The translations under genes and the position numbers were made by a program. A stretch of DNA of 64,000 bases from Bacilli bacterium (GTDB lineage: Bacteria > Bacillota_I > Bacilli_A > RFN20 > CAG-826). The notes under the pieces are model-generated. The model was not told the DNA's origin, did no database searches, and saw only the letters and a list, made by a program, of their open reading frames with translations. Shown here piece by piece: positions 1 through 64,000 of the stretch (its first letter is position 1; every line of letters starts with the position of its first letter). The stretch spans positions 28,908-92,907 of the forward strand of contig JBGVBY010000013.1 in assembly GCA_045226015.1 (NCBI GenBank). The letters run 5' to 3'.

Positions 1-476
1 TGTCCAAAGAATTCGATATTTCTTCTTTAGAAGAAGATAAAGATGGATTCGTTGAAGCTGGACGTGCGGTTGTTCATAAAGATTACCGTGATGGAGATGT
101 TGTTACTATCTTATGGAAAGCTTTGTTCTTATACGCGGAAGAATTTAATCTTAGATACATTATCGGTACGGTTTCTCTTCATGGAGTAAGTGACACAGAA
201 GAACGTAGACGTTGCACATCGATGTTAAAAGATAAATTCTTGGACAATAAGTTTAATGTCAAAGCTAAAAAGAATGTCTTTGAATATGGAAATATTGAAG
301 GTGTGTCCATTAACGATCCAAGTGTTCCTTCTTTATTAAAAGGATATCTACTTGTTTTAGGTGGCAAGGTATCTCTTAATGGATATATCGATTATGACTT
401 CAACAGTTCTGATGTTTTTATTGTTGTTGATCTTAAGAGTTTAGACCCTCGAACCAGGAAGTATATTTTGAGATAA
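1..476 (+). CDS. GNAT-family amino-acid N-acyltransferase, OlsB/Acetyltransf_5-like (5' truncated by window edge)
   Basis: Frame is open from position 3: VEAGRAVVHKDYRDGDVVTILWKAL..YIIGTVS and C-terminal PSLLKGYL..G......DYDFNSSDVFIVVD match the OlsB-type pattern GRxxVHxxYRxG...LLW / PxLxKGYL...DxDFNxxD. Confidence 0.65.
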   Translation, partial: SKEFDISSLEEDKDGFVEAGRAVVHKDYRDGDVVTILWKALFLYAEEFNLRYIIGTVSLHGVSDTEERRRCTSMLKDKFLDNKFNVKAKKNVFEYGNIEGVSINDPSVPSLLKGYLLVLGGKVSLNGYIDYDFNSSDVFIVVDLKSLDPRTRKYILR

Positions 477-740
477 CGGATGTTTTATGCAAAAAAAGCA
501 TAAAAGTAATAGTTATCTTTGGATAGAATTAAACAGTGTTAACACTGTTTTTTTGTTGCTTTTTAATGTTTAGTAGATTAGATATCGATGAGCATGCTAA
601 TAATATTCTTAATTCTCATGGATTATGAGAGTCAACTTGTTCCTTTTTGGAACAGTTTAAAATTGCTAAAGCAGTAATAAACCAACCATCGAGAATTCCT
701 TGGTAGTTCAAAGAGAAGTAAGGTCTTGTATTTATGTAAA

Positions 741-768
741 ATAAAACAGTGCATAAGCACTGCTTTTG
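741..768 (-). terminator. Rho-independent terminator, probably the original host tRNA-Gly terminator displaced by integration
   Basis: CAGTGC-ATAA-GCACTG hairpin at 747-762, followed on the minus strand by TTTTATTTT, just beyond the duplicated tRNA 3' end. Confidence 0.7.
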
Positions 769-775
769 CTATCAT

Positions 776-792
776 ATGGAGCAGGTGACGGG
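776..792 (-). repeat. att core (integrase-proximal copy of tRNA-Gly 3' end)
   Basis: ATGGAGCAGGTGACGGG at 776-792 vs ATGGAGCAGGCGACGGG at 47988-48004: 16/17 identical. Confidence 0.9.
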
Positions 793-803
793 TTCTTTGA
801 AGT

Positions 804-913
804 GCATTTTATAGCATTTTATCACATTTCAAATTGACTGGTATATCATATCAAAATGATATATGGTGAAATGACTTTTCACCGCTTTTCACCTAATTTC
901 GACTTTTTTCACT
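804..913. promoter_or_regulatory. Candidate integrase arm-type / Xis binding repeats
   Basis: Tandem short direct repeats between att core and integrase stop: CATTTTAT x2 and CTTTTCACC at 875-883 and 885-893. Confidence 0.35.
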
Positions 914-923
914 TTTTTAGTGC

Positions 924-2069
924 TCACGCTTTTAGTCTTTTAAGACTGCGGTTCTTACGACCACCAAGCACTCCAATCATAGCGGTCTCACGTGAGTTTA
1001 ATACGTGTGAGTATGTATCGAGTGTCATTTGTGTGCTTGAGTGCCCAAGCCTGTTAGATATGACCTTGACATCTTCCATAGTTTCGACAGTCTCAACGAG
1101 CCAACTCGCGTTGGAATGGCGCATACCGTGTGGCGTGATTTTAGGTACACCTGCAAGCGCAGCATACTTGTACATTGCATCACGTATCGCGTGGCGTGAA
1201 GTCGGTTTCTTACCACCGAAAATGAAATCGTCATCGTGCCCGTGCATGATATTTTTTAATTCTAGTAATAACTCTGTAGTCTCTTCTGTAAGTCTATTAT
1301 GGCGAATAGAGGAACAAGTCTTAGGAGTTTCGATAATCCAAGTGCCTTGACCAGTGCCCTCGACCACTTGCTGACAAATGAAGATAGTTTGCTTATCGGC
1401 ATCAAAATGTTTCCACATCAGACCTTGTAGTTCTCCAATACGACATCCAAGTTCTCCAAAGAGGATGAAGAGAGGATACCAAATCTTATCCGTTGGAATC
1501 ACATCAATGAATCGTTCGTATTCTTCACGAGTCCAGACTTCCTTTTCTTTCTTTTGCACGATATTCTCGCGTAAGTGCTTGAGCACAACATCACATATCT
1601 GGTACGTAGGTGCATCCACATATAGGTGTTTATATGCATAAGCAAGCACATCCTTAAAGCGTGTGATAACTTTGTTTTTGCGCTTAACGGAAATAGTGGA
1701 ATCGTTAACAAAACTGTTGTACCAGTCGGTAATCTTATCTTTAACAAAGACATCTTCAATTAACAGTCTTCCAAATCGTGGTAAAAGATACTTGGAATAC
1801 ACACTGGAATCAGCTCTTAAAGTTTGTAGCTTAACAGTCGTGGATCGGTCTTTCTCAACCTCGGCGATCAAATCCCTGAAGAATATCACCTGGCAATGTT
1901 TCGTATGTGCCTTAATCCACTCCTGGATAGCACGCTCAAAATCAGCATCAGCCTCGCGCTTGCTTGCATAACCACGTATAGTCACGGACTTGATTTCGTC
2001 GTTCACTCTGACTTTGGTATGAATATACCAAGTACCTCTTGCCTCATCTTTGTAAATACACCTTCTCAT
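924..2069 (-). CDS. int: Tyrosine recombinase / phage integrase
   Basis: N-terminal arm-binding-like segment (GYASKREA), catalytic motifs GCRIGEL, HGMRHS, LGHSS, TYSH; adjacent to att. Confidence 0.95.
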   Translation of the reverse strand: MRRCIYKDEARGTWYIHTKVRVNDEIKSVTIRGYASKREADADFERAIQEWIKAHTKHCQVIFFRDLIAEVEKDRSTTVKLQTLRADSSVYSKYLLPRFGRLLIEDVFVKDKITDWYNSFVNDSTISVKRKNKVITRFKDVLAYAYKHLYVDAPTYQICDVVLKHLRENIVQKKEKEVWTREEYERFIDVIPTDKIWYPLFILFGELGCRIGELQGLMWKHFDADKQTIFICQQVVEGTGQGTWIIETPKTCSSIRHNRLTEETTELLLELKNIMHGHDDDFIFGGKKPTSRHAIRDAMYKYAALAGVPKITPHGMRHSNASWLVETVETMEDVKVISNRLGHSSTQMTLDTYSHVLNSRETAMIGVLGGRKNRSLKRLKA

Positions 2070-2206
2070 CTTGTAATCCTCCTAAATGTTTGATATAATC
2101 AAAAAGGTTTTGAAAAAAGTTAGTCGTTCTAAATACTTTCCAAAAACCGCTGAGCCAATAAGAATTGCGGTCTTACTGGCTCTCTTTTTTTTACTAGCGC
2201 GGTCAA

Positions 2207-2545
2207 CTAGCGGTCAATGAAGTAGTCTTTAATGAATGTTCTGACACGTTCAAGGTCGGCGTTATCTAATGTTTCACACATTTCAACGATTTCTTTAATA
2301 ATGCCATCGAATGTTGGTTCATATCGCTCCATATCGCAGTCATATCCTATTAACCAAACCTCATTTACTCGAAGATATCGAGCAAGTTTTATGATGGTTT
2401 GTTGTTTCGGGTCGTAATCGCCTTTAAGATAATGTGAGATTTGCGATGGCGATATGCCTGTACGCTCGGTAATGTCGCGAGCACGTACGTTCCTTATATT
2501 CATTATTTCTTTAAGACGTTCAGCGAATGTTGCAACAACTTCCAT
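2207..2545 (-). CDS. cI-like XRE HTH repressor
   Basis: FAERLKEIM..RDITERTGISPSQISHYLKGDYDP..IIKLARYL HTH; start refined to ATG 2545 behind AGGAG; divergent from cro-like gene. Confidence 0.85.
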   Translation of the reverse strand: MEVVATFAERLKEIMNIRNVRARDITERTGISPSQISHYLKGDYDPKQQTIIKLARYLRVNEVWLIGYDCDMERYEPTFDGIIKEIVEMCETLDNADLERVRTFIKDYFIDR

Positions 2546-2610
2546 TATTTTCTCCTTTCTTTTTGACCTGCTCCAATTATATCGCGAAATATCGTAAAAG
2601 CAAAGCAATT

Positions 2611-2686
2611 TTAATCTTTTCACAAAAAAACATTTTACTTTTCACAAAATCGTTATATACTAATAGCAGAGTTGGGAAAACCCAAA
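2611..2686. promoter_or_regulatory. Lysis/lysogeny switch region with operator-like repeats
   Basis: Palindrome TTGGG-AAAA-CCCAA at 2672-2685, near-copy AGTTGGGAAAACTCAAA at 2950-2966, and two TTGTGAAAAG copies on the minus strand (2611-2648); TATACT -10-like box at 2656-2661. Confidence 0.55.
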
Positions 2687-2709
2687 TTATATAATGAAAG
2701 GAGAAGCCG

Positions 2710-2970
2710 ATGAAAACAGAGAAAAAAAGAGCTTCAATGATGTTCGACAATCGTGTTTTGAGAGGTCACATTACTACTTCTTGTGGCTCAATTAAAGAGT
2801 TCGCAAAGCGTTTTGGCATCACAGAACAAGCAATGCAATTAAAAGTTGCGTGCAAGTCACGTTGGACAAGAGAAGATGTTATTAAAGCAGCGTCTATTCT
2901 TGGACTTACTGATGCTTACGAGATTTGGCGTACTTTTTTTTCGGTTGAAAGTTGGGAAAACTCAAAATGA
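2710..2970 (+). CDS. Cro-like HTH protein (DUF739-like)
   Basis: FDNRVLRGHI...SIKEFAKRFGI......K.....WTREDVIKAASILGL......FF pattern; first gene of rightward operon. Confidence 0.7.
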   Translation: MKTEKKRASMMFDNRVLRGHITTSCGSIKEFAKRFGITEQAMQLKVACKSRWTREDVIKAASILGLTDAYEIWRTFFSVESWENSK

Positions 2971-3218
2971 CAATCGAAAGAAGAGAGGAATTATTAACCA
3001 AACCTCACTGGGATTATCACGACATCTCTGAATATCTTGGTTGTGGAGTGACTAAAGCAATCCAAATTAAGAATCAAGCACTCAGGGAATTCGGTGGATC
3101 AATCCGCTACCTCTCTCAATATGTGACAGTTGACTCAGTGATGAATTGTATTGGAACGACACGCGAACGAGAAATCGAAATGATCCGCAAAATCAAAAGC
3201 GATGAAAGCGAGGCATAA
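2967..3218 (+). CDS. Small DNA-binding protein, excisionase-like
   Basis: DISEYLGCGVTKAIQI HTH-like segment; position after cro. Confidence 0.4.
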   Translation: MTIERREELLTKPHWDYHDISEYLGCGVTKAIQIKNQALREFGGSIRYLSQYVTVDSVMNCIGTTREREIEMIRKIKSDESEA

Positions 3219-3905
3219 ATGGACAAAACCACTGGAATAAAAAAGTGTGTAAGTCATGAAGACTGGCTTTCTAAAAGAACAATCGGCGGTAGTGATGCAT
3301 CGGTCATCCTTGATGAAAATCCATACCGCAACAAACAACAACTCTATAGAGAGTTAAAGGGAATTGAGACCTCTAAAGATATCTCTGACAAACCCTATGT
3401 CTTATTTGGCAAACGAGCAGAAGAACATATCCGTGCACTCTTTGCGCTTAAGTACGTAGATGACTACGAGGTTATTGACCCTCCGACACTTGAAAAAGAC
3501 GGATTCATTGAACTCCTCTTCCGAGAAGACAAACCATATTTGACTGCTACACTCGATGGCAGGCTCGTGGATAAGCACTCAGGCAAGAAAGGATTTATTG
3601 AAGTCAAGACCGCTGATGTCATTAAGTCTAGTGCTAAAGAAAAGTGGACTGATGGTGTTCCGGACAATTACTACGACCAAATCACTCACTACTTTGTAGT
3701 TGATAGGTCAGTAGAGTTCTGCATCCTAGTCGCGTTATTAAGTTATCGCACCAAAGACGGAGATGATAGAGCAACATTACGTGCTTACTTATTCACTCGT
3801 GAGTTATGTGAACACGATATTGAGAATCTCGAAAATGCTGAAACGGACTTTTGGGAAAACAACGTTATGAAAGGTGTGGAACCACCTTTAAGAATTGGAA
3901 TATAG
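3219..3905 (+). CDS. YqaJ-like viral recombinase exonuclease
   Basis: WLSKRTIGGSDAS..LDENPY, G...E, ATLDG, IEVKT, YYDQ motifs of lambda-exonuclease family. Confidence 0.9.
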   Translation: MDKTTGIKKCVSHEDWLSKRTIGGSDASVILDENPYRNKQQLYRELKGIETSKDISDKPYVLFGKRAEEHIRALFALKYVDDYEVIDPPTLEKDGFIELLFREDKPYLTATLDGRLVDKHSGKKGFIEVKTADVIKSSAKEKWTDGVPDNYYDQITHYFVVDRSVEFCILVALLSYRTKDGDDRATLRAYLFTRELCEHDIENLENAETDFWENNVMKGVEPPLRIGI

Positions 3906-3915
3906 GAGGACTGCT

Positions 3916-4722
3916 ATGGCAGAAGAAAAACAATTCTTACCAGACATAGTTGATATAAATCAACCTGGTATTAAATTCGAAATTAAAAACTTCGATGAAA
4001 TCAAAACAGCGCTTACTGAATTACTCGCTCAATATAAAGGATTCAAGCTCACTGACAATTACGGTGAAGCTAAAGACTTAAGAGCAAGACTCAATAACGC
4101 TTCCAAAGCATTCAATGCTAAGAAAATCGCGGTTAAGAAAGCGTATATGGAACCATACGAATATGGCGAAGCGCAAATCAAAGAGTTGATCGCGATGATT
4201 GATGAAGTCTCTTCAGAGATTGATGTCCAAATCAAAGAGTACGAAGAGAATATGAAGAAGAAGAAGAAGGAAGATATTGAAGAACTCTTCAAAACCTTCG
4301 ATAACCCAAGACACATTCCTCTTGAAAAACTCTTCAATGACAAGTGGCTAAACGCTGGCACAAGCGCTAAAGCAATCGAAAAGGAAATCACAGCCTTCTT
4401 CGAAAAAGTGGAATCTGATATCTCCAACATCGAAACACTTGTTGCCGATGAAGATAGAAGAGCAATGACTGTCAAACTCTATGTTGAATATCTCGATATG
4501 GGTAAGGCAATCACTGAAGAAAAACGTGTGTATGAACTCACTCATGCACCTAAACCTGAGCCAACTCCTGCTCCTGCACCAGTAGAGGCGGAACCTGCTC
4601 AAGCACCTACGGAAGAGGTTGAAGAATTTTATCTCACAATCCGTGGAACTAAAACTCAATTATTAGGGGTTAGAGACTACCTCAAATCAAAAGGTCTCGA
4701 CTTCAAGTTTGAAAGGAAATAA
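3916..4722 (+). CDS. DUF1351-like coiled-coil phage protein
   Basis: FEIKNFDEIK..AKDLRARLNNASK...KAYMEPY..E..IKE pattern; typical position between yqaJ and recT. Confidence 0.6.
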   Translation: MAEEKQFLPDIVDINQPGIKFEIKNFDEIKTALTELLAQYKGFKLTDNYGEAKDLRARLNNASKAFNAKKIAVKKAYMEPYEYGEAQIKELIAMIDEVSSEIDVQIKEYEENMKKKKKEDIEELFKTFDNPRHIPLEKLFNDKWLNAGTSAKAIEKEITAFFEKVESDISNIETLVADEDRRAMTVKLYVEYLDMGKAITEEKRVYELTHAPKPEPTPAPAPVEAEPAQAPTEEVEEFYLTIRGTKTQLLGVRDYLKSKGLDFKFERK

Positions 4723-4724
4723 AC

Positions 4725-5624
4725 ATGGCACTAACACCTACCACTGGAAACATTAAAGCTCCAGTAAAAGTTAATGGAAAGCAAGAATCCGTGAGCGCCT
4801 ACCTTAATGGCAAAATCGGAAGTGCATTAGTTTCTAATGCTATTAGTGATAAGAACAAAGCATCACGCTTTATCACATCACTCATCACATTATGCAGTAT
4901 GAATCCAGACTTGCAAGAATGCGACCGTGCAACACTTGTAAGCGCTGCGCTCAATGCCGAGACACTCGGATTACCACTCAACAATCAAATGGGATTCGGT
5001 TATGTCTTACCATACAAAGATAAGAAAAATAACCGTACAGTGGCACAATTCCAAGTCGGCTGGAGAGGAATTATCCAATTGATGATTCGTTCCGGTCAAA
5101 TGAAGAAGATCCACGTTATCGAAGTTAGAGAAGGTGAACTCGTTAAATTCAATCCAATTCTCAATGACTTTGAATTCAGTTATCTCTCCAACGAAGAAGA
5201 AAGAGCAAAAGCGCCAGTTATTGGTTATTACTGTTTCTTCGAAACCACAAACGGTTATGTCCAAGAACTCTACTGGACAAGAGAGAAAATGGAACTTCAC
5301 GCGAAGACATACTCTCCTGGCTATGCAAGCGACCTCGCAAAAGGCACTGCATACACATTCTGGTCTAAAGACTTTGATGGAATGGCTAAGAAAACAATGC
5401 TTAAGCAAATCTCCAAGTTTGCTCCAATGTCAGTCGACTTAGTTAGAGCTATCGAATCTGACCAAGCAGTCATTAACGAAGACGGAACTTATGACTACGT
5501 TGACGGAAATGACAATGCTGATGTTCTCAATGTTGATGAGGACGGAGTTGTTGAGGCGAAGGTTGAACCTAAAGTAGAAGAATCTACTAAAGAAGATGAC
5601 CTCGCAGCAGAACTCAATAAATAG
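4725..5624 (+). CDS. recT: RecT/Bet-family single-strand annealing protein
   Basis: LGLPLNNQMGFGYVLPY, AQFQVGWRGIIQL..RSG, W...FDGMAKKTMLK motifs. Confidence 0.9.
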   Translation: MALTPTTGNIKAPVKVNGKQESVSAYLNGKIGSALVSNAISDKNKASRFITSLITLCSMNPDLQECDRATLVSAALNAETLGLPLNNQMGFGYVLPYKDKKNNRTVAQFQVGWRGIIQLMIRSGQMKKIHVIEVREGELVKFNPILNDFEFSYLSNEEERAKAPVIGYYCFFETTNGYVQELYWTREKMELHAKTYSPGYASDLAKGTAYTFWSKDFDGMAKKTMLKQISKFAPMSVDLVRAIESDQAVINEDGTYDYVDGNDNADVLNVDEDGVVEAKVEPKVEESTKEDDLAAELNK

Positions 5625-5746
5625 GTCTCAACAATAAGTGACGTAAGATAGCGCATTTCTTACCCTCCTGTTGCTGAATACATTAGCCAAGTGAGGCGAT
5701 AACACTTGTAAATAAACACCAATGCCATTTGGCGGAAAGGAAAAAT

Positions 5747-6145
5747 ATGGCAAACAGAAGATTATTCTCACGAACAGTTGCTCGCTCTGATGCATTCCTG
5801 GACATGCCTCTAACTACTCAAGCACTCTACTTCCACTTAGGACTAGAAGCTGATGATGACGGATTCTGTTCAGCACCAAAGACAATCGCAAGACTTATCG
5901 GAGCCAATCAAAACGATTACGACTTATTAGTGGCTAAAGGATTCTTAATCCAATTCGATGATGGCGTTGTTGTCATTAAACACTGGTTGATAAATAACAC
6001 CGTTAGAAAAGACCGTTATAAACCAACTGAATATCTCGAACATAAGAAAGACCTCTATGTGAAAGATAACCAAGCATACACACTTGATCCAGAAAAAGGT
6101 CACAAACTCATCGAACAAAATGTAGTTGATGATGACCCATTCTAG
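5747..6145 (+). CDS. Phage replisome organiser, N-terminal domain only
   Basis: MANRRLFSRTV..SDAFLDMPLTTQALYFHLG..ADDDGF..., IKHWLINNTVRKDRYKPT signature. Confidence 0.85.
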   Translation: MANRRLFSRTVARSDAFLDMPLTTQALYFHLGLEADDDGFCSAPKTIARLIGANQNDYDLLVAKGFLIQFDDGVVVIKHWLINNTVRKDRYKPTEYLEHKKDLYVKDNQAYTLDPEKGHKLIEQNVVDDDPF

Positions 6146-6148
6146 TGT

Positions 6149-6240
6149 TGGTTGCCAAATGGTATACCAATGGTTGCCAAATGGTAAACCCAAGTTAAGT
6201 TAAGTAAAGATAAGTTAAGTGAACGTAAGTGAAGTTAAGT
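6149..6240. repeat. Putative phage replication origin (iterons plus AT-rich repeats)
   Basis: 16-bp direct repeat TGGTTGCCAAATGGTA at 6149-6164 and 6171-6186, followed by repeated AAGTT/AAGTG units. Confidence 0.7.
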
Positions 6241-6359
6241 TATCTATAAATAACATAATTATCTAAATATTCATTGTCAGTCAAAATGAAGAACCCGTAC
6301 ATACGTGTATTAGTAGTTCTAGTCATATATAAGTCTGATGATTACATAGAAAGGAAGTT

Positions 6360-6935
6360 ATGGAACTCAAACAAGAATATACATACTTATCCAAAACTGT
6401 CATCGACATCATAAATGGACTGATTAAGGACTTGACTGACTTTGGCGAAGACAAATTCCTTAATTGGTTAATTGAAAAAAATATTGAAAGCAAGAATAAT
6501 CCTTCGGCTTATGTAAGGTCTTGTTTCAAAAAAGAGCTTGAGTCAGGAAGATTCAAAACTGATGAAGAAGAGTTAAGTGATACAGAAAACATATGTCTAT
6601 CAATGCAACCGTTCTATAACGCTATGCATGACATAGGCATTAAAGAGTTAGGTGATTCTACATTCTTTGCAGAAGAAGCCAACCTGTACGTACTCAAGCA
6701 CAAGATTCTCCCGATTGATGAATTAAGGGAATTGAATCACAAAATAGTCCAATACATGAAAGAAATGGACAATCCTCAAGCTGAAGACTACTGCAAATTA
6801 TTCCGTAAGTCTAAAGCACTGAGAGACAAAGTTGACTGGGAAGAAGTTGATCGCCTAGCCGACAAAGACAAAAAAGAATGGGAAGAACTGATGAAGTTCT
6901 TTGAAGAAAGAGAGGTAAACCCTTATGAAGATTGA
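6360..6935 (+). CDS. Hypothetical phage protein (possibly replication-associated)
   Basis: 191-aa ORF with RBS directly after the putative origin. Confidence 0.55.
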   Translation: MELKQEYTYLSKTVIDIINGLIKDLTDFGEDKFLNWLIEKNIESKNNPSAYVRSCFKKELESGRFKTDEEELSDTENICLSMQPFYNAMHDIGIKELGDSTFFAEEANLYVLKHKILPIDELRELNHKIVQYMKEMDNPQAEDYCKLFRKSKALRDKVDWEEVDRLADKDKKEWEELMKFFEEREVNPYED

Positions 6936-7095
6936 AGCAATTATCTTAATTATCGTTGTTGGAGTGTTGTTCATATTAGCACTCACATATTCAATCATCG
7001 TATCCGTTCAAATCCATAACGCGAAGAAACGCGCTGAACAAGAATTAGAACAAATGGACTTCTCACAACCAATCAAAGTCGAAAGAGAAGAATAA
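6925..7095 (+). CDS. Small single-pass membrane protein (56 aa, not in ORF track)
   Basis: MKIEAIILIIVVGVLFILALTYSIIVSVQIHNAKKRAEQELEQMDFSQPIKVEREE; fills gap in operon, preceded by GAGG. Confidence 0.6.
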   Translation: MKIEAIILIIVVGVLFILALTYSIIVSVQIHNAKKRAEQELEQMDFSQPIKVEREE

Positions 7096-7126
7096 CCGCC
7101 GCAATCGGTTGAAAGGAACGACTAAC

Positions 7127-7762
7127 ATGGCAGAAGAAGAAAAGAAAGCCACCGAGGTAGAAGAACAACCTTCTGAACTTACACCTCGTCAGTGGTGGCT
7201 ATACCGCTTAATAAAGGCGTGTAGCGAACAAGACAAAAAGTTATCAATCAAGGAAATTGTTGAATATCAAAGCAGGTACTTTGAAGCCAAGAAGTTAACT
7301 TATAGTGACCTCTACCAATTCAAAGAAACTGAAGGCAATCACTCAAATTGCCCTGCGATATACGATGATGTCCACACAATAAACGAATGTGACCGAATAG
7401 ATAAGATTGTTTGTTTCAAGAATAACCAATTCTATATCGGCACTGAGCGCGAGAACATTGAATATCACAATAAGTTGATGCACAACGTATGCCGCGACTC
7501 ACACAAATGCAAAATCATTAGAGACAAAATCTCTGAAGATGGTCAAATGAAACTCTTTACATACGACCTAGTTGAGGTTGAAAAATCCAAAGGTCGCGAC
7601 TATCACGAGGCATTCATTAAAAACGAATCAATGATTAAAGAAATTGAGAAGCTCGAAAAGATGGTTGAAGACCTTAAACAAAAATTAACGCTCCAAAAGA
7701 ACGAATCCAAAATGTGGAAAGAGCGTTATGAATACCTGAAAGGTGGTGCGAACAATGGCTAA
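7127..7762 (+). CDS. Hypothetical protein, possible N-terminal winged helix and C-terminal coiled coil
   Basis: LTPRQWWLYRLIK...LSIKEIVEY; heptad C-terminus. Confidence 0.5.
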   Translation: MAEEEKKATEVEEQPSELTPRQWWLYRLIKACSEQDKKLSIKEIVEYQSRYFEAKKLTYSDLYQFKETEGNHSNCPAIYDDVHTINECDRIDKIVCFKNNQFYIGTERENIEYHNKLMHNVCRDSHKCKIIRDKISEDGQMKLFTYDLVEVEKSKGRDYHEAFIKNESMIKEIEKLEKMVEDLKQKLTLQKNESKMWKERYEYLKGGANNG

Positions 7763-7928
7763 TTTCAAATCAAATGACCGAGTTCTTGTCACCTTAATAG
7801 ATAAAGACGGAAAAGTTATTGAGAAACGACTTGTCAAAATGTCAATGATCAAGGTTGCATCATTATTCGATATCAAAAGCAACTTAGATCACGGAGACAA
7901 AATCATAGTGGAAAGCGAGGAACTATAA
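7755..7928 (+). CDS. Small hypothetical phage protein
   Basis: Operonic ORF with AGGTGG RBS. Confidence 0.5.
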   Translation: MANFKSNDRVLVTLIDKDGKVIEKRLVKMSMIKVASLFDIKSNLDHGDKIIVESEEL

Positions 7929-7929
7929 A

Positions 7930-8493
7930 ATGGCTGAAATCAAATTAGACCTGAATATGGATCCAGTTGAAAGACTGACAAAAGAAATTGAAGTTGAAAC
8001 TGATTCCATCTCAATTAGAATCGGACAATTCTTACTTGAAAAGTTCGCGTCTGATGAATCACTCAAGAACGCATACCTAGAGCGCAAAGTCACGCTTGCT
8101 GATGTAAGCAAGTATGTGTACACAAGAGCAGAAGATAAAGCTAAAGATTCCTCTAACTCAAGTGCTATTGCAATTAGCGATGAAGAAGTATTCGGATGGG
8201 TTATCCACTTTGTACAAGACGGTGAAGATAAAGATGTTGAAGCACTTAGAACTGGTGCTAACTCAATTACCTTAACCAAAGAAGAAGAGGCTGACCTTAG
8301 AGCAAAGGCTATGGAAGAGTTCAAACAAAAAGAACTAGAACGTCTTGAAGAAGAAAGACTCGCTAAAGAGAGAGCTGAAAAAGAAGCTGCTGAAAAAGCG
8401 GAGAAGGCTCGACTTAAAAAAATCGAAGAAGAGGAACGTAAGAGAAAGGAGAGCGGACAAATCAGTTTGTTCGACGACTTCAATGAAGAGTAA
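7930..8493 (+). CDS. PcfK-like / AcrIIA9-related family protein
   Basis: FLLEKFASDESLKNAY..KVTLADVSKYV..AIAISDEEVFGWVIHF and C-terminal GQISLFD; upstream of PcfJ-like gene. Confidence 0.6.
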   Translation: MAEIKLDLNMDPVERLTKEIEVETDSISIRIGQFLLEKFASDESLKNAYLERKVTLADVSKYVYTRAEDKAKDSSNSSAIAISDEEVFGWVIHFVQDGEDKDVEALRTGANSITLTKEEEADLRAKAMEEFKQKELERLEEERLAKERAEKEAAEKAEKARLKKIEEEERKRKESGQISLFDDFNEE

Positions 8494-9766
8494 TAACATT
8501 TACGACTTTGTCAGTCATCTCCAAAGAGCGTCAAGAACTATTTATGTCAGAACGTTAGATGTCGATGACGAAGAAGGCATTGAGATTACTACTTGGGCAG
8601 TTCGATTCAATAAGAAAGATGCTGAACCTAAATTCAAGAAAGCATTTATTCAAAGCGAAACTCGAACTCGAATGAATAGTGACTTCTACTTTGCTCCTCA
8701 ATGTGGCTGGCGAGTTATCTGGGAAAGAAAATACAGCGCTTATTTTGGTGAAGTTCATCCAGAAGATACTCTTTACGAAGGCGATTACAAAGTGCCACAT
8801 CCGTGGTGTGAATACCTATTCGACATAGATAACGTTCACGAGTTGATTCCAGAAACTAAATACTTCAAAGACTTGCCTTTAGAAAGTTTGATCGAATTCA
8901 TCCAAAAGTGGAGAAAGAACAAAGAAATCGAATTCATTTATAAAAATGACAAGACTCAACACCTTTGGAGCGATACTCGAATCTTCAAGCTCACTAAGGA
9001 AAAGCAAAAGAAAGTTCTTCCTTTGCTCAAGCAGGGATACTCGCTCAATGATGCTCTCGGAATCCTTAAATATGGTTCAGAGCAAGCGATGATATTTCAA
9101 AGAAAGTGCCAAGAAACTAAAAAAGTGCTTAAGAAACACAAATTCTCGAAAGAACTCGTTGAAGATATCACTCGCTACTTAATTAAACAATCAGCTGATG
9201 TTTGGACTTATGAAGACTATCTCAACGATTGCAAATACTTCAAACGAAGATTAACTGCTCGTGGTTGCCTATTTCCAAGAGATTTCAAATCCGCTCACGA
9301 TAATCTAGCTCGAATGGTTAGAGAAGAAGAACGCTTGAAATGGGAAAGACAAGAGGCAAAACGCGAAGCCCACGAACAAATGATCCTCGGAAAGTTTGAA
9401 AAGAAATCGTTGGAACTCGCGAATCTATTAAAAGACTTCCTGGGAATTAGTAAAGAGAATCTAACAATCTTTCTTCCAATGACTAAAAAAGACCTAATTG
9501 ACATAGGTGAAAAGTTAGAAATCTGTGTTGGTGGTGCTGGTTACGACTTAAAAGTTATTAACGGAACTTCCATCATCATTGCAGTTTATATGGATGACCA
9601 ACCGCTTGAATGCTGTGAATTAAGGCATAAAAGAGGTGGTGGTCTCCGAATAGAACAATTACGTGGTGCCAATAACCAAGACAGTGAAAGGCATCAAGAG
9701 TGCAAAGAATTAGTAGACACATTCATTCACGCTTACTCAAGCACTCAAACAATGGCACGAGCCTAG
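8483..9766 (+). CDS. PcfJ-like domain protein
   Basis: YEDYLNDC...LFPRDFKSAHD...P....DL..IGEKLEICVG..Y...Q.RGANN pattern. Confidence 0.75.
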   Translation: MKSNNIYDFVSHLQRASRTIYVRTLDVDDEEGIEITTWAVRFNKKDAEPKFKKAFIQSETRTRMNSDFYFAPQCGWRVIWERKYSAYFGEVHPEDTLYEGDYKVPHPWCEYLFDIDNVHELIPETKYFKDLPLESLIEFIQKWRKNKEIEFIYKNDKTQHLWSDTRIFKLTKEKQKKVLPLLKQGYSLNDALGILKYGSEQAMIFQRKCQETKKVLKKHKFSKELVEDITRYLIKQSADVWTYEDYLNDCKYFKRRLTARGCLFPRDFKSAHDNLARMVREEERLKWERQEAKREAHEQMILGKFEKKSLELANLLKDFLGISKENLTIFLPMTKKDLIDIGEKLEICVGGAGYDLKVINGTSIIIAVYMDDQPLECCELRHKRGGGLRIEQLRGANNQDSERHQECKELVDTFIHAYSSTQTMARA

Positions 9767-9779
9767 AAAGGAGCCAATT

Positions 9780-10442
9780 ATGGCAGAAAAATTAACAATC
9801 AAAATGGTTAACACGAAAGTTGACCAACTAGCAAGTAAGGTATCTGAACTCGCAGTTGCGATGAGAGGATATCTTGATGCAAAAGCACAAAACAAAGAAG
9901 CAAAAGAAAATCCAACAAAACCAGTTCCAAGAGACTTCACAAAGCCTGAATGGAGAACATTCCATTTCAAAGATGGCGATAAAGAAGTGGCTTGCGCTGA
10001 TGAAAACGGAGTCTTGGTGTTCCGTGATGCAATATTTGAAGCACCATTTGATGACAAAGACGATTGGAGAAAGTGCACAAACGTTTATGAAAACTGCACA
10101 TTAAAGAAACTCCTTGAAGAATGGTATGAGAAGAATGCTCCACAGGTCTTAAAGGACAATTACACGGTTGACCTATTAAATGACTACGAGATATTCGATC
10201 CTGACCAAATGTCTGAAGAATATAGAGTTGGAAAACAACTTGCTATGTTCAAAGACTGGCATAACCGCATTAAAGGTCTCGTTGGCGAAAGATACTCTAC
10301 TTGGTGGTGGACTAAGACCGCCTATCGTGGCGACGTCTCCTATGCGATCAGTGTCCACACGTCAGGTACCCGTTCCAACAGCTACGCCGACCCCTCTTAT
10401 GGCGTCGTCCCCTGCTTGAGACCAATTGAGCGCAGCGAGTAA
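9780..10442 (+). CDS. Second (remote) DGR target protein, C-terminal DUF6273/C-type-lectin-like domain
   Basis: C-terminal WWWTKTA...SYGVVPCL parallels the tail target WWLRTA...SYGVVPAC; 3' end carries VR2. Confidence 0.85.
   Translation: MAEKLTIKMVNTKVDQLASKVSELAVAMRGYLDAKAQNKEAKENPTKPVPRDFTKPEWRTFHFKDGDKEVACADENGVLVFRDAIFEAPFDDKDDWRKCTNVYENCTLKKLLEEWYEKNAPQVLKDNYTVDLLNDYEIFDPDQMSEEYRVGKQLAMFKDWHNRIKGLVGERYSTWWWTKTAYRGDVSYAISVHTSGTRSNSYADPSYGVVPCLRPIERSE
10317..10418 (+). repeat. DGR variable repeat VR2
   Basis: 102-nt ungapped match to TR (25305-25406, minus strand): 18 mismatches, 17 at TR adenines. Confidence 0.95.
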
Positions 10443-10444
10443 TT

Positions 10445-10460
10445 ACAATCGATAGATTGT
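10445..10460 (+). other. DGR-type hairpin downstream of VR2
   Basis: ACAATC-GATA-GATTGT, 2 nt after stop codon; same loop as the hairpins after VR1. Confidence 0.75.
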
Positions 10461-10469
10461 CGGACATTT

Positions 10470-10670
10470 ATGTCATTCGTAGGTGGTCTCAGTCATCTAA
10501 AGGAAGATGACAAACAAGAAATACTTTCCGAGATTAAATTCTTTCTTTCAAGCAAAGGATTTATCGATGGAATAGCACTATATGAAAGATTCGAAAGTGT
10601 ACTTGGAACTAAAGGCGAATTATCCGCGGAGGAGATTCGCCAGTTCCGAGAGAATAGGAGAAGAAGATGA
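10470..10670 (+). CDS. Hypothetical phage protein
   Basis: 66-aa operonic ORF. Confidence 0.5.
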   Translation: MSFVGGLSHLKEDDKQEILSEIKFFLSSKGFIDGIALYERFESVLGTKGELSAEEIRQFRENRRRR

Positions 10671-10957
10671 AAAACTACATTCACTTAGATGGTCAAGACA
10701 TTGATTTGGACATCATTAGTTCAACCCAAGACTTAGACAAAATCACAGATGCTTGTATTCGTATTATGGGTGCTGTGCTTGCTATAGGCACAAGCGGCAT
10801 CAAAGAAGACAACAAACGTGTTGAGTTCATTATGAATCAAGCTGGCAAAATTGGCGGTGGTATGGCGAGACAATCATTAACGATTATCGCTAACGAAAAG
10901 GCTTTGAGTGAAGAACCAAAGCCAGAAGAAGTAGTTGAGGACAACGCAAATGCTTAA
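10667..10957 (+). CDS. Hypothetical phage protein
   Basis: 96-aa ORF, ATGA overlap with upstream gene. Confidence 0.55.
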   Translation: MKNYIHLDGQDIDLDIISSTQDLDKITDACIRIMGAVLAIGTSGIKEDNKRVEFIMNQAGKIGGGMARQSLTIIANEKALSEEPKPEEVVEDNANA

Positions 10958-11357
10958 CAACTACACCATAACAATTGGTTTTATGCTCAAAGAACCTGAG
11001 CTTGAAGAAAACGAGAGTAAAGAGAAAGTCTGCATCTTCTCTCTTGTCACTCAAGATCACGGAAAAACTAAAGAAGTTCCGTGTATGGCGACCGGTAAGA
11101 CATGCGACACATTGCTTGTATACGGTCAAAAAGGCTCGTTTTGGGCTGTTGGAGGCATTTTCTATGAGTTTGTGGCTGATAACTCAAAAAAGAAAAAAAC
11201 AACGCTCAAATGCCTTGAAATTGAATTACTGAAAAAACCGGAAGTTCCTGGCATTGGCATTGAAGAATTCGTTGGTAAGTATGCACCTAAAGAAATTATC
11301 AAGCGCGCAAGAGAAAGAAGAGAAAAGAACAATGCTACTGAAAAAACAAGTTCTTGA
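10950..11357 (+). CDS. Divergent single-stranded DNA-binding (OB-fold) protein
   Basis: N..ITIGFM.KEPEL...FSL....EVPCMATGK.CD.L..Y.QKGS..AV.G resembles SSB strand order. Confidence 0.55.
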   Translation: MLNNYTITIGFMLKEPELEENESKEKVCIFSLVTQDHGKTKEVPCMATGKTCDTLLVYGQKGSFWAVGGIFYEFVADNSKKKKTTLKCLEIELLKKPEVPGIGIEEFVGKYAPKEIIKRARERREKNNATEKTSS

Positions 11358-11526
11358 TGGCGTTGCGCTATCTTCAGAAGAAATCAACGAAATGATGGAA
11401 ATGCTTAAAGAAGGCAAATACTACTTCTATGAAGTTCTCGAATACTACGGAATTAGTTATTACGAGTTCAAATGTTATAAGAAAGTCTACGAAGGGAAGG
11501 ACAAATTATATGAAAACATCAATTAA
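11332..11526 (+). CDS. Small hypothetical protein
   Basis: Operonic ORF, start refined to ATG 11332. Confidence 0.45.
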   Translation: MLLKKQVLDGVALSSEEINEMMEMLKEGKYYFYEVLEYYGISYYEFKCYKKVYEGKDKLYENIN

Positions 11527-11983
11527 ATTCACAATTCCAGGCGAACCATTTGGAAAGCAAAACCTTAGACCTAAAATCGTTTGTGGACATGCTAGAGCAT
11601 ACTCACCTAAAGAAAACAATATGTATATGGATCGCATTATTGGAATCTTAAACCAAAACATGGTATTCACTGAACCATTTATCTTTCCTAAAGGAACATC
11701 GGTGGCAATTACAATAACTGCCTTCTTCAAAATTCCTGATGGTAATTACAAGTATTACAAGAGTGAAAAACGTTCGCGTTATAACCAAGAAGGACAAGAT
11801 ATGCTTGCTGGAAAGATTAGACCAACCAAAAAACCTGATTGTGACAATATCAGTAAAGTCATATGCGATGCCATCTCTCATCAAGGTCGTGTTTGGTACG
11901 ACGACAACCAAGTTGTTGTTGACCTAATTATGAAATACTATGACACGAATCCACGAGTGGAAGTCATGATCGAGGAAATCTGA
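11510..11983 (+). CDS. rusA: RusA-family Holliday junction resolvase
   Basis: FTIPGEPFGKQ..RP, KPDCDNISKVICDAI, YDDNQVV, PRVEV motifs. Confidence 0.9.
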   Translation: MKTSIKFTIPGEPFGKQNLRPKIVCGHARAYSPKENNMYMDRIIGILNQNMVFTEPFIFPKGTSVAITITAFFKIPDGNYKYYKSEKRSRYNQEGQDMLAGKIRPTKKPDCDNISKVICDAISHQGRVWYDDNQVVVDLIMKYYDTNPRVEVMIEEI

Positions 11984-11984
11984 T

Positions 11985-12392
11985 ATGCAAAAGTGGATAG
12001 GTGTAGGGAAGATTGATGGCGAGCCAATGAAAGTCCAATATGGCAATCAAGAATGTTTGTTAATTTGGATTTGTTGCCCTCGCAGTTGGTCTCCAAAGAA
12101 TGAAGATAACATTCCGGTTATGTTCATCGGCAAACGAAAAAAAGCGCTTGAGCAAGCAGGCATAGATAAGTTCGATGGCACTCTTGTGTATGTGATTGGT
12201 GAAATCAGCTCACGAATCAAAATCATCGAACCGAAAGCAGTTAGCATTGGAGTTTGCGTATTCGCTACTTCAATCACATTCTGGGATACAAAGAGTATCT
12301 TGGATAAAACTAAATGTAGAGTAAATAACGAAGTCATATTTGACACATCCGGCATGGAAGAAATAGAGGTGATGATTGATGAAAAAGTTTAG
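11985..12392 (+). CDS. Second divergent SSB-like OB-fold protein
   Basis: MQKWIGVGKIDGEP.....NIPVMFIGK......G..VYVIGEI.SR...V.A.SI.F. Confidence 0.45.
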   Translation: MQKWIGVGKIDGEPMKVQYGNQECLLIWICCPRSWSPKNEDNIPVMFIGKRKKALEQAGIDKFDGTLVYVIGEISSRIKIIEPKAVSIGVCVFATSITFWDTKSILDKTKCRVNNEVIFDTSGMEEIEVMIDEKV

Positions 12393-12888
12393 TGAAATTG
12401 AAAAAGACTATAAGGCAAAACAGTTGAAATGGAAGACTCATATCCGTTTAGAACAAAACAAGTTCAAACGATTCTGGATGTGGGTGTGGTTCTTAATCGC
12501 ATTCCCATTCGTGTGGCTCTTCTATAACTGCCGAGATTGGCGAAGTCTGGTTTGTATCCTCGTCTCGTTTCTCCTATGGTCAGCAAGTGTATGGATTTGG
12601 TACCTATTAGCAGTTTTAACTGGCTGGAATACTGATACTGCAAAGTGGTTCATCGGTATCGGTAGTGCAGTTTGGATTTGGTGGGTAAGCCCAGTTGGTA
12701 GTCCATTCATCCTATTAGTTACGATCACTGCGATTGGAATAAAAGCATTATTCAACAAAATTAAAGAAAAACGACAAAAGAAACAACTTTTGCGAGAAAA
12801 TGCTAAAAAATGTCCATACAAAATTGAAGAAGATGAATTACCTGATTACAACCCAGAGTATATTCCAAAAGAGTGGAGAGAAAAGTAA
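12376..12888 (+). CDS. Membrane protein (about 3 hydrophobic segments)
   Basis: Trp-rich hydrophobic stretches. Confidence 0.6.
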   Translation: MMKKFSEIEKDYKAKQLKWKTHIRLEQNKFKRFWMWVWFLIAFPFVWLFYNCRDWRSLVCILVSFLLWSASVWIWYLLAVLTGWNTDTAKWFIGIGSAVWIWWVSPVGSPFILLVTITAIGIKALFNKIKEKRQKKQLLRENAKKCPYKIEEDELPDYNPEYIPKEWREK

Positions 12889-13061
12889 TGACTTGCCCGT
12901 GTAAAGACTGCTCCAAAAGAACCTCTGACTGCCACGGAAAATGTGCCGGTTATCAAGAGTGGTCAAAGTTAAATGAAGAAGCTCGCAACAAACGGAATGA
13001 AGCAAGTTTATCCGCTTATCTATCAAGACCGAAATATCGCAAACGAAGGAGAATAAGATGA
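12888..13061 (+). CDS. Small Cys-rich phage protein
   Basis: CPCKDC....DCHGKCAGYQEW. Confidence 0.6.
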   Translation: MTCPCKDCSKRTSDCHGKCAGYQEWSKLNEEARNKRNEASLSAYLSRPKYRKRRRIR

Positions 13062-13453
13062 ACAAAGATGGTAAACCGACCGATGTTCGAGATTACATTT
13101 CTCGCTACATTGAATTTCAAGAGCTGACAATTAGTGCTCAAGCTGAACTTGATGCATTGATTGCTGAGCAACAACATTTGATTCCAGCAATGGATCGTGT
13201 GAAAACCGCTGAATTAGAAGTGCGCATCACAAATGCTCGTACTTACTTAAGCAGGTTAAAAAAGATTATTAGTGACTGGGGTGATGCCTTAGCGGCTCTC
13301 GGTCAAACTTATAACAAAACAGAGTATGAAATGTTCAACATTCTGATTATCAAAGGCATACCGCCAAAGAAGACAAAGTGGGCATTACAAACCTGTTACA
13401 ACTTCCGCGCTAAAGTTTTTAAGGACATCGCGAGATTGGAGAAGAAAGAATGA
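13058..13453 (+). CDS. Hypothetical protein, possibly late-gene activator
   Basis: Helical N-terminus, HTH-like C-terminus, near end of early operon; assignment weak. Confidence 0.35.
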   Translation: MNKDGKPTDVRDYISRYIEFQELTISAQAELDALIAEQQHLIPAMDRVKTAELEVRITNARTYLSRLKKIISDWGDALAALGQTYNKTEYEMFNILIIKGIPPKKTKWALQTCYNFRAKVFKDIARLEKKE

Positions 13454-13815
13454 AATCGTTAGAAGAAATTAAAAAGATTATCAATTTGCAAATCATCCGT
13501 GAAGGCGAAGATGGATTCCACGCCATTTGGACTGACCCAGTGACTAGATATAGATATTCAATCATTCTGTCTTGGGGTGGTGGTTGGGAGCACTTCTCTA
13601 TCAATCCAATTAGCAAAAATAAAACTCCAGAGTGGGAGTTCATGTGCAAGATGAAAGAAATGTTCTTTAGAGATGATGAAGCGTGTGTTGAATATCATCC
13701 TAAGAAAGAAGATTATGTTGATCAATTGCATCATTGTCTTCATATCTGGAGACCAATTGATGAACCATTACCAGTACCGCCACCAATCTTTGTTGGAATA
13801 GGCAGAAAGGAATAA
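13450..13815 (+). CDS. Conserved phage protein of unknown function
   Basis: GWEHFSI....KTPEWEFMCKMKEMFF..DEACVEYHPKKEDYV..H.HCLHIWRP motif common in phages. Confidence 0.7.
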   Translation: MKSLEEIKKIINLQIIREGEDGFHAIWTDPVTRYRYSIILSWGGGWEHFSINPISKNKTPEWEFMCKMKEMFFRDDEACVEYHPKKEDYVDQLHHCLHIWRPIDEPLPVPPPIFVGIGRKE

Positions 13816-13817
13816 TT

Positions 13818-14144
13818 ATGAGCACACCTAAAATTGACTTAAAACAAGTTGTTGAAAAATGTGAAGGTTGTCTTAAACCCATCACAGTGAAAGAGGTGAC
13901 TGAAATAGCACAAGGAAGTTTATCTCTTCTCTATAATCAAGGAACAATCCTTAAAAGAGTTGAAAAGACTATTGGAGAACAAGACTGGAACATTCTCGTA
14001 ACAAGTGTACTAGGCACGTTCTTGAGCTCTCTATATGCTTCCACCGAATTAAACGGTGACTTAGGAAAAGCTGCTAAGTTTGGACAAGATATCGGCGCTA
14101 GTGGAATGGCTGTAAAAAGAGGAAATAAAGATGAAAATTCATAA
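13818..14144 (+). CDS. Hypothetical phage protein
   Basis: 108-aa operonic ORF. Confidence 0.55.
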   Translation: MSTPKIDLKQVVEKCEGCLKPITVKEVTEIAQGSLSLLYNQGTILKRVEKTIGEQDWNILVTSVLGTFLSSLYASTELNGDLGKAAKFGQDIGASGMAVKRGNKDENS

Positions 14145-14367
14145 TTGGCACACTCTTGCAGTATTAAGTAATCTTGCGTTCTTCGTAATGATGGTCGTGT
14201 TCCTCTTCGTGACTCAAAGAGACTTTGCTGAATATGACTATAGTGATTATCTACTTGTTCTATTGATAAGAGAAGGAATCATCTTACTTGTTCAAATTGG
14301 TTGGAACTTGCTCTTATATGCAATACCAAGATTCTTCTTACATCCTGAAAACAAAGAACCGAAATAA
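14131..14367 (+). CDS. Small two-pass membrane protein
   Basis: Two hydrophobic segments; last gene of early operon. Confidence 0.55.
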   Translation: MKIHNWHTLAVLSNLAFFVMMVVFLFVTQRDFAEYDYSDYLLVLLIREGIILLVQIGWNLLLYAIPRFFLHPENKEPK

Positions 14368-14394
14368 AAGGAAGGCATTAAGCCTTCTTTTTTT
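14367..14394. terminator. Bidirectional terminator between converging early and late operons
   Basis: GAAGGC-ATTAA-GCCTTC (14371-14387) with T7 downstream and A-rich upstream. Confidence 0.8.
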
Positions 14395-14400
14395 CCGTTC

Positions 14401-14571
14401 TTATTTACGTTTTCTAAGCAGTACGTTACCAGCTTCACCCCAACCAGCCATAACGATTATCCATAGAAATGGAATTGCGATGTATGTCTGACTTTTGAGG
14501 AAAACAAATGTTAACCATATGCCTAGTGCGAGTAATATGCCTGCTACAAGTATGAATCCAAATGCTTTCAT
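14401..14571 (-). CDS. Small two-TM protein with basic C-terminus, holin-like (56 aa, not in ORF track)
   Basis: MKAFGFILVAGILLALGIWLTFVFLKSQTYIAIPFLWIIVMAGWGEAGNVLLRKRK; last gene of late operon. Confidence 0.55.
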   Translation of the reverse strand: MKAFGFILVAGILLALGIWLTFVFLKSQTYIAIPFLWIIVMAGWGEAGNVLLRKRK

Positions 14572-14575
14572 AATC

Positions 14576-17500
14576 TTATAATATCATATCAATTTCTTCA
14601 TCAGTTAAGCCTTTATTCTTTAACCAACGAGTGAGCACTTGAATCTTATCTTTTCCGATATTCCATCCAGCAAGACGGTAAATAAGGTTTTTGATTTGTG
14701 GAGATACTCTCAAGTGAGTGACATATTTGACCGCATCTTCCTTATTAGTAAATGCTTTGACATTGAAGTAGTAGACATAGAATTCATCGTAACTAATACC
14801 GGCTTTGTTATAACATTGAGCCTTTGCATAGACTTTTTTGTTATAGATACGTAAAGCGGATTCAGCACCGAGAACTTCACGATAAACTTCTCTTTGAATG
14901 ACTGCCGCGTTCTCTTCATCGATAGTGTAGTTCTTAAGAGCTTCACCAATCTTCTTACAATTTTCAACTGCTTGCTTATATGCAGCGTTAATCATAACTT
15001 GAATGACACGAGATTCATCGTGTTTTTCTTTTGCTGACTTATCTGGATTATCATCAATCTCTTTGATTTGTTTACGTAAGTCCGCAATCTCATTATTACA
15101 AGTGTTGAGATAACTTGCTTGAATAGTAGCAATCGCGTCACCATCGGTCTTGTCATAAAGGATTTGTTCGCGATAATCGTAGAAGTCTTTAGAATATCTA
15201 CTCTTTTCGACTGGATCAATGAGATATTGGTCTTTAACGATTCTCTCTAATTTGTACCAACTTGCTTCATCAGAAGTTAATGGTAAGAGAATATCACCGA
15301 TAATACCTGTGTATTGGTCTAAAACATATTCAACTTTAAGTGGTGAGATTCCAAATACTTTACCAATGAAACGAGAGATATAAGATGTATCTTTTTCGTA
15401 TTGTTCTGTTGGTCTTGTGTTATCCCATTTAGAAGAAACGATTTGACCACCGTACCAAGTTCTATTTTTGGTAGCATCATCAATGGCTTGGAAGAATCCA
15501 AGAGAGATGCCGGTTCCAGAAATAGGAGAATTGGCTTCTAATAAGGCATATTTAAGCGCTTCTTCCATTGCGTTAGTATTTCCTTTAGCAGTATCAAATG
15601 CGCCTGTTACGATAGCGTTAAACGCACTAATGACACGACCTTTAGGAATACGGATGAATTGTTCACCAACTTTGATTAGGTAGTAGTTGTTCTTAATGCT
15701 TTGGTTGAGTGATTTATAGTCTTCATCATCCCAATAAAGCAATTCGTTGAGTAATTGAGTACCAATACCAAGAATTAACATCTTTAAGATAAGTTCAGCC
15801 CATTCTTTAGCACTCTTTGGAGCAATGAATGTTCTCATCATCTTTGTGAAACCTTGAATGTTGGCGTTCAAGAACAAACCAAATGTGTTATTGATTTGTC
15901 TTCCAACTGTACCAGAACGAGAGAAGTTCAATGTGATTTCGTGAGCTTCATAGACACCACGAGTCATAATTTGCTTGTTAGACATGCTATTTAGCCCTTT
16001 AGCACGTTCTTTATAGAGTTTATTAGTTGTGGCTAGGTATTGAGCATAACGTGTCGCTACTTCGATGATTTCATTAACACGCTCAATTGCTTTCCACGGC
16101 TTGACAACATATTCTAACCCTGAACTCATCTTCTTCTTATCGGTATAGATTTCAGTTGAAGTCATAACTGATGTTCCGATACCGCCACTAGCAACGAATG
16201 CTTGATATTTGGCATCGTTAGTAATAATGCTCTTATATGCTTGTGGAAGATTTCTTAAAACACTGGTCATACCAGTTGGAGAATAGAATGATGCATCCCA
16301 TAAGTCACGGATAGCGTTTCTTAATCCGAAGAAAGGATTGTAAGTGGTTAACAAGTTCTTTACAACCTTTTGTGCTTTAGCAATGAATTTCATTCCAGGA
16401 ATGTTAAGAAGAGTGTCATTATAAACACCAGCTAAGGCTTGTAAACCTTCCATTACATTGGCGTTAACCAAATAACTATGTGATTCGCCACCTTCATAAT
16501 ATGTAACCACTTGTCCATCAAGTGCTGGTCTAGTGAGATAATAAGTCATACTAGAATCAGTTGATCGTGGTAATTCTTCTTTCTTTAATTCTTCAGAAAC
16601 AACGTATTCATTGAGTTCACCATAACTTTTGCTTGCGTTAATCAATGTTTTAATTAACTCGTTCATAGCAACTTTTTGATGAATCTTGACTGTTTGCATT
16701 TGCATTGAATCAAACATATCTTTGATGACTAAATCACTGCCTTTAGCAAGTCTTAGTGTGCTTGATTGCATAGACATTGAAATACCAGCAGTTGGATTGA
16801 TAATCATTTCTCTATATGTTGGGACATAGTGAGAATAGTATTTTTTCATCCATTCATACGCTGACTTACTGAGATAACCACCTTCATATTGCATTCTTAA
16901 AAGTTCACGATTGTATTTCCAAACTTCTTCTCTCATATCCTTAAACATTGGATAATCAGCATCAATTTGTTCTAATCGAGCGTTAATATCTTCAGCATTG
17001 AGAAGTCTTAAATACTTTTTGACTTCGTTAAAGGTATCTAAAGCCTCTCCTGTAAGTTCTACGCTTCTTTCCATAGCAGTCTTGTGTGTCAACTCATTTA
17101 CAGTTGCTTCGTCCATACAGACGCCTTTTTCGATTGCTTCGGAAAGTAGTGGGAAATGTTCGCTAATCTTAACTAATAAGTCCGCTGGCATAGTTCTTGT
17201 TTCTAACCATTTGCCAAAGACTGTTTTTCTTTCTTTAGGCTCACTCTTTGAGAACTTTTCAATATCTTCGATAGATACTAAATCAGTGCCTAAAGAAGCA
17301 TTTAATCTATCCATTTCAACGTATAAAGCAAGAGATTCATAGAAATGACTCATTCCTTCTTCTAACTTTATTCCGTTGTCCTTAAAATACTTGTTTAATT
17401 CATCAACAATACCGTTTTTGCCGTTATAAAGACCTTTGGTATAGAATTCAACTTTATTTTCTTCAACACTTCTAGAGAAACCGTTTTGAGCAACGCTATT

Positions 17501-19807
17501 AGCGATGGAACTTGCCATTCTAATTTCTTCGGTTTTTTGCATTGCTTCACGTTGACTATAACCGAACTTTCTTAAAGCGTTTTCAATAGCCGCGGCACTG
17601 TTGGATAATTTGACCGCCAGTGTTTCAGTTTGATATGAAATGTTTTGTAACCAAGAAGCAGTGGACTTGATTGACGCTTTTCCGACACGAATCTTTTTTG
17701 TTAAAACTGGTTCTTCCATTGTTCTAACAAGAGCACCCATTTCTTCTTCAAACACTTCCATTGGATTAACCGTTTCAGTTGGGAGCATTGGTTCTGGCTC
17801 AATTGCTTCACCTTCAGTAACTTCTTCAACTGGAGTTAAAGCGCTGTCCATGGTGTCAGCAATCTTTCTTAAATTATCAATTTTAGATAATGCGCCTGGC
17901 TTACTTCTGAAATAAGCAGCTAATCTATTTGCCATAGCAGTTTGTTTTGCTAATTGAGTAGCTTCATCTAAGGATAATCCGTTTTGGACTTGATAAATCT
18001 TGATGTATTTATCGACTTCCATTTTGAAAGATTCATCCATTGTGACAAGTTTATCGGCAACAGCCATAATGTCACTATAGATTTCACCATTTGCTGTTTT
18101 AATTAACTCTAAAGAGTTAAGAGCAGTTGCTTCTGCAACGCTGTTTTCACCGACAACAACGAGTTTACCTTCACCATCATAGAATGACTTGACTTCGCCG
18201 TTTTCAACGTAGTCCATAATCTCGGTATTGTTTTTAATTGCAGTATTAACATCTTCGATATTGTTAATTTCAATATTCAAATCTTCAGCAACTTCTTGAA
18301 CTTTGCTTTCAACCTTTTTCTCATATTCAGCCTTTAAGTCATCACCAGTGATTCCATTTGATTCTAATTCAGCAAGCAAATTATCTTGTGCTTTCATATA
18401 AGCCTCATTGGCTTTGAATGCTTTTTGAATAGCACCCTCTAGCTTTGTTCTTTGTGCTTCACTTAAATCTGGATTAGTTCTAACTTGTTCTAAAGCAAGA
18501 TCAATGTTAGTTTTCTCGCTAATATCAATCTCTTCCATCTCAACGATTTTTGAGAATGTGCTATTAAGTCTTTTCGCAGCCTTGGTTAAGTCATCTTTTG
18601 CATCAGCATATTCAGAGTACGCTAAAGCACCTTTTTGACCGACTTGTTTGCCGTTAATAGTGGTCTTACCTAATTTGTAGTATTTTGTACCTTCACCAAC
18701 GGCACCGAGAATACCACCAACAACGAATGATTGAGCTAAACCAGCCCAGAATTCGCCACTAGCATATTCTCCACCTAAATCTAAATCATAATCATATGAA
18801 ATTTTCTTTAATAAAGGATTGGCGACATCTGATAATACTTCTTCGAAACCTTCAGATAAGAAACCAGCAACCATTTTACCGCCTAATGAAGATGTGAATT
18901 TCTTGACTGCTGCGTTTTTTAATGCCGCCTTTCCGATAACACCGGATGCAACGTCAGTACCAATACCACCAAGTAATTCAGTACCAGCTTCAACAGCACC
19001 GGTTAACAAACCATATAAAGTAGCTTGATGGAGATTAGCACCTTCATTTAATGCTTCTTCTGCGCCTTTACCTGCAGCACCTGTAGCCATTACACCTAAC
19101 GAGAGTGCTTGAGCACCCTTTGCGGTTAAGCCTGCGCCTTCGCCTATGCCAGCAGTCACATACATACCGACAAGTTGACCGGCACCTTCAGCAATGCCTA
19201 ATACAGCATCACCAAACCATCCAGCATCTTTTTCTAAAACATCATGACCATAAGCGTATTTTTCTCTCCACGCTGTAATTTCTTCTGATGTAGCACCCCA
19301 TTGACCTAAACCTAATGAAGACCACGCTTGACCCATGTCAGCCCAGTATTCATCTCCATATTCAACGGCATTGCCAATCATTTTGCCAATACCCCAAGGA
19401 GTGAAGTTAGCAAATGTTTCTGTGAAGTTAGCAAGGTTGCCTGCCATATCAATTGAAACAAAGTCTTCTGCCCATTGGGTATCAGCACCAAACCAAGAAC
19501 CGATATCACCGGCAATAGTGACGCCTAAATCGATAATACCTTCAAACATTGACACAAAGCCTCTACCAAAGGCATTAGCGATGTTATCGATTGTTCCAAA
19601 GATGTCATCCCACCAAGAACGTGATTGTTGTTGTTCTTGTTCTAAGGAATCTTCGTACTCAGTATCGTTACCATATGTAGAGATATCAATACCAGCACGA
19701 GAAAGAGCTCGTGCATCACCAAGAGTTAAAGTGGTGGTGCTACCGAGCGGTGTTTTTCTCATTTGTGCTAAAAATTCAGCAGTAGATAAAATGTCTTTTT
19801 CAGCCAT
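14576..19807 (-). CDS. Large internal virion / DNA-ejection-type protein with C-terminal LPD38-like domain
   Basis: 1743 aa; Gly/Ala-rich hydrophobic helices near N-terminus; C-terminal YLIKVGEQFIRIPKG..ISP..NRTWYGGQIV..SPLKVEYVLDQYTG pattern; position after tail genes as in podoviruses. Confidence 0.6.
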   Translation of the reverse strand: MAEKDILSTAEFLAQMRKTPLGSTTTLTLGDARALSRAGIDISTYGNDTEYEDSLEQEQQQSRSWWDDIFGTIDNIANAFGRGFVSMFEGIIDLGVTIAGDIGSWFGADTQWAEDFVSIDMAGNLANFTETFANFTPWGIGKMIGNAVEYGDEYWADMGQAWSSLGLGQWGATSEEITAWREKYAYGHDVLEKDAGWFGDAVLGIAEGAGQLVGMYVTAGIGEGAGLTAKGAQALSLGVMATGAAGKGAEEALNEGANLHQATLYGLLTGAVEAGTELLGGIGTDVASGVIGKAALKNAAVKKFTSSLGGKMVAGFLSEGFEEVLSDVANPLLKKISYDYDLDLGGEYASGEFWAGLAQSFVVGGILGAVGEGTKYYKLGKTTINGKQVGQKGALAYSEYADAKDDLTKAAKRLNSTFSKIVEMEEIDISEKTNIDLALEQVRTNPDLSEAQRTKLEGAIQKAFKANEAYMKAQDNLLAELESNGITGDDLKAEYEKKVESKVQEVAEDLNIEINNIEDVNTAIKNNTEIMDYVENGEVKSFYDGEGKLVVVGENSVAEATALNSLELIKTANGEIYSDIMAVADKLVTMDESFKMEVDKYIKIYQVQNGLSLDEATQLAKQTAMANRLAAYFRSKPGALSKIDNLRKIADTMDSALTPVEEVTEGEAIEPEPMLPTETVNPMEVFEEEMGALVRTMEEPVLTKKIRVGKASIKSTASWLQNISYQTETLAVKLSNSAAAIENALRKFGYSQREAMQKTEEIRMASSIANSVAQNGFSRSVEENKVEFYTKGLYNGKNGIVDELNKYFKDNGIKLEEGMSHFYESLALYVEMDRLNASLGTDLVSIEDIEKFSKSEPKERKTVFGKWLETRTMPADLLVKISEHFPLLSEAIEKGVCMDEATVNELTHKTAMERSVELTGEALDTFNEVKKYLRLLNAEDINARLEQIDADYPMFKDMREEVWKYNRELLRMQYEGGYLSKSAYEWMKKYYSHYVPTYREMIINPTAGISMSMQSSTLRLAKGSDLVIKDMFDSMQMQTVKIHQKVAMNELIKTLINASKSYGELNEYVVSEELKKEELPRSTDSSMTYYLTRPALDGQVVTYYEGGESHSYLVNANVMEGLQALAGVYNDTLLNIPGMKFIAKAQKVVKNLLTTYNPFFGLRNAIRDLWDASFYSPTGMTSVLRNLPQAYKSIITNDAKYQAFVASGGIGTSVMTSTEIYTDKKKMSSGLEYVVKPWKAIERVNEIIEVATRYAQYLATTNKLYKERAKGLNSMSNKQIMTRGVYEAHEITLNFSRSGTVGRQINNTFGLFLNANIQGFTKMMRTFIAPKSAKEWAELILKMLILGIGTQLLNELLYWDDEDYKSLNQSIKNNYYLIKVGEQFIRIPKGRVISAFNAIVTGAFDTAKGNTNAMEEALKYALLEANSPISGTGISLGFFQAIDDATKNRTWYGGQIVSSKWDNTRPTEQYEKDTSYISRFIGKVFGISPLKVEYVLDQYTGIIGDILLPLTSDEASWYKLERIVKDQYLIDPVEKSRYSKDFYDYREQILYDKTDGDAIATIQASYLNTCNNEIADLRKQIKEIDDNPDKSAKEKHDESRVIQVMINAAYKQAVENCKKIGEALKNYTIDEENAAVIQREVYREVLGAESALRIYNKKVYAKAQCYNKAGISYDEFYVYYFNVKAFTNKEDAVKYVTHLRVSPQIKNLIYRLAGWNIGKDKIQVLTRWLKNKGLTDEEIDMIL

Positions 19808-19866
19808 AATACTTAATTTTTGTTAAAATTTTTAACGATTTTCGATATTTAAGACGCGAAATTCGT

Positions 19867-20703
19867 CTATATTGAAATTTTTGGTCTTCTATTACCAACT
19901 AATGCGTTGTCGATGTAGAAGAGTTTTCCGTTATAGTACATAAGGTATTTTTGACCGACTTGTACTAAATCGCCATTCTTAGCACTGGTATAGAAGTTTT
20001 GAAGTTCATCCTTGTATTTTTGTGAACTACCAGTACCACGTTCGATCTCAATTTGATTTAATTCATATTTAACATCTTTGTTATTTAAGATGTCTTTGTA
20101 TCCAATACCATTACTGAGACCGACGGTTTCGTTAATCTTGTCAGCCCATTGACTATCAGCGTTAGCAAGATATCCACTGTATGAAGAGTAGTAGTAATCA
20201 AACATCTTCTTTTGGTCATCAGTGAAACTGTCATAGTATTCAGACTTGAGATAATCTAAATCTTCTACTGATGTGGCTTCTTGCATCATAGTCATTGCTG
20301 CTTGCCATCTATCGGTCTTTTGAGCTTCTTCATCAGCAACTCTCTGTGAAGCAATATCCATTAAGTTTGCTTGATGTGTTTCATCTGCACCCATAATGGC
20401 TCTATTGTAAGCACCAGCAATACCTGCTCTAGTGGATTCAGCCATACCTTGTCCAGAGAAACCAGCGTTAGCTAAAGAATTACCAACGTACTTTTGAGCT
20501 TGGTCTCTTGCAACAGATGCTTGAATCTTGCTAGAAAGCATATCCTTGTAGGATGTGTACTCAAGTGCATCGTACTTATCGCCACTGGTTAAACCATTAC
20601 TGGAACCTGTGCCACCTCCACTTGGATTACTTTCTGGACTGTTTGCTCCAATTGAATCGCCGAATGTTTTGACCCATTGATCTTTATTTGTCTGTACCGC
20701 CAT
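19867..20703 (-). CDS. Putative internal virion (ejection) protein
   Basis: Gly/Ser/Ala/Gln-rich low complexity (NAGFSGQGMAESTRAGI) directly upstream of the large ejection-type gene. Confidence 0.45.
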   Translation of the reverse strand: MAVQTNKDQWVKTFGDSIGANSPESNPSGGGTGSSNGLTSGDKYDALEYTSYKDMLSSKIQASVARDQAQKYVGNSLANAGFSGQGMAESTRAGIAGAYNRAIMGADETHQANLMDIASQRVADEEAQKTDRWQAAMTMMQEATSVEDLDYLKSEYYDSFTDDQKKMFDYYYSSYSGYLANADSQWADKINETVGLSNGIGYKDILNNKDVKYELNQIEIERGTGSSQKYKDELQNFYTSAKNGDLVQVGQKYLMYYNGKLFYIDNALVGNRRPKISI

Positions 20704-21823
20704 ATTCAATTTCCTCCTTATGATTTTCGATTAGTAGATTATTATCCTCTCCACTTGAGGGATCTATTACTTCAGGGACGATGACTTTTGCAGCCTCTTC
20801 CTCTTCTCTTCTATGAGCTTCTTCGATTCTTTCCTTATAAGTCTCTTGATAAGATTTAGGAATGAACTCTTTTAAGTCATAGTATTTGTTATATTCGTTA
20901 ATAACGCGGATTTTATCGCCAAGCCATTTATATAAGAAGTTGACGTTGGTTGAACCGGCAAAGCCACCGCTAATAAATCCGAATGTGGCACTTCCGATTC
21001 TGAAGATAAAATTCCATAATGCTTCAGCGGTTCCAACACCTTCGTTAATTTCAGTAACGAGAAGTGATGCTAATGTGATATAGATAATTCCACTGATGCC
21101 TTTTGCGATGAATGAACGTCTCATCGCTTTAATTCTTTCTCTATCAGTTGCTGGAGCAATTTCAAGAGATTCTAAGTTAGCACTTTTATTTCTATCCGCA
21201 GTGGTGTAGTACGCTGCAGTTTCGGCTTCAACTGTAACTGAGCCGTTTAAGACTTCTTCAACATAGAAGGCTAATGTGTCTCTAATTGCTGGAATCAAGA
21301 TTTCGGTTCCATCTTTTAGTTTTCTAACAATGTCTTCACCAACTTTTCCTGTTGGTTTTTCACCTTCTTTTAATCCACTGATAATTGGAATGTCAGTCTC
21401 GATAGCATAATCAACGATGATTTCGGCTTCCATACGTGACATACCGTGTTTAGTAAGATGTTTAATTTTCTTTTCTCTTACTTGCTTTTCGGCATACCAG
21501 GAGATGAATTGATCGAAGAATACAATTCTTCCGACTTCGACAAGTGTCTTGACTAGGCTATTGAAGAGTTCTCTTCTTTTGTTGTATTTGCCATCTTCTT
21601 TAGCTTTTAAGGTTTCATCAATTGCAATGAATCCTAGAACCATCATCACTAATGCTAATGCGTTATTGAAGATTGCTCTGGTTGCCCATTTGTTTGGATC
21701 AAAGTTGTTTGGAGAGAATACTAAGTTCCATACCCAAGAGCCGATAATGATGAATATAACCATCAATACGCCAATGGCGACGAAACCCATTTTAAGGATA
21801 TATTCAGGTTTCTTATTCTTCAT
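20684..21823 (-). CDS. Multi-pass membrane protein (2 TM - soluble domain - 2 TM)
   Basis: Hydrophobic segments at about aa 13-33, 52-70, 245-260, 270-290. Confidence 0.65.
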   Translation of the reverse strand: MKNKKPEYILKMGFVAIGVLMVIFIIIGSWVWNLVFSPNNFDPNKWATRAIFNNALALVMMVLGFIAIDETLKAKEDGKYNKRRELFNSLVKTLVEVGRIVFFDQFISWYAEKQVREKKIKHLTKHGMSRMEAEIIVDYAIETDIPIISGLKEGEKPTGKVGEDIVRKLKDGTEILIPAIRDTLAFYVEEVLNGSVTVEAETAAYYTTADRNKSANLESLEIAPATDRERIKAMRRSFIAKGISGIIYITLASLLVTEINEGVGTAEALWNFIFRIGSATFGFISGGFAGSTNVNFLYKWLGDKIRVINEYNKYYDLKEFIPKSYQETYKERIEEAHRREEEEAAKVIVPEVIDPSSGEDNNLLIENHKEEIEYGGTDK

Positions 21824-22085
21824 CTTCTCTCACCGCCTTTATTTTTTTATAAATGGATATAATCCAAAGGGCTAATACTGCTCCAGTAAGTAGAACTAGA
21901 GCGAACATACATGCCCAAGAAGATTTGAACCAAGCAATAACTGCTTCCCATCCTTCTGTAGCAACGTAGTAAGTAATCATTATGATTACAGCGACTAATG
22001 CTACTGTGAGAAGAATTTTAATTGTGGACATAACGGTCTTACTGATGTTGCCGTTTTTCTTCTTAAACTTATTTTTAGGTTTCAT
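21813..22085 (-). CDS. Two-pass membrane protein
   Basis: Basic N-terminus, two hydrophobic segments. Confidence 0.65.
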   Translation of the reverse strand: MKPKNKFKKKNGNISKTVMSTIKILLTVALVAVIIMITYYVATEGWEAVIAWFKSSWACMFALVLLTGAVLALWIISIYKKIKAVREDEE

Positions 22086-22636
22086 ACAATGTCAGCCTTT
22101 TCTTCTTTTCTGCGACGCTCTTCTTCTTTAACTTTACGTTCTTTTTCAGCAGCTTCTTTAGCATCTAACTCATCTCTAGCGTCGCGGTATAAGACTTGTT
22201 TTCTTCGCATTTCTTGAGTTAAACCGACATCTAATCCATAAGCTGCTGCCGCTCCTGCAAATTCACAACCTAGAATGAGAACTAAGTCATCAACAATTAC
22301 TTTGCAGAAATAGGCGAGTGCAAATGCCATACCAACGCCTAACACATAAGTTAACATAGTGGCTTTCTTCTCAACCTTTTCTTGATGTTTTGCTTTCTTA
22401 TACATCAAGACCGCTGATACAACGAGAGCAAGAATACAGCCAATAGTTAATCTAACAGATTCGTGAGTGTTCTCTACGAAGTCGAAGTATTCATTCCACT
22501 TAGCGCCAAACACTGCAACGATAGGAGTGATAATAGCCGCCCATTCACCGCCCTGACATGCCCAATAAGCATTGCGGTAGTATTTTCTAGGGCATCTAGT
22601 TTTAAGAGGTTCTTTTTTTGGTTTTTTGTTTGCCAT
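22082..22636 (-). CDS. Multi-pass membrane protein with charged C-terminal coiled coil
   Basis: 3-4 hydrophobic segments; GGAGGT RBS before ATG 22636. Confidence 0.65.
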   Translation of the reverse strand: MANKKPKKEPLKTRCPRKYYRNAYWACQGGEWAAIITPIVAVFGAKWNEYFDFVENTHESVRLTIGCILALVVSAVLMYKKAKHQEKVEKKATMLTYVLGVGMAFALAYFCKVIVDDLVLILGCEFAGAAAAYGLDVGLTQEMRRKQVLYRDARDELDAKEAAEKERKVKEEERRRKEEKADIV

Positions 22637-22647
22637 ATGCATACCTC

Positions 22648-23295
22648 CTATTTACTTGGTTTTTGCAAATATTTTTTGAATGTTTCTTCGCTAATACCAA
22701 GAGATGTTAACACTGCTGATTGAGAGAAAATTGTCATCAATAATTCTTTCATTTCTTTATTTTCAGCCGTGATTTGATCGTTCTTTTCACAAACTTCATT
22801 TAATTTCTGCTCGGTTAATTCGAGTGATTTAGATAATGTGCCCATAGTAGAAATCGCTTTGTTGTAATTTTCGTTTGTGATTTCGTAATCTTTTTTCAAC
22901 TTTTCAGCAAGTTCCTTGTTATCATCAACAATTCTTCTTGCTAGGGAAACTTCACCAATTGCTTTTTTGATGTTGCTTCTATTCAAAAGTGAAGGAACAA
23001 GAGAAACAACAACACCAATGACAGCACCTAATAGCGTGCCTAATGTTGTTCCAAAGATTTGGGTATCTCTGATTTCCTTGTATTTTGCATTTAATTCATC
23101 AAGAAGTTTTTGAATTTCATCTTGAGTTGGGTCTGTCGAACCCTCTTCAATGGTTTCAGCAGCTTGTTCACCTTCAGCGTAAACTACTGCAATTTGGCTG
23201 TCATATGAGTGATACATTGACATACCCGCGCACATGCCTAAGCCAGCACTAGCAAGCAGGCAGACGCCTATGAGTCCTAATGTTTTTTTCTTCAT
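22648..23295 (-). CDS. Signal-peptide/membrane-anchored coiled-coil protein
   Basis: MKKKTLGLIGVCLLASAGLG signal-like N-terminus, internal TM (GTTLGTLLGAVIGVVVSLV), heptad C-terminus. Confidence 0.6.
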   Translation of the reverse strand: MKKKTLGLIGVCLLASAGLGMCAGMSMYHSYDSQIAVVYAEGEQAAETIEEGSTDPTQDEIQKLLDELNAKYKEIRDTQIFGTTLGTLLGAVIGVVVSLVPSLLNRSNIKKAIGEVSLARRIVDDNKELAEKLKKDYEITNENYNKAISTMGTLSKSLELTEQKLNEVCEKNDQITAENKEMKELLMTIFSQSAVLTSLGISEETFKKYLQKPSK

Positions 23296-23900
23296 AAGAT
23301 TTCTCCTTTCAACTTATTAAAGTAATCTCTGAACATGGTTTTTGAATATTTAAGGTCATGTGCCTTTTGCAGTATCTTTAACTGCTTTTGAGTTAATTTG
23401 TGAGATTTATTCTCACATTTGAAGTAGAAGAGTAAGAAATTCCATAACCTCTTTTCTTCCATTGGGTACCAACCATACTTTTTGCTATCTTCAACATAAT
23501 TGAAGAAACATCGGTCATAGTTCTCTAATACCCTTTTGGCAACGTATTTGTCTTTGACAACATCGTGCCTTACAAAGTTCCTATCGCTTCCATAAACGAC
23601 TTTCATATCAGGTGATTCAGTAACGAAGTAGATCATCTTTTTATATTTAATGATGTCGTTCCATTCTTTTAACGTGTAGAACACACACTCCACGATATGT
23701 CCGTCAATGTCGAATTGCCTGGATGCATCCGCATTTTCATTCTTACTTCTTACAATGACTTTGAAGTCTATGTCTCCATAATCCTTAAGATATAGAGAAC
23801 TACCTTCTTGCAAGACACAAATGATTGAATGTAGTGGATATCCGATGGCACTTAGATTCGCGAGAAGCTCGGAGACGAACATATTAGTTATGTTCTTCAT
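23292..23900 (-). CDS. Putative Pol-beta-superfamily nucleotidyltransferase
   Basis: hGS-x(8)-DxD signature CVLQEGSSLYLKDYGDIDFKVIV plus a later beta-strand acidic residue (IVECVF). Confidence 0.6.
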   Translation of the reverse strand: MKNITNMFVSELLANLSAIGYPLHSIICVLQEGSSLYLKDYGDIDFKVIVRSKNENADASRQFDIDGHIVECVFYTLKEWNDIIKYKKMIYFVTESPDMKVVYGSDRNFVRHDVVKDKYVAKRVLENYDRCFFNYVEDSKKYGWYPMEEKRLWNFLLFYFKCENKSHKLTQKQLKILQKAHDLKYSKTMFRDYFNKLKGEIL

Positions 23901-24135
23901 TTACCTTTGCCTTAGCAGATTCAACGGCATTATTCCATTCAACGAATTCTGGTAAATCGCAGCCCATATGAGCAAGTGATTTTCTGATAATGGCAATTTC
24001 TTGTGTTAAGGTGTATTCCTTACGGATTTCACCAACGATAGCGATATCGTGTGGATTAACATCAGCGACTTTGCTCGCTGCGTCTCTTGCATCGTCAAGA
24101 GCTCTTTGATTTGGATTCTTTTTAATTAGTGACAT
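23884..24135 (-). CDS. Small tail-associated phage protein
   Basis: IRKEYTLTQEIAIIR.....EFVEWNNAVESAK resembles a family commonly found next to tail fibre genes. Confidence 0.5.
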   Translation of the reverse strand: MSLIKKNPNQRALDDARDAASKVADVNPHDIAIVGEIRKEYTLTQEIAIIRKSLAHMGCDLPEFVEWNNAVESAKAKVNEEHN

Positions 24136-25156
24136 ACCGTAATCTCCTTTCATAGTATTGGTATATTCGCTTTATCAAGTTGTAGTTATTACCTTTCTTG
24201 ATATGAGATATGTAACAGTCGACACATTGCTGAATTTTGGCAAGTGTCATTCTAGGATTTGAGATTTGCTTTTTAATTCTGCGCTTTGCTCTTTGGACAC
24301 TGGCTCTTTGAGCAGTCATTATGATTTTGCCTGTCTTGGAGTAGTGGTAACTGAATCCTAGAAACTTAGATGGTTGAGAGAGTTTAGCAATAAATGTTTT
24401 GTTCTTGTTGATTTTGAGACCTAATTTGTCGAGTTCTTCTTCAATGAACTTTAAGAGGTTGACCAGATGTTCTTTGCTGTGATGAATGATTTTGATGTCA
24501 TCCATGTATCGAATGTAGTATTTGATATGCCAACGTTCCTTGATGGCGTGATCTAAGTCGTTTAGCATTGATAACTCAATTAACTGAGATATTTGACTGC
24601 CAAGACCGATTCCTTCATCGCCTTTGAAACTGTCTATGATTTCAAACACTCTTTCTCTAGCCCAGTCATCACCGATTAGTTTTCCGATTTGTCTTTTGGC
24701 AATTTCGTGTTTAGTGCTACCAAAGAAATTTTTAATATCCAGTGATAGAACATATCCGTTTGCTTGATGATGTCGGAAAAACTTAATGAGATGGACTTTG
24801 AATCTTCTTCTAGCAAAATCTGTTCCTTTGCCTCTTTGACAAGCGCAATTGTCGTAGATGAAGTGTCTAACGACTTCTTTTGTTAGATAGTTATCGCAAA
24901 GTGACCTCTGGAATACTCTATCTTTTAATCTAGTTGCGACTATGTCTCTTACTTTAGGTTCTCTAACTTGGAATGTGATGTATCGGTCTATTTTATAGGT
25001 TCCGTTCATCAAAGAGTTGGATAATGCATATATGTTTTGGCAGCGATTCTTGTTATATCCAATAACGCTGTCTTTCCACATTACATTGTGATTACAATGA
25101 TTTAATGCTCTGTTCAATGCCTTATAAGAACATACAAGTTCTTTAATAGATGTCAT
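24122..25156 (-). CDS. DGR reverse transcriptase
   Basis: KVRDIVATRLKDRVFQ, NCACQRGKG, LDIKNFF, GIGLGSQISQ, YIRYMDD, FLG motifs; 344 aa with no maturase/endonuclease domain; TR and avd upstream. Confidence 0.95.
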   Translation of the reverse strand: MTSIKELVCSYKALNRALNHCNHNVMWKDSVIGYNKNRCQNIYALSNSLMNGTYKIDRYITFQVREPKVRDIVATRLKDRVFQRSLCDNYLTKEVVRHFIYDNCACQRGKGTDFARRRFKVHLIKFFRHHQANGYVLSLDIKNFFGSTKHEIAKRQIGKLIGDDWARERVFEIIDSFKGDEGIGLGSQISQLIELSMLNDLDHAIKERWHIKYYIRYMDDIKIIHHSKEHLVNLLKFIEEELDKLGLKINKNKTFIAKLSQPSKFLGFSYHYSKTGKIIMTAQRASVQRAKRRIKKQISNPRMTLAKIQQCVDCYISHIKKGNNYNLIKRIYQYYERRLRYVTN

Positions 25157-25304
25157 TGTTAATAGTGATAATTGTCATTGTCAGTTGGGCAAATCACATC
25201 AATGCACTTATTCTCCTAAATTAGGATTGGTCAATGACTCCTTGTGTAATTGTTTGGTCTTGATTTCTGTCATATAGACTTACTTTTAACAAATGGGTAT
25301 TAAA

Positions 25305-25406
25305 CAATCAGGGGACGACGCCATTAGAGTTGTTAGCGTTGTTGTTGTTACGGTTACCTGACGTGTTGACATTGATCGCATTGTTGACGTTGCCACGATT
25401 GGCGGT
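25305..25406 (-). ncRNA. DGR template repeat (TR)
   Basis: ACC GCC AAT CGT GGC AAC GTC AAC AAT ... AAC AAC AAC AAC GCT AAC AAC TCT AAT GGC GTC GTC CCC TGA TTG; 14 AAY codons; lies between avd and RT. Confidence 0.95.
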
Positions 25407-25415
25407 AAACAGTCA

Positions 25416-25832
25416 TTAACCATATCTTTTACTGTCGTTTTCAATCCAATTCTTCAAATCAGATTGAGCGGCAAGTATTAGACCTATCCAAGTTTTATGC
25501 TTTTTATCATTGATAGTTCCAAAGGTTTTATAAGCTACATCAATTAGAGTTAACATATTATGAGTTTCTGCGTACGCGAGTTTTTGAAACTTTCTACGTA
25601 ATTCGTAGTCACTTTTCTTAAACTCTTCTTTCACGTAAACAGAATTCGCTTTAATAGCGTTGGATAACATATTCATAGAACTATCGAGTATCTTTTGAGC
25701 AATTAACCAACGATATCTTTTAGGAATTACTTTCTCATTTGTGACTGCTTTAATGGTATAGGCATTTAGTTTGGTAACCGAAGTCCACCAAGCCATTTTA
25801 GTTTCGCCTCTTTCACTTTCAACGACTGACAT
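25416..25832 (-). CDS. avd: DGR accessory variability determinant (Avd-like four-helix bundle)
   Basis: 138 aa basic helical protein, IPKRYRWLIAQKI...AIKAN...R...Q..A...W...I pattern, between target and TR. Confidence 0.85.
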   Translation of the reverse strand: MSVVESERGETKMAWWTSVTKLNAYTIKAVTNEKVIPKRYRWLIAQKILDSSMNMLSNAIKANSVYVKEEFKKSDYELRRKFQKLAYAETHNMLTLIDVAYKTFGTINDKKHKTWIGLILAAQSDLKNWIENDSKRYG

Positions 25833-25868
25833 TCAGTGCATTATCTCTCCTTTCTTCTAAGATTTTTT

Positions 25869-25910
25869 ACACTCTATCGAGTGTTATTTATCAAACTACC
25901 TATCGGTAGT
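25869..25910 (-). other. Two tandem GATA-loop hairpins downstream of VR1
   Basis: Minus strand ACTACC-GATA-GGTAGT (25895-25910) and ACACTC-GATA-GAGTGT (25869-25884). Confidence 0.8.
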
Positions 25911-25917
25911 AATGATT

Positions 25918-27243
25918 TTATTCTTCAGCAGAATCTGCTGAGATGACACAAGCGGGGACGACGCCATAAGAGCCGTTAGCGCCGTAGTAGTAACGGGTAC
26001 CTGACGGGACGACATAGACCGCATAGTGGACGTGGCCACGAAAGGCGGTTCTCAACCACCAATAGCCGTAACTTGACCCAACAATTTTCTTACGAAGATT
26101 GTTTTGGTCAGTGCTATTGTCACTAGCGCTTAATCCGTTTGTAAATAAGGCAAGCCTTGTATCGCTTTCATCCGCGTCTGTAGAGAAGTTAACGTCCTTA
26201 CTACAAAGTAGGAAGAATTTATCGGTGAAATTATGTGCGCCTGTATTTCCGTAAGTGCCATTTGTGTTATCTTTCCAAACCTTATTTTCGGTGGATAAGA
26301 TATCTAAGAATGCTGGATCAATACCGTGCATAAATGGAACGCCAGCGTGGTTGCTTGGTCTTAAATCCCATTTAGTTTGTGGACTCCACCAGCCTGAACC
26401 GGTACCATTGAGATATTGTCTAATTGCGGATTCCATATAGTTATTGGAACCGTAAGAGACTCTATCGTTATGATTCTCACAACCAGAAGCGGTTAAGTCG
26501 CCATCACAATCAGTTACATCAGCAACGATTGCTAATCCGCTTTCAACGGATGCTCTATCTGCGCCATAGGTGGTAACAGTCACGCTTGTAGAAAGAGTGG
26601 TGTTGCTTGGTTTAGCACAATAGAATGGTTGAGTTGCGGTGAATGATAATGTGGAAGAGATTTTGTATTTACCTGCTGGTAATTGGCTTCCATCAGCTGC
26701 AGCCCATTTTGCTTCTTGAGCATCAAATTGCATTGAGATGAATGCATCGTGCATAACAAGTGTTAACTTGTCATTTTCAACGTGGGCGATATCGAACACT
26801 AATTCACTTGCGCTTTCGTGAACGGTAATGGTGTCATCAACACTTGGTGTTCCAGTAACAACAATGCCATATTCACTTAAAGTAACGAGTGCTCCGTGAT
26901 TGTCTTTCCAACCATCAGCGGTGTAGGTAAACACATAATCAATGTTTCCTGCTTCGTGTTCTTTTTCTAAGAATGTGGCTTCTGTGAACGCGATTGATAA
27001 ATCGTTGTTGCTTGGAGTGACAAGAATTGAATTTTCTTTTTCAACTGTGATTTGATCACCGACATCGAAGTAACTCTTGCCTTTGCCAGCATTAAGAATT
27101 TCCTTAATTCTCGCGAATGTCATAACACTTCCGTTGAAATCAAGATTCAAACCCATTAAAGCATTGGCAAGTGTTGCTCTTAGTTTCGCCTGTTCTTCTT
27201 TGTAGACTTTTGCGCCTAACATTTCCTTAAAAATTTCAGACAT
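25918..27243 (-). CDS. Primary DGR target: tail/receptor-binding protein with C-terminal DUF6273/C-type-lectin-like domain
   Basis: YGSNNYMESAIRQYLN...KFFLL...WWLRTA...GVVPACVI; in tail module; VR1 at 3' end. Confidence 0.85.
   Translation of the reverse strand: MSEIFKEMLGAKVYKEEQAKLRATLANALMGLNLDFNGSVMTFARIKEILNAGKGKSYFDVGDQITVEKENSILVTPSNNDLSIAFTEATFLEKEHEAGNIDYVFTYTADGWKDNHGALVTLSEYGIVVTGTPSVDDTITVHESASELVFDIAHVENDKLTLVMHDAFISMQFDAQEAKWAAADGSQLPAGKYKISSTLSFTATQPFYCAKPSNTTLSTSVTVTTYGADRASVESGLAIVADVTDCDGDLTASGCENHNDRVSYGSNNYMESAIRQYLNGTGSGWWSPQTKWDLRPSNHAGVPFMHGIDPAFLDILSTENKVWKDNTNGTYGNTGAHNFTDKFFLLCSKDVNFSTDADESDTRLALFTNGLSASDNSTDQNNLRKKIVGSSYGYWWLRTAFRGHVHYAVYVVPSGTRYYYGANGSYGVVPACVISADSAEE
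25954..26049 (-). repeat. DGR variable repeat VR1
   Basis: 96-nt ungapped match to TR with 19 mismatches, all at TR adenines. Confidence 0.97.
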
Positions 27244-27261
27244 AATTTAGTTCTCCTTTCT

Positions 27262-28332
27262 TTATTCAACTTCAGTTATGTCAGTTACTGCGAGCCAGAC
27301 ACCTTCGCCTCTAACAACGATTCTCCAGTCATAGACTTTCGATTCGTCCATATCGGTAATAGTGTTAACACCAGTAATTCCTGCTATTTTGTTTTCTGCC
27401 ATTGTTTGTGCCTCTGCTTTGGTATAGACATCAGAAGCATTTGCTTTGGTGTCTACTGCGTCTTTTAAGACCTTACCTTGTTTAGCACTCAATGGTTTAT
27501 TTGTAATCTCGGATGTGAGATTATCGATGATGTCACTAACACTGACTTTGCTAGTGGTAATTCCATCAATGAGAGATTTGTTATTTTTGATGTAAGTAAC
27601 GATTTCTTGGACAGTGTCTAAGTCAGTATCATTACTTGCAATTAACGCGAGAATTGTCGCAATTTTTGCATCTAACACCTTACCTTGATTAGCGGATAAT
27701 GGCTTTGTGGTGGAGGTATCATTTAAGGCATCTACGATATTTGCAATCTTGATATAAGTTTGGTCAATGATTGCTCCGTTTTGGTCTTTAGCAGCCTTAC
27801 CACAAGTTGTGTCACCATTTTTGATTTTAAGAATCTCATTATTGGTTAACGCTAATTCCGCTTTAGTGGCATAAGTTGTCTTGATTACGTTTCCGTCACC
27901 ATCTCTTAATGCTTTATAGGCTGAGATAGTTCCGTTGATGATATCACTTCTTAAGGTTGCGATATTTGCGTTGATCGTGACAATTGCCGCTTGAATGGTA
28001 GAGATGCTAGTTCCTTGCGTAGTAGTTAATGTTTGTAATGCCTGGACTTGTGACATCAATCTTGAGTAGTTGAGTGTGTCAGTCTCAAGAGTCAATACTC
28101 TAGCTGCTAAAGCAGTTAATGCTTGGTCTAACGACACGATGTCAGCTTCTAAGGTATCATTATCACTAGCGTGTTTTTGTCTTATTGCTTCGATTAAATC
28201 GTGTAAGAAGTAGAGACCTTCATAGAACTTCTTTTTGATAGTTTCAGAGTCTAGTTTTGCTTCTGATGTATTGTCAGGCAAAGACTTAGGCGTAATGAGG
28301 TCTAGTTGAGCTCTTTCTTGTTCAAATGTCAT
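27262..28332 (-). CDS. Tail fibre / fibre-adaptor protein
   Basis: Coiled coil plus two copies of D.L......KPLSA.QGKVL tail-fibre repeat. Confidence 0.65.
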   Translation of the reverse strand: MTFEQERAQLDLITPKSLPDNTSEAKLDSETIKKKFYEGLYFLHDLIEAIRQKHASDNDTLEADIVSLDQALTALAARVLTLETDTLNYSRLMSQVQALQTLTTTQGTSISTIQAAIVTINANIATLRSDIINGTISAYKALRDGDGNVIKTTYATKAELALTNNEILKIKNGDTTCGKAAKDQNGAIIDQTYIKIANIVDALNDTSTTKPLSANQGKVLDAKIATILALIASNDTDLDTVQEIVTYIKNNKSLIDGITTSKVSVSDIIDNLTSEITNKPLSAKQGKVLKDAVDTKANASDVYTKAEAQTMAENKIAGITGVNTITDMDESKVYDWRIVVRGEGVWLAVTDITEVE

Positions 28333-28333
28333 A

Positions 28334-31300
28334 TTACTTCACTCCTTTCATAAGCAAACTATATGAGTAGATAATATCGAGCTTGGATAAGACCATTCTT
28401 GTTCCTTCATCGTTAGAGAAGATGAATCTCATAAACCCGACTTTACTAATGTTTTTATAGCGGTTGTAAATATGTGGTAACAAGTCGTTGGAGAAGTGGA
28501 TTTTTTCGAAGTTGAGACCTTCAAATGATAATTGTCTTGCGCCACCAACTTCTTTAACTGCAACTTTGAATCCAGCGTATGCACGGCTCGCTATATAACC
28601 GACGTTCATCATTGATGCGATTTGGCTATCGTTAATGATTGACCACATATGAATTGTTTTTTGGTATAAGTCATGACCGAAGTTGAATGGTTTTGTTACG
28701 AAGAATGAATTGACATTCACCTTTTCGGTAATGACACCTTGATATGTGCCTGTTCTACCTTTGTAATAGATAAGGTCGAGTGGCATCATAACAGTTTCGT
28801 TGTTAACGCTCTTTAGAGGTAATCCAACTTTGAATTTCTTACCGCCACCAGCAGCATCAGCAACATCCATAATGTATGCATTTCTAACTGCATTGACTCT
28901 AAATGACATTCTTAATGAGATAACACCTGTTAGGTTGACTTCGTTTTCGAATTCATCAAGGATTTTGAATCTATAATCGAATGCTTGTGAAGTTGGAACT
29001 CTCTTGAGCTTGTATTTTGTATCATCTCTTACTTCGGTAATTGTCTTTGTGATGTTATCGAAGAAAACAACTTTGTAACTGTAGAAGAGAAGAGATGTGT
29101 CGACCATTCTTTCGTAATCAATCTCGCCTTGAGCGGTGTATGGCTTAATAACGATTTCGTTATTGATACCATCAATGACACCAGCGTAAGCAGTTTGATC
29201 GAATGATACTAATCCGTTTGCTATTGCGTTTTCTCTAGTTGCTTTATCAATGAATAAGCCCATATTTGCATATACTTGGCTATCTTCAGTAATATCGCCT
29301 GTAATAGCAGAGATTTTATTTAATAGATGGAATTCATTACCGGCTTTGACTTTATCGGCGTATGTTTGTGAAACAACGATTTCATCGGTATTTGCATCAA
29401 TGCTTAGTGTTGTACCACCGAGACCGACATAAGTTCTTGGCTTATCTTTTCTTTCAATTGATGAATCTTCCATAAATCTGGAGATATTTCCTTGTTTATC
29501 AGAGAAGTATAATTCATCATCAATTTCGAAGAAGTAGTAGGCATCAATGTTGTCACAGAAATACCACTCATATTCGCTATTTTCATCGCGGAGAGTGTAT
29601 TCACCGACATATAAGCCTTCATCAGTTCTTACGAGTAATTTCTCTTTATACTGAGAGATAATCGTATAATCTAAATCATTATTCTTTAGTAACTTATTAT
29701 TGATATGTGAAGATACGTCATATGTGTATTTCGCATTGTTATAAGTTGTTTCTTTAGAGGTAATAGCCTTTAATCCGTTTTTGGTAAGCACTAAGGTTTC
29801 TCCAACAAAGTTGATAATTGAATATGGAGAGATAGCACCTGAGCCACCATTTGGATTAACTTCGAAGCAAGGATATGCTTCTTCGGCAAGTTCACCTTCA
29901 CTGACAAGATTTCCATCGTAACTTGAGGCATTAACTAATTGTTGCTGTCTTGTATAGATGGTTGCTTCGTGATTTGCTTTGCCTTTGAAGACTAATAATG
30001 TTCCATCACGGTAGATGTCATATCCTTTGACTGGAGAATTTTCACTACCATATTTGCAGTAGTCCAAGTCAGAGAAGTATGTTAGGTCTCTATCTTCTTC
30101 AGTATCGTAGTTCTCAACTTGAGAAGAATTGACTTGTGAAGAGTGCCAGTCCATATTTGGATAGTCTTTGTTACCACTGATGAACAATCTCTTGTTATAG
30201 ATGATTCCGAAATGGCATTTGTTGATTCTATCGGCATACCCAGGAACGTGATGAGGGAATTTAGCAATAATGTTGCCATCTCCATCGATTGGATTCACTG
30301 GATCATCCCATAAGACTAATCCGCCGTTTTCAATGGTCGAGCCATCGACTTCACTTGTTGCACCGAGTTTGATATAACCAATGCAGTCTCCATTGGCATT
30401 ATTGCCTGTGTAGACATTTAATCCGTATGTTGAGTGTTCTTGGTTATTGTCAACTGAGATAAGGTTTCTATGGAATAATGGAAGTTGTGTAGTTGGTGAG
30501 AACTCAATAGTCGCCTCTTCATGTGTGACACTAGCAACGTTAAACGCTACTCTATATGGATTTTCTTCAACAATACCGCTGTCATAAGGCATTGAGATGA
30601 TAATTGAGTATTCTTGTGTTTTAACAACACCTTGAGATGTGTAAGAAACTAAGACATTTAATCTTCCACCTGACCTTAATAAAGTTCCTAGTGGTGGATT
30701 ACTTGTTTCAAACCCAGCAACATCCATCCATTCGGTGTCTTTGAATAATGCCTGGACTGTTAATCCTTTAGCATTAAAGATATCTCCAACACGATAATTG
30801 TATGGATCTTGTTCAGAATCGAATTTTAATCTAATATCAACCAACTCTAAGTTTGGTGTAACCGCGATCGATAATGTCTCGGAACAGCTTTCGTTTGCAT
30901 CATATGGGTTAACCGCTTGAATTGTGACTGATTTAACACCTAAATTAGTGGATGCGAAGCTCACTTCGTTGTTTCCGTTTAAGGCTAATTCAGTAGTGAT
31001 ATTTGGAGCGGTGAATGTAACTTGTTCTTCGTATCCATTTTCAAACACACCATAGACAACAAGAGGAGTAATAGAGAATACTGTTCCATTAGTAACAGAT
31101 GTATTTAATAAAGAAGTATCTAGTCTTAATGAGACCATTGATGGAGCAGCAATTGTGATGCTGTAAGTTGCAGTTTGAGTAACACCGCCTTCGGTATAAA
31201 CAACTGTAACTGTCTTTGTTCCATCGTTGTCATCAGTAAATGCGACGGATTTATAAGCATCATAGTCAGTGGTGAATCCACTTGTTAAAACGCCTTCATA

Positions 31301-34300
31301 ACCATCGTTATAAGTAGTTTCTATGATAAGTCCTTCAGTAGTGAATTTATCACCATATAAGAAGGATGTTTTATGTGTAGATGCCACTCTAATTGAAATG
31401 CCAGTTAAGGCTCTTGCGACGACAGTTAAAGTACCGACTTCGCAAGTCTTAGTAACGCCTTCGTATGTATAAGCAACAATAAGTTTCTTTCCATTATCTG
31501 AAGTAGAAACTGCTGCTGTATAGTATTTTTCATCAGTATTGATGTAGACTTTGCATTCAGTTAACGCTAAGTCTCTATTACTTAAAGTTCTATTAAAAAC
31601 TGCACTAACAACTAAATCTGCTAAATCAAGTGATTGACCTTCAACGTATGAAAGCATTGCGCTTAAATCGTCTGGATCAGTTGATTCGACATTGATAGAT
31701 GCTAATGTGATAGCATTTGCAGTTAAAGTGACACTGGATGTTTTTTCTTGTCTAGAAACACCAACACCCATTTCGTATCTTGCAGTAATAGTGTTATTTC
31801 CTGTGATAAGGACTTGACCATCGCTGATATTAAAGACTGCATCAGAACTGACGTCACTAGTTGCTGGATAGTTGCTATCGTTTTCATCAGTAGATTTCAT
31901 TGTCTTTGTAACACTTAAATTCTCTAATGCGATAGTGTCACCAGCGTATAATGTTCCGCTGTAATAAGAAGCATCTAATGAAATTGAATCTAAATAGATA
32001 CAATGAATCGTAAATGTTGAGTATTTGGTTTCTCCACCAAAAGACATTCCAACGGTAACGTTTTCAACTTTGCTTGTGATAGTAAGCGAATCAAGACTTA
32101 AAGCAAGGTCATATGTAGTGCCACTGATAGTGACTTTATTACCAGTTGCAATTGTGAGTTCGTATTCATCTTCATCATTGAATGTAACTGTAAGTGAATG
32201 ACCGGCTAAAGTGAATTGACTACCATAGTTAACAGCGACTTTACTAACATCTAAAACAACTGATGCAAGAGCCTTAACTGTGACTGTTAAGTAGTTTTGC
32301 TTTGTGACACCAGCTTCGGTATATGAGAACCAAACATCATGAGTTAAACCATCATTGTTGTCTGGAGTCATTGCTGTATGACCAGTAATTGTGACTTTAG
32401 AAATATCATCGACGTTTACTGAACCTGCTTCATCATTTTCGCCATCGTGTGTGTAGAAACGTTTGATTGTGAGTTGAGTTAAATCTAAATCTTGACCTCT
32501 GTTGAATTTATTTGGACTTCTTGAACTTAAAATAGAAATGCCGTGCAAGATAGAAACTCTCACAGTATATGTAGCAGTCTTGCCACCAAATGAGACTGTG
32601 ACAGTGTTATCACCCATATCATCTTTAGTCCATTTAGAACCAACCTCTTTAACTCTTTCACCATCATCTAAAACGCAGATGTCATATAAACCTCTAGCGA
32701 TTGTTTTATTTCCGCCATATTCGTATGATGCAGTGACTGTAATATGGTTATTTTCGTTAATATAATCAGTGAAATCTTCACCGGCTCTAGTCCAACGTAA
32801 AAGACCAGTTGAACTACCAGCATTAACACTAATTGAATTTAATTTATCGTATTTTGCGGTTAAAGTAGCTTCATCTTCAATAATGTCGCTATTATAAGCA
32901 ACTTCTAAATCTTCTCCGTTTGTTTCAACAATAATAGAGAAATTACTAGAAACTGCTGTGATATCTTCGCCAAAGACTTGACCATCTAAAGAGGTGGAGA
33001 AGTCTACCTCTTTATTTGTTAAACCAGAGTGCATTGTTGCTTTAACAACGATGCCAGCAGCTGAGAATACTGATCCTTCAACGAATGTATCATTCCAACC
33101 GCTTAAATCAACGCTTGTGATTTCATCTGGATAGTCTTCAACAACTGAAATATTATAAGTTGTACTGACTGTATCACCAATAGTAGCGGTGACTGTGACA
33201 GCGTGTGTGCCAATTTCCATATTGTCTGGAGCACTAACACTATATTCGCTTGCGTTTAAGGCTCTTTCGCTACCATCAGACATATGAGCTGTGACAATTA
33301 AACCACCAGCTGAGAATGTTGGAGCAGAACCTGAATAAACGAATTCTGTTTTATAGTTTGAACAAGTAATGGAATCGAGTGTAATAACCTCGACTTCATA
33401 TGTTTGAGTGATTGTATTTCCTTTATGAGTAACACTGACACTAACCTCGTATGTTCCTTTTTTACCGCGATTGACATTAGATGTATCAACATTAACAGCA
33501 AAATCAGAATTACCAGCTAAAGGAATCTCAGTTTCTTGAGTAGTAGTGGTTGTAACAAAGATTTTTAATCCAGTTGTAAGACTACCGGTACTACCTTTTA
33601 AGAACTTCGTGATTTCGCTTGGAACATATAAACGAACATTGGAAATACCATTGACAGTGACATTATATGTCGCGGTTTGACCACGATATTTAACAGTGAC
33701 TGTTTTAGTTCCAATAGTAGTTAAATCAGGCTCAACGATTTCAATTTTGTTGGATGGAACTGAGTATGTGCCTGCTTCACCATAGTCAGCAGTTACTGTT
33801 AATCCACTAGAAGAGAATGATTCATTAGTGTTATAGACAGTTTTATATGTACCACCTAAAGAGATACTTTGAGCATCTCTAACAATCTTAGTAACTGTAA
33901 CAGTCTTGGTTAAAGTGGTATTTGCATCTCGTGCAGTAAATGTCCAAGTGTTATTTCCTAATTCTTTTGGTTGTGAAGTCCAAGTGAAGTTAGCGCTTGT
34001 GGCTGAAACAGTGGTTTCTGATCCATCTGAGTATTTGAAAGTAACTTGAGTAGGAATTGCTGCATCCGGCTCAATTAAATATTTATAGTAAACTTTGGAA
34101 TTTTCAGTTGCGATTCCAGAAGCATAATCTAAGACAGTAATGTTATAACTTGTGGATTTTCCACCATAGGAAATATTGACTGTTTTAGTACCTGGAGTAG
34201 ATGTGCTAGGTGCAGTAAATTGGGCATCTGCTGTAACATCATATGTTCCACCTTCATTTCCACCGAATAATGAATGATAATACCAATGTGAATATACTCT

Positions 34301-35047
34301 AACATTAGTTTTATCTAATGTTTCATTCATATAGTATGTGTGTTTTGCTGTTCCATGTGTTGCGGTAATTGAGTTTAAGGTTAATGGATAAATGTAAACA
34401 TTTCCTAATTCAAAAGAAACAGTTTTTTCAGTCCAAATTGCTGGCGAACCAACTCCGGCACCGGGTCTCGATTCATCAGAATAAACAATCTCTACATATA
34501 TTCTGTGATACCCACCCTCGTAATATATTCTGCTATTTTCGGACTCAACTTTTGTACTCCCAACTTTAACATCAGTTGTACCTCCATAATATCCACTCTG
34601 TTTATATGTATGGTTTTTTGTTGCATTGAATGGAATTGTTAAATCACAGTATACTACCAGATTTCTCGCCTCAATCTCTGCATAATTATATGTTGTACTA
34701 GATCCATAATATCCACTTACTTGATTATAGAAATCAATGGTTCTAACTATTAAATTATCAATATAAATTTTTAACTTATATAATCTGACAGTTTTTGTTG
34801 TGTTTACACCAAATCCACCATTCATTTTTGATTGAGCAACTAATGAATCTGCAAGTGTTAATTCTAAAGACAGTTCATCAAGCGAAACTTGGTATCTTCC
34901 ACTGCTTGGTATACTTGCTTCCTCACAATTTCCGTATGCTAAAGCAGTATAATCTCTCAATGTTCCAGTAAGGCGAGCTTTGAGTGCATTGTTAGATTTC
35001 CAAGTACCAATTGAAACTAAATCAGAAGACCATGTAGAATCAGACAT
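28334..35047 (-). CDS. Giant tail protein: about 14 Ig-like repeats fused to C-terminal part of tail nozzle/stabilisation protein
   Basis: Repeats of type L.SI....Y.T.F..G..F...GL.V.A.Y.DG...G.KTVTV.Y.G....Y.ITV at about 30600-34390; C-terminal INKC..G..YNKRLFISGNKDYPN..WHS...YFSDL..GSE..P..G..L.VFK; start refined to ATG 35047 behind AAGGTG. Confidence 0.75.
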   Translation of the reverse strand: MSDSTWSSDLVSIGTWKSNNALKARLTGTLRDYTALAYGNCEEASIPSSGRYQVSLDELSLELTLADSLVAQSKMNGGFGVNTTKTVRLYKLKIYIDNLIVRTIDFYNQVSGYYGSSTTYNYAEIEARNLVVYCDLTIPFNATKNHTYKQSGYYGGTTDVKVGSTKVESENSRIYYEGGYHRIYVEIVYSDESRPGAGVGSPAIWTEKTVSFELGNVYIYPLTLNSITATHGTAKHTYYMNETLDKTNVRVYSHWYYHSLFGGNEGGTYDVTADAQFTAPSTSTPGTKTVNISYGGKSTSYNITVLDYASGIATENSKVYYKYLIEPDAAIPTQVTFKYSDGSETTVSATSANFTWTSQPKELGNNTWTFTARDANTTLTKTVTVTKIVRDAQSISLGGTYKTVYNTNESFSSSGLTVTADYGEAGTYSVPSNKIEIVEPDLTTIGTKTVTVKYRGQTATYNVTVNGISNVRLYVPSEITKFLKGSTGSLTTGLKIFVTTTTTQETEIPLAGNSDFAVNVDTSNVNRGKKGTYEVSVSVTHKGNTITQTYEVEVITLDSITCSNYKTEFVYSGSAPTFSAGGLIVTAHMSDGSERALNASEYSVSAPDNMEIGTHAVTVTATIGDTVSTTYNISVVEDYPDEITSVDLSGWNDTFVEGSVFSAAGIVVKATMHSGLTNKEVDFSTSLDGQVFGEDITAVSSNFSIIVETNGEDLEVAYNSDIIEDEATLTAKYDKLNSISVNAGSSTGLLRWTRAGEDFTDYINENNHITVTASYEYGGNKTIARGLYDICVLDDGERVKEVGSKWTKDDMGDNTVTVSFGGKTATYTVRVSILHGISILSSRSPNKFNRGQDLDLTQLTIKRFYTHDGENDEAGSVNVDDISKVTITGHTAMTPDNNDGLTHDVWFSYTEAGVTKQNYLTVTVKALASVVLDVSKVAVNYGSQFTLAGHSLTVTFNDEDEYELTIATGNKVTISGTTYDLALSLDSLTITSKVENVTVGMSFGGETKYSTFTIHCIYLDSISLDASYYSGTLYAGDTIALENLSVTKTMKSTDENDSNYPATSDVSSDAVFNISDGQVLITGNNTITARYEMGVGVSRQEKTSSVTLTANAITLASINVESTDPDDLSAMLSYVEGQSLDLADLVVSAVFNRTLSNRDLALTECKVYINTDEKYYTAAVSTSDNGKKLIVAYTYEGVTKTCEVGTLTVVARALTGISIRVASTHKTSFLYGDKFTTEGLIIETTYNDGYEGVLTSGFTTDYDAYKSVAFTDDNDGTKTVTVVYTEGGVTQTATYSITIAAPSMVSLRLDTSLLNTSVTNGTVFSITPLVVYGVFENGYEEQVTFTAPNITTELALNGNNEVSFASTNLGVKSVTIQAVNPYDANESCSETLSIAVTPNLELVDIRLKFDSEQDPYNYRVGDIFNAKGLTVQALFKDTEWMDVAGFETSNPPLGTLLRSGGRLNVLVSYTSQGVVKTQEYSIIISMPYDSGIVEENPYRVAFNVASVTHEEATIEFSPTTQLPLFHRNLISVDNNQEHSTYGLNVYTGNNANGDCIGYIKLGATSEVDGSTIENGGLVLWDDPVNPIDGDGNIIAKFPHHVPGYADRINKCHFGIIYNKRLFISGNKDYPNMDWHSSQVNSSQVENYDTEEDRDLTYFSDLDYCKYGSENSPVKGYDIYRDGTLLVFKGKANHEATIYTRQQQLVNASSYDGNLVSEGELAEEAYPCFEVNPNGGSGAISPYSIINFVGETLVLTKNGLKAITSKETTYNNAKYTYDVSSHINNKLLKNNDLDYTIISQYKEKLLVRTDEGLYVGEYTLRDENSEYEWYFCDNIDAYYFFEIDDELYFSDKQGNISRFMEDSSIERKDKPRTYVGLGGTTLSIDANTDEIVVSQTYADKVKAGNEFHLLNKISAITGDITEDSQVYANMGLFIDKATRENAIANGLVSFDQTAYAGVIDGINNEIVIKPYTAQGEIDYERMVDTSLLFYSYKVVFFDNITKTITEVRDDTKYKLKRVPTSQAFDYRFKILDEFENEVNLTGVISLRMSFRVNAVRNAYIMDVADAAGGGKKFKVGLPLKSVNNETVMMPLDLIYYKGRTGTYQGVITEKVNVNSFFVTKPFNFGHDLYQKTIHMWSIINDSQIASMMNVGYIASRAYAGFKVAVKEVGGARQLSFEGLNFEKIHFSNDLLPHIYNRYKNISKVGFMRFIFSNDEGTRMVLSKLDIIYSYSLLMKGVK

Positions 35048-35048
35048 A

Positions 35049-35795
35049 CTATGCACCCACCTTTCTTAAAGAACTAATTACAATTTCCATATTATTTAAG
35101 TCAGACAAAGTCTTTGGTTTGATGGATGTATCGAAATCCCATTCCCAAAAGCGTGTAGTTCTGACATCAACGCCATTATCAATATATGTGCCACTAACGA
35201 GTTTGTTCTTTCTCCATTGAGTCATTAAATTGACATCGTCATAAGCACTAACTAGGTTGGTTGGAGCATCTTTATAAGTGACACCGATAGAAGTAGTTGG
35301 AATATAGGTATAATCACTATCTTCAACCTCTACGAGTTCATAACTAGGAGCAATTCTTAACATTAAGTATTTGTTGCCACCTAAAATATAGAGCCTTTTT
35401 CCGCTTGCTCTCATAAGTGATCGGTAATCTTCTAATTCATAAGTGCTAATCTTAATGAAATAGGCATCTAAGAATGAATATTCTTTACCGATTTTGAATC
35501 CTTCGTATAAGAACTTTCCAATATGGAAAATGTGATGCTCATAGCCATCTTCTGCCTCGAATTTGATGTAGCTGTTAACTCTACCTTCAACTTTAGCGAT
35601 TTGCTCCCAAGCATCACGAGTTTGGTTAATTCCATCTTTGAAGATAATATTCAAAATATCTCTAGCGTTATTGTTGGCAAGATTAGTTTCCGCTTCTTGA
35701 TAGTCAACACCGGCAAAAGAGCCAGTAGTGAATGTCTTTCTACTGGAAAGGTTTTGATTCGCTAATGTGATTTTGAACTTATCCTTATTTGCCAT
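35049..35795 (-). CDS. N-terminal part of tail nozzle/stabilisation protein (P22 gp10/T7 gp12-like role)
   Basis: FAGVDY...RD..N...G..TR...IFHIG..LY...KRLYILGG..Y...YIPTT.I..YDDVNLM..RKN pattern; follows adaptor gene. Confidence 0.6.
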   Translation of the reverse strand: MANKDKFKITLANQNLSSRKTFTTGSFAGVDYQEAETNLANNNARDILNIIFKDGINQTRDAWEQIAKVEGRVNSYIKFEAEDGYEHHIFHIGKFLYEGFKIGKEYSFLDAYFIKISTYELEDYRSLMRASGKRLYILGGNKYLMLRIAPSYELVEVEDSDYTYIPTTSIGVTYKDAPTNLVSAYDDVNLMTQWRKNKLVSGTYIDNGVDVRTTRFWEWDFDTSIKPKTLSDLNNMEIVISSLRKVGA

Positions 35796-35804
35796 AACAA
35801 TTAC

Positions 35805-36431
35805 CTAGAGTTTGTATTTAGCGCGAGTTTCGGATTGATAGACGATAGTTTGTCTTTGATCAACCTCGTTCACGAATTGTTCGAAGTAGTTGAGATAGCG
35901 TTTACATCTATCTGGATCAACATCTTCCCAAAGTTCAGATTTGACAAAATAGTTAATGTAATTACAAAGTTCATCGGTTAATCCATATTTGCTTTCGAGG
36001 TCATCTTCGCTGTCGATGTCAGTCTCGGTGAAGTTTGGAATCTTTCTTTCGTATGCAATATGAATAGTGGAGTTAAGACCATATCCTAAATAGAGCATAT
36101 TTTGTCCAACAACTGACCAACCAATCCAATATGGTTTACCGTCACGCATAATGAAAACTGAACGGATTTTTCTAATATCTTTGATAGAAGAGATATCATA
36201 GATATCCTTTGTTTCATCAGCGGTTAAAGTTGTATGTTTCAATTCAATTTTTCCCGCAGTAATTAAACGAGAAATTGCTTTATTGATAGAAATGAACACA
36301 TTATTGATTTCAGCGGTGTAATCTGGATTCTCGATGAGAGTTCCATCACGTAAAAATTCCACTTTCAAATTAGTGTCATCGTTATGTAGAGTTTCTTTCA
36401 AACAATTGATTACTAAGTCAGCGAATCTCAT
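35805..36431 (-). CDS. Head-tail adaptor / tail tubular protein A-like
   Basis: About 208 aa, INKAISRL, downstream of capsid gene in podoviral order; start refined to ATG 36431. Confidence 0.55.
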   Translation of the reverse strand: MRFADLVINCLKETLHNDDTNLKVEFLRDGTLIENPDYTAEINNVFISINKAISRLITAGKIELKHTTLTADETKDIYDISSIKDIRKIRSVFIMRDGKPYWIGWSVVGQNMLYLGYGLNSTIHIAYERKIPNFTETDIDSEDDLESKYGLTDELCNYINYFVKSELWEDVDPDRCKRYLNYFEQFVNEVDQRQTIVYQSETRAKYKL

Positions 36432-36554
36432 AATTTGTCCTTTCTTTAATTTTTGGTATATTCGGCGCTTCGTATAGGAATTGCACCTATAAGGCGGTGA
36501 CGTGCCTCTCTTAGAGCGAAGCATGTATGCCGTACATTACATACGGCAGGGTTA

Positions 36555-36788
36555 TTATTTGAAAGAATCTTCTAATTCTTTCATACGTTTTCTGTATTCG
36601 TCTTTTGCTTTTTTGGCTTCAACAATCCAATTGTTGACAACTTCAGCAACATTTGCTGGAACCATAGTTGGTTCATCAACAGGAATTGCATAATCAACGC
36701 CATTAACGGTAACAACTTTCATTTGTTCCCATTCGTTTAGAGCATCAGCAGGAATAGTTACGCTAACGTATTTTTCTTTTTCTGCCAT
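36555..36788 (-). CDS. Small capsid-associated protein
   Basis: V.VTIP.....VTVNGVDYAIP...MVP..VAEV motif common downstream of this capsid type. Confidence 0.5.
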   Translation of the reverse strand: MAEKEKYVSVTIPADALNEWEQMKVVTVNGVDYAIPVDEPTMVPANVAEVVNNWIVEAKKAKDEYRKRMKELEDSFK

Positions 36789-36875
36789 TAGTTTTGCCAC
36801 CTTTCTTTTTTAAGGATTGGGGTTGATTAAGGCTCAACCCCTTAAGCCTATTGGAATCAACTTATAGTCCTAAGA

Positions 36876-38126
36876 CTAGTCAGAGACTGCGTTAGCAGCA
36901 ACGAGTGTAACTGCAGAAGCGCTCTTCTTGACTTGGACAAAGATAGTTGCATCTGCTGCTGTACCTTGGACGATATCAACACCAACGAATGATCCAGTTG
37001 TCCAAACTGTTGAAGCTAAGTGGTAACCACTACCTGCTTTAGCAGTGACTTTGAGTAATGCGCCAGGAGCAACATTACCAATCACTTCGATTTCAGCAAT
37101 GTTTGTACCTTTTGTTAAGGTTGGAGTGATTAAACCAGATGCGCTGCGGTAATCAGTTCTTGAAGCATCAGTAACTGGGCTACCAACTGCGGAACCATAA
37201 CACTCATATCTAACGAGAGCTTCGTCTCTTAACACTCTGGTAGCAAAGCCATCGTGTTTCCAAGCGAGAGAGCCACGTTGATTTAATGGGTCACTGGAAC
37301 CTGAGGAACCAGGTGCCTTATAGATGATATCGAATCCGCCAGCGGCATCTTCACCATCAATGGCAACAGCACCAAACGCTTCTTTACCAAATGCTAAGCA
37401 GCAGTGGACGTTTGTGCTTGGGTTTGGACACTCGTTAGAAACGATGAAACGGAATCCGCCATAAGCGCCAATTTCGCCTTTTTCGATTTTAACTGTGTCT
37501 CTGTATTTTTCGATGTCGGTTAAGGATCCACTAGATGTATCACCACGGACATCAGCTTCGATTTCTGGTGGAATTACAAATCTGTAATAACCATCTTCGA
37601 ATGGTTCAACGCCTCTACGTTTGAAGTATGCTTTGATTTGATTCACATCGGAGAGATGGAAATTGTAAGTAGCGCTGGACAAACCTGCTCTGTTTACTGC
37701 ACCATTAGCATATTTAACGTTTAATCCGTTGAAGATTTTTTGGCATAATAAGCCTCTCATTCTATTTCTAGCGTTCTTACCAAGTAATTTGCCAGAGATA
37801 GCGAGTTGCTTATCAAGACCGTATTTAAGCATCTTGTCGGTTAATGGAACAAAGTTACCTTCTTGGTAAGCCTTGACCATGAAATCGACTAAGGAATACT
37901 TAAGACCAGCAGGTGTAACACCTTCAATCAAGTGATCTGTGGTGTCTGGGAGATCTTTATACATTCTCCAAGAGTATTCATCACTTGTTGGGTCGTAATT
38001 AACTTTTTCTGCGTGTTTGAAGAAGACATCTTCTTTTAATTCGTCTAATTCATACATCACAACTTTTTGTGTGAACTCTTTTTGTTCTTGTGAAAGTTCA
38101 CTGGATGTCATTTTGACTTCGTTCAT
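36876..38126 (-). CDS. Major capsid protein, N4-gp56-like family, with C-terminal extra beta domain
   Basis: FFKHAE.......R.Y..L......LIEGVTP.G, GEIG.YGGFRFIVS, G.SDPLNQRGS..WK motifs. Confidence 0.85.
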   Translation of the reverse strand: MNEVKMTSSELSQEQKEFTQKVVMYELDELKEDVFFKHAEKVNYDPTSDEYSWRMYKDLPDTTDHLIEGVTPAGLKYSLVDFMVKAYQEGNFVPLTDKMLKYGLDKQLAISGKLLGKNARNRMRGLLCQKIFNGLNVKYANGAVNRAGLSSATYNFHLSDVNQIKAYFKRRGVEPFEDGYYRFVIPPEIEADVRGDTSSGSLTDIEKYRDTVKIEKGEIGAYGGFRFIVSNECPNPSTNVHCCLAFGKEAFGAVAIDGEDAAGGFDIIYKAPGSSGSSDPLNQRGSLAWKHDGFATRVLRDEALVRYECYGSAVGSPVTDASRTDYRSASGLITPTLTKGTNIAEIEVIGNVAPGALLKVTAKAGSGYHLASTVWTTGSFVGVDIVQGTAADATIFVQVKKSASAVTLVAANAVSD

Positions 38127-38143
38127 GATTTAGTCCTTCTTTC

Positions 38144-38938
38144 TTATGAGATTTTTATTTTCCCTTTGGACACTCCATCATAGTATTGAGCGAATTCTTC
38201 GTTAGTCATCTCTGATATCTTCTTATGAGGAACTTCACGTTCATCATTAGATGCACTACCAGGATTTGAGATTTTTTTAGCAGCTTCTTTCTTACCTTCG
38301 GTTCCTTTTGGATATGCGCTATCAAACTTAGCAATAATTGTCTTTAGAGGAACTGAACCTAGTAAGCCTTCAGCGAACGCTTGGAATTTTGGATCTTTCC
38401 AATATCCCTGCAGCTCTTCCTGTGTATGACCTTCATCAAGATAGTCTTTGACTTCTTGGTCTGCTCTATCACGGTCTTTCTGTTCTTGAGTCTTATTTCT
38501 CTCAAGTTCTTCAACCTTCTTAGCAGCAAGTTCACGTCTTACTTTCTCGATTTCAAGAGGATTTTTTGGGTCTAGTCCACGCGAATTAACTTCGTCTTGG
38601 AGTTCATAGAACTCATAGTCCTCATCGGTCTCTATAGGAGCATTGTCACTATAAGGGTTTTTTCCACCGACAGACTTGATACGAGCACGTTTATAGCCTT
38701 CAGCATCGCCTGCAGCCTTAGCTTTGGCAACGTCACGTTCATGTCTAATTTTAGCGAACTTGGCATCTTCTTCTTTGGACTGAGTCTCGTCAGGTTTATC
38801 TGAGTCTACAACATCAGTTGAAGTGCCTTCAGTTTTGCCCTCTTCTTTAGGTGAATTAGAAGAGTCGACAGTGTCTTCAGCAGGTTTAGAAGTTTCTTCT
38901 TTACCTTCTTCAACAACATTAGTTTCTTTTGTTTCCAT
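38144..38938 (-). CDS. Capsid scaffolding protein
   Basis: Acidic disordered N-terminus, helical core, C-terminal ISEMTNEEFAQY; between portal and capsid. Confidence 0.75.
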   Translation of the reverse strand: METKETNVVEEGKEETSKPAEDTVDSSNSPKEEGKTEGTSTDVVDSDKPDETQSKEEDAKFAKIRHERDVAKAKAAGDAEGYKRARIKSVGGKNPYSDNAPIETDEDYEFYELQDEVNSRGLDPKNPLEIEKVRRELAAKKVEELERNKTQEQKDRDRADQEVKDYLDEGHTQEELQGYWKDPKFQAFAEGLLGSVPLKTIIAKFDSAYPKGTEGKKEAAKKISNPGSASNDEREVPHKKISEMTNEEFAQYYDGVSKGKIKIS

Positions 38939-39044
38939 TTTTGTCCTTTCTAGACCACTACAATGGTAGTGACTCCACATTTACGCTGCGTGGGTGCGAA
39001 TTTTATTAAACTCAATTAGTTCAAGATTTTTGAACAAATGAGGT

Positions 39045-41156
39045 TTAATCCTTTTTAGACATTTCTTCTGCGGAAGGTAGTCCAGAACCACCTTGTCCCT
39101 CTTTGAGACGTTTAATTTCTTCATCTCTATTGGTGACCATTTCTTTAGCGGCTCCCAGAGATTCATTGAAGGATTTACGCATACTTTGATTGACTGCTTC
39201 TTTTTGAGCGGCAAGCGCTTCGAGTTGTTTAACTCTAGATAATGCCATTTGAAGCATTCCGGTCATTTCTTGAATTTGTTGTTTTAATTGGAAATTCTCG
39301 GATTTTCTTTGTTTAGCAATTAAGACACGGATATCTGCTTTCTTGGATTCAGACATGAGTGGATTTAAGTTCAACCACATTTCGAATGAATCTGGAGACA
39401 TCTTTTCATAACCACCATTTAAGAAGAGGTTATTGATTAAGTCAGTGTCGATAATTTCACTGTACTTAGTGCCTTTGCCTGGCTCACAAATGATATCGAA
39501 GATGTGACCTCTAAGTTCTTCTTCAGGATTGATCTTCCTACGTTGAACTTTGGTTGGCTCACCTTTTCTCTTTGCAGCCTCTTTAGCTGGGATTTGAGTA
39601 CCATCCTCAAGAGTAATTGGTTCATCAGAATTTAGAGCTTCTTTATAGGCTTCTTGTTCTTCTTGGTACTCTGCATCAGTTAACTCATATAAGTAGTAAC
39701 TTTCAGGATAGTAGTGTTTGTAGAATTGAAGTCTGATTTCCGCACAGTCGACTAAGAATCTCCAGTAACGGTTTTGTAATACTTCAATACGTTTATTTCT
39801 TTGTTCTTCTAAGATTTGTAACGCATACGCGGTAACATCTTTTAAGTTAGAAGAAGAATCAACGAGTTCATTGGTTCCGGTAATCATCTTTGTAATATCA
39901 ATGATAGATGTCACATAATTCATTACTTGACCATTTAATTGGTTGCCTTCGAGACGCTTGATACCAAAGTTATTTCCTGGAGTGTAATCCACGAAGATTC
40001 CACCAGGTGCTCCAGTCCAAGTTTGTCCGTTAGCAGCGCCTTCTTTCATAATAATGGTTGCCCAAGCTGTATCTTGAATCTCTTTAGCGACCATTGAGAT
40101 TATGAAGTTGATAATCTTTTGATTATCTTGGATGTTTTCAATCACTGAACGCCCATATAAGCACTTTCTACGAGGAATGAGAGATAACGCGGCAATTGGA
40201 TATAAAGAGAATTTCTCTTTTTCTTCAGTGTGTTTCTCTTCGCTTGAATCTTCTAAGTCTTCATCTTGGAAGGTTGGAACTTCAGGATCGAGTTCGTATA
40301 TTTCAATATCATCAGGTGAATATCCATTTTTCTCGGCTTCATCTTTGATTTTGAGTTTCTTTTCAGTAAGGTTTGGATTTAATGAAATTGGATCACAGAG
40401 TTGAACAGTTCTAGTTGAACGAGTCCAATAGACTTCTCCTTCGATTCTAAAGAAACGAGTAAGAACGGAACAAAGTCCGCTATCCATTAAATCTTTATCT
40501 GTATCATATTTTTCTTTATTAGATGTATAGTCGTCAGGAACGATGAGAGAGATGATTTTGTCATAATCTTTCATGTTTTTAGATACTGTTGCTCTAACAG
40601 CCTTGACTTCCATTCTCTTTTCAAAACCAACCCATTTTTGTTTTTGAATAGAGTCTAATCTAGGATTAGCACATCTAAAATCTTCTAAAGCGATAACATC
40701 TAGTGCCATTGAGCCTTTTTGTTTGCCTCTAATAGTGGTGACGTCATCACTCCAGTAGTGGTATAAAAAGCCAGTTGCACCAACCAGTGAATCTCTAACA
40801 ACGTCATCGCAGTATTGATTCATCTTGATAGATTTTTGTACATATTCATCAAATTTCTTTAATCCATCAGTTGACATATTTTTGTCAAAACAAGTGAAAT
40901 TCAATGTGACTGTGGTGCCTAAGATGGTCGCGTGTTGAGAATCAACAACCCAACCACAAATGTTTTCTGTTGCGCGCGGCATATCATCATCAAAATTTTG
41001 AGTTTGACGACCTTCGTACATCGCCCACCATTCAGGGATACAGGCTGAAAAACCTTTGTTCTCCATGTAGTTTTGATGTTTTTCAAAAAGAATCGCATCA
41101 ATCGATTTTTGATTTTCAATACTCTTAGTTGGAACTGGTTTTTTAGTATTGCTCAT
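39045..41156 (-). CDS. Portal protein (podoviral type)
   Basis: 703 aa, WWAMYEGRQ, between terminase and scaffold, C-terminal coiled coil. Confidence 0.8.
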   Translation of the reverse strand: MSNTKKPVPTKSIENQKSIDAILFEKHQNYMENKGFSACIPEWWAMYEGRQTQNFDDDMPRATENICGWVVDSQHATILGTTVTLNFTCFDKNMSTDGLKKFDEYVQKSIKMNQYCDDVVRDSLVGATGFLYHYWSDDVTTIRGKQKGSMALDVIALEDFRCANPRLDSIQKQKWVGFEKRMEVKAVRATVSKNMKDYDKIISLIVPDDYTSNKEKYDTDKDLMDSGLCSVLTRFFRIEGEVYWTRSTRTVQLCDPISLNPNLTEKKLKIKDEAEKNGYSPDDIEIYELDPEVPTFQDEDLEDSSEEKHTEEKEKFSLYPIAALSLIPRRKCLYGRSVIENIQDNQKIINFIISMVAKEIQDTAWATIIMKEGAANGQTWTGAPGGIFVDYTPGNNFGIKRLEGNQLNGQVMNYVTSIIDITKMITGTNELVDSSSNLKDVTAYALQILEEQRNKRIEVLQNRYWRFLVDCAEIRLQFYKHYYPESYYLYELTDAEYQEEQEAYKEALNSDEPITLEDGTQIPAKEAAKRKGEPTKVQRRKINPEEELRGHIFDIICEPGKGTKYSEIIDTDLINNLFLNGGYEKMSPDSFEMWLNLNPLMSESKKADIRVLIAKQRKSENFQLKQQIQEMTGMLQMALSRVKQLEALAAQKEAVNQSMRKSFNESLGAAKEMVTNRDEEIKRLKEGQGGSGLPSAEEMSKKD

Positions 41157-41475
41157 TTATGTGACTCCCTTGGAAAAGATACGCTTCCATATTCTTTTTG
41201 ACGTTGGTCTGATTTTTAACCACTTCGTTATGGATATTGACCGCAATTTGATTAAGTTCTTTCTTAATTTCTTTGCGCATTTCTTCCTTAAATCCTTCAA
41301 ACGAAGCTTTTAAGTCGGAAATTTCTGATTTTAATTCAGCATTTTCGCTCTTTAAGTTGTCAAAAATGCCTTGAATTTCATCTATTTTTAGTCCAGCAAG
41401 TTCGCACATATGGAAAAATTCATTTAATTTTTTCTCATCTTTTCGCGAAATTACGATATGATTGACTTTTTCCAT
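41143..41475 (-). CDS. Hypothetical coiled-coil protein
   Basis: 110 aa, overlaps flanking genes in operon. Confidence 0.55.
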   Translation of the reverse strand: MEKVNHIVISRKDEKKLNEFFHMCELAGLKIDEIQGIFDNLKSENAELKSEISDLKASFEGFKEEMRKEIKKELNQIAVNIHNEVVKNQTNVKKNMEAYLFQGSHINEQY

Positions 41476-43238
41476 AAGCTTCCTTTCTTCTGAACTGGTT
41501 TATCAGTTCTAAGTTGCCAAGGCAATTCTGCTTGTTTAGCAACTTCTCTATTAACAGAGGTTGTTTGCTGATTAGTAGCGGCAGCAGTGTGAGCCATTGC
41601 AAGCGCCATAACCTTATCATCGTGGCACCCTTGAATCGCACCCATTATGTAGTGTCCGGTTTTTCCTATATCAAGAACCACATAAGTGAGCATTTCTTGA
41701 AGAGTTCCTTTATCAACAATTTCTTCCGGTTTTTCCCTAAACAAAGCCTTTACGCCGTTGATCATATCTTCTTTGTTAGAGCCTTGAGTGGAAATACCAT
41801 ACTTAGTAAGGACATCTTCTTCATATCCTTGTTGGTCTTGACCAACGAAGATTTTTCTATACCCACATTTAGCAAGTGTTTTGTTAGTGGATTGTCCACG
41901 GTTGTTTTCAACCGCTATTAACGCTGTGTTGTAGTAAGTCCCTAAGCAGTACATATAGAGCCCAAGTTCATCAGGATCCATATTTTGCTTAGAGAACACT
42001 GCAACTTGTTTTCGGCATTTTCCGTCATGTCTAATAACTTGCCCACAGTTACTGTCTTCTCCGTGAATGCTTGAAGGGTCGACTCCAAGCACATATGGAT
42101 ATCCAGGGAATGGCTCTTCATAGATAATGACGTCTCCGCCTGGGTCACTGATGAATTTAATATCACTAACCGTTATTCTCCTGTTATCAGGACTAACAAC
42201 CGATTTATATTCAAAGTGACCACGCTTTTTGTAAGTCTCTCTTTCGACTTCTTCAATCCTCTTTTGGACTTTCATCGCATTGAAGACCGAATATCCAGTA
42301 GTGAGGAACGCCTCATCTGGATAGGTAGGATTTTCTTGATGGAACATCTCTAAACCCATTGAATCAATTTGTGCTCTTCTCCACATTAGTCCTTCTACGG
42401 TCATTCCATCCGCCTCGTACTCTTTGAGTAAGGCTACTTCATCACCATAATCACCGAATCTTTGTAATTCTTCCCCGTGATATGGCATCTTATACTTATC
42501 ATTTCGATACCACGGCTCAAACCAGCCTTTTAGAGAAGAACTCTTACCGCTATAAGCGTTAATAAACAAATCTCGGTAGAAGTTCATACCTTTTGCGGTG
42601 CTTTCGATAAAAAGCATCGCATCCGGAGAGAGAGGAACAGCGGAGTTCAAAGACGCCATCGCCTCTTGTTGCTTTTTCCACATTGCGAACTCAGATGCAT
42701 GCGCCGCCCTGAGAGTGGCACCTCTAGCTAAGTCATCACTAACCGTTTCGACAGAAACCGTCGATTCATTAGTAGTGGAGAGCATATTGCCTTTACGTCC
42801 AACCGCTTGAGTTGGTTTTATCTCATCTGGAAGATGATCATAGAACCTTTGATACATTTCGAAGATTCTCTTCGTGTGATCATCCTTATCCGAGATAACT
42901 AGCGATTCTCTATAAGGACTATAAATAGTCATTGTGAAGATAATCGCGGCAATAAGGGTTGAAAACCCGATTTGTCTAGCTTTCAGCACTATGTACCTAA
43001 TTGGTCGATAATGCTTCCAGTCATCCTCTATTTGAAGATAAAACTTCAATTGCTGAGGATTCAGATGGAATTTTATAAGTGGTGTGTCCTCAATTTCTCC
43101 ATCTAGGATCTCCGTCATCAAATTTTTTGGCTTTGGTCTGATGTAGAGAAAGTTCTCTATAAAATCGAGGACTCTAATTTCGTGTGGCTTGCCTAACGAG
43201 TCAGGCACCATCACCGAGAAATTTCTACTCTTTTCCAT
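41451..43238 (-). CDS. terL: Terminase large subunit
   Basis: Walker A VLKARQIGFST, Walker B AAHASEFA, FIESTAKG, nuclease YVLGVDP and HDDKVMALAMA. Confidence 0.95.
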   Translation of the reverse strand: MEKSRNFSVMVPDSLGKPHEIRVLDFIENFLYIRPKPKNLMTEILDGEIEDTPLIKFHLNPQQLKFYLQIEDDWKHYRPIRYIVLKARQIGFSTLIAAIIFTMTIYSPYRESLVISDKDDHTKRIFEMYQRFYDHLPDEIKPTQAVGRKGNMLSTTNESTVSVETVSDDLARGATLRAAHASEFAMWKKQQEAMASLNSAVPLSPDAMLFIESTAKGMNFYRDLFINAYSGKSSSLKGWFEPWYRNDKYKMPYHGEELQRFGDYGDEVALLKEYEADGMTVEGLMWRRAQIDSMGLEMFHQENPTYPDEAFLTTGYSVFNAMKVQKRIEEVERETYKKRGHFEYKSVVSPDNRRITVSDIKFISDPGGDVIIYEEPFPGYPYVLGVDPSSIHGEDSNCGQVIRHDGKCRKQVAVFSKQNMDPDELGLYMYCLGTYYNTALIAVENNRGQSTNKTLAKCGYRKIFVGQDQQGYEEDVLTKYGISTQGSNKEDMINGVKALFREKPEEIVDKGTLQEMLTYVVLDIGKTGHYIMGAIQGCHDDKVMALAMAHTAAATNQQTTSVNREVAKQAELPWQLRTDKPVQKKGSLWKKSIIS

Positions 43239-43587
43239 CTTCCGGCTTTATAGAAAGAGACTCGAGGAACTTGTCGATAGGTTTACCGCCAGATTTCACA
43301 TCAATTTCTTTAGGTGCCGCTAATCCTGCCAACTCATACAACGCTTTCGTATTTTGAGGAGAAGGATTCGCCATAACATAAGCCGCAGTCTTCATATCAA
43401 TAATGTCCTTCGCCGAAAGCTCAAGCCCATCCTCAGTGTGGAACGTCCCAGTTAGTAATTTCGCTAACCCAGTACGCGCCGCCTCTGGATCATACTTCGA
43501 ATTCTTCGACTTAGAAGCATTAAGAAAAACCTGCTTCTCAGATTCAGGCATCAAATCAATAAAGATGTTATCCGCAGTTCTTTTCAT
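43225..43587 (-). CDS. Probable terminase small subunit
   Basis: 120-aa ORF directly upstream of and overlapping terL. Confidence 0.55.
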   Translation of the reverse strand: MKRTADNIFIDLMPESEKQVFLNASKSKNSKYDPEAARTGLAKLLTGTFHTEDGLELSAKDIIDMKTAAYVMANPSPQNTKALYELAGLAAPKEIDVKSGGKPIDKFLESLSIKPEDGKE

Positions 43588-44485
43588 ACACGTCCTCACC
43601 AATAAAATACACAGGTGTATAGAAAACTAATCTACCGAAACCATACTTAATCTACCTATCTAATACCAAAAACCAATGAAACAGGTTGTTTTTTCCAAAA
43701 TTTTATTTTCACGAAAACACTTTTGACACACTCACACACCCCTGAAATATATAGAAAAAGGAATCCCGTGAGCGAAAAAGAATGAAATGAAACCCTGCGA
43801 AAAGGGTCTAAAAACTGGGATGAGGGGGAATGAGCCGTGATTATATATACACGCACCCCTGGGTAAAAAGGGGTCTAGGGAGGGGGTACTTTGCCACTAG
43901 CATTCACAACAAATAGGTAGTCCTAAAGGACTAAAACCCCTGTTAATAGTTTCTACAAACTGCTCCAATCTTGCTCTTACCTTATAGGTAAATATATCAC
44001 TCTTTGTTGCTCATTTCTTGCTTGTGAGACTGTTATAGCTGCTGCTTTGGGGTTGAGATAACGATCTTGATTGTTTGAAACGCTGTGAAAAATGGGGTCA
44101 CATACTTAAGTGCATTATGCTTAAATATGATGCGCTTTTCACCCCATTTCGCTCTCTCTTGGTGTTTTCTTGGATTTCTTGCTACTAGTTGCCACTCTCT
44201 TGGTATATATAACATTCAAATCAATTAAACATTTTATGTTTATTCCAAAGAATAAGACACTTACCTACTAATACGTAGACGACATGCTTGAGCACGCAGG
44301 AAAAAAGGTCGGTGTCAACAACTTTCTTAATTGCCCTGATAACAATTTATTTAAGCATCAAAGATGCTGAAAAAAATTATTATGCTTTAATGTGCTTAAG
44401 CAGGAAGAAAGGCGTAATGCACGATTTTTTCGCTGTACATTGTAGGTGTCGAAACGGGGCAGAACCCCAAAGGAGAAAACCGACA

Positions 44486-45697
44486 ATGAAAAATTACGTA
44501 GTAATTGCAACGCTAGACGAAGACATGAATGTCTTTGCAACATTCCACAACACCAGCACTATGGATGTCCTAACAAAGTTAGGTTTCGCTGGTAATTTAT
44601 CAACAGCCACATTGTGGGATGGAACATCCCCAATGGCATATGGCACTCTCTACTATATAGAGAGCGATGTCGAAAGCGACCTTGAAACCACAATGAGAAC
44701 CCTTGGGTTCCGTAGATGTGATGCTTGCGGTGCTTGGGTCACACCACAAGACAAACGTACTGGAGCAAGCACTTGGGATGGTCGCATTAGACTTTGCCCA
44801 ACTTGCTTAGCAAGAGAAGAGCAAAACGCCAACAATTCTAAAAGAATTACCTTAGGTTCCTACCACTCAACACGTTCATTCAAAGTCTGGAACGAAGATG
44901 GCACATTAAGTGACATCTTAGCTGATGGACAATACCTTGGTATTGAAATGGAAGTCAACGGAAGAGATGTGTCTATTAGAAATAGACAATTCAAGGCAAC
45001 CGACGAGTTCTACGCTATAGCAAACCCTCGCTCACGTAAACAAGTGTTTCACTGCGAAGAAGATTGCACGGTGAAAGCAGAGTTCATTAGCAACTGTTTC
45101 ACTAAAAACTCTTTCAGAGCTTTTAACTGGGACATTTTAACCGAACAAACCAAAAAGATGGGCAACGATGAAAAATACCCAACCGTAGGTTTCCACATCC
45201 ACCTTTCCAAGACACTTCTTGGAACAGACCAAAGAGAACAAGCACTCAATTTCTTGAAATTGCAATACGTTCTCAACAAATACGAGAGTGACTTTTTCAA
45301 AGTCAGTGGTCGTAATTCTCGTAGCGAAATGAGTTATTGTGGGTTCTGGTCTTTAGACCAAATCGAAACACTCAAGAACCGTGTGTTAGCGAGCGATTCC
45401 GATGCCTGGTATTGCATGCCAAGTTCTCACAGCTACGCTCTCATTAGTTCAGGTCGCACCATTGAATTGAGAATTTGCCATTCTACGAATGACAGCGAAA
45501 GAATTAGACACACTTTAGAACTCGTTTGGAACTTAGTCGAGAACATTAAAAATGTTCGTTGGGAAAAATTATGGTGCTTAAGCCGTTTATTCAAACTAGT
45601 TCCTAGTGAAACTATGAACTACTGGAGAAATAAGGGTGCCTTCCTTAACACAATGGCAGCCGATACTCGCGGAATGAGTATCCAGGCTTCCTGCTAG
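44486..45697 (+). CDS. Putative amidoligase (COOH-NH2 ligase type 2) with Zn ribbon
   Basis: CDACG..CPTC, YLGIEMEV, EEDCTV..EFIS, TVGFHIHLS, TIELRI motifs; start refined to ATG 44486 behind AAGGAG. Confidence 0.75.
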   Translation: MKNYVVIATLDEDMNVFATFHNTSTMDVLTKLGFAGNLSTATLWDGTSPMAYGTLYYIESDVESDLETTMRTLGFRRCDACGAWVTPQDKRTGASTWDGRIRLCPTCLAREEQNANNSKRITLGSYHSTRSFKVWNEDGTLSDILADGQYLGIEMEVNGRDVSIRNRQFKATDEFYAIANPRSRKQVFHCEEDCTVKAEFISNCFTKNSFRAFNWDILTEQTKKMGNDEKYPTVGFHIHLSKTLLGTDQREQALNFLKLQYVLNKYESDFFKVSGRNSRSEMSYCGFWSLDQIETLKNRVLASDSDAWYCMPSSHSYALISSGRTIELRICHSTNDSERIRHTLELVWNLVENIKNVRWEKLWCLSRLFKLVPSETMNYWRNKGAFLNTMAADTRGMSIQASC

Positions 45698-45728
45698 AGC
45701 ACTCAAGCACGATCGGAGGTATATGACA

Positions 45729-46412
45729 ATGTGTATCGCAGTATTCAAACCAGCAGGGCAAAAAGCCCCAAGTTGGGAAACTCTTAAGCAATGCTTTAAG
45801 AGAAATCCAGATGGCGCAGGATTTATGGTCGCTATCAACGACATAGTCGTTATCCGCAAAGGATTTATGCACTACAAAGATTTCGAGAAAGCTTATAAAA
45901 GCTTCTTCAACGGTCTTCAAGACAAAGACTATTCTATAGTCTATCACTTCAGAATTGGCACTCAAGGTGGCAACGTTCCAGAACTCACTCACCCATATCC
46001 ACTCACTCGTGATTATGCAGAAATGCGTAAACTCGAAAGCGAATGCGAAATAGGTGTAGCACACAATGGGATAATATCCCTGACAAGTGACCACCGTGTG
46101 ACATCACGAAATGACAGTATGACATTTATCAGCGAATATCTTGTAGATATTATCCACGGAAATCATTATTGGTCTAAGAAACCTGAAAAAGTACGCTTAG
46201 TCAATAGACTACTTGGCAACGGATATCCAAACAAACTTGCTGTTTTATCCAAAACTGGTTTCTGTGCCTTAATAGGCAACTGGATTAAAGACAACGGCAT
46301 CTATTACTCGAATACGAGTTATGTGATACCTGATACACCTAAACGCTCAAGCACTCACAAAGTATCCACGATGACACTTGAGCAAATGACACTCTTGGGT
46401 ATGTTCGAATAG
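45729..46412 (+). CDS. Class II (Ntn) glutamine amidotransferase
   Basis: Met-Cys start with GGAGGT at 8 nt; NPDGAG, HFRIGTQG, THPY, AHNGI, DS motifs. Confidence 0.85.
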   Translation: MCIAVFKPAGQKAPSWETLKQCFKRNPDGAGFMVAINDIVVIRKGFMHYKDFEKAYKSFFNGLQDKDYSIVYHFRIGTQGGNVPELTHPYPLTRDYAEMRKLESECEIGVAHNGIISLTSDHRVTSRNDSMTFISEYLVDIIHGNHYWSKKPEKVRLVNRLLGNGYPNKLAVLSKTGFCALIGNWIKDNGIYYSNTSYVIPDTPKRSSTHKVSTMTLEQMTLLGMFE

Positions 46413-46459
46413 GGCATACCTGAAAAAGAAAAATTAAATAAAAAGAAATGGAGATAATT

Positions 46460-46756
46460 ATGAATTACACAGAAACACTTGCTTTAGCAAAAGCACAAAA
46501 CATTGATATCAGCAAACTCGCAATCGCATACGAAGTCGAGTGCTGTTACGCAGAAGGTGTTAAAACACCTAGGTTCGAAGACATCTGCAACGCAGTTTAT
46601 AACCTATGGTTAAAGACTGAACATATAGAAATCAACACTTTAGTGTTAGCACTTAAAGATGGTATCGAAAATCAAGGTTGCACATTAGATGATGTGCTCG
46701 CATATGGCGAGAGTTGGGACATGGTCATAGACCTCGCTTGCCAATGCACATACTAG
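46460..46756 (+). CDS. Small acidic hypothetical protein
   Basis: Own RBS; cassette gene. Confidence 0.6.
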   Translation: MNYTETLALAKAQNIDISKLAIAYEVECCYAEGVKTPRFEDICNAVYNLWLKTEHIEINTLVLALKDGIENQGCTLDDVLAYGESWDMVIDLACQCTY

Positions 46757-46768
46757 GAGGAACTCAAC

Positions 46769-47032
46769 ATGTTGGAACTTACAAAATCACAAAAGGCTGA
46801 CATAGTCGCCTGGGCTCTCAACTTCGGTTGGAACGACTACTTCGATAGTTGTGTATGGGTACCACACCTACATAAGTACAAATACGTTTGTGCTCAAGCA
46901 GACCACACATACTACCTATCGCAAAAGCAACTCGCTCACGATTTCGATAACACATTCACAAGCGATGAACGTGAGCAATTCACATCAGATTACTTTAACT
47001 ACCAAAACGAACTTAAGAAAAGAGGAATTTAA
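46769..47032 (+). CDS. Small hypothetical protein
   Basis: AGGAGG RBS; aromatic-rich. Confidence 0.6.
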   Translation: MLELTKSQKADIVAWALNFGWNDYFDSCVWVPHLHKYKYVCAQADHTYYLSQKQLAHDFDNTFTSDEREQFTSDYFNYQNELKKRGI

Positions 47033-47034
47033 CA

Positions 47035-47427
47035 ATGTTAACCGCAAGACAAATTTTATTAACACTCAACGCCAAATTTAATGGAAATTGGGACAAAATC
47101 TATCACGCAATCGTAAATAAATGCGATGCACCTACTCAAGCAGACTATGATATGTACGCAAAAGATGGGAACTTTGACAATTTAATTACTATCATTGATA
47201 GTGATTATCCAGCAGCCAGGAGAAACACTTACAAGCCTGCATTCGTCATCAAGCGTGACGCTCTCACATATGGCGTGTTCTATCACTATGGTGATACAGG
47301 CGAAGAAGATTTATGTATGGTGTTCGCAACGGAAGCTGAAGCCAAATCTCAAGCTCGACTGTTCGACAATCACGTACCTAGCGACTGTGCAGAACAAGGC
47401 GATTATTATTACGCAAAGGCAATTTAG
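47035..47427 (+). CDS. Protein with N-terminus resembling DprA/Smf N-terminal region, no Rossmann core
   Basis: ILL.L..KF.GNWDKIY.AI....LITIIDSDYP......YKPAFVI. Confidence 0.55.
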   Translation: MLTARQILLTLNAKFNGNWDKIYHAIVNKCDAPTQADYDMYAKDGNFDNLITIIDSDYPAARRNTYKPAFVIKRDALTYGVFYHYGDTGEEDLCMVFATEAEAKSQARLFDNHVPSDCAEQGDYYYAKAI

Positions 47428-47436
47428 GAGACAAAT

Positions 47437-47568
47437 ATGGAACGATTAACTATTCGAGAACAACTCAAATTCTACATCCAGTGGTGTTTAGACAACCACT
47501 TGGAACCACAAAATGCGCATAACTTGGTCGCATACATCCAAGAAATACGCTTGAGCACTCAAGCATAG
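47437..47568 (+). CDS. Small hypothetical protein (43 aa, not in ORF track)
   Basis: AGGAG RBS; MERLTIREQLKFYIQWCLDNHLEPQNAHNLVAYIQEIRLSTQA. Confidence 0.5.
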   Translation: MERLTIREQLKFYIQWCLDNHLEPQNAHNLVAYIQEIRLSTQA

Positions 47569-47579
47569 GAGACACACAT

Positions 47580-47828
47580 ATGACACGCTATTACATTATT
47601 GACCTCATCGCAGAGGATGAAGATGAATACATCTGGGAAACAGATGAAAATGACTTTTATGACCAAATGGAAGATAACTACCAAATTGCCAATGATGAAG
47701 GCGATAGAGTGCCTGACCACGAGCAAATGATGAAGGCATACGCTAGCGAAGGAAATCACGAAGAGGCGTTCAACGCATTTAGTTTCCTCAAGTTAACGGA
47801 TATGACACCTCAAGAGTGGGGTTATTGA
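47580..47828 (+). CDS. Very acidic small protein (23 D/E, 4 K/R in 82 aa)
   Basis: AGGAG RBS; composition counted from translation. Confidence 0.6.
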   Translation: MTRYYIIDLIAEDEDEYIWETDENDFYDQMEDNYQIANDEGDRVPDHEQMMKAYASEGNHEEAFNAFSFLKLTDMTPQEWGY

Positions 47829-47870
47829 TATACACAAGTATATACGTAAGTAGTATGTGCTTAAGCAGAG

Positions 47871-47899
47871 GCGATCGATTAAATTCGGTTGCTTTTTTT
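47871..47899 (+). terminator. Terminator of the accessory cassette
   Basis: GCGATCGA-TTAAAT-TCGGTTGC stem (G-U pairs) followed by T7. Confidence 0.7.
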
Positions 47900-47953
47900 A
47901 TTGAAATCGACCAATTTTCGCTCATTTTTAGCCCACAGGCACTTGAAAACAAT

Positions 47954-47978
47954 AAAAAACCCAGATATAATCTGGGTT
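47954..47978 (-). terminator. Phage-supplied terminator downstream of tRNA-Gly
   Basis: AACCCAGAT-ATA-ATCTGGGTT hairpin with U-tract on minus strand, 10 nt past the CCA end. Confidence 0.7.
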
Positions 47979-47987
47979 AGTGTTTAG

Positions 47988-48004
47988 ATGGAGCAGGCGA
48001 CGGG
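47988..48004 (-). repeat. att core within tRNA-Gly 3' end
   Basis: Matches 776-792 at 16/17 positions. Confidence 0.9.
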
Positions 48005-48062
48005 AATCGAACCCGCGTAATCAGCTTGGAAGGCTGATGCTCTACCATTAAACTACACCTGC
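47989..48062 (-). tRNA. tRNA-Gly (TCC)
   Basis: 74 nt cloverleaf GCAGGTG...TCAGC-CTTCCAA-GCTGA...GGTTCGATTCC..CGCCTGC-TCCA with encoded CCA. Confidence 0.97.
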
Positions 48063-48112
48063 ATATTTCAGCGAATGTTATTTTATAACACTCGCCTATA
48101 AATTATCAAATA

Positions 48113-48418
48113 TTATTTCTTACAAAATGCAATTAGTTGATCTTTTCTTTGATAACCCATGGTTTTGTTAACAACTTTACCACCGGAAATAAAGAATAAG
48201 GTTGGAATAGCTTGAACCCCATATTCCATAGCGAGTTCAGGAGCTTCATCAGTGTCAACTTTAACAATTTGAACAGGGAAGCCATCTCTATCAAGTTCTT
48301 CTAAGACAGGTGAAAGCATCTTACATGGTCCGCACCAGGTAGCAAAGAAATCGAGTAAGACGTCTCCACTTTTGATGAGTTCTAATAACTCTTCTTTATT
48401 TTCAACGTGTTTAATCAT
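48113..48418 (-). CDS. trxA: Thioredoxin
   Basis: DFFATWCGPCKM active site. Confidence 0.95.
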   Translation of the reverse strand: MIKHVENKEELLELIKSGDVLLDFFATWCGPCKMLSPVLEELDRDGFPVQIVKVDTDEAPELAMEYGVQAIPTLFFISGGKVVNKTMGYQRKDQLIAFCKK

Positions 48419-48419
48419 T

Positions 48420-49328
48420 TTATAGTCCTCCGGTTAATGATACATAGATGATAGCGAGTATCACTATGTGAAGTGGATAATATAGATAGCAGCTATATTT
48501 AAACCACGCTTTATTATATCCACGTTTTCCGTTATAGAGCAAAAGAAACGCTCCAGAAAGTATTGCCATGAGTTGGATAGAAGCAACTCTAACATTTATA
48601 AACGCTCCATTAGGCCATAAATACCAACAAGCATAATAAACAAACCCAGAAACGACTAATGAACAGGCAGCGATAATGTTAACAAGGATTTGGTAATTGT
48701 TATCCATAATCCAAATTTCTTTATCCATTCCAGTTTTACTTTCGGTGTATTTGATATAGAGATCCGCTAGTGTGCGAGCGTAATAGAATCCTACACCTAA
48801 TAAAATAGCAAACCAGTCATACCTCATTGTTAAGAAGCACGGGAACCAATATATCTGAATAGTAGTGGATGTTTCTATACCTTTAACCACAAAAGAAGTA
48901 ATAGATAAAGTTAACGATAGTAGGATAACTAATAACTTGCGTTTATCCTCTTGTCTTAATGCCCAAATAACTATAGAGCACATAAGTAAGTCTAAGAAGG
49001 CATTTCCACTTCTAAGTAGACTTACCGCGTATCTACGCAATGACGAATATTCAAGTACGATGTATACAATAGAAATCGCTAGGGCAAATATTGATAACCT
49101 TAATGCGTATTTTTTATAGCTTCTCGTATATATAACTCCTTCAACAATCATAAAGATGAATAAAGGGAGAGATAGTCTACCAATCATTCTAAAATATTCA
49201 GATAGTTGAAGTAGTTTTAAATCGCCATCAGAAGTCATTTCTAAAAGTAGACCTACGTGATCTATGGTCATTGTGATTAGAGCGATAATTTTCAGCCAAA
49301 ACGAAGATAAAATGTTAAATCTCTTCAT
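48420..49328 (-). CDS. TraX-family membrane protein
   Basis: LKIIALITMTIDH, GRLSLPLFIFMIVEG, YNGKRG, Y.YYPLH motifs. Confidence 0.8.
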   Translation of the reverse strand: MKRFNILSSFWLKIIALITMTIDHVGLLLEMTSDGDLKLLQLSEYFRMIGRLSLPLFIFMIVEGVIYTRSYKKYALRLSIFALAISIVYIVLEYSSLRRYAVSLLRSGNAFLDLLMCSIVIWALRQEDKRKLLVILLSLTLSITSFVVKGIETSTTIQIYWFPCFLTMRYDWFAILLGVGFYYARTLADLYIKYTESKTGMDKEIWIMDNNYQILVNIIAACSLVVSGFVYYACWYLWPNGAFINVRVASIQLMAILSGAFLLLYNGKRGYNKAWFKYSCYLYYPLHIVILAIIYVSLTGGL

Positions 49329-49331
49329 ATT

Positions 49332-50081
49332 TTACCTTAAATAAAATGGAGTGATTGAAGTAATAACAACGAATAAATTGTTAGTGATATGAGCGCTCAT
49401 GGAACCAACAAAACCAAGTTTATAATACGCAAAAGTAAGCATAAATCCGCTTGCTAAATATGCTGGCAAATTGATGAATTCGTCAGCGATATGTGCGGAA
49501 GAAATGTCAAAGTGAGCAAAGGCAAAAACAACCGTAGTAAGAGCGAATGCTAGATATTTATTCACCTTATTTAATAAAGAGAAAATTCCTACTCTATATG
49601 TAAGCTCCTCACATATTGGACCAGCCATTCCAATTATAAAGATAGATGCTACTGGATATGTGTTAATAATGTTTTGAGCAGCCAACTCATTTTCATTAAT
49701 ATTAAATTGATAAAATAGGTTAACTATACCAGTGTATGTCATAGTAACACCCAAGATTGCAAAACCCATCAAACCACCATAGATATAAGACTGATATTTT
49801 TTGAAGTCGTTCTTTGATTTAGGAATATCAAAAGCAGCGATGGTAAACATGACTGCAAATAAGATTGAATATGTGATTAAAACTGTTTTTGCATTGTCTT
49901 CTTGCTGGTTAATAAAATAGACAATTAAAGCTGCGATAAGAGAAATAATCATCAAACCAGCTGTGCCAAAAGAAGCAAAGAACACCTTCTTCCATATAGG
50001 AGCTTGGTACGCGTTCTGTGTGTTTAATACTTGTTCGCTTTGTTCGTCTTTATTAACGAAACTTTCATCTTTATTTAACAT
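49332..50081 (-). CDS. CPBP (CAAX/Abi) intramembrane metalloprotease
   Basis: GPICEELTYR, FAFAH, AHITNN motifs. Confidence 0.85.
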   Translation of the reverse strand: MLNKDESFVNKDEQSEQVLNTQNAYQAPIWKKVFFASFGTAGLMIISLIAALIVYFINQQEDNAKTVLITYSILFAVMFTIAAFDIPKSKNDFKKYQSYIYGGLMGFAILGVTMTYTGIVNLFYQFNINENELAAQNIINTYPVASIFIIGMAGPICEELTYRVGIFSLLNKVNKYLAFALTTVVFAFAHFDISSAHIADEFINLPAYLASGFMLTFAYYKLGFVGSMSAHITNNLFVVITSITPFYLR

Positions 50082-50149
50082 TGTCTTTATTTTCCGTAAG
50101 AAAAATAATACACTAAAAACAAGATTATTGATAGTCTTAAAGCCGTACT

Positions 50150-50533
50150 ATGAACGAATTTACAGTCAGAGAAGAAGTTTTTGAACTAACAGAAATGATG
50201 AAGTCAAAATTTACTGCCTTTATCATTCCGTGTAAATCAGTCGATGACTTTAAAGTTAGACACGAGCAAATTCGTAAAGCTAATCCAAAGGCAAAACATG
50301 TTGTTTATGCCTATAGGATTGGAACAAATAGTAAATCTACTGACGATCAAGAACCTAAAGGTACAGCAGGTAGACCTCTACTCGAACTTCTTACTAAGAA
50401 GAACATGAACAACACTGCGATTATCGTAGTGAGATATTATGGAGGAGTTCAACTCGGTGCTGGAAGGTTACTTAGAACATACGTCAATAGTGCGGTGAAC
50501 GCTTTTAATAAGGCTGAATTAATTGAGTTATAG
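50150..50533 (+). CDS. YigZ/IMPACT family protein (N-terminal domain)
   Basis: KSKF, H..YAYR, DDQEPKGTAG.P, VVRYYGGVQLGAGRLLRTY. Confidence 0.9.
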   Translation: MNEFTVREEVFELTEMMKSKFTAFIIPCKSVDDFKVRHEQIRKANPKAKHVVYAYRIGTNSKSTDDQEPKGTAGRPLLELLTKKNMNNTAIIVVRYYGGVQLGAGRLLRTYVNSAVNAFNKAELIEL

Positions 50534-50543
50534 GAGATAAATT

Positions 50544-51362
50544 ATGGCAAGTTGTGATCATAACTGTGAGAGTTGTTCTCAAAACGGAAATTGCTCTTCA
50601 CAAATCGAAAAAGCAAAAATGAATGATCGTAGTCACGTTAAAAAGGTGGTCGCGGTTCTTTCTGGTAAAGGTGGAGTTGGTAAATCATTTATTACCTCTT
50701 ATCTTGCTGTTTCTTTGAGAAGAAAAGGATATAAAGTTGGTGTTTTAGACGCGGATGTTACTGGTCCTAGTATTCCTAAAGCTTTTGGAATCAAAGAAAA
50801 AGCGATGGGGGATGAAGGACTTATTTACCCAATCGACACCAGAAGTGGAATCAAAATCATGTCTGCTAACTGTTTACTTGAAGATGACAGTGAACCAATT
50901 ATTTGGAGAGGTGTCCTTTTAGGAAACTTAGTTAAACAATTCTATGAAGATGTCCTTTGGGAAGAGCTTGACTACTTATTGATTGATATGCCACCAGGAA
51001 CTGGTGATATTGCGTTAACAACTTTCCAAATGATTCCTATCGATGATTTAATCATCGTTACATCTCCTCAAGACCTTGTTTCTTTAGTAGTTACTAAAGC
51101 TATCAAGATGGCGAGAATGATGAACATTAATGTTCTTGGAGTTGTGGAGAACATGTCATATTTAAAATGTCCAAAGTGTGAAGAAAAGATCCCTGTCTTT
51201 GGAGAATCACACTTAGATGAATTTGCAAAGAAGATGGATTTCAAAGTTATTGGTAAACTTCCAATTGTCTCTAATAACGCTACTAAAGTAGATAATGGAG
51301 AAATTGAAAGCGTTGATATCCCAGAATTTGAATCCATTACTAAGGCAGTGATAGGAGAATAA
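50544..51362 (+). CDS. mrp: Mrp/NBP35 (ApbC) Fe-S cluster carrier ATPase
   Basis: N-terminal Cys cluster, SGKGGVGKS, DADVTGPS, DMPPGTGD, ENMS..CP.C. Confidence 0.9.
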   Translation: MASCDHNCESCSQNGNCSSQIEKAKMNDRSHVKKVVAVLSGKGGVGKSFITSYLAVSLRRKGYKVGVLDADVTGPSIPKAFGIKEKAMGDEGLIYPIDTRSGIKIMSANCLLEDDSEPIIWRGVLLGNLVKQFYEDVLWEELDYLLIDMPPGTGDIALTTFQMIPIDDLIIVTSPQDLVSLVVTKAIKMARMMNINVLGVVENMSYLKCPKCEEKIPVFGESHLDEFAKKMDFKVIGKLPIVSNNATKVDNGEIESVDIPEFESITKAVIGE

Positions 51363-51364
51363 TT

Positions 51365-52627
51365 ATGGAAGAATTTTCTAATAGAAGAGCAAAATTATTT
51401 GAATCTATACCAACTAATTCTGTGGTATTAGTTTTTTCTGGTGTTTCTAAGATTAGAAGCGAAGATAGTTTTTATCCATTCTTCTCCAATCGTAACTTCT
51501 TTTACCTCACTGGAATTAATCAAGAAGGTTCTATTTTGATGCTTGTTAAATGCGCTGGAGAGAAAAAGACTTATCTTTTCCTTCAAGAGCACAACGAACT
51601 CAAAGAACGTTGGACCGGAAAAAGAATAAGCTATGAAGATGCAAGAGTTATTTCTAATATCGATAACGTTTATAGTATTGAGACATTTAACTCTATGCTC
51701 GAAATGGCGTTAGCCAAAGACAATAACATCTATGGCAAGATTGAGAACTTATTCCTCGATTTATCTGATGAAATTAAAATCAAGACGAACTGCTCTACTC
51801 AAACATATTCAAAAGAACTTGAGAGCAGTTACCCACACTTAAATATTCAAAATATTTATCCATATATTGTTGAACTCAGAATGGTGAAATCACCATATGA
51901 AATCAGTCAACTTGAAGATGCGATTAATGCGACTAGTAGTGGTATTAATGACTTACTTTTACATTTAGAAGTTGGTATGAGTGAACACGAACTCAGTGAT
52001 CGCTTTGAATATTATGGAAGAACTCATAACCGCAAAGAACTCGCTTTTGAAACTATATGTGCAGTTGGTAAAGATGCGACAATTATGCATCATCCAATAT
52101 GTCAACAAACCGGAGTTATTGGTCGCAACGACTTAATCCTCTTTGACTTAGGTTATCAAACTAATGGTTATAATGCGGATATTTCTCGTACTTATCCAAT
52201 AAGTGGAGAATTTAATGATTTCCAAAGGAAAGTATATGAAGCTGTTTTAAATTGTAACAAGCTCATCATTAACACCGCTAAACCTGGGTTAAAGATCAAT
52301 GACTTACAAGAATTAACCCTTAAGACTCTTAAGAGTGAATGCCTTAGACTTGGACTTCTCAAGGAAGAAGATGATATCAAGAAATATTATATTCATAATG
52401 TTTCTCACTTCTTAGGACTCGACACTCATGACGTTGGTAATCGTGAAAGGCTCCTAGAGGCAGGAAATGTAATCACTGTTGAACCAGGATTATATTTTGT
52501 TGATGAAGGAGTTGGAGTAAGAATTGAAGACGATGTCTTAATCACTGAAACTGGCGCTAGATGTTTATCTAAAGGCATCAAAAAAGAGATTAATGATATC
52601 GAGAGAATGATGAAGACTCGTAGATAA
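51365..52627 (+). CDS. pepP: Xaa-Pro aminopeptidase (M24B)
   Basis: NFFYLTG, D.G....GY.ADISRT.P, H..SHFLGLDTHDVG, TVEPGLY, GVRIEDD. Confidence 0.9.
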   Translation: MEEFSNRRAKLFESIPTNSVVLVFSGVSKIRSEDSFYPFFSNRNFFYLTGINQEGSILMLVKCAGEKKTYLFLQEHNELKERWTGKRISYEDARVISNIDNVYSIETFNSMLEMALAKDNNIYGKIENLFLDLSDEIKIKTNCSTQTYSKELESSYPHLNIQNIYPYIVELRMVKSPYEISQLEDAINATSSGINDLLLHLEVGMSEHELSDRFEYYGRTHNRKELAFETICAVGKDATIMHHPICQQTGVIGRNDLILFDLGYQTNGYNADISRTYPISGEFNDFQRKVYEAVLNCNKLIINTAKPGLKINDLQELTLKTLKSECLRLGLLKEEDDIKKYYIHNVSHFLGLDTHDVGNRERLLEAGNVITVEPGLYFVDEGVGVRIEDDVLITETGARCLSKGIKKEINDIERMMKTRR

Positions 52628-52638
52628 CGGAGAAGAGA

Positions 52639-54114
52639 ATGGAAAAATATATTTTGTCAATCGATCAAGGCACAACTTCTACTAGAGCCACTCTTATTAA
52701 TAAGAAGGGTGAAGTTGTGAACATGACTCAAGAAGAAGTGGTGTGTTTATTTCCTCATTCTGGTTGGGTAGAAACAGACGCTTTAAACATCTGGGTCAGT
52801 GTTATTAACGTTGTTAATGAACTTTTAGTTAAACAAAACATTACTTGGGACAGCATCGATTCCATTGGAATCACTAACCAAAGAGAAACCGCGGTTGTCT
52901 GGGATAAAAAGACAGGTATGCCTATATGTAACGCCATTGTGTGGCAATCACGTCAATCCGCGGATATATGTGATCGATACGAAGACAAAAAAGAATTTAT
53001 CCATAAGAAAACTGGTTTATTAATAAACCCATACTTCTCTGCTTCTAAAATAAGATTTATCTTAGAGAACAATAAAGACGCTCAAGAAAGAGCAGAAAAA
53101 GGTGAACTCCTATTTGGTACGATTGATTCATGGATTATTTTCCGTATGACCAAAGGCAAAGTTCACGCTACTGATGCATCTAACGCTAGTAGAACAATGC
53201 TATTAAACATTGAAACCCTTAAATGGGATGAAGAATTATGTAAGTTATTCAACGTTCCAATGAAGATGCTACCTAAGGTACTCCCATCTTCTTATGACTA
53301 TGGAGCTGCGACTTTCTTTAACAAAGACGTTCATATTCATGGAGTCGCTGGAGATCAACAAAGCGCATTATTTGGACAAGCATGTTTTGAAGATGGCGAA
53401 AGTAAAAACACTTATGGCACTGGATGCTTCATGCTTATGAATATTGGAGATAGACTTACTTTCTCAGAAAGCGGATTATTAACAACGGTTGCTTGGAAAG
53501 TTGGTAATAAAGTTACCTATGCTTTAGAAGGTTCGGTATTTATTGGAGGAGCGGTTGTTCAATGGTTAAGAGATAAAATGAAACTCTTAGTCCATTCTAG
53601 TGATAGTGAAGCTCTTGCTTTAGATTGTCGAGACACTCACGGAGTGTATATTGTTCCTGCCTTTGTTGGCTTAGGAACACCTTATTGGGATGATGATGCG
53701 CGTGGAGCGGTGTTTGGTTTAACAAGAAACACTGATAATCGTCACTTCGTTAGAGCAGCCTTAGAGTCAATCGCCTATCAATGTAAAGATGTCTTTGAAG
53801 TGATGAAGAAAGAAACCGGTTTATCTATCTCAACTTTAAAAGTTGATGGAGGAGCAACCGCAAATAATTTCTTGATGCAATTCCAAGCCGATATCTTAAA
53901 CACTAAAATTGATTTACCAGAATGTTTACAAACTACTGCTTTAGGTGCTGCATTTTTAGCAGGCTTATCTAGCGGTTATTATAAAAATCTTGATCACATT
54001 AAGAGCATTCATCACTGTCAAAAACTCTTTGAACCAAAGATGAAAGAAGAAGAATCAAAGAAACTTTATGACGGTTGGAAAAAGGCTGTTGAAGTGACAA
54101 GAATGTTTAAATAA
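52639..54114 (+). CDS. glpK: Glycerol kinase
   Basis: DQGTTSTRA, GITNQRET, GDQQSALFG, KNTYGTGCF, YALEGS, GAPY-like GTPYWD. Confidence 0.95.
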   Translation: MEKYILSIDQGTTSTRATLINKKGEVVNMTQEEVVCLFPHSGWVETDALNIWVSVINVVNELLVKQNITWDSIDSIGITNQRETAVVWDKKTGMPICNAIVWQSRQSADICDRYEDKKEFIHKKTGLLINPYFSASKIRFILENNKDAQERAEKGELLFGTIDSWIIFRMTKGKVHATDASNASRTMLLNIETLKWDEELCKLFNVPMKMLPKVLPSSYDYGAATFFNKDVHIHGVAGDQQSALFGQACFEDGESKNTYGTGCFMLMNIGDRLTFSESGLLTTVAWKVGNKVTYALEGSVFIGGAVVQWLRDKMKLLVHSSDSEALALDCRDTHGVYIVPAFVGLGTPYWDDDARGAVFGLTRNTDNRHFVRAALESIAYQCKDVFEVMKKETGLSISTLKVDGGATANNFLMQFQADILNTKIDLPECLQTTALGAAFLAGLSSGYYKNLDHIKSIHHCQKLFEPKMKEEESKKLYDGWKKAVEVTRMFK

Positions 54115-54201
54115 ATAAACGAAATAATTTAAAGAAAAATAACAAATAGGGATAATATCCCTATTTGATTTTTTATACTCTTTAGTAATATAATATTTGA
54201 T

Positions 54202-56505
54202 ATGAAATACGTTTTAGCACCTCATTCATATCACTTGTCTTTACTCACCTATTTAAGGAAAGATGATCCTTTTTTAGATTTGAAATTATTCTCTAAAGAA
54301 GAACTCAATAAATATGTCCATTATAGTGTTAGTGAAGAAGCTTTAATTTATCTTATTAAAAAGTATCATTACACATATGAAGAGGCCAAAGCATATATTG
54401 AGGACCTTGTTTATGTTAATGAAGGAACTGATAATAAGACCAAGTTCCTCTTATCCTTAAAAAATGAACTTTTAGATAACAATTTATTGATAGCTCCAAT
54501 AGGGTTCACTAAGAAGAGCGATGAGATTGATATCTATGGTTATAGTGACCAAGATTCTGAACTTTTATTTATTTTAAAGTCCTTAGGATTAACACCAAAT
54601 TATATATCTAATAACGCAATTAATAAGGAAGAGACAATCAATTACTTTGAACGTATCGAAGAGGAAACATATTTTGTTCTAAACGAGATAGCAGCCTTAT
54701 TAGATAAAGGTATATCTATTAAAGATATTTATATCTTAAACAGGAACAAAGAATACAATTACTATTTGAATAAATTTGCACCTAGATTTGGATACAAACT
54801 CAACATTAATAGTGGCGCGAACTTTTATTCTTTAGGGGCTGTTAAAGAATTCTTAAAGATTTATAAAAGTAGTAGTGACTTAGCAGAATCGTTAGAAGCT
54901 CTTAAAGAATTGCTAAAGGATGATCCTCTATATTTAGATATTGAGGGAATTGTTCGTGATTCTTCTATTAGTGAGTTTTCTTTTGAAGAGCAACTTGATT
55001 ACCTTGTTAATAAGTTTAAAGAAAAAGAAGTTCCTATTAAGAAATTTGATAATGCGGTTAAAGTGATTAATAACCCGACGTTCTTAATGGGAAAATATGT
55101 TTTTGTCATTGGCTTTGCTCAAGGAGTTTATCCTCGTTCATATAAGGATGATAGATTCTTAAATAATTTTGAACTATCATCAATAAATAGGTTAAACGCG
55201 AAAGATAAAACAAAGCTTGATGATTCTCAATTAAATGTCTTCTTCAATAGTGATAATTCCTTTGTATTTACCTTCTCAAATCATAGTCTAACCTCTAACT
55301 ATTATCCTTCTCCGATTGCTAAAAGAAGAGAGATGACAGAGGCAAAGCCAAAACTAGCAGATTTTTTCTATTCTGATGACGTAATTAAGCTCATTTATTC
55401 TGACTTAAAAGACCTCAACCATTTCTATAAAGAAGAGCCTGAAAACTATAAAAAACTTAATGGAGTAGTAGATGTCAATTACAATAGCTACTCTAACTCT
55501 TATCAATATAAAGCAAGAGTGTTCGATCACTCCTCTAAAATTAAGCTCTCAACTTCCTCACTTGAACTTTGTTCGATTTGTCCATTTAAATATTATCTTG
55601 ACCGCGTTCTTAAAGTAGATGAAGACGATGAAACTTACTTTATTGATGTTGGTAATCTCGCTCATCATTTGTTTGAACATATGAGAGAAGAAAATTTTGA
55701 TTTTGACAGAGATTTTGATGAAAATACAAAAGATTTAACGTTAAAACCAAGTCAAAAGTATATTTTAAATCACAACATCAGAGGTCAGATTAAAACTGCG
55801 ATTGATGCGATTAAGAAAAGAGAACATTATTATCTAAACCCGACTATCTATAACGAGTTACGAGTTAAATATAATATTGATAATAATACTTTTATTGATG
55901 GAGTGATAGATAACTTAGTAACTATTGATAAAACTCACTTCATCTGTGTGGATTATAAAACTGGAAACACCAAGTTTGATGACTCTAAATTAAAGTATGG
56001 TTTATCCACTCAATTACCTACCTATTCATTGCTTGTTTCTAGCGATGAAAGATTTAAAGATTTATCTATCGCTGGATTATATATCAATAACGTCTTAACC
56101 ACCAAGATTCAGATTGAGCAAAAAGAGGACGAATTAATCCCAAGCTACCTTAAACTTAACGGCAAGACAATCGCTGATTTAGATACCGCTATTAAACTAG
56201 ATTCAACCTTAGGAGATTCTAAGAGTTCTTTTATCAATGGACTCACGGTTAAAAAAGATGGATGTAGTTTAAGAGATTCATCAAGTTTAGTGAGTAAAGA
56301 AACATTTGATGAATATAAAACCATTACCTTAAATTTGTTTAAAGAGATGAATAACAACCTTCGTAATAATAACTTTGATATTCATCCATATTATAAAAAT
56401 GAAAGAGATAATGGCTGCCAATATTGCCCATATAAAGACATATGTTATGTTAGAAAAGACCAATTTAAGTTGATTGATCAAGAGGACAAAGAAGACGATG
56501 AGTAA
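54202..56505 (+). CDS. AddB-like subunit with PD-(D/E)xK nuclease and Fe-S Cys motifs
   Basis: CPFKYY, G..AH, GVID....VDYKTG, Q...Y, C.YCPYKDIC; overlaps addA. Confidence 0.75.
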   Translation: MKYVLAPHSYHLSLLTYLRKDDPFLDLKLFSKEELNKYVHYSVSEEALIYLIKKYHYTYEEAKAYIEDLVYVNEGTDNKTKFLLSLKNELLDNNLLIAPIGFTKKSDEIDIYGYSDQDSELLFILKSLGLTPNYISNNAINKEETINYFERIEEETYFVLNEIAALLDKGISIKDIYILNRNKEYNYYLNKFAPRFGYKLNINSGANFYSLGAVKEFLKIYKSSSDLAESLEALKELLKDDPLYLDIEGIVRDSSISEFSFEEQLDYLVNKFKEKEVPIKKFDNAVKVINNPTFLMGKYVFVIGFAQGVYPRSYKDDRFLNNFELSSINRLNAKDKTKLDDSQLNVFFNSDNSFVFTFSNHSLTSNYYPSPIAKRREMTEAKPKLADFFYSDDVIKLIYSDLKDLNHFYKEEPENYKKLNGVVDVNYNSYSNSYQYKARVFDHSSKIKLSTSSLELCSICPFKYYLDRVLKVDEDDETYFIDVGNLAHHLFEHMREENFDFDRDFDENTKDLTLKPSQKYILNHNIRGQIKTAIDAIKKREHYYLNPTIYNELRVKYNIDNNTFIDGVIDNLVTIDKTHFICVDYKTGNTKFDDSKLKYGLSTQLPTYSLLVSSDERFKDLSIAGLYINNVLTTKIQIEQKEDELIPSYLKLNGKTIADLDTAIKLDSTLGDSKSSFINGLTVKKDGCSLRDSSSLVSKETFDEYKTITLNLFKEMNNNLRNNNFDIHPYYKNERDNGCQYCPYKDICYVRKDQFKLIDQEDKEDDE

Positions 56506-59500
56506 GATGGATTTTTCTCCTAAACAAGAAGAAGCAATCTCCGCTAGTGGAAGTAATTATCTTATTTCTGCTGGAGCAGGAAGCGGTAAAACCGCTGTTT
56601 TAACTGAACGCATTTATCGTTTAGCAAAAGAAGATAAAAGTTTAGATCATTTCCTTGTCCTTACATTCACCAACTTAGCGGCCGCTGAAATGAAAGACCG
56701 CGTTAGAAAGAAACTTCTTGAAGATGAAGAAACACTTTACCTAGCTAGTGAAGTCGATAACGCTCATATTGAGACCTTTGATTCATTCTCTTTATATTTA
56801 GTGAAGAAGTATTTTTATCTTTTAGGCATATCGAAAGATATCTCAATCGTAGATAACTCCATTCTTTCTATTAAACGTAAGAAATTCTTATCGGACATCT
56901 TTGAAGAAAGATTTGCTAATGAAGATGAGAAATTCCTTAAGCTCATTGATAACTACGCAACTAAAAACACTGATGTGATTAATGATTTTATCATTAATAT
57001 ACTTGAATTAGGAGACAAGAAAGCTGATAATTATGCATTCTTTAGTCATCTAAGAAACGATTTCTATTCCAAGGAAGTTGTTGATTCCTCTATTAAGAAA
57101 TTAATCGATGAGAAAAAGAGGGATATTAGTTTTGTGATTAATAAATCATATGAACTCGAAGACGCTGAAGACGTTGATCAAATCCTTGAACAACTTTCAC
57201 CTTTGTTAGAAATAAGTGATTATGACGAGTTATATAACGCTCTTAAAGAGAGTTTCCCTAGAAAGAAGAGTAAAGATGCGACTGATGGAGAATACCGTGA
57301 CAAGATAGCGGGCTACTATAACAAGTATGTAAAGATTACTAAAGATAATGATTTTGGTAATAGAGAAGAAATTACAAATCACTATTTAGAACTTAAACCA
57401 TATATTGAAGTGATTTTTGATATCGTTATTGAAGTTGAGAAACGTTTAGATGCCTTCAAAAAAGAATATAACGCTTATTCCTTTGGAGATATCTCAAGGT
57501 TCGTCTTAAAACTACTTAATAATAAAGATATCAAAGAAGAGATATCTAATTCTTTTAAATACATCATGGTGGATGAATATCAAGACACTAACGATATTCA
57601 AGAGACGGTTATTTCTTTAATCAGCAAAAATAATGTCTACATGGTGGGAGATGTTAAACAATCTATATATAGATTTAGAGGCGCAGATTGTCATATCTTC
57701 CAAGAAAAATATGAATCATATAAGAAAGAAATAGGTGGAAAAGAAATCGACCTTAATACTTCATATCGTTCTAGAGAAGAAGTAGTGGATTTCATTAACG
57801 ACTTGTTCTCCCAAATCTTTACAAAAGAAAATAACGCGATTGATTATTCAAACGGTCATAAATTTGGCTTTGGTAGAAGCGCATATAACATTAATAAACC
57901 TGACTGCTCATATAAACCTGAAATCTATAGATTTACCTATGAAAAATCTCAAGAAGTAGTGGAAAAAGAATGTGAAATTATCATTCGTGACATTAAGCAA
58001 AAGATTCATGATCATTACCAAGTCTATAACGGTAAGGAACATCATAATTGTTCATATAAAGACTTTGCTATCATTGTTGATAGAAGTGGAGCGTTTGATA
58101 CATATCGAAGAATGTTCTCAGAGGCTAATATACCTTTGAACGTTCAAGACAAAGAAACCCTCTTTAAGAGTGATATCATCTCTGTTGTTAAAAACTTGAT
58201 TAAGATGCTTTACTATTCTTTGAATAGCGATTACGGAAGTAACTATAAACACGCCTATTTAAGCGTGGCCCGTAGTTTCTTATTTGAATATCACGACGAT
58301 GATTTATATGACATCTATCAAAACAAAGCGTTCTTAAATGAAAGATTCGCTCAACAAATTGAATTAATCAAAGAGAAGTTAAGATTTGCTTCTTTAAAAG
58401 ATATCTTCTTAACCTTATATGAAGAATTCGATATATATTCATCTATTAGCAAGATTACTCAATACTATGCAAACGCACATAAATTGGAACAACTTATTAC
58501 CATCGCTGAAATGATGGATACTTTAAATTACACTTTAGAAGATCTAGTTGAATACTTTGATGACCTAAGTGAACTAGATGTAGATATCGATTATCGTGAC
58601 AGCAATATCATTGAAGATTCAGTAACACTAATTAACATTCATAAGTCCAAAGGACTTGAATATGGAATCGTGTATTATCCAGGTTTATCAAAAGCATTCA
58701 ATCAATCAGAAACTCAGACATGTTTCCTAATTAGTGATACATATGGACCAATTATTCCAAGCGTAGATTCTGATAAGTCCTCTTTAATCATTCATTTAAT
58801 TAGAGATGATTTATCAAAAGCAGACTTTGAAGAGAAACTCAGATTGCTTTATGTTGCTTTGACTAGAGCTAAGGAAAAGATTATTTTGGTCAGTGCAGAA
58901 AAAGAAAGTAAATCTAAATTCAAAAAAGCATCAAACAGTAAATGCATGAATGACATCTTAAAACTCACGGACGCTTTTGATAAATATAGTAGCGAATATT
59001 CCACTGAAGATGTTGAGTTAAATTTACCTAAGAGTAAAGATGAAAAAGTTAATAAGATAACTCTAAAACAAGTGAATGTTACTTCTAAAGAAGTAATAAA
59101 ACTAAGAGCGAGTAAAGAACTCGAAGAAGATATCGATGAGTCCGTCCTCGATTTTGGTTCTCATTTACATGCTTATTTAGAGAATGTGGATTTAGATAAT
59201 AGATCAACAGAATATATACAAGATATGCGCATGAGAAGATATGTTAATAATGTTATAAATTCTCCTTTATTTAAGGGAATCCACAATAAGGATGTCAGGC
59301 ATGAGTTCCCGTTCTATGATGAAGATAGTGGAGTTCAAGGATATATTGACGCACTCATAATCAAAGATGACGAGGTTAACATTATCGACTTCAAACTCAA
59401 GCACATTGATGATGAAGAATATGATAAACAGCTAAGAACCTACAAGTCTTACATTAAAAAGATTACAAATAAGCCGATTAAGATGTTCCTCTTAGCGGCA

Positions 59501-59536
59501 ATAACTGGAGAAATTAGGGAGGTTAAAGATGAGTAA
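56498..59536 (+). CDS. addA: AddA-like UvrD helicase-nuclease
   Basis: AGAGSGKT, LTFTNLAAAEMK, VDEYQD, GDVKQSIYRFR, IHKSKGLE, LYVALTRA, GYID..IIDFK. Confidence 0.85.
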   Translation: MSKMDFSPKQEEAISASGSNYLISAGAGSGKTAVLTERIYRLAKEDKSLDHFLVLTFTNLAAAEMKDRVRKKLLEDEETLYLASEVDNAHIETFDSFSLYLVKKYFYLLGISKDISIVDNSILSIKRKKFLSDIFEERFANEDEKFLKLIDNYATKNTDVINDFIINILELGDKKADNYAFFSHLRNDFYSKEVVDSSIKKLIDEKKRDISFVINKSYELEDAEDVDQILEQLSPLLEISDYDELYNALKESFPRKKSKDATDGEYRDKIAGYYNKYVKITKDNDFGNREEITNHYLELKPYIEVIFDIVIEVEKRLDAFKKEYNAYSFGDISRFVLKLLNNKDIKEEISNSFKYIMVDEYQDTNDIQETVISLISKNNVYMVGDVKQSIYRFRGADCHIFQEKYESYKKEIGGKEIDLNTSYRSREEVVDFINDLFSQIFTKENNAIDYSNGHKFGFGRSAYNINKPDCSYKPEIYRFTYEKSQEVVEKECEIIIRDIKQKIHDHYQVYNGKEHHNCSYKDFAIIVDRSGAFDTYRRMFSEANIPLNVQDKETLFKSDIISVVKNLIKMLYYSLNSDYGSNYKHAYLSVARSFLFEYHDDDLYDIYQNKAFLNERFAQQIELIKEKLRFASLKDIFLTLYEEFDIYSSISKITQYYANAHKLEQLITIAEMMDTLNYTLEDLVEYFDDLSELDVDIDYRDSNIIEDSVTLINIHKSKGLEYGIVYYPGLSKAFNQSETQTCFLISDTYGPIIPSVDSDKSSLIIHLIRDDLSKADFEEKLRLLYVALTRAKEKIILVSAEKESKSKFKKASNSKCMNDILKLTDAFDKYSSEYSTEDVELNLPKSKDEKVNKITLKQVNVTSKEVIKLRASKELEEDIDESVLDFGSHLHAYLENVDLDNRSTEYIQDMRMRRYVNNVINSPLFKGIHNKDVRHEFPFYDEDSGVQGYIDALIIKDDEVNIIDFKLKHIDDEEYDKQLRTYKSYIKKITNKPIKMFLLAAITGEIREVKDE

Positions 59537-60629
59537 GAAATTAAGTGTTAATGAATTCAAAGAAATCATTATTAAAGCAGAACCAAATCAAGAAAAGAAT
59601 GTCGATTATCTCTATGAGATATATGAAGAAACTTATGAAGGCATAAAAGAGATTAACGAGATTCCTAATGTTCCAAGCAATCTTGAGATCAATTCATATG
59701 ATCTTTCTTTCTTTGTTCTTGGAGAATTTACGTATTCCACTAGTGGGATGAACGAAGATTCATTAAACAAATTTAAGGGAAATCAAAACATCAAAGAAAC
59801 AATGATAAACGTCGTTGCGGACAAATACCTTTCCTTATCTTTATACAATCATCACGAAATTAAACTCACTAATAGTTACTTACCTCCAATTTCATCAATG
59901 GAACTTTATGTAAATTTGATGTCAAATATCGTTAATAGTTATCACCGTAACGATCCTAAAAATACATTAATTGTGGACCTTTTAACCAAGAGCCTATCAA
60001 TTGCAAGATGCTCCCTAAAATTACTATGTGATGGATATGAAACTGAAGCGATGTCCATGTGGAGAACTTTGCACGAATGTGAAGCAATTCTAATTATATT
60101 AGAAAAGTATGGAGACACGGCGATTAATTCGTACCTCAAACACATGGAATATGGACTTGTTTATAAAGATGCGTTGAAGGATAAAGAAAAGCAAGCAACT
60201 TTGTTTGCCCAAATAAAATCTGAAATGGCGGATCATGAACTCAAAAGTAAAGATATGAAAAAGTTTATCGAATACGGTTGGATGTATGCGATTGAGGATT
60301 ATAAAACCATCCCTGAATTCAAACTAAACTTTAGAGATGGATTAGAGAAACTTGCTGGATTACATGCTTATAGTGATGTTTATATGATGAGTAGCGAAAT
60401 TCTTCATAGCACCCCAATCCTCATCTATAGTAACAAGCGATACTTCTATTACTTAACACTTATAAATCTATATGAATCTTTCTTTAGGATTGAAAGTGTC
60501 TTTAAAAATCTCTTCTTCTCAAGAGTGAATCCGGAAGGAAAGAATAAATATCTCGAAATGAGAAATTTATATCTTTCACAATTAAAAAGTATTCATGATA
60601 GAGAGTCATTTAGTTTTAAAAGAAAATAG
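59529..60629 (+). CDS. DUF5677-like hypothetical protein
   Basis: WRTLHE and Y..SSEILHS motifs; helical. Confidence 0.45.
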   Translation: MSKKLSVNEFKEIIIKAEPNQEKNVDYLYEIYEETYEGIKEINEIPNVPSNLEINSYDLSFFVLGEFTYSTSGMNEDSLNKFKGNQNIKETMINVVADKYLSLSLYNHHEIKLTNSYLPPISSMELYVNLMSNIVNSYHRNDPKNTLIVDLLTKSLSIARCSLKLLCDGYETEAMSMWRTLHECEAILIILEKYGDTAINSYLKHMEYGLVYKDALKDKEKQATLFAQIKSEMADHELKSKDMKKFIEYGWMYAIEDYKTIPEFKLNFRDGLEKLAGLHAYSDVYMMSSEILHSTPILIYSNKRYFYYLTLINLYESFFRIESVFKNLFFSRVNPEGKNKYLEMRNLYLSQLKSIHDRESFSFKRK

Positions 60630-60757
60630 TTATTAATATATTTATATATATTACATTTTATTCAGATTGTTCCTATTTTTATCAAGGAACATTATAGGAG
60701 CAAAATAATTAGTAATTTTAATTATTTCTCACTATAATAGAGAGCGAGGATTTAGCT

Positions 60758-61501
60758 ATGATTACATTTGATCAATATCTTGCAAATGAAGCACTTAACT
60801 GGACAGAGAATGGATGGCCTGTTGGAAATTTAATTCTTTGTTTAACCGCTTTAGTGCTTACAGTTATTCTCGTCGGTATTGTTGGTATCGAAAGAGAATG
60901 GAGAGGACGTAGCGCTGGACTTAGAACCCACTTATTAGTTGGTATCGGTTCCTGTGTTGTCATGATTATCTCAATTTATGGATTCCCAATGGGTGTCGGT
61001 AATCGTGATGTTGCTCGTTTGGCCGCTCAAGTTGTTACTGGTGTCGGTTTCTTAGGCGCTGGAGTTATCATGCATCGTGAAAACGGTGTTAAGGGCTTAA
61101 CTACTGCTGGAACTATCTGGGCTGCAATGACTATTGGTATTGCCTGTGGCTCGTTTAACTTCATCTTAGCCACTGTTGGTACTCTTCTTATTACTGTTGT
61201 ATTGGTCTTATTTAAGAAAATTGAAGCTAAAATCGGTAAGAGAAATCCAACTTTAGTGTTAGAAGCTCCTGCAAATGAACCAGTCTTAGAAAGAATCCTT
61301 ACTGTTTCTAAAGAATTTGATTGCACAATCCATGGAGTTTCCACTTCATTAAAAGGTGAAGGTGATTCAAAACGATTAGAAATCACATTCCAAGTTGTCT
61401 TTGAAAGCAATGGTGGAGAGAACCGCTTAATTGAATATATCTCTAAGTTAGAGAGCGAAACTAAAGCGGTTAACATTCACCAATTAAACGCTCATAAATA
61501 A
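60758..61501 (+). CDS. MgtC/SapB family protein
   Basis: GIEREWRGRSAGLRTH, R.AAQVVTGVGFLGAG.I, GLTTAGTIW. Confidence 0.9.
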   Translation: MITFDQYLANEALNWTENGWPVGNLILCLTALVLTVILVGIVGIEREWRGRSAGLRTHLLVGIGSCVVMIISIYGFPMGVGNRDVARLAAQVVTGVGFLGAGVIMHRENGVKGLTTAGTIWAAMTIGIACGSFNFILATVGTLLITVVLVLFKKIEAKIGKRNPTLVLEAPANEPVLERILTVSKEFDCTIHGVSTSLKGEGDSKRLEITFQVVFESNGGENRLIEYISKLESETKAVNIHQLNAHK

Positions 61502-61557
61502 TTTAATAAGGAAAAATAAAAGGAACCATCAAGGTTCCTTGTTTTTTGTTTGTGATA

Positions 61558-63198
61558 TTACACGTCAGCGTAACAAGATCCACCGATGAATTCTCTAAGA
61601 ATAGAATTGCATGGTACCCATTGATCTGGCATATCATCGAAGAATTTGAGCATTCTGATGAGTCTTTCAGCTACTGGGAAGTATGGATTTTCTTGCTCAA
61701 TAGCACTTAATAGTGGCATTGCGTATTTCTTCATAACTGATAATTCTTCAGGTAAGAAGGAATTGAATACGTAGTTAGCGCCTTCTTGAGTTCTATAAAT
61801 CCACTTGAATTCACCTTTACGAACGCTGGCCCACATGGACATGGTTTCAAGAGCGCTTGAACCTCTGAATTGATAGTCACGAACGATTCTTCTTAATAAT
61901 CTTAAGTCAGTTAAGCTGAGTGGGTTGTGGTTATCAATATTGATTTGTCCTTGAGGAGCAATGAAGATTTTGAATTTTTGGTGTTGTGGAATGGATTCGG
62001 TCATTCTGTCATTAAGAGCGTGGATACCTTCAATAATGATTGGTTGGTTATCTGGAACTCTAAGAGTTCTACCTTTTACTCTATGACCGACTTTGAAGTC
62101 GAATTTTGGTAAGTCGACTGTTTCTCCAGCAACGAGGTCTGCCATATTCTTGTTGAATAAATCAACATCTAAGGCATCGACTGCTTCTAAGTCAGGATTA
62201 CCATCTTCATCTTTTGGTGCTTGATCTCTTGGTAAGTAGTAGTCATCCATAGAAATTCTAATTGGATCAATACCACGGGATAAGAGTTCAATTCTTAATC
62301 TGTTTGCGAATGTGGTTTTACCGCTACTAGATGGACCAGCGATACAAATTAAACGAATGTTGTCTTTGTCACTTTCGATTAATTCACCGAGTTCACATAA
62401 TTGACGGTTGTGACGTTGTTCACCTAAAGTGATGACATCGATATCGCCATCTTTTTCAATACGATGGTTGATGTTAACGATGCTATCGAAACGGGTTGCG
62501 ACACCCCATTCATAGGCTTTCTTGAGTGTTTTACCGAATGTTGGGGAATCTTCGAAATCTGGGATTTCTCCACCCATCTCTTCACGAGGATATTGGATGA
62601 TAACACCTGGATGGAAATATCTAATTTTCCATTTTTTGATATATCCGGTTGATGGAACCATACGGTTATACATGTAGTTCTTGTATCCATCACAATCATA
62701 CAAGTGACATGTTTTTTCTGGACGGTATTCTAAGATTTCTAATTTATCTTCGAACCCTTCCTTCTTTAAGACTTTTTTAGCTTCTTCTTTAGAAACGATT
62801 GATCTCACTAGAGGATAATCCGCTGCAACAATCTTATTCATTTCTTCTTCAAGTTCTTTAACAAACGCGGTGTTTGCAACAAAACCTGGAGTAAGGATTT
62901 GCATAAAGACTGCTCTAGATACGTTATAGGAGAATCTCACACTGACTTTTGGTTGAATTCTGCTCATTGCCATAGCAACTAAGAATCTAAGTGATGCTTC
63001 ATATGTTTGTTTAGCGTCACGATCTTTATTGGTTAATGCAACGACAGAAGAATCTTTGTCTAAAACATAAGTGAGTTCTCTGACACGATTGTTAACATAG
63101 GCACAGACGATTGATTTGTCTGGACCAACAACGTCAAGGACAGAAATTGGCTTATCATAAGTCTTTTTTTCGCCATTAAAAGTAATGTTAAATGACAT
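61558..63198 (-). CDS. Nucleoside (uridine) kinase-like protein with N-terminal TGS/ThrRS-like domains
   Basis: IAGPSSSGKTT, SMDDYY, IIEGIHAL, RLLRRIVRD, LREFIGGS. Confidence 0.85.
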   Translation of the reverse strand: MSFNITFNGEKKTYDKPISVLDVVGPDKSIVCAYVNNRVRELTYVLDKDSSVVALTNKDRDAKQTYEASLRFLVAMAMSRIQPKVSVRFSYNVSRAVFMQILTPGFVANTAFVKELEEEMNKIVAADYPLVRSIVSKEEAKKVLKKEGFEDKLEILEYRPEKTCHLYDCDGYKNYMYNRMVPSTGYIKKWKIRYFHPGVIIQYPREEMGGEIPDFEDSPTFGKTLKKAYEWGVATRFDSIVNINHRIEKDGDIDVITLGEQRHNRQLCELGELIESDKDNIRLICIAGPSSSGKTTFANRLRIELLSRGIDPIRISMDDYYLPRDQAPKDEDGNPDLEAVDALDVDLFNKNMADLVAGETVDLPKFDFKVGHRVKGRTLRVPDNQPIIIEGIHALNDRMTESIPQHQKFKIFIAPQGQINIDNHNPLSLTDLRLLRRIVRDYQFRGSSALETMSMWASVRKGEFKWIYRTQEGANYVFNSFLPEELSVMKKYAMPLLSAIEQENPYFPVAERLIRMLKFFDDMPDQWVPCNSILREFIGGSCYADV

Positions 63199-63366
63199 AA
63201 CTGTTCTCCTTATCTTTACGAATGCATAGATATTGTATTAAAAGTAGCGTATTTATTCAATGAAATTGTGTGTACGCTGGTGATATATGCGATATTTTCG
63301 ATTTATATTGAATATTATATTATTAATAAGATAATATTAGAGTTGGAAATTAGGAGAAGTATTTAT

Positions 63367-64000
63367 ATGAAAAACATGGTTTATATTCAATCAGGTGGAC
63401 CAACCTCTGTTATCAACACATCTCTTTATGGTGCGATTAAAGAGGCAAAATTACATCGTGATCAAATCGATCACATCTATGGTTCACTTAACGGTATTGA
63501 AGGAATGATTGATGATCGCTTAATTGATATCGATCAAGAAAGTGATGAACAAATCGAATTATTACTTCAAACACCAGGTAGTATCTTAGGTACAACAAGA
63601 AGAAAATTACCAAAAGACGTTCATGATCCAATCTATATGAAAATCGTCGACACAATGAAGAAAAGAGACATCAAATATGTCTTCGTCAATGGTGGCAACG
63701 ATTCCATGGATACATGTAACAAGTTATCTATTCTTTGTAATGAACTCAAACTCGATGTCAGAGTCATCGGAGTTCCAAAAACAATCGATAACGATTTAGC
63801 GTGTACTGACCACTCTTTAGGTTTCCCAAGTGCCGCTAAATTTGTCATCAACACAATCAACGCTTTAAGCATGGACGCTAACTGCTTCAAAGTTGGTAAA
63901 GTCCACGTCGTTGAAATCATGGGTAGAAACGCTGGTTGGCTTACTGCTGCTAGTGACTTACTCCCAGAACAAACTAGACCTCACTTAATCTATATCCCAG
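63367..64000 (+). CDS. pfkA: 6-phosphofructokinase (3' truncated by window edge)
   Basis: MKNMVYIQSGGPTSVIN, PGSILGTTR, NGGNDSMDT, PKTIDND, EIMGRNAGWL. Confidence 0.9.
   Translation, partial: MKNMVYIQSGGPTSVINTSLYGAIKEAKLHRDQIDHIYGSLNGIEGMIDDRLIDIDQESDEQIELLLQTPGSILGTTRRKLPKDVHDPIYMKIVDTMKKRDIKYVFVNGGNDSMDTCNKLSILCNELKLDVRVIGVPKTIDNDLACTDHSLGFPSAAKFVINTINALSMDANCFKVGKVHVVEIMGRNAGWLTAASDLLPEQTRPHLIYIP

Follow-up and report, generated by a model that had tools for sequence, protein, structure and literature searches.

The DNA analysed here, hereafter the window, is a 64,000-nucleotide stretch of a Bacilli bacterium assembly (GCA_045226015.1, JBGVBY010000013.1:28908-92907) and represents a prophage of an uncultured small-genome rumen bacterium. 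Its phage genes include a plus-strand early operon and a minus-strand late operon (Table 1). The early genes lie close together, and their operon contains no terminator-like site on the plus strand. The late operon further holds a 1743-aa LPD38 polyvalent protein, with Pfam LPD38 being recognized on the orthologue in three related genomes (L005, L023, and L029).

Table 1. Features of the window, with positions counted from its first nucleotide
Feature	Position	Strand	Description
Integrase	924-2069	-	Upstream of early operon
Repressor (CI-like)	2207-2623	-	Upstream of early operon
Early/recombination-replication operon	2710-14367	+	RecE/YqaJ-like exonuclease, RecT, DnaD-like, PcfK/PcfJ, T2, SSB-like, RusA, unknowns (PHROG, Pfam)
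PcfJ	8345-9766	+	In early operon, before T2
Target 2 (T2), 220 aa	9780-10442	+	DUF6273/C-type-lectin-like; Pfam DUF6273 E 1.1e-8, phrog_9958 E 1.6e-11
VR2	10317-10418	+	3' end of T2; gap-free TR match
VR2-downstream hairpin	10445-10460	+	ACAATC-GATA-GATTGT; starts 3 nt past T2 stop; putative DGR target-recognition element
SSB-like gene	10935-11357	+	In early operon, past T2
RusA	11429-11983	+	In early operon, past T2
Late/virion operon	14576-43856	-	Terminase, portal, major head protein, 2240-aa protein, tail-fibre-like gene, T1, Avd, TR, RT (PHROG)
DGR reverse transcriptase (RT), 344 aa	24122-25156	-	Pfam RVT_1 E 1e-20; phrog_1423 E 3.7e-79
TR	25305-25406	-	Adenine-rich; AAY at variable codons; between avd and RT
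Avd accessory protein, 138 aa	25416-25832	-	phrog_3206 'Avd protein of DGR' E 3.6e-12
Two VR1-downstream hairpins	25869-25910	-	ACTACC-GATA-GGTAGT (25895-25910), ACACTC-GATA-GAGTGT (25869-25884)
Target 1 (T1), 441 aa	25918-27243	-	Beta-rich N-terminal part and C-terminal DUF6273 (Pfam E 3.3e-16); directly after tail-fibre-like gene
VR1	25954-26049	-	3' end of T1

In the DGR cassette, T1 is followed by Avd, TR, and RT, which is the canonical order of phage DGRs. The RT, the sole reverse transcriptase of the genome, carries the sequences LGSQISQ (residue 185) and YMDD (residue 217), matching the [I/L/V]GxxxSQ and YxDD motifs of DGR-type RTs; other RT classes score far under their cut-offs in NCBIfam, which holds no DGR-RT model. 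For Avd, Pfam bAvd (E 1e-4) also matches, as does DivGenRetAVD of NCBIfam (E 6e-4), in each case under the cut-off of the model. T1, whose AlphaFold model has a pLDDT of 82, had initially been annotated as a tail protein. Its gene lies behind a tail-fibre-like gene, and other phages have homologues with a fused baseplate anchor (BppU_N) or collagen; the tail assignment itself goes a step beyond this context, from which it may reasonably be inferred.

When TR was compared with the whole 1.17-Mb assembly (BLASTN), just two extra copies were found (E 1e-24 and 7e-21). The gap-free alignment of TR with VR1 contains 19 mismatches, all at TR adenines, which has a probability of about 6e-10 for a TR core with 32 adenines in 98 nt. 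VR2, which lies outside the virion module, differs from TR at 18 positions, 17 of which are TR adenines; the remaining one is a silent T>C change (GCT>GCC). The initial annotation of one TR with two VRs carrying adenine-directed mismatches was thus reproduced, including its examples of codon 14 (AAC>GTC in VR1, CAC in VR2) and codon 26 (AAC>GGC in VR1, CCC in VR2), and T2 was also correctly placed between PcfJ and the SSB/RusA genes, approximately 15 kb from the DGR cassette and on the opposite strand. T1 and T2 are alike solely over a 63-aa VR stretch, and T2 is not a recent duplicate of T1; both are bona fide targets of the one TR and are diversified independently.

Both VRs, located at the end of the respective DUF6273 domains, share the identical GC-rich 3' end GGCGTCGTCCCC, just past which the homology to TR stops. 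Downstream of each VR, hairpins with a 6-bp stem and a GATA loop are found, and neither sequence inspection nor folding revealed a G(A/G)TA hairpin downstream of TR. The hairpin pair behind VR1 is kept in three relatives (L011, L016, and L029), and the stem of the VR2 hairpin is kept in relatives through compensatory changes (ACACTC/GAGTGT) with either GATA or GGTA as loop. G(A/G)TA-loop hairpins follow every VR1 and also VR2 in the window, L005, L006/L007, L009, and L028, and none was found after any TR of the compared genomes. The VR 3' ends and hairpins are candidate cis signals of the kind known to direct DGR homing.

Related phages show that T2 is actively diversified in nature, with the between-sample diversity located at the TR AAY codons. 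In total, 23 distinct VR2 variants occur on a near-invariant T2 scaffold. Within the cluster of at least 90% identity (counts based on 15 aligned variants of the 23), 16 of the 167 scaffold columns vary, and each TR AAY codon encodes 5-10 different residues. The scaffold has a pN/pS of approximately 0.04-0.11, compared with a pN of 0.18-0.20 and a pS of 0-0.04 in the VR; purifying selection thus acts on T2 outside the VR. Hypervariability of the same extent was seen in a second T2 subfamily. The A-specific variation at VR2 that the initial annotation had put forward for related phages is thus present, the hypervariable columns being the TR AAY codons. Six independent relatives show adenine-only VR2 differences: all mismatches fall on TR adenines in L005 (14/14), L023 (20/20), L006 (16/16), and L009 (16/16), and further TR/VR comparisons in relatives gave 17/17 and 18/18. 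TR, VR1, and VR2 were found together, in the same two-target layout, in two further related phage genomes (IMGVR_UViG_3300022401_000008 and Logan SRR33322342_55223), where all mismatches within the 96-nt core are at TR adenines as well. Moreover, position 86 of the TR core is a non-adenine position (C or T) whose variant base co-varies in VR1 and VR2 of the cognate genomes.

These data bear on the reading that VR2 is a fossil of an old duplication or of a single past homing event, with diversification being over. The one non-adenine mismatch of the window VR2 would fit such a history, which is nevertheless extremely improbable in view of the many VR2 variants on an almost invariant scaffold, the adenine-only differences in independent relatives, the TR polymorphism copied into VR2, the intact IMH-like end and hairpin, and the lack of relatedness of T1 and T2 beyond the VR. 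At the lineage level, it is effectively refuted.

The early-operon placement of T2 is conserved across several phage backbones, including Faecalibacterium phage Toutatis (gp24). No neighbour gene of T2 is conserved across these backbones, and a tblastn search of the phage collection with T2 as query gave no match. Leaving the ligand of T2 aside, the two-target DGR mechanism together with the early-operon placement of T2 is very probably correct. TR RNA would be copied by the error-prone RT with misreading of adenines, after which the mutated cDNA would replace two separate VRs, namely VR1 in T1 of the virion module and VR2 in T2. T2 would be co-transcribed with the early genes and presumably stay soluble.

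As predicted, the N-terminus of T2 is helical and lacks a signal peptide in its sequence. The AlphaFold model (pLDDT 78.5) comprises an N-terminal helix (residues 7-36), a disordered linker (34-47), and the DUF6273 domain, a domain that has been described as C-lec-like (PMC10743442). In BFVD, the fold is matched by small DUF6273 proteins of phages, with E-values down to 1e-8. One homologue carries a weak C-terminal HTH under the Pfam thresholds.

What T2 binds, and where, can be framed by three readings. The favoured one, held tentatively, is that T2 is a randomisable binding module within the infected cell that takes part in phage-host conflict. The initial annotation had proposed early expression, a cytoplasmic location, and binding of host defence or replication proteins, which may apply to T2. 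An intracellular location is plausible considering that 0 of 30 inspected T2 homologues have a signal peptide, compared with the host's own DUF6273 protein (contig C1), in which a lipoprotein signal is present. Other observations also make it plausible: in one related subfamily, T2 is directly followed by a homologue of Pfam Tad5 (a type I Thoeris inhibitor), and DNA methyltransferases lie upstream; one homologue has the weak HTH mentioned above; and a T2 homologue is kept among the early genes of a complete phage without DGR. Against this reading, no recognisable anti-defence gene was detected beside T2 of the window with Pfam and PHROG, PADLOC gave none, the HTH match is sub-threshold, T2 has no neighbour gene that is conserved across backbones, and DUF6273 is elsewhere found on extracellular or virion proteins.

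Nearly as likely, and equally tentative, is an extracellular role, in which T2 is a virion-attached adhesin or second receptor-binding protein, or a soluble lectin released upon lysis. The N-terminal helix would then dock or trimerise, and the DGR would tune two surface-recognition proteins. A virion or extracellular role is kept in consideration because the proteins that typically carry DUF6273 elsewhere are extracellular or belong to virions: all long domain relatives look extracellular or virion-borne (BppU_N baseplate fusions, collagen, pilin N-methylation motif, BspA LRR, and lipoprotein). Both the T1 and T2 models match best to one domain of the IgA peptidase secreted by T. ramosa, and the T2 model has weak matches to C-type lectins, including the neck and CRD of collectins (a helix followed by the lectin domain). 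In addition, virion proteins do not need a signal peptide, and small DUF6273 targets of the Toutatis and nd4 type have been read as receptor-binding by their authors (10.1101/2024.10.15.618418; PMC10743442). Against this role, T2 and the virion genes are all encoded on opposite strands and T2 is an early-operon gene in every backbone examined, some homologues consist of the domain alone (160-180 aa) without an obvious anchoring segment, and N-terminal segments are freely swapped between otherwise close homologues.

It is considerably less likely that T2 acts as a hypervariable sensor or blocker against other phages (superinfection exclusion or defence) in the lysogen or infected cell. Bacteria do have intracellular C-lectin sensors that are diversified by DGRs (PMC10907252), T2 lacks a signal peptide and is encoded by a prophage, and the persistence of a homologue in the DGR-less phage would suit this function. 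T2 has no fused effector domain, however, and no PADLOC match, and its location in the middle of an operon facing the CI-like repressor should keep it unexpressed in the lysogen.

Returning to the favoured intracellular reading, it is conceivable, with some reserve, that signal-less small DUF6273 proteins of early operons are phage 'intracellular antibodies' and, as such, a class that has arisen repeatedly. Soon after entry, every phage genome would produce a binder of its own, randomised by the DGR, and this binder would neutralise variable host proteins, for example, defence sensors or effectors. If true, genotype and phenotype would have a cis linkage that virion proteins do not have, and the class would recur in unrelated backbones (the rumen prophage group and Toutatisvirus) and survive DGR loss as a plain early gene.

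The initial annotation implied that a remote second target is new, but the same idea has been published (PMC8008677, PMC12629997), as has the homologous Toutatis target (bioRxiv 10.1101/2024.10.15.618418). Distal non-structural second DGR targets are known from Quimbyvirus (2021), Toutatis/Lelie (2024), and four gut prophages (Nature 2025). By its published description, Quimbyvirus (Benler et al. 2021, Microbiome 9:78, PMC8008677) resembles the window in having one TR and two C-type-lectin targets, one after tail-fibre genes and the other distal, on the opposite strand, and judged non-structural. The latter lies among methyltransferases and other counter-defence genes, and its authors suggest that it takes part in the conflict between phage and host. 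T2 of the window, by contrast, is surrounded by recombination/replication genes, and no counter-defence gene was recognised next to it. Quimbyvirus also differs in infecting Bacteroides and in its RT, for which three overlapping frames are used. The 'small DGR target' of FP_Toutatis/Lelie (gp24, YP_009797461; 10.1101/2024.10.15.618418; PMC11792537) is, like T2, a DUF6273 protein (215 aa) with a C-terminal VR and a far-away cassette. Its homology to T2 is weak (BLASTP, 27% identity over 153 aa, E 3e-7). The Toutatis TR matches the gp24 VR at 11932-12035, gp24 has early genes as neighbours and precedes those for the replication initiator and antiterminator Q, and the first target is, like T1, a DUF6273 protein, also annotated as 'Hoc-like'. 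Unlike the window, Toutatis is a myovirus with a Clostridia host, its gp24 lies on the late-gene strand, and approximately 40 residues follow the VR. The authors read this target as receptor-binding, and its early-region context is undiscussed (10.1101/2024.10.15.618418).

The four human-gut prophages (Dahlman et al., Nature 2025, PMC12629997) share a second, distal VR with the window; compared by description, they differ from the rumen prophage in their origin, having been obtained by induction of human gut isolates, and Bacteroidota phages made up most of the DGR-bearing species in that study. The nd4_tgt2 and nd12_tgt2 proteins (Baykov et al. 2023, PMC10743442) are, like T2, single DUF6273 globules with short flanking helices, and their DGRs also have two targets with independently diversified VRs, but both targets lie within the DGR cassette, neither being remote nor in an early operon. 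The BPP-1 DGR (mtd-avd-TR-brt; Guo et al. 2011, PMC3240598) shares the cassette order, the adenine mutagenesis, the GC-rich IMH, and a hairpin/cruciform with a 4-nt loop downstream of the VR, while differing in hairpin sequence and stem length and in its single target, the tail-fibre tip Mtd. This receptor-binding protein is the only experimentally characterised phage DGR target (PMC8008677), which speaks rather against an intracellular T2. Finally, the cellular conflict-system sensors (Dore et al. 2024, PMC10907252) belong to chromosomal bacterial DGRs and are fused to conflict-system domains, whereas T2 is phage-encoded and effector-free; they nevertheless set a precedent for an intracellular function of C-lectin domains randomised by a DGR.

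The template repeat (TR) of the diversity-generating retroelement (DGR) very probably serves two target genes, and sequence analysis could hardly make this mechanism more secure. In gap-free alignments, all 19 mismatches between the TR and the first variable repeat (VR1) fall on TR adenines, while the second (VR2) differs at 17 adenines and by one silent T>C change. The TR core of 98 nt contains 32 A; for all 19 mismatches to hit an A by chance, our own arithmetic gives a probability of about 6e-10. Across the whole 1.17-Mb assembly, VR1 and VR2 are the only partners of the TR (E 1e-24 and 7e-21), and the genome encodes one reverse transcriptase (RT). The cassette reads T1, Avd (the accessory protein), TR, and RT on the minus strand, and a DUF6273 domain terminates both target proteins, T1 and T2. 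BLAST detects no similarity between them beyond a 63-aa VR stretch, so T2 did not arise by recent duplication of T1. An NCBIfam search of both proteins returned nothing informative. The initial annotation had already proposed one template for two targets without gene duplication, and its mismatch counts (19/19 and 17/18 at adenines), its examples of codons substituted differently in the two repeats, and its gene neighbours of T2 were all accurate.

Coordinates of the prophage and DGR features in the window
Feature	Position	Strand	Remarks
Integrase	924-2069	minus	
CI-like repressor	2207-2623	minus	
Early operon	2710-14367	plus	RecE/YqaJ-like exonuclease, RecT, DnaD-like loader, PcfK/PcfJ, T2, SSB-like, RusA
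T2	9780..10442	plus	220 aa, contains VR2
VR2	10317..10418	plus	
VR2 hairpin	10445-10460		ACAATC-GATA-GATTGT; begins 3 nt past the T2 stop codon
Late operon	43856 to 14576	minus	Convergent; terminase, portal, major head protein, 2240-aa protein, tail-fibre-like gene, T1, DGR, 1743-aa LPD38 polyvalent protein
1743-aa ORF	14576-19807	minus	Last of the late operon
RT	24122-25156	minus	RVT_1; phrog_1423, E 3.7e-79; DGR-type LGSQISQ motif and YMDD
TR	about 25406..25305	minus	Gap-free alignment
Avd	25416-25832	minus	phrog_3206 'Avd protein of DGR'; Pfam and NCBIfam matches sub-threshold
VR1 hairpin 2	25869-25884		ACACTC-GATA-GAGTGT
VR1 hairpin 1	25895-25910		ACTACC-GATA-GGTAGT
T1	25918-27243	minus	441 aa, contains VR1; ends in DUF6273 domain
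VR1	26049..25954	minus	
tRNA-Gly(TCC)	47989-48062	minus	

Variation among relatives bears on whether VR2 is still being rewritten. A search at the protein level yielded 32 T2 relatives, and the cluster of at least 90% identity that holds the T2 of the window has 23 members, of which 15 were aligned. In this alignment, variation touches only 16 of the 167 scaffold columns, 5-10 different residues occur at each TR AAY codon, and codons without a TR adenine are invariant except in one frameshifted member. The C-terminus of that member (P0037) is frameshifted and truncated from inside the VR (…SALSALLASSPA), which could reflect a homing indel or an assembly error. Pairwise Nei-Gojobori counts gave a pN/pS of about 0.04-0.11 for T2 residues 1-175, and a pN of 0.18-0.20 against a pS of 0-0.04 for the VR. 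At the DNA level, the adenine-specific variation looked for in related phages was found, as every VR2 mismatch lies on a TR adenine in independent contigs (14/14, 20/20, 16/16, and 16/16). A more distant T2 subfamily (46-52% identity) displays the same pattern of hypervariability. The view that VR2 is a fossil repeat is contradicted by these population data and can hardly be credited.

Two near-complete phage genomes beyond the window also carry TR, VR1, and VR2 together, where separate loci on one contig were paired with each other: IMGVR_UViG_3300022401_000008 (16/16 and 16/16 mismatches at TR adenines, 96-nt core) and Logan SRR33322342_55223 (18/18 and 17/17). Core position 86 of the TR occurs in two variants in the lineage, C or T, and the variant base recurs in both VR1 and VR2 of matching genomes, which directly records transfer of TR sequence into both repeats. 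A pair of metagenome contigs end at or close behind VR2 of a T2 homologue, one (L004, at 7773) inside the T2 homologue at residue 181, the first variable codon, and the other (L008) 41 nt beyond the T2 homologue, just after VR2. Assemblers break contigs at within-sample hypervariable sites, and both ends fit this behaviour.

The sequence GGCGTCGTCCCC is common to TR, VR1, and VR2, and TR homology stops within a few bases beyond it. Downstream of each VR lies a 6-bp hairpin with a GATA loop, and no such hairpin was found downstream of the TR. In relatives, the loop of the VR2 hairpin is GATA or GGTA, and substitutions that compensate each other (ACAATC/GATTGT to ACACTC/GAGTGT) keep its stem. 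In BPP-1, target recognition follows a GC-rich homing element at the VR 3' end (IMH) and a downstream hairpin/cruciform (PMC3240598); the VRs of the window, with an IMH-like end followed by a hairpin, appear to fit this published rule.

T2 starts 13 nt past pcfJ with a ribosome-binding site (AAAGGAG) ahead, and no plus-strand terminator-like site was found within the early operon by a promoter/terminator scan that was not enriched over shuffles, which makes co-transcription of T2 with the early genes likely. A role of T2 as a lysogen-protective sensor is a poor fit with this position within a repressed lytic operon and is considered improbable. PADLOC gave no match for T2 or its neighbours. 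The prophage spans roughly 47 kb. The prophage probably integrated at a tRNA-Gly(TCC) gene about 47 kb away from its integrase; the distance agrees with the 46-48.5 kb of related complete phage contigs. Att repeats shared by the integrase end and the 42-56 kb region were sought, but none exceeded 12 nt. The 1743-aa ORF has no PHROG match. Its orthologues in three relatives (L005, L023, and L029) carry Pfam LPD38, a large polyvalent-protein-associated domain, and an MPTase-PolyVal protein takes the equivalent position in L006/L007; its product may be an injected polyvalent protein.

Structure models were predicted for both targets. In the AlphaFold model of T2 (pLDDT 78.5), a long helix at the N-terminus (7-36) is joined through a disordered linker to a globular domain. 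The PDB matches of this model are to a domain of the T. ramosa IgA peptidase, a secreted enzyme, and, weakly, to collectin neck+CRD structures; in BFVD, it matched many small phage DUF6273 proteins, down to E 1e-8. The T1 model (pLDDT 82) matched the same peptidase domain. Searching PDB sequences with T1 or the T2 profile yielded nothing useful. T1 homologues in other phages occur as fusions with BppU_N baseplate anchors or collagen, which supports placing T1 in the tail or an appendage.

An exhaustive HMM search with the T2 profile collected 277 clusters, mostly of 150-330 aa. None of 30 inspected sequences has a signal peptide, and Lys-rich basic tails end many members (several of these 30). 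In one homologue, a single C-terminal segment matches seven HTH families, all weakly and sub-threshold. Four longer proteins (P0178, P0184, P0187, and P0203) share an N-terminal module of about 60 aa (…Y[IV]N…T.C…GD.[YW][DN]…G…A); the extra N-terminal domains of longer homologues had no Pfam match. A pilin N-methylation motif or BspA LRRs occur in long, weaker relatives, and the host chromosome encodes a third DUF6273 protein of 365 aa with a lipoprotein-type signal (…LLLSSC; contig C1:129407-129916, L001 1495-2592, minus). With no TR match, and no second RT in the genome, it is a predicted exported, non-diversified relative, and a third VR elsewhere was dismissed. The domain thus typically seems to be extracellular, whereas the small T2-type proteins lack an export signal. 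That T2 is itself an extracellular or virion protein accords with this usual habitat of DUF6273 and with every characterised phage DGR target, and is a possible reading, little less likely than the one favoured below.

Related phages were compared for the early-region target, and T2 homologues occupy the same kind of operon in every context fetched. This includes close relatives (L005, L023, and L028), a different early region with RusA and an N6/N4 methylase (L006/L007), and a backbone with HNH and DNA methylases (L008/L026), where the homologue follows RusA and directly precedes a Tad5 homologue. Matches to Pfam Tad5, a type I Thoeris inhibitor, were above cut-off (E 2.9e-14; L026 10853-11539, L027 884-1570); in this backbone, DNA methyltransferases lie upstream of the T2 homologue, which is hypervariable. 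In an unrelated phage (L024), the homologue lies divergent from the terminase and accompanies DprA-like, FtsH-like, MoxR/VWA, and SNF2 genes. A further phage, complete at 37.9 kb with terminal repeats and lacking an RT (L010, IMGVR_UViG_3300026549_000017), has a 41%-identical homologue among its early genes. There (9902-11166), the homologue begins with ~25 residues (MGMRAILISIRPEWVKKILNG…) that recur at the start of the ORF behind it (MKKAILISIRPEWVAKILNG…), suggesting a local partial duplication or fusion. No gene next to T2 was found to be conserved across backbones, megablast of window 8000-28000 and tblastn of T2 against an annotated phage collection gave no match, and a T2-profile scan of species genomes found no relative.

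We slightly and tentatively favour T2 as an early-expressed, soluble, intracellular binder, because its early-operon placement is conserved on several backbones, it has no export signal, relatives have anti-defence neighbours, and in a phage lacking the DGR a homologue persists among the early genes. Receptor switching is the usual explanation of phage DGRs; a conserved second target in the early operon suggests that the same mutagenic engine may also tune non-virion functions. The lineage is a good test case: T2 is compact (220 aa) and has a confident fold model, its scaffold is invariant while dozens of VR variants occur naturally, the cis elements are clear, and relatives exist with and without the DGR, one subfamily adjoining a Thoeris-inhibitor homologue.

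The central idea of a DGR with a distal second target is already published. Benler et al. described such a target among counter-defence genes (PMC8008677), and Dahlman et al. 2025 found a distal second VR, again close to counter-defence genes, in four gut prophages that had been induced (PMC12629997). A remote small DUF6273 target in Toutatis/Lelie was described by Egorov et al. 2024 (bioRxiv 10.1101/2024.10.15.618418) and in a Faecalibacterium prophage study (PMC11792537). In the Toutatis record, a VR within gp24 (11932-12035) matches the TR (about 49076-49180); gp24 is a 215-aa DUF6273 protein encoded in the early region, ahead of the replication initiator and antiterminator Q, and is weakly homologous to T2 (E 3e-7). 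Two-target DUF6273 DGRs were also presented by Baykov et al. 2023 (PMC10743442), but their small single-domain second target lies within the cassette, whereas T2 lies outside it, in the early operon. The finding is no new phenomenon but a further case in a new host lineage, which takes such targets beyond the Bacteroidota and Clostridia phages of the human gut to prophages of small-genome bacteria.

Follow-up and report, generated by a model that had tools for sequence, protein, structure and literature searches.

How does a tailed phage enter, and later leave, a bacterium that is bounded by nothing but a membrane? To our knowledge, entry and exit of tailed phages in membrane-only bacteria are almost unstudied at the gene level. 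The question is raised by a prophage in the window, the whole stretch of 64,000 nucleotides that was analysed. The prophage extends from position 776 to 48004 and is inserted in a tRNA-Gly gene, bounded by two copies of a 17-nt attachment core. attL (ATGGAGCAGGTGACGGG, 776-792, plus strand) marks the left end and is adjoined by the integrase gene (924-2069, minus strand, Phage_integrase match), and attR (ATGGAGCAGGCGACGGG, 47988-48004, plus strand) overlaps the 3' end of tRNA-Gly(TCC) (47989-48062, minus strand); these are the only two matches to the core in the window, where none is expected by chance. The element, which is 47 kb in size and carries a DGR, is an intact temperate podophage in a peptidoglycan-less rumen member of the Bacilli.

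An earlier note on this DNA had suggested a wall-less or peptidoglycan-reduced host and had proposed to look there for mur and pbp genes, which proved to be absent. In the host genome (1.17 Mb, 95.5% complete) neither PBP transpeptidases (PF00905) nor Mur ligases (PF08245) gave a match. Eight contiguous dcw genes of the walled relative G058 (divIB-like, murB-like, murG, ftsW, murD, mraY, murE/F and pbp2b, the names being inferred from the usual dcw order) gave no tblastn match in this genome, whereas the flanking ftsA, ftsZ, era and ruvAB were detected by the same method. The host's whole genus and family yielded zero to one weak Mur-ligase-like match. Gene content thus strongly supports a peptidoglycan-less, Mollicutes-like host in a near-complete genome.

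The prophage was searched for lysins using as hydrolases the muralytic families Amidase_2/3/5, CHAP, NlpC/P60, M23, M15, SLT, GH19/24/25/108 and glucosaminidase. With Pfam, 62 prophage ORFs were scanned, the 29 from the late and right-end regions one by one and the 27 early ones together, which revealed no amidase, CHAP, M23, NlpC/P60, SLT, GH25, M15 or other muralytic family, and no peptidoglycan hydrolase was found with PHROGs in 20 prophage ORFs or with NCBIfam in 10. Amidase_2, Amidase_3 and GH25, the three commonest lysin families, were not detected in any of the six frames of the whole host genome, while control genomes matched. The profile search proposed in the earlier note therefore upheld its observation that the prophage ORFs contain no recognisable endolysin and, as far as sequence profiles tell, the prophage is confirmed to be without any wall-cutting enzyme of a known family.

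The nearest cultured relatives are Bacillus megaterium podophages of the genus Pagevirus (Page, Pony, Pascal, Palmer, Pookie, Pavlov). Similarity to Page comprises the portal (22% identity, E 1e-21 to 2e-26), the major capsid protein (29%, E 4e-25) and the late gene order, i.e. TerS, TerL, a small ORF, portal, scaffold, capsid, tail, fibres, X, a giant gene and a small two-TM protein. By these alignments the phage is Pagevirus-like and, at 22-29% identity, a distant relative that falls outside the genus. Page, however, is a phage of ~40 kb with a walled host, and the two differ at both lysin places. Just before the giant gene (Page_20, LPD38) Page carries an entry lysin with SLT and NlpC/P60 domains (Page_19), whereas the window has at this place a 280-aa protein (p280; 19867-20709, minus strand) that always precedes the giant gene and contains no hydrolase domain. 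After the giant gene Page encodes a holin (Page_22, Phage_holin_4_1) and an endolysin (Page_24, M15 and PG_binding), whereas the window has a 56-aa protein (m56), no enzyme and no Pfam-type holin. Finally, a block of four membrane protein genes is present in the window but not in Page.

The giant gene of the window (14576-19807, minus strand) encodes a 1743-aa 'polyvalent' protein with a clear LPD38 match (E 7.8e-26; 91.8 bits at a cut-off of 27, compared to 96.3 bits for Page_20). It is the orthologue of Page_20 (22% identity over 838 aa, E 2e-20), with a Gly/Ala-rich hydrophobic stretch at residues ~190-300. As the earlier note had remarked for this ejection-type protein, no lytic transglycosylase motif is recognisable: LPD38 is the only match, with no SLT and no other recognisable enzymatic domain. 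Its LPD domain, its giant size and its location within the portal/terminase virion module identify it as a large polyvalent protein, and LPD38 and the virion-module location are shared with the known LPD38 proteins (Iyer et al. 2017; phi24B gp47). In phage phi24B, gp47 has been found in virions and proposed as an ejection protein, and the 1743-aa protein is probably a virion-packaged ejection protein, too. Its relatives carry PBECR3, MPTase-PolyVal and ArdcN, all three of which occur in the G058 orthologue; the window copy, in contrast, has LPD38 only, and its neighbour is without the lytic domains found in Page.

The gene for m56 (14401-14571, minus strand), the last of the late operon, starts 4 nt past the giant gene's stop codon; a terminator-like hairpin (14371-14387, minus strand) closes the operon where it converges with the early operon. 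The last gene of this convergent early/middle operon (14131-14367, plus strand) encodes a further small membrane protein with 78 aa and two TM segments. The earlier note had listed m56 as a terminal two-TM protein, and the gene is both real and selected, as 11 synonymous changes face only 3 conservative non-synonymous ones in comparison with a relative at 90% DNA identity, indicating purifying selection. The protein has the shape of a holin, being small, with two hydrophobic segments and a charged hydrophilic C-terminus (the basic end LLRKRK), and encoded last in the late operon, but it matches no described holin family (Phage_holin_* and TIGR models, E <= 0.05-0.1). Since m56 sits directly after the giant gene, where Page has holin/antiholin, holin and endolysin, the classical lysis cassette appears to be reduced, not replaced, and m56 may be its holin-like remnant.

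The four adjacent integral membrane proteins of the block are encoded at 20684-23295, as the earlier note had observed. Block protein 1 (215 aa; 22648-23295, minus strand) has an N-terminal signal-like segment and one TM segment: a basic N-terminal end is followed by the signal-like hydrophobic segment (residues 6-24), an acidic outside loop of ~60 aa, the TM segment (85-105) and a predicted cytoplasmic coiled-coil tail of ~110 aa. Conservation is lowest for this member of the block, but a signal-like start followed by an acidic or Ser-rich stretch was present in 9/9 homologues examined; Pfam, PHROGs and NCBIfam gave no significant family match. Block protein 2 (186 aa; 22082-22642, minus strand) is predicted to have four TM segments, an N-in/C-in topology and a highly charged C-terminal tail. 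A cytoplasmic N-terminal motif, PLKxRxPxxY, as well as D119 and E127 in TM4 are invariant in this protein, for which we found 28 homologue clusters (40-94% identity; 61% to the L002 and G398 copies). Block protein 3 (90 aa; 21813-22085, minus strand) combines two TM segments with a lysine-rich N-terminal and a charged C-terminal end, a class-II-holin-like shape, but has no holin family match in Pfam, PHROGs or NCBIfam; its copies in L001, L002, L004 and G398 are 39-42% identical.

No protein of the phage is better conserved than block protein 4 (379 aa; 20684-21823, minus strand). Its four TM segments are predicted to be arranged as a TM1-TM2 hairpin, a cytoplasmic domain of ~165 aa, TM3-TM4 and a charged tail, and TM4 contains an invariant glycine zipper, G282xxxG286xxxG290. 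There are 63 homologue clusters at 40-96% identity, and a search of 1.84 billion proteins yielded 183 clusters at 50% identity. The AF2 model has a pLDDT of 76, exceeding 90 in the core of the cytoplasmic domain, and gave no fold match in the PDB. Hydropathy means in the block proteins are 1.7-2.9, and the distribution of K/R according to the positive-inside rule predicts N-in/C-in for all four proteins. No Phage_holin_* or TIGR holin model matched any of them at E <= 0.05-0.1. Judged by these searches, the block proteins are real, conserved and unannotated, with no known fold; homologues are absent from Pfam, PHROGs, NCBIfam and PDB and from the phages in GenBank.

Overlaps of 4-26 nt occur among the block genes and with their neighbours, and the block is translationally coupled with neither internal nor flanking terminators. 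The same four genes follow the nozzle gene in the same order in L001, L002, L028, L029, L030/L034, G058 and G398; in the window, fibre and DGR modules lie between nozzle gene and block, and the p280 and giant genes come directly after it. Order and position do not vary among the phage contigs of 42-50 kb that make up a large uncultured group, and in a class-wide sample of 400 Bacilli genomes the 379-aa family was found only in the window's own order. Identity to relatives is 50-65% for the block (39-42% for block protein 3), compared with 24-33% for portal, MCP and TerL. The conservation in related prophages that the earlier note had wanted examined is thus clade-wide, and the block is, by these comparisons, a clade-defining core module. 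The scan of the G058 prophage revealed no credible membrane proteins besides those of the block, and in the G398 prophage just one other was found, an early-region homologue of a 170-aa protein. As almost no other membrane proteins exist there, the block is essentially the sole candidate for the membrane lesion of lytic release in both. G058, however, is a walled relative with PBPs and Mur ligases, and its prophage contains the block but no recognisable lysin. The block is therefore not simply a lysin substitute in wall-less hosts, and the explanation that a lysin is missing because there is no wall fails for the clade as a whole; G058 may have an unrecognised muralytic function.

We propose that the four-gene block is a release module for membrane rupture or egress, a reading that we judge to be as apt to be right as wrong and that makes the block the best available candidate for the exit of a tailed virus from wall-less bacteria. 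The phage lineage would have shed every wall-degrading function, both the entry and the exit lysin, leaving m56 as the remainder of the classical lysis cassette and the block as a separate module. Late in infection, the block proteins would enter the infected cell's membrane from the cytoplasmic side (N-in/C-in) and probably form one complex, its bulk facing the cytoplasm, with the glycine-zipper helix and buried acidic residues. By disrupting or remodelling the single membrane, this complex would let the virions out, and in a wall-less host this membrane step alone would be sufficient, no muralytic enzyme being needed. We infer complex formation and membrane disruption, as we do the holin role of m56. 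Of the functions named in the earlier note, lysis, budding or DNA entry, release is thus retained, whereas DNA entry is less favoured, as the predicted topology together with the signal-like start of block protein 1 suggests insertion into the membrane of the producing cell. Its description of an undescribed membrane apparatus holds in that the block is real, conserved, unannotated and of no known fold, but has to be qualified, as the block also occurs in the prophage of a walled host and the lysis cassette is reduced.

Comparison with canonical holin-endolysin cassettes (lambda S/R, the phage 21 pinholin, PBSX XhlA/XhlB/XlyA) shows partial likeness. Apart from the proposed function at the end of the cycle, the 56-aa and 90-aa proteins resemble the small late membrane proteins with charged C-terminal ends of these systems, the 215-aa coiled-coil membrane protein resembles PBSX XhlA, and the glycine-zipper TM segment the pinholin. 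The window, in contrast, has neither an endolysin nor a holin family member, its 186-aa and 379-aa proteins are large and strongly conserved with a predicted folded cytoplasmic domain, and the block lies inside the structural module instead of beside a lysin. Several points count against release. The block shows no homology to holin families and is surrounded by virion genes, at a place that in T7-type phages belongs to the internal ejection proteins. Ordinary holins are small and fast-evolving, and the four large, strongly conserved block proteins are unlike them. Moreover, m56 already has the shape of a holin at the classical place, which leaves the block free for another role.

Such a role might be DNA entry, with the block proteins as virion-borne analogues of the ejection proteins T7 gp13-gp16 or P22 gp7/gp20/gp16 that are packed in the capsid, released via the nozzle and assembled with p280 and the LPD38 protein into a DNA channel across the single membrane. 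We regard this as possible but rather unlikely. The block comes after the genes for adaptor and nozzle and, in the window, directly before those for p280 and the giant protein, an arrangement like that of T7, in which portal, scaffold, capsid and tail tube are followed by the internal proteins, and the position directly after the nozzle gene is found in all the relatives listed above. As in T7 and P22, sizes rise to a giant protein and a membrane role is presumed. The rest of the operon consists of structural genes only, every member of the clade has the block, whether its host is walled or not, the capsid genes are less conserved than the block, and glycine-zipper helices would fit channel formation. 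However, T7-type ejection proteins are stored in soluble form in the capsid with no Sec-type targeting, whereas integral-membrane topology and a signal-like start are predicted here. With mean Kyte-Doolittle values of 2.1-2.9, the TM segments equal ordinary integral membrane proteins in hydrophobicity, all four proteins fit the positive-inside rule for cytoplasmic insertion, and the signal-like start, conserved in all homologues of block protein 1 examined, would be expected to lead to capture by the producer's membrane. Insertion from outside would also require the 165-aa domain and the charged tails to cross the bilayer. There is neither sequence or fold similarity to the T7/P22 proteins nor a lytic transglycosylase domain, the giant protein is an LPD38 polyvalent protein and not a gp16 relative, and Page has the same giant protein but no block.

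A variant of release, which we consider unlikely, is a dedicated egress machine, in which a cytoplasm-facing complex would capture virions, perhaps by the nozzle, and release them in vesicles or by local membrane remodelling, not by a holin burst. Acholeplasma phage L3, Spiroplasma SpV3/C3/ai and Mycoplasma phage P1 are likewise short-tailed phages of wall-less Bacilli, although P1 measures only 11.7 kb. According to a review, L3, SpV3 and ai are released slowly in membrane-bound vesicles, in a budding-like manner and not by enzymatic lysis (PMC13375369). As this review gives no genome accession for L3 and the SpV3 group, and names no release genes, a comparison at the gene level is impossible.

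More doubtful is a superinfection-exclusion or receptor-masking complex in the membrane, which would protect the infected or lysogenic cell and the progeny by barring the DNA of further phages or by preventing the loss of new virions on membrane debris. The known exclusion proteins T4 Imm, P22 SieA, HK97 gp15 and T5 Llp are small membrane proteins or lipoproteins, among the integral membrane proteins of the block the least conserved, block protein 1, exposes the one acidic ectodomain, which evolves fast, and receptors of wall-less hosts must be membrane components. Exclusion genes, however, are normally accessory and variable, accompany early or lysogeny genes and have their own promoter, whereas the block is core, the most conserved part of the phage, invariant in order and translationally coupled in the late structural operon with no flanking terminators. 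Highly improbable, finally, is a divergent endolysin in a host that makes some peptidoglycan, with the membrane proteins as ordinary holin accessories: many prophage ORFs have no family assignment, and a clade whose G058 member combines PBPs and Mur ligases with a prophage devoid of known lysins could have an unrecognised muralytic enzyme, but the host genome, at 95% completeness, is devoid of PBPs, of all Mur ligases and of MraY, MurG and FtsW, it contains no Amidase_2, Amidase_3 or GH25 anywhere, and Page's two lysin places hold a domain-less 280-aa protein and nothing, respectively.

The locus thus provides a clean comparative case of a phage lineage losing its entry and exit lysins in a host without a wall and, in the four strongly conserved block genes, a concrete candidate for the membrane step, with ~180 sequence clusters for the design of experiments. 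An ejectosome, if that is what the block forms, would be the first built from classical polytopic membrane proteins, and a dedicated egress machine would provide the first molecular candidates for the budding-like release of Acholeplasma L3 and Spiroplasma SpV3/ai. If the block is a self-sufficient rupture or egress module, it would extend the holin paradigm and might be of use for the wall-independent lysis of L-forms and mycoplasma-type chassis.

A complete prophage (776-48004) lies in the window. A 17-nt att core, ATGGAGCAGG[T/C]GACGGG, with no copy expected by chance, is found at 776-792 (attL) and at 47988-48004 (attR), where it overlaps the 3' end of a tRNA-Gly(TCC) gene (47989-48062(-)). 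The integrase (924-2069(-)) and repressor (2207-2623(-)) genes are followed by an early/middle operon (2710-14367(+)), which includes YqaJ, RecT, RusA, SSB and PcfJ/PcfK-like genes; the late operon, on the minus strand from 43602 to 14401, converges with it. The late operon begins with small and large terminase, SU10-like portal, scaffold and capsid protein, and continues with a two-part nozzle (35049-35795 plus 28334-35056), a fibre, a DGR comprising a target (441 aa, 25918-27243(-)), Avd (25416-25832) and reverse transcriptase (24122-25156), and two small ORFs. At its end four adjacent membrane proteins of 215 aa (22648-23295(-)), 186 aa (22082-22642(-)), 90 aa (21813-22085(-)) and 379 aa (20684-21823(-)), hereafter the block, precede a 280-aa protein (19867-20709(-)), a giant 1743-aa LPD38 protein (14576-19807(-)) and a 56-aa two-TM protein (14401-14571(-)). 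Six more ORFs lie on the plus strand before attR (44288-47828).

One gene adjoining attR (44288-45697(+)) encodes a 469-aa protein that weakly matches Amidoligase_2 (E 7e-4) and also matches PHROG 16683, which has no assigned function; it may be an accessory gene expressed in lysogeny. After the DGR reverse transcriptase comes the gene of a 202-aa protein (23292-23900(-)), possibly a DGR accessory gene not recognised so far; its 191-aa homologue (26% identity) has the same place in the prophage of the related genome G398. Two proteins appear to be targets of the DGR, the 441-aa tail-associated protein and a 220-aa early-operon protein (9780-10442(+)), both with DUF6273-type variable C-termini that carry near-identical motifs (YGYWWLRTA.../YSTWWWTKTA... 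and ...GVVPAC/...GVVPC). The PcfJ-like (8345-9766(+)) and PcfK-like (7930-8493(+)) proteins of the early operon, also present in the prophage of a second related genome, G058, belong to families known from the enterococcal conjugative plasmid pCF10. In the host DNA, the region 54000-60000 has a G+C content of 29-32% vs 35-41% elsewhere and contains the genes of two large proteins (767 and 1020 aa).

No prophage ORF matched a muralytic family (Pfam, with late and right-end ORFs scanned singly and the 27 early ORFs as one set; PHROGs and NCBIfam on sub-sets), and LPD38 was the sole Pfam family match of the giant. The earlier note had reported a late operon with a membrane-protein block and no recognisable endolysin, and both points are borne out. 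That a lysin is absent is expected, and can be accounted for by a comparison with phage Page, which, with Pony, Pascal and relatives, all Bacillus megaterium podophages, is nearest by portal among GenBank phages. Its capsid protein (29%, E 4e-25) and giant (22% over 838 aa, E 2e-20) are homologous to those of the window phage, with LPD38 at about the same position in both giants. Directly before the giant, Page has a gene for a fusion of an SLT lytic transglycosylase with NlpC/P60, whereas in the window phage this slot is taken by the 280-aa protein, which lacks any domain. After the giant, Page carries genes for a holin/antiholin (74 aa, two TMs), a holin of the Phage_holin_4_1 family, a 60-aa protein and an M15/PG_binding endolysin, but the window phage has only the 56-aa two-TM protein before the operon ends. 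Judged by these gene slots flanking the giant, the lineage has lost both its entry and its exit lysin, keeping one holin-shaped gene. The 56-aa ORF, which starts 4 nt past the giant-gene stop and is followed by a hairpin-plus-T-run, is real, as it is retained in a relative of 90% DNA identity with mostly synonymous changes (11 synonymous and 3 conservative non-synonymous codons). Page further lacks any membrane protein in the interval from its tail gene to the giant gene, and has no block.

Lysin loss is predicted for a phage of a wall-less host and, taken alone, is unsurprising. That the host is wall-less, as previously proposed, was confirmed: its genome (1.17 Mb, 22 contigs, completeness 95.5%, contamination 1%) gave zero matches to the PBP transpeptidase and Mur ligase domains, searches that matched 10 and 12, respectively, of 14 control genomes. 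Using tblastn with the dcw cluster of G058, a walled genome from the host's order, eight contiguous genes (murG, ftsW, murD, mraY, murE/F, pbp2b and two neighbours, named after the usual dcw order) were unmatched in the host, and the flanking ftsA, ftsZ, era, cdd and ruvAB were matched. Amidase_2, Amidase_3 and GH25 were not found in the whole host genome. Other genomes of the host's genus and family contain at most one weak Mur-ligase-like match each (0-1, ~410 aa), which we take to be putatively FolC-like; several other families of the order have 4-7 strong Mur-ligase matches. Wall-bearing and wall-less families are mixed in the uncultured Bacilli orders RFN20, RF39 and ML615J-28 (PMC10868615).

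The block is not confined to wall-less hosts. G058 encodes three PBPs, four Mur ligases, a dcw cluster and host Amidase_3 genes, and its prophage (C1:48385-96841, loci L024, L018, L019 and L020; ~48.5 kb from integrase to giant gene) has the block together with a 287-aa-plus-giant pair, which tempers the view of the block as an adaptation to a wall-less host. A lysin was expected in this prophage, but Pfam on all ORFs of at least 70 aa and PHROGs on unassigned ORFs revealed none, and neither an entry lysin, an endolysin nor a holin-family protein was recognisable; the two Amidase_3 genes are on contigs other than that of the prophage. Possible explanations are a muralytic function hidden in the clade, the use of host autolysins, or a reduced host wall.

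Homologues of the 379-aa protein form 63 clusters (40-96% identity), many of them on contigs of 46-52 kb, the size of a whole phage genome. When 1.84 billion representatives were searched with a profile, 183 clusters emerged, with lengths of 320-420 aa apart from some short fragments; all sampled clusters are unnamed or 'hypothetical' proteins. In every context read (two free contigs, two IMG/VR contigs, one distant human-gut member and two prophages) the same four genes directly follow the nozzle gene in the same order, i.e. a signal-plus-TM protein, a ~180-aa 4-TM, a 70-97-aa 2-TM and a 330-400-aa 4-TM protein, and the fibre and DGR modules shift position around them. The genes overlap each other and their neighbours by 4-26 nt, and we found neither an internal terminator nor an above-chance promoter around the block. 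It is the best-conserved part of the phage (379-aa protein 50-65%, 186-aa protein 61% identity), as compared with portal (24-33%), capsid (25-27%) and terminase (31-32%). None of its proteins has a match in Pfam, PHROGs or NCBIfam, and tblastn with the 379-aa protein and two distant family members gave no match in 50,697 GenBank phage records. Of 11 carriers of the 379-aa family in a sample of 401 genomes of the order, 10 lack PBPs, and a sample of 400 genomes from across the class did not contain the family outside the order. Given that the sample is dominated by the wall-less family and includes one walled carrier, we do not claim a strict link between block and wall-less hosts.

The 215-, 186-, 90- and 379-aa proteins have 2, 4, 2 and 4 strongly hydrophobic segments, respectively. 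In all four the N-ends, even-numbered loops and C-ends are K/R-rich and the odd-numbered loops short, neutral or acidic, which predicts N-in/C-in insertion from the cytoplasm. This topology places nearly all of the soluble mass in the cytoplasm: a 165-aa alpha/beta domain of the 379-aa protein, modelled confidently (AF2), a coiled-coil tail of the 215-aa protein and charged tails of the 186- and 90-aa proteins. The only exposed stretch is predicted in the 215-aa protein (~60 aa, acidic), whose signal-peptide-like start is present in 9/9 homologues; no lipobox is conserved among them, and we rejected a lipoprotein. TM4 of the 379-aa protein contains an invariant GxxxGxxxG, and the last TM of the 186-aa protein an invariant Asp and Glu. 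Such features suggest that the four proteins assemble into a single membrane oligomer whose core is polar or tightly packed. Residues 10-27 of the 186-aa protein, predicted to be cytoplasmic, are invariant (K-x-P-L-K-x-R-x-P-x-K-Y-Y-R-N-A-Y) in 20 homologues otherwise 40-94% identical, a pattern that suggests a specific cytoplasmic binding partner. The JGI label of a 179-aa homologue (P0078, from G398), beginning 'peptidoglycan biosynthesis protei...', looks mis-transferred, since its genome has no peptidoglycan pathway. At E < 0.4, no PDB fold matched the 379-aa protein, whether modelled with AF2 in full (pLDDT 76) or as its cytoplasmic domain alone (core pLDDT above 90), a profile search of PDB sequences gave no match, and a BFVD fold search returned only five uncharacterised phage proteins of ~300 aa.

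To be released by lysis, a phage requires at least one protein that damages the membrane. The scan of the G058 prophage turned up no credible membrane proteins besides those of the block, and that of the G398 prophage added just one, an early-region homologue of a 170-aa protein; this favours a role of the block in release. We give release machinery, a budding-like variant included, a roughly even chance; the variant itself, considered because vesicle-type release has been reported for the mollicute podophages L3 and SpV3/ai (PMC13375369), seems unlikely. The block proteins are, however, much larger and better conserved than ordinary holins, and the window phage already has the holin-shaped 56-aa gene in the classical place. 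The block might instead form an ejectosome for DNA entry, as it lies among virion genes, placed like the T7 internal proteins, but its predicted topology and signal-like start, which argue for release, are ill-suited to storage inside a capsid, leaving this reading doubtful. DNA entry is also more economically assigned to the giant. Over residues ~190-300 it is rich in Gly/Ala and mildly hydrophobic, with GxxxG/A spacing recurring (GIAEGAGQLVGMYVTAGIGEGAGL...GVMATGAAGKGA...); this long stretch resembles membrane-active segments of tape-measure/ejection proteins and is a candidate membrane-insertion region. Moreover, the phi24B counterpart of the giant is found in virions, and injection along with the DNA is predicted for polyvalent proteins of this type. 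Superinfection exclusion or receptor masking by the block is less probable still. A conjugation-type T4SS, prompted by the PcfJ/PcfK genes, was rejected because no ATPase or VirB-like family occurs in or near the block.

What holds of the undescribed membrane-only apparatus for lysis, budding or DNA entry, which the earlier note put forward as a possibility, is that the block is conserved, unannotated and without a PDB fold match; as to its function, release is the best-supported reading. The block is a real, undescribed and clade-defining membrane module.

Follow-up and report, generated by a model that had tools for sequence, protein, structure and literature searches.

Can the nozzle of a short-tailed phage be divided over two adjacent genes, and what does the second gene carry when it is? 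The nozzle is among the best-studied and most conserved parts of short-tailed phages and is treated as a single protein for the docking of fibres. In T7, it forms a hexameric ring of beta-propeller subunits that lies below the head-to-tail adaptor and closes the DNA channel, the adaptor above nozzles of this class being dodecameric. The question is raised here by two genes, nozN and nozC, that belong to a short-tailed temperate phage residing as a prophage in a Firmicute from gut or rumen. Both lie in the window, i.e. the whole stretch of 64,000 nucleotides of DNA that was analysed. A preliminary description of this locus had reported a 248-aa ORF followed by a 2237-aa ORF with its own SD and an ATG one base past the first stop, all of which are present as claimed (Table 1). 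We read the pair as a genuine two-chain nozzle bearing an arm of Ig-like domains, with a probability of roughly 0.75; the adhesive role of this arm toward a presumed ligand, taken alone, has close to an even chance.

Table 1. Features of the split nozzle locus (positions within the window)
Feature	Position	Strand	Basis or comment
356-aa tail fibre gene, directly 3' of nozC	27262..28332	-	Pfam Phage_fiber_rpt, E 2.7e-19; phrog_19602 'tail fiber'
nozC (P0002), 2237 aa	ATG 35047 to stop 28334	-	ORF
nozC aa 1485-2237 and stop codon: C-terminal three quarters of the nozzle (remaining blades and C-terminal domains)	28334..30595	-	HMM states 213-855
nozC aa 226-1484: 14 divergent Big_3-type Ig-like domains of 80-105 aa each	30596..34372	-	self-HMM, Pfam PF07523
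nozC aa 1-225: hypervariable N-terminal beta-sandwich domain, proposed distal tip of the arm	34373..35047	-	AF2, alignments
Junction: SD AAAGGTGG (35057-35064), 9-nt spacer, nozC ATG (35045-35047)	35045..35064	-	read from sequence
nozN (P0001), 248-aa N-terminal nozzle chain: platform strands and first propeller blades	35049..35795	-	family HMM
239-aa protein, between the capsid gene and nozN	35805..36524	-	candidate head-to-tail adaptor, by position only

Homology of the two chains to one nozzle family

A family HMM of 855 states, derived from 84 single-chain homologues of about 850-1100 aa, has just two matches in the window: states 7-230 match the nozN product P0001 (E 1.7e-59), and states 213-855 match the nozC product P0002 over its last ~750 aa (E 5.5e-128). 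The two pieces match consecutive parts of one family, as the preliminary description had anticipated, and the C-terminal motifs that it quoted (INKC, RLFISGN, YPN, YFSDL) are present. It was also right to see in the 248-aa protein an N-terminal nozzle piece, though not a half: with about 230 matching residues, it covers roughly the first quarter of a single-chain form of about 900. The same co-linearity is found with the single-chain homologue P0016, of which residues 1-231 are matched by P0001 (32% identity, E 4e-33) and residues 331-915 by the end of P0002. The C-terminal part of P0002 is 33-42% identical to P0009 and P0016. In most relatives, the nozzle is one chain of about 900-1000 aa; in the window, the subunit is distributed over two ORFs, with a stop and an SD and ATG restart between them. 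A representative library contained 336 homologues of P0001, about half of which are stand-alone proteins of 250-300 aa and about half the N-termini of proteins of 750-1240 aa. A reading without any split, drawn from a BLAST comparison in which P0001 had no similarity to the 973-aa P0009, was rejected: P0009 is itself a split-type C-chain with a 262-aa partner encoded upstream.

The identity of the family is given by its fold. The AF2 model of P0016 (pLDDT 80.3, pTM 0.83) was compared with the PDB using Foldseek, and the top matches were nozzle chains at probability 1.00 and E 2e-22 to 6e-8, namely those of cyanophage A4 (9k09_U, 2e-22), Carin-1 (8ck1_A, 3e-18), T7 gp12 (5e-16 to 1e-11), SU10 (1.6e-11) and P22 gp10 (6e-8), as well as the nozzle chain of Kp9. 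In BFVD, a 'Stabilization protein' was matched at 7e-55 along with many entries named 'Tail tubular protein B'. The family of nozN and nozC is accordingly annotated in BFVD much as the preliminary description, which had recognised a stabilisation/nozzle protein, would have it, and by its modelled fold is a podophage nozzle, the model being that of the homologue and the window chains being tied to it by alignment. The attribution of blades to each chain was taken from the secondary-structure string of this homologue's model alone. The solved single-chain nozzles T7 gp12 (PDB 6R21, 7BOY; PMC6702177), cyanophage A4, Carin-1 gp44, SU10 and P22 gp10 share the fold class (N-terminal platform strands, a beta-propeller with excursions and C-terminal domains) and the position of their genes in the structural module, but they have 8-11% sequence identity and consist of one polypeptide, against two genes and a 1490-aa appendage in the window.

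Searches at the level of sequence returned little. No nozzle family emerged when both proteins and six homologues were scanned against Pfam and PHROG; the matches overall were to Big_3, to crAss_MUZ_C below threshold (15 bits vs 27) and, weakly and in one homologue, to phrog_3287. PF11134 (Phage_stabilise, the P22 gp10 family) was absent from the Pfam matches of P0001, P0002 and the six homologues at E <= 0.1, and the relation to P22 gp10 is seen at the level of the modelled fold only. PDB sequence searches with P0001 and with the C-terminal part gave nothing meaningful, an hhalign comparison of the 'tail protein' gp10 of Bacillus phage Page with the family profile was negative, and a tblastn search of 50,697 phage records produced one match, to an unannotated faecal contig.

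The gene order is that of a virion module: terminase, portal (SU10-like), scaffold, capsid (Pagevirus-like, 29% identity), the 239-aa gene, nozN, nozC and tail fibre. An identical order is found at the related locus L001, and the nozzle genes are encoded, as expected in a short-tailed phage, after portal, capsid and the candidate adaptor. The 239-aa protein has weak matches to phrog_13046 and phrog_2125 ('virion structural protein'), and a PDB sequence search with it gave nothing meaningful; L001 and L002 have a 242-aa gene at the equivalent place, a likeness of position alone. A 441-aa DGR-diversified protein is encoded just 3', near the fibre gene and nozC.

The Ig-like array of nozC and the proposed architecture

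About 14 divergent Ig-like repeats had been described at about 30600-34390, preceded in the protein by a ~220-aa domain of unknown type. Both were recovered, the former by a self-derived HMM as 14 repeats with a median pairwise identity of 21%, the latter as a non-Ig N-terminal domain of ~225 aa. Pfam Big_3 (PF07523) matched four stretches of the array (E 2e-16, 60.5 bits vs a gathering threshold of 21.2), which places it among the repeated domains of this family. A Big_3 match is absent from all 84 single-chain forms, and Ig domains are restricted to split forms. The AF2 model of nozC aa 1-225 is all-beta and of moderate quality (pLDDT 70.6), and a PDB structure search with it gave no significant match; for these two reasons the domain was not labelled as a lectin or carbohydrate-binding module. 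It is alignable across split C-chains, and the identity to relatives rises from 12-46% in this domain through 31-75% in the array to 73-88% in the propeller. Such a gradient suggests an arm anchored in the nozzle and carrying a variable distal domain, for which binding is predicted from variability and position.

We propose that one propeller would be completed by the docking of two chains: the 248-aa chain would contribute the first blades together with the platform strands of the N-terminus, and the last ~750 aa of nozC all later blades as well as the C-terminal domains. The break would free the N-terminus of the second chain for an appendage of ~1490 aa, made of the 14 Ig-like domains and then the fast-evolving tip of ~225 aa. 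With six nozzle subunits per virion, there would be six flexible arms, each roughly 50 nm long assuming about 4 nm per Ig domain, that may project from the tail tip or from its side. Anchored by its conserved C-terminal end and exposing a variable binding domain at its N-terminal tip, each arm would be a built-in fibre of reversed polarity and could make the first contact with the host envelope or the surrounding glycans, the ligand presumably being mucus, a glycan or the host surface. Given the separate tail fibre gene and the DGR-diversified neighbour, binding of the host receptor may fall to a protein other than the arm. The Ig-like adhesins of abundant gut phages (Hoc-type, Big-domain) are virion-displayed arrays that confer adherence to epithelial surfaces (Nat Commun 2026, PMC13370021); they resemble the array of the window by description, whereas the latter is part of the nozzle polypeptide and is known from its genes.

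The idea of a split nozzle has already been published, for the Pseudomonas podophage A1002, in which nozzle-base gp42 and nozzle-rope gp39 form a seven-bladed propeller and platform (PLoS Biol 2026, PMC13730344). In A1002, as would be the case in the window judging from co-linear homology, a normally single nozzle protein is divided over two chains, and the chain with the C-terminal propeller/platform parts bears a long N-terminal extension directed away from the nozzle, which in A1002 includes an Ig-like domain (PMC13730344). The genes of gp39 and gp42 are non-adjacent and the protein is divided within the fibre-dock region, with most of the propeller preceding the break, whereas the window genes abut and are broken past the first ~230 residues; the A1002 extension is a ~300 Å rope docking separate fibre dimers, in contrast to a 14-Ig array with a terminal domain, and the A1002 host is Gram-negative. 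PDB sequence searches of both window proteins, in a PDB set that may not include the A1002 entries, gave no similarity to gp39 or gp42. The two splits look like independent events, and the window represents a different break with adjacent genes.

The A1002 case also offers another reading of the array, as a scaffold comparable to the nozzle-rope that would run along or around the tail and dock the 356-aa fibre or the DGR-diversified 441-aa protein, leaving no free adhesive arm. The N-terminal rope of the second A1002 chain binds 11 fibre dimers by beta-augmentation (PMC13730344), the fibre gene and the DGR target gene lie directly 3' of nozC, and the length of the C-chain is tight in distant relatives (2189-2264 aa), as for a ruler or scaffold. 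However, the steep drop of conservation toward the N-terminus is more what one would expect of an exposed binding tip than of a scaffold in contact with partners, the array is composed of folded Ig domains, unlike an extended strand, and a tail-tube gene comparable to A1002 gp37 was not identified. We hold a scaffolding role to be unlikely and retain the two-chain nozzle with a projecting arm.

The junction and the conservation of the division

The TAG stop of nozN (35049-35051) falls inside the 9-nt spacer of the junction motif AAAGGTGG-N9-ATG, one base before the nozC ATG (TAG-T-ATG). The interval between the genes has no terminator, and a scan for promoters and terminators gave nothing above chance; nozN and nozC are translationally coupled. 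The two-gene layout with SD and start at the junction is kept in about 17 related contigs/MAGs with N-chains 30-82% identical. These split loci (L001, L005-L017, L022-L024), counted in a locus scan with a 10-sequence alignment, have an N-chain of 248-288 aa and the C-chain immediately next to it, the latter being within the length range given above in 10 of the 13 loci with a complete second gene. The closest representatives of nozN are proteins of 248-300 aa that stop exactly at the end of the domain. Well beyond this phage, a large uncultured clade has the split as its usual state.

Comparison with the single-chain forms locates the break. The 'Stabilization protein' A0A8S5MXY1 (859 aa, uncultured gut virome) and the ~84 single-chain homologues (P0013-P0020, P0030 and others), whose hosts, where named, are Bacillota MAGs, are sequence homologues of both window proteins, with a best structural match at E 7e-55; they are about 750-1240 aa long, are without Big_3 and have at the break site of the window a variable insert, the segment matching P0016 residues 217-393 spanning 80 to 575 aa. 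The nozzle gene is broken at the main length-variable, insertion-tolerant site of the family. Split and fused states are mixed in the tree, with at least seven changes forced by well-supported branches, some of them possibly due to fragments or gene-calling artefacts.

This distribution bears on the possibility that the 248-aa protein now serves on its own, in the virion or in assembly, the large protein then forming an incomplete propeller or one completed otherwise. The low confidence of the P0016 model at residues 244-330, around the junction, leaves some room for it. Against it, the N-chain is as conserved as the propeller of the C-chain (73-82% vs 73-88% in close relatives) and is always encoded immediately 5' of the C-chain with coupled translation, the family HMM found no further nozzle-like gene in the window, and a propeller short of three to four blades is presumably unstable. 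An independent protein is in our opinion very improbable.

The chance is smaller still that recoding at the junction, by a +1 frameshift or stop read-through, restores one long polypeptide. A single base separates the ORFs, the second ORF of L022 is in frame directly past the stop, and a few single-chain forms occur within the split-dominated clade. The SD and ATG are nevertheless good and correctly spaced, the nozC frame is closed just seven codons 5' of its ATG, leaving a window of about seven codons only for a shift, and the N-chain terminates exactly at the end of the homology domain in most split forms. Moreover, the offset between the ORFs differs among relatives (-16, -11, -8, -1, 0, +1), and since frame and overlap vary in this manner there is no conserved recoding signal.

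Finally, a sequencing or assembly error, which the metagenome-type assembly of the window might invite and which the preliminary description had named as fatal to its proposal, or a mutation that recently inactivated the gene in a prophage undergoing decay, is excluded for practical purposes because the same stop and restart recur across many independent contigs (at least 17 other loci); an independent 248-aa protein, P0023, is 96% identical to the nozN product, both ORFs are intact across 7.4 kb, and the second chain begins with a conserved domain of its own, absent in single-chain forms. The layout of a two-gene nozzle with an Ig arm is genuine; it is kept by many uncultured phages and had not been described for this group.

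Significance for tail architecture in uncultured phages

In a large group of Firmicute phages from gut and rumen, none of them cultured, the nozzle is divided into two genes, and at the new chain end sits a very long Ig arm with a rapidly changing tip. These results provide an annotation for hundreds of 'hypothetical' phage proteins of 250-300 aa and ~2200 aa, and point to nozC aa 1-225 as a candidate specificity determinant. The pair would also illustrate how, in nature, two chains can reconstitute a beta-propeller. More speculatively, nozzle fission could be an evolutionary device, widespread in uncultured Bacillota phages, in which the free N-terminus makes the nozzle the anchor of six receptor-binding arms and the length of the Ig array (about 1250 aa), kept in relatives with N-chains just 35% identical, acts as a ruler for the host envelope or the mucus/fibre matrix. 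If true, short tails would have a third way to mount receptor-binding proteins, in addition to tailspikes and to fibres docked on the adaptor or nozzle. Together with the A1002 case, our findings suggest that phages may have arrived repeatedly at new tail architectures and host-range modules through fission of the nozzle.

Two adjacent genes for consecutive parts of a nozzle-family protein

P0001 (the 248-aa N-chain, nozN) and P0002 (the 2237-aa C-chain, nozC) were found where the preliminary description had placed them, together with the Ig-like array, the non-Ig domain preceding it and the C-terminal part. An exhaustive HMMER search returned 336 relatives of P0001; the nearest of these are 250-300 aa long and stand alone, and the others, ~750-1240 aa in total, match P0001 with their N-terminal ~230 residues. 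The last 752 aa of P0002, used as a query, recovered proteins of 880-1120 aa. P0015 and P0016 are common to both match lists, and in P0016, a single-chain homologue of 915 aa, residues 1-231 match P0001 (E 4e-33) and residues 331-614 and 768-915 match the end of P0002. A family HMM of 855 states, built from 84 single-chain homologues and run against the window translated in all six frames, matches only two places: P0001 (states 7-230, E 1.7e-59) and the C-terminal part of P0002 (aa ~1489-2237, states 213-855, E 5.5e-128). Consecutive alignment to one family was the test named in the preliminary description, and on this alignment P0001 and the end of P0002 are consecutive pieces of one protein. 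P0001 is the N-terminal piece, as proposed, but it makes up about a quarter of the protein and not a half. The junction between the two genes consists of AAAGGTGG, nine bases that include the P0001 TAG, and ATG; the P0002 frame is closed just 7 codons upstream of its own ATG.

No Pfam or PHROG family covers the nozzle homologues, and the nozzle proteins of the window have no sequence match in the PDB. The fold was read from an AlphaFold2 model of P0016 based on the 84-sequence alignment (mean pLDDT 80.3, pTM 0.83); the window sequence modelled was P0002 aa 1-330. Foldseek matched the P0016 model to PDB nozzle chains of short-tailed phages with a probability of 1.00, namely cyanophage A4 (E 2e-22), Carin-1 (E 3e-18), T7 gp12 (E 5e-16 to 1e-11), Kp9 (E 5.4e-16), SU10 (E 1.6e-11) and P22 gp10 (E 6e-8), with generic DDB1-type propellers ranking below. 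Among predicted viral structures, a 'Stabilization protein' from the gut virome ranked first (E 7e-55), and 'Tail tubular protein B' was frequent among the hits. The T7 gp12 chain forms platform strands from its first 45 residues, then a seven-bladed propeller, in which a blade 3 loop contains the nozzle tip as an insertion, and lastly the fibre dock and C-terminal platform (PMC6702177). In the P0016 model the pattern of strands, which gives an approximate count, is consistent with residues 1-231 forming platform strands and three to four blades, and with the other blades lying after ~365.

The window is a prophage, and GC drops to 29-35% near 50150, where host housekeeping genes begin. Its structural genes follow the order terminase, portal, scaffold-sized gene, capsid, 239-aa gene, P0001, P0002 and tail fibre, followed by a diversity-generating retroelement (DGR) made up of a DUF6273 protein and a reverse transcriptase. 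The DUF6273 protein is likely the variable target of the DGR. The podophage may use the 1743-aa LPD38 protein, which has no PHROG match, as an internal or ejection protein.

Features of the prophage and its limits (window positions)
Feature	Position	Strand	Basis or remark
Tyrosine integrase	924-2069	-	left prophage limit
1743-aa protein	14576-19807	-	late-operon end; LPD38 domain, E 8e-26
DGR cassette	23884-27243	-	directly downstream of tail genes
DGR reverse transcriptase	24122-25156	-	RVT_1; phrog_1423, E 4e-79
441-aa DUF6273 / Hoc-like protein	25918-27243	-	DGR cassette
Tail fibre	27262-28332	-	after P0002
P0002, 2237 aa	ATG 35047 to stop 28334	-	ORF reading; directly after P0001
P0001, 248 aa	35049-35795	-	ORF reading
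239-aa gene	between major capsid protein and P0001	-	
Major capsid protein	36876-38126	-	closest: Bacillus Pagevirus podophages, 29% identity
Scaffold-sized gene	between portal and major capsid protein	-	size
Portal	39045-41156	-	weak, sub-threshold SU10-portal match
Large terminase	41451-43238	-	
Host genes (aminopeptidase P, FGGY sugar kinase, AddAB-type helicase-nuclease)	from near 50150 to 63999		other prophage limit

Break site and proposed arm

The break (HMM states 213-230) falls at the start of the most length-variable part of the single-chain forms, corresponding to D217-L393 of P0016, which ranges from 80 to 575 aa, most other segments varying by 10-50 aa. A profile grown from one P0002 repeat revealed 14 Ig-like repeats from aa ~226 to 1484, each of 80-105 aa; their median pairwise identity is 21%, and Pfam assigns them to Big_3 (E 2e-16). 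A non-Ig domain of ~225 aa precedes the array and ~750 aa follow it. None of the 84 single-chain forms carries a Big_3 domain. The extra N-terminal domain opens every split-type C-chain examined and is alignable across split forms; in most of these chains the window-derived profile detected Ig-like repeats after it. Its model in P0002 is an all-beta sandwich (pLDDT 70.6), for which no significant structural match was found.

Identity of P0002 to its relatives climbs steadily towards the C-terminus, from 12-46% in aa 1-225 to, among the four closest relatives, 31-35% at the first Ig repeats, 65-75% at the last and 73-88% in the propeller (aa 1486-1850). As read from these sequences, such a gradient marks a fibre whose anchor is conserved and whose distal tip varies, the arm having the opposite polarity to ordinary tail fibres. 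Within a nozzle body that is otherwise well conserved, residues 1851-2050 (28898-29497, minus strand) are only 58-60% identical to close relatives, the flanks reaching 86-88% and 61-71%. Single-chain forms have a second site of variable length (P0016 641-806, 91-358 aa), to which this segment probably corresponds; the segment may be an exposed tip or a domain of the fibre dock.

Lengths of split C-chains, surveyed in loci L001, L017, L024, L007-L016, L022 and L023, cluster at ~975 aa (L001, L017) and 2189-2264 aa (ten loci), with one chain of 1392 aa. The length of ~2200 aa is kept even at 35% N-chain identity and with few repeats detected by the window-derived profile, and its persistence at such divergence suggests that arm length is under selection.

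Distribution of split and single-chain forms

An independent 248-aa protein (P0023) is 96% identical to P0001, and in most short homologues the end of the domain coincides exactly with the C-terminus of the protein. In L001 the gene order is as in the window: the gene for a protein of 262 aa, with 38% identity to P0001, is followed, with an overlap of 1 base, by that for a 973-aa protein homologous to the end of P0002. A scan of IMG/VR yielded twelve loci (L005-L016) with an N-chain of 248-288 aa, 35-82% identical to P0001, directly followed by a giant C-chain, complete in eight loci (2189-2264 aa); a split locus of 288 + 978 aa (L017); and single chains of 880-1017 aa (L018-L021). Species-representative genomes added three split loci, with C-chains of 2189, 2248 and 1392 aa and record labels of a Bacilli MAG, an uncultured bacterium and an 'Escherichia coli' bin, as well as single chains of 862-944 aa in MAGs labelled Oscillospiraceae, Eubacteriales and Bacilli. 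L024 (CAVGNR010000014.1), the contig in the Escherichia coli bin, has a split nozzle of the Bacillota-phage type; its placement in that MAG is probably due to mis-binning or contamination. Comparison of these loci argues that the split is conserved and real, and in a large uncultured clade it is the usual layout. Because the relative frame and overlap at the junctions differ (offsets -16 to +1) while the SD and start codon are kept, separate coupled translation is favoured over a conserved recoding signal. In L022 (8001-15398) the C-chain ORF directly follows the stop codon of the N-chain in the same frame.

One half of the N-terminal-domain tree holds 68 fused and 3 split forms, and the other 57 split and 16 fused forms; well-supported branches force at least 7 changes of state. 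Since a few short proteins stop inside the domain, some of these changes are likely fragments, and others may be real re-fusions. The single-chain P0040 (1007 aa) is nested among split forms, and P0034 and P0136 are apparently complete short forms among single chains. Fission and re-fusion may have been repeated several times, or gene-calling artefacts may account for part of the pattern. As the structurally characterised outgroups are all single chains, we infer that fission is the derived state.

Comparison with A1002 and proposed role of the arm

The split-nozzle principle is already known, since the 'split nozzle' of the Pseudomonas podophage A1002 was described in November 2026 (PMC13730344). 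In that phage the seven-bladed propeller and the platform are built jointly by gp42 (nozzle-base) and gp39 (nozzle-rope), the latter having as its N-terminal part a rope of 300 A to which eleven fibre dimers bind (PMC13730344). The nozzle of the window differs from that of A1002 in its break point, in having adjacent and co-linear genes, in the nature of the appendage, in host phylum and in breadth, as the usual form of a whole clade.

P0001 and P0002 would co-assemble into one nozzle subunit, six of which would presumably form the nozzle ring. The break would free the N-terminus of P0002, which would then bear the arm of 14 Ig domains ending in a fast-evolving putative binding domain. An Ig domain is about 4 nm long, which would give an arm of roughly 50 nm; its point of exit may be the tail tip, as the preliminary description proposed, or the side. 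The main alternative is that other tail proteins dock on the arm, which would then be a scaffold as in A1002. As a binding arm, it would attach first and reversibly to the host envelope, or else to gut or rumen polysaccharide or mucus; for gut phages, adherence to epithelium has been shown to be conferred by Ig-domain proteins (PMC13370021).
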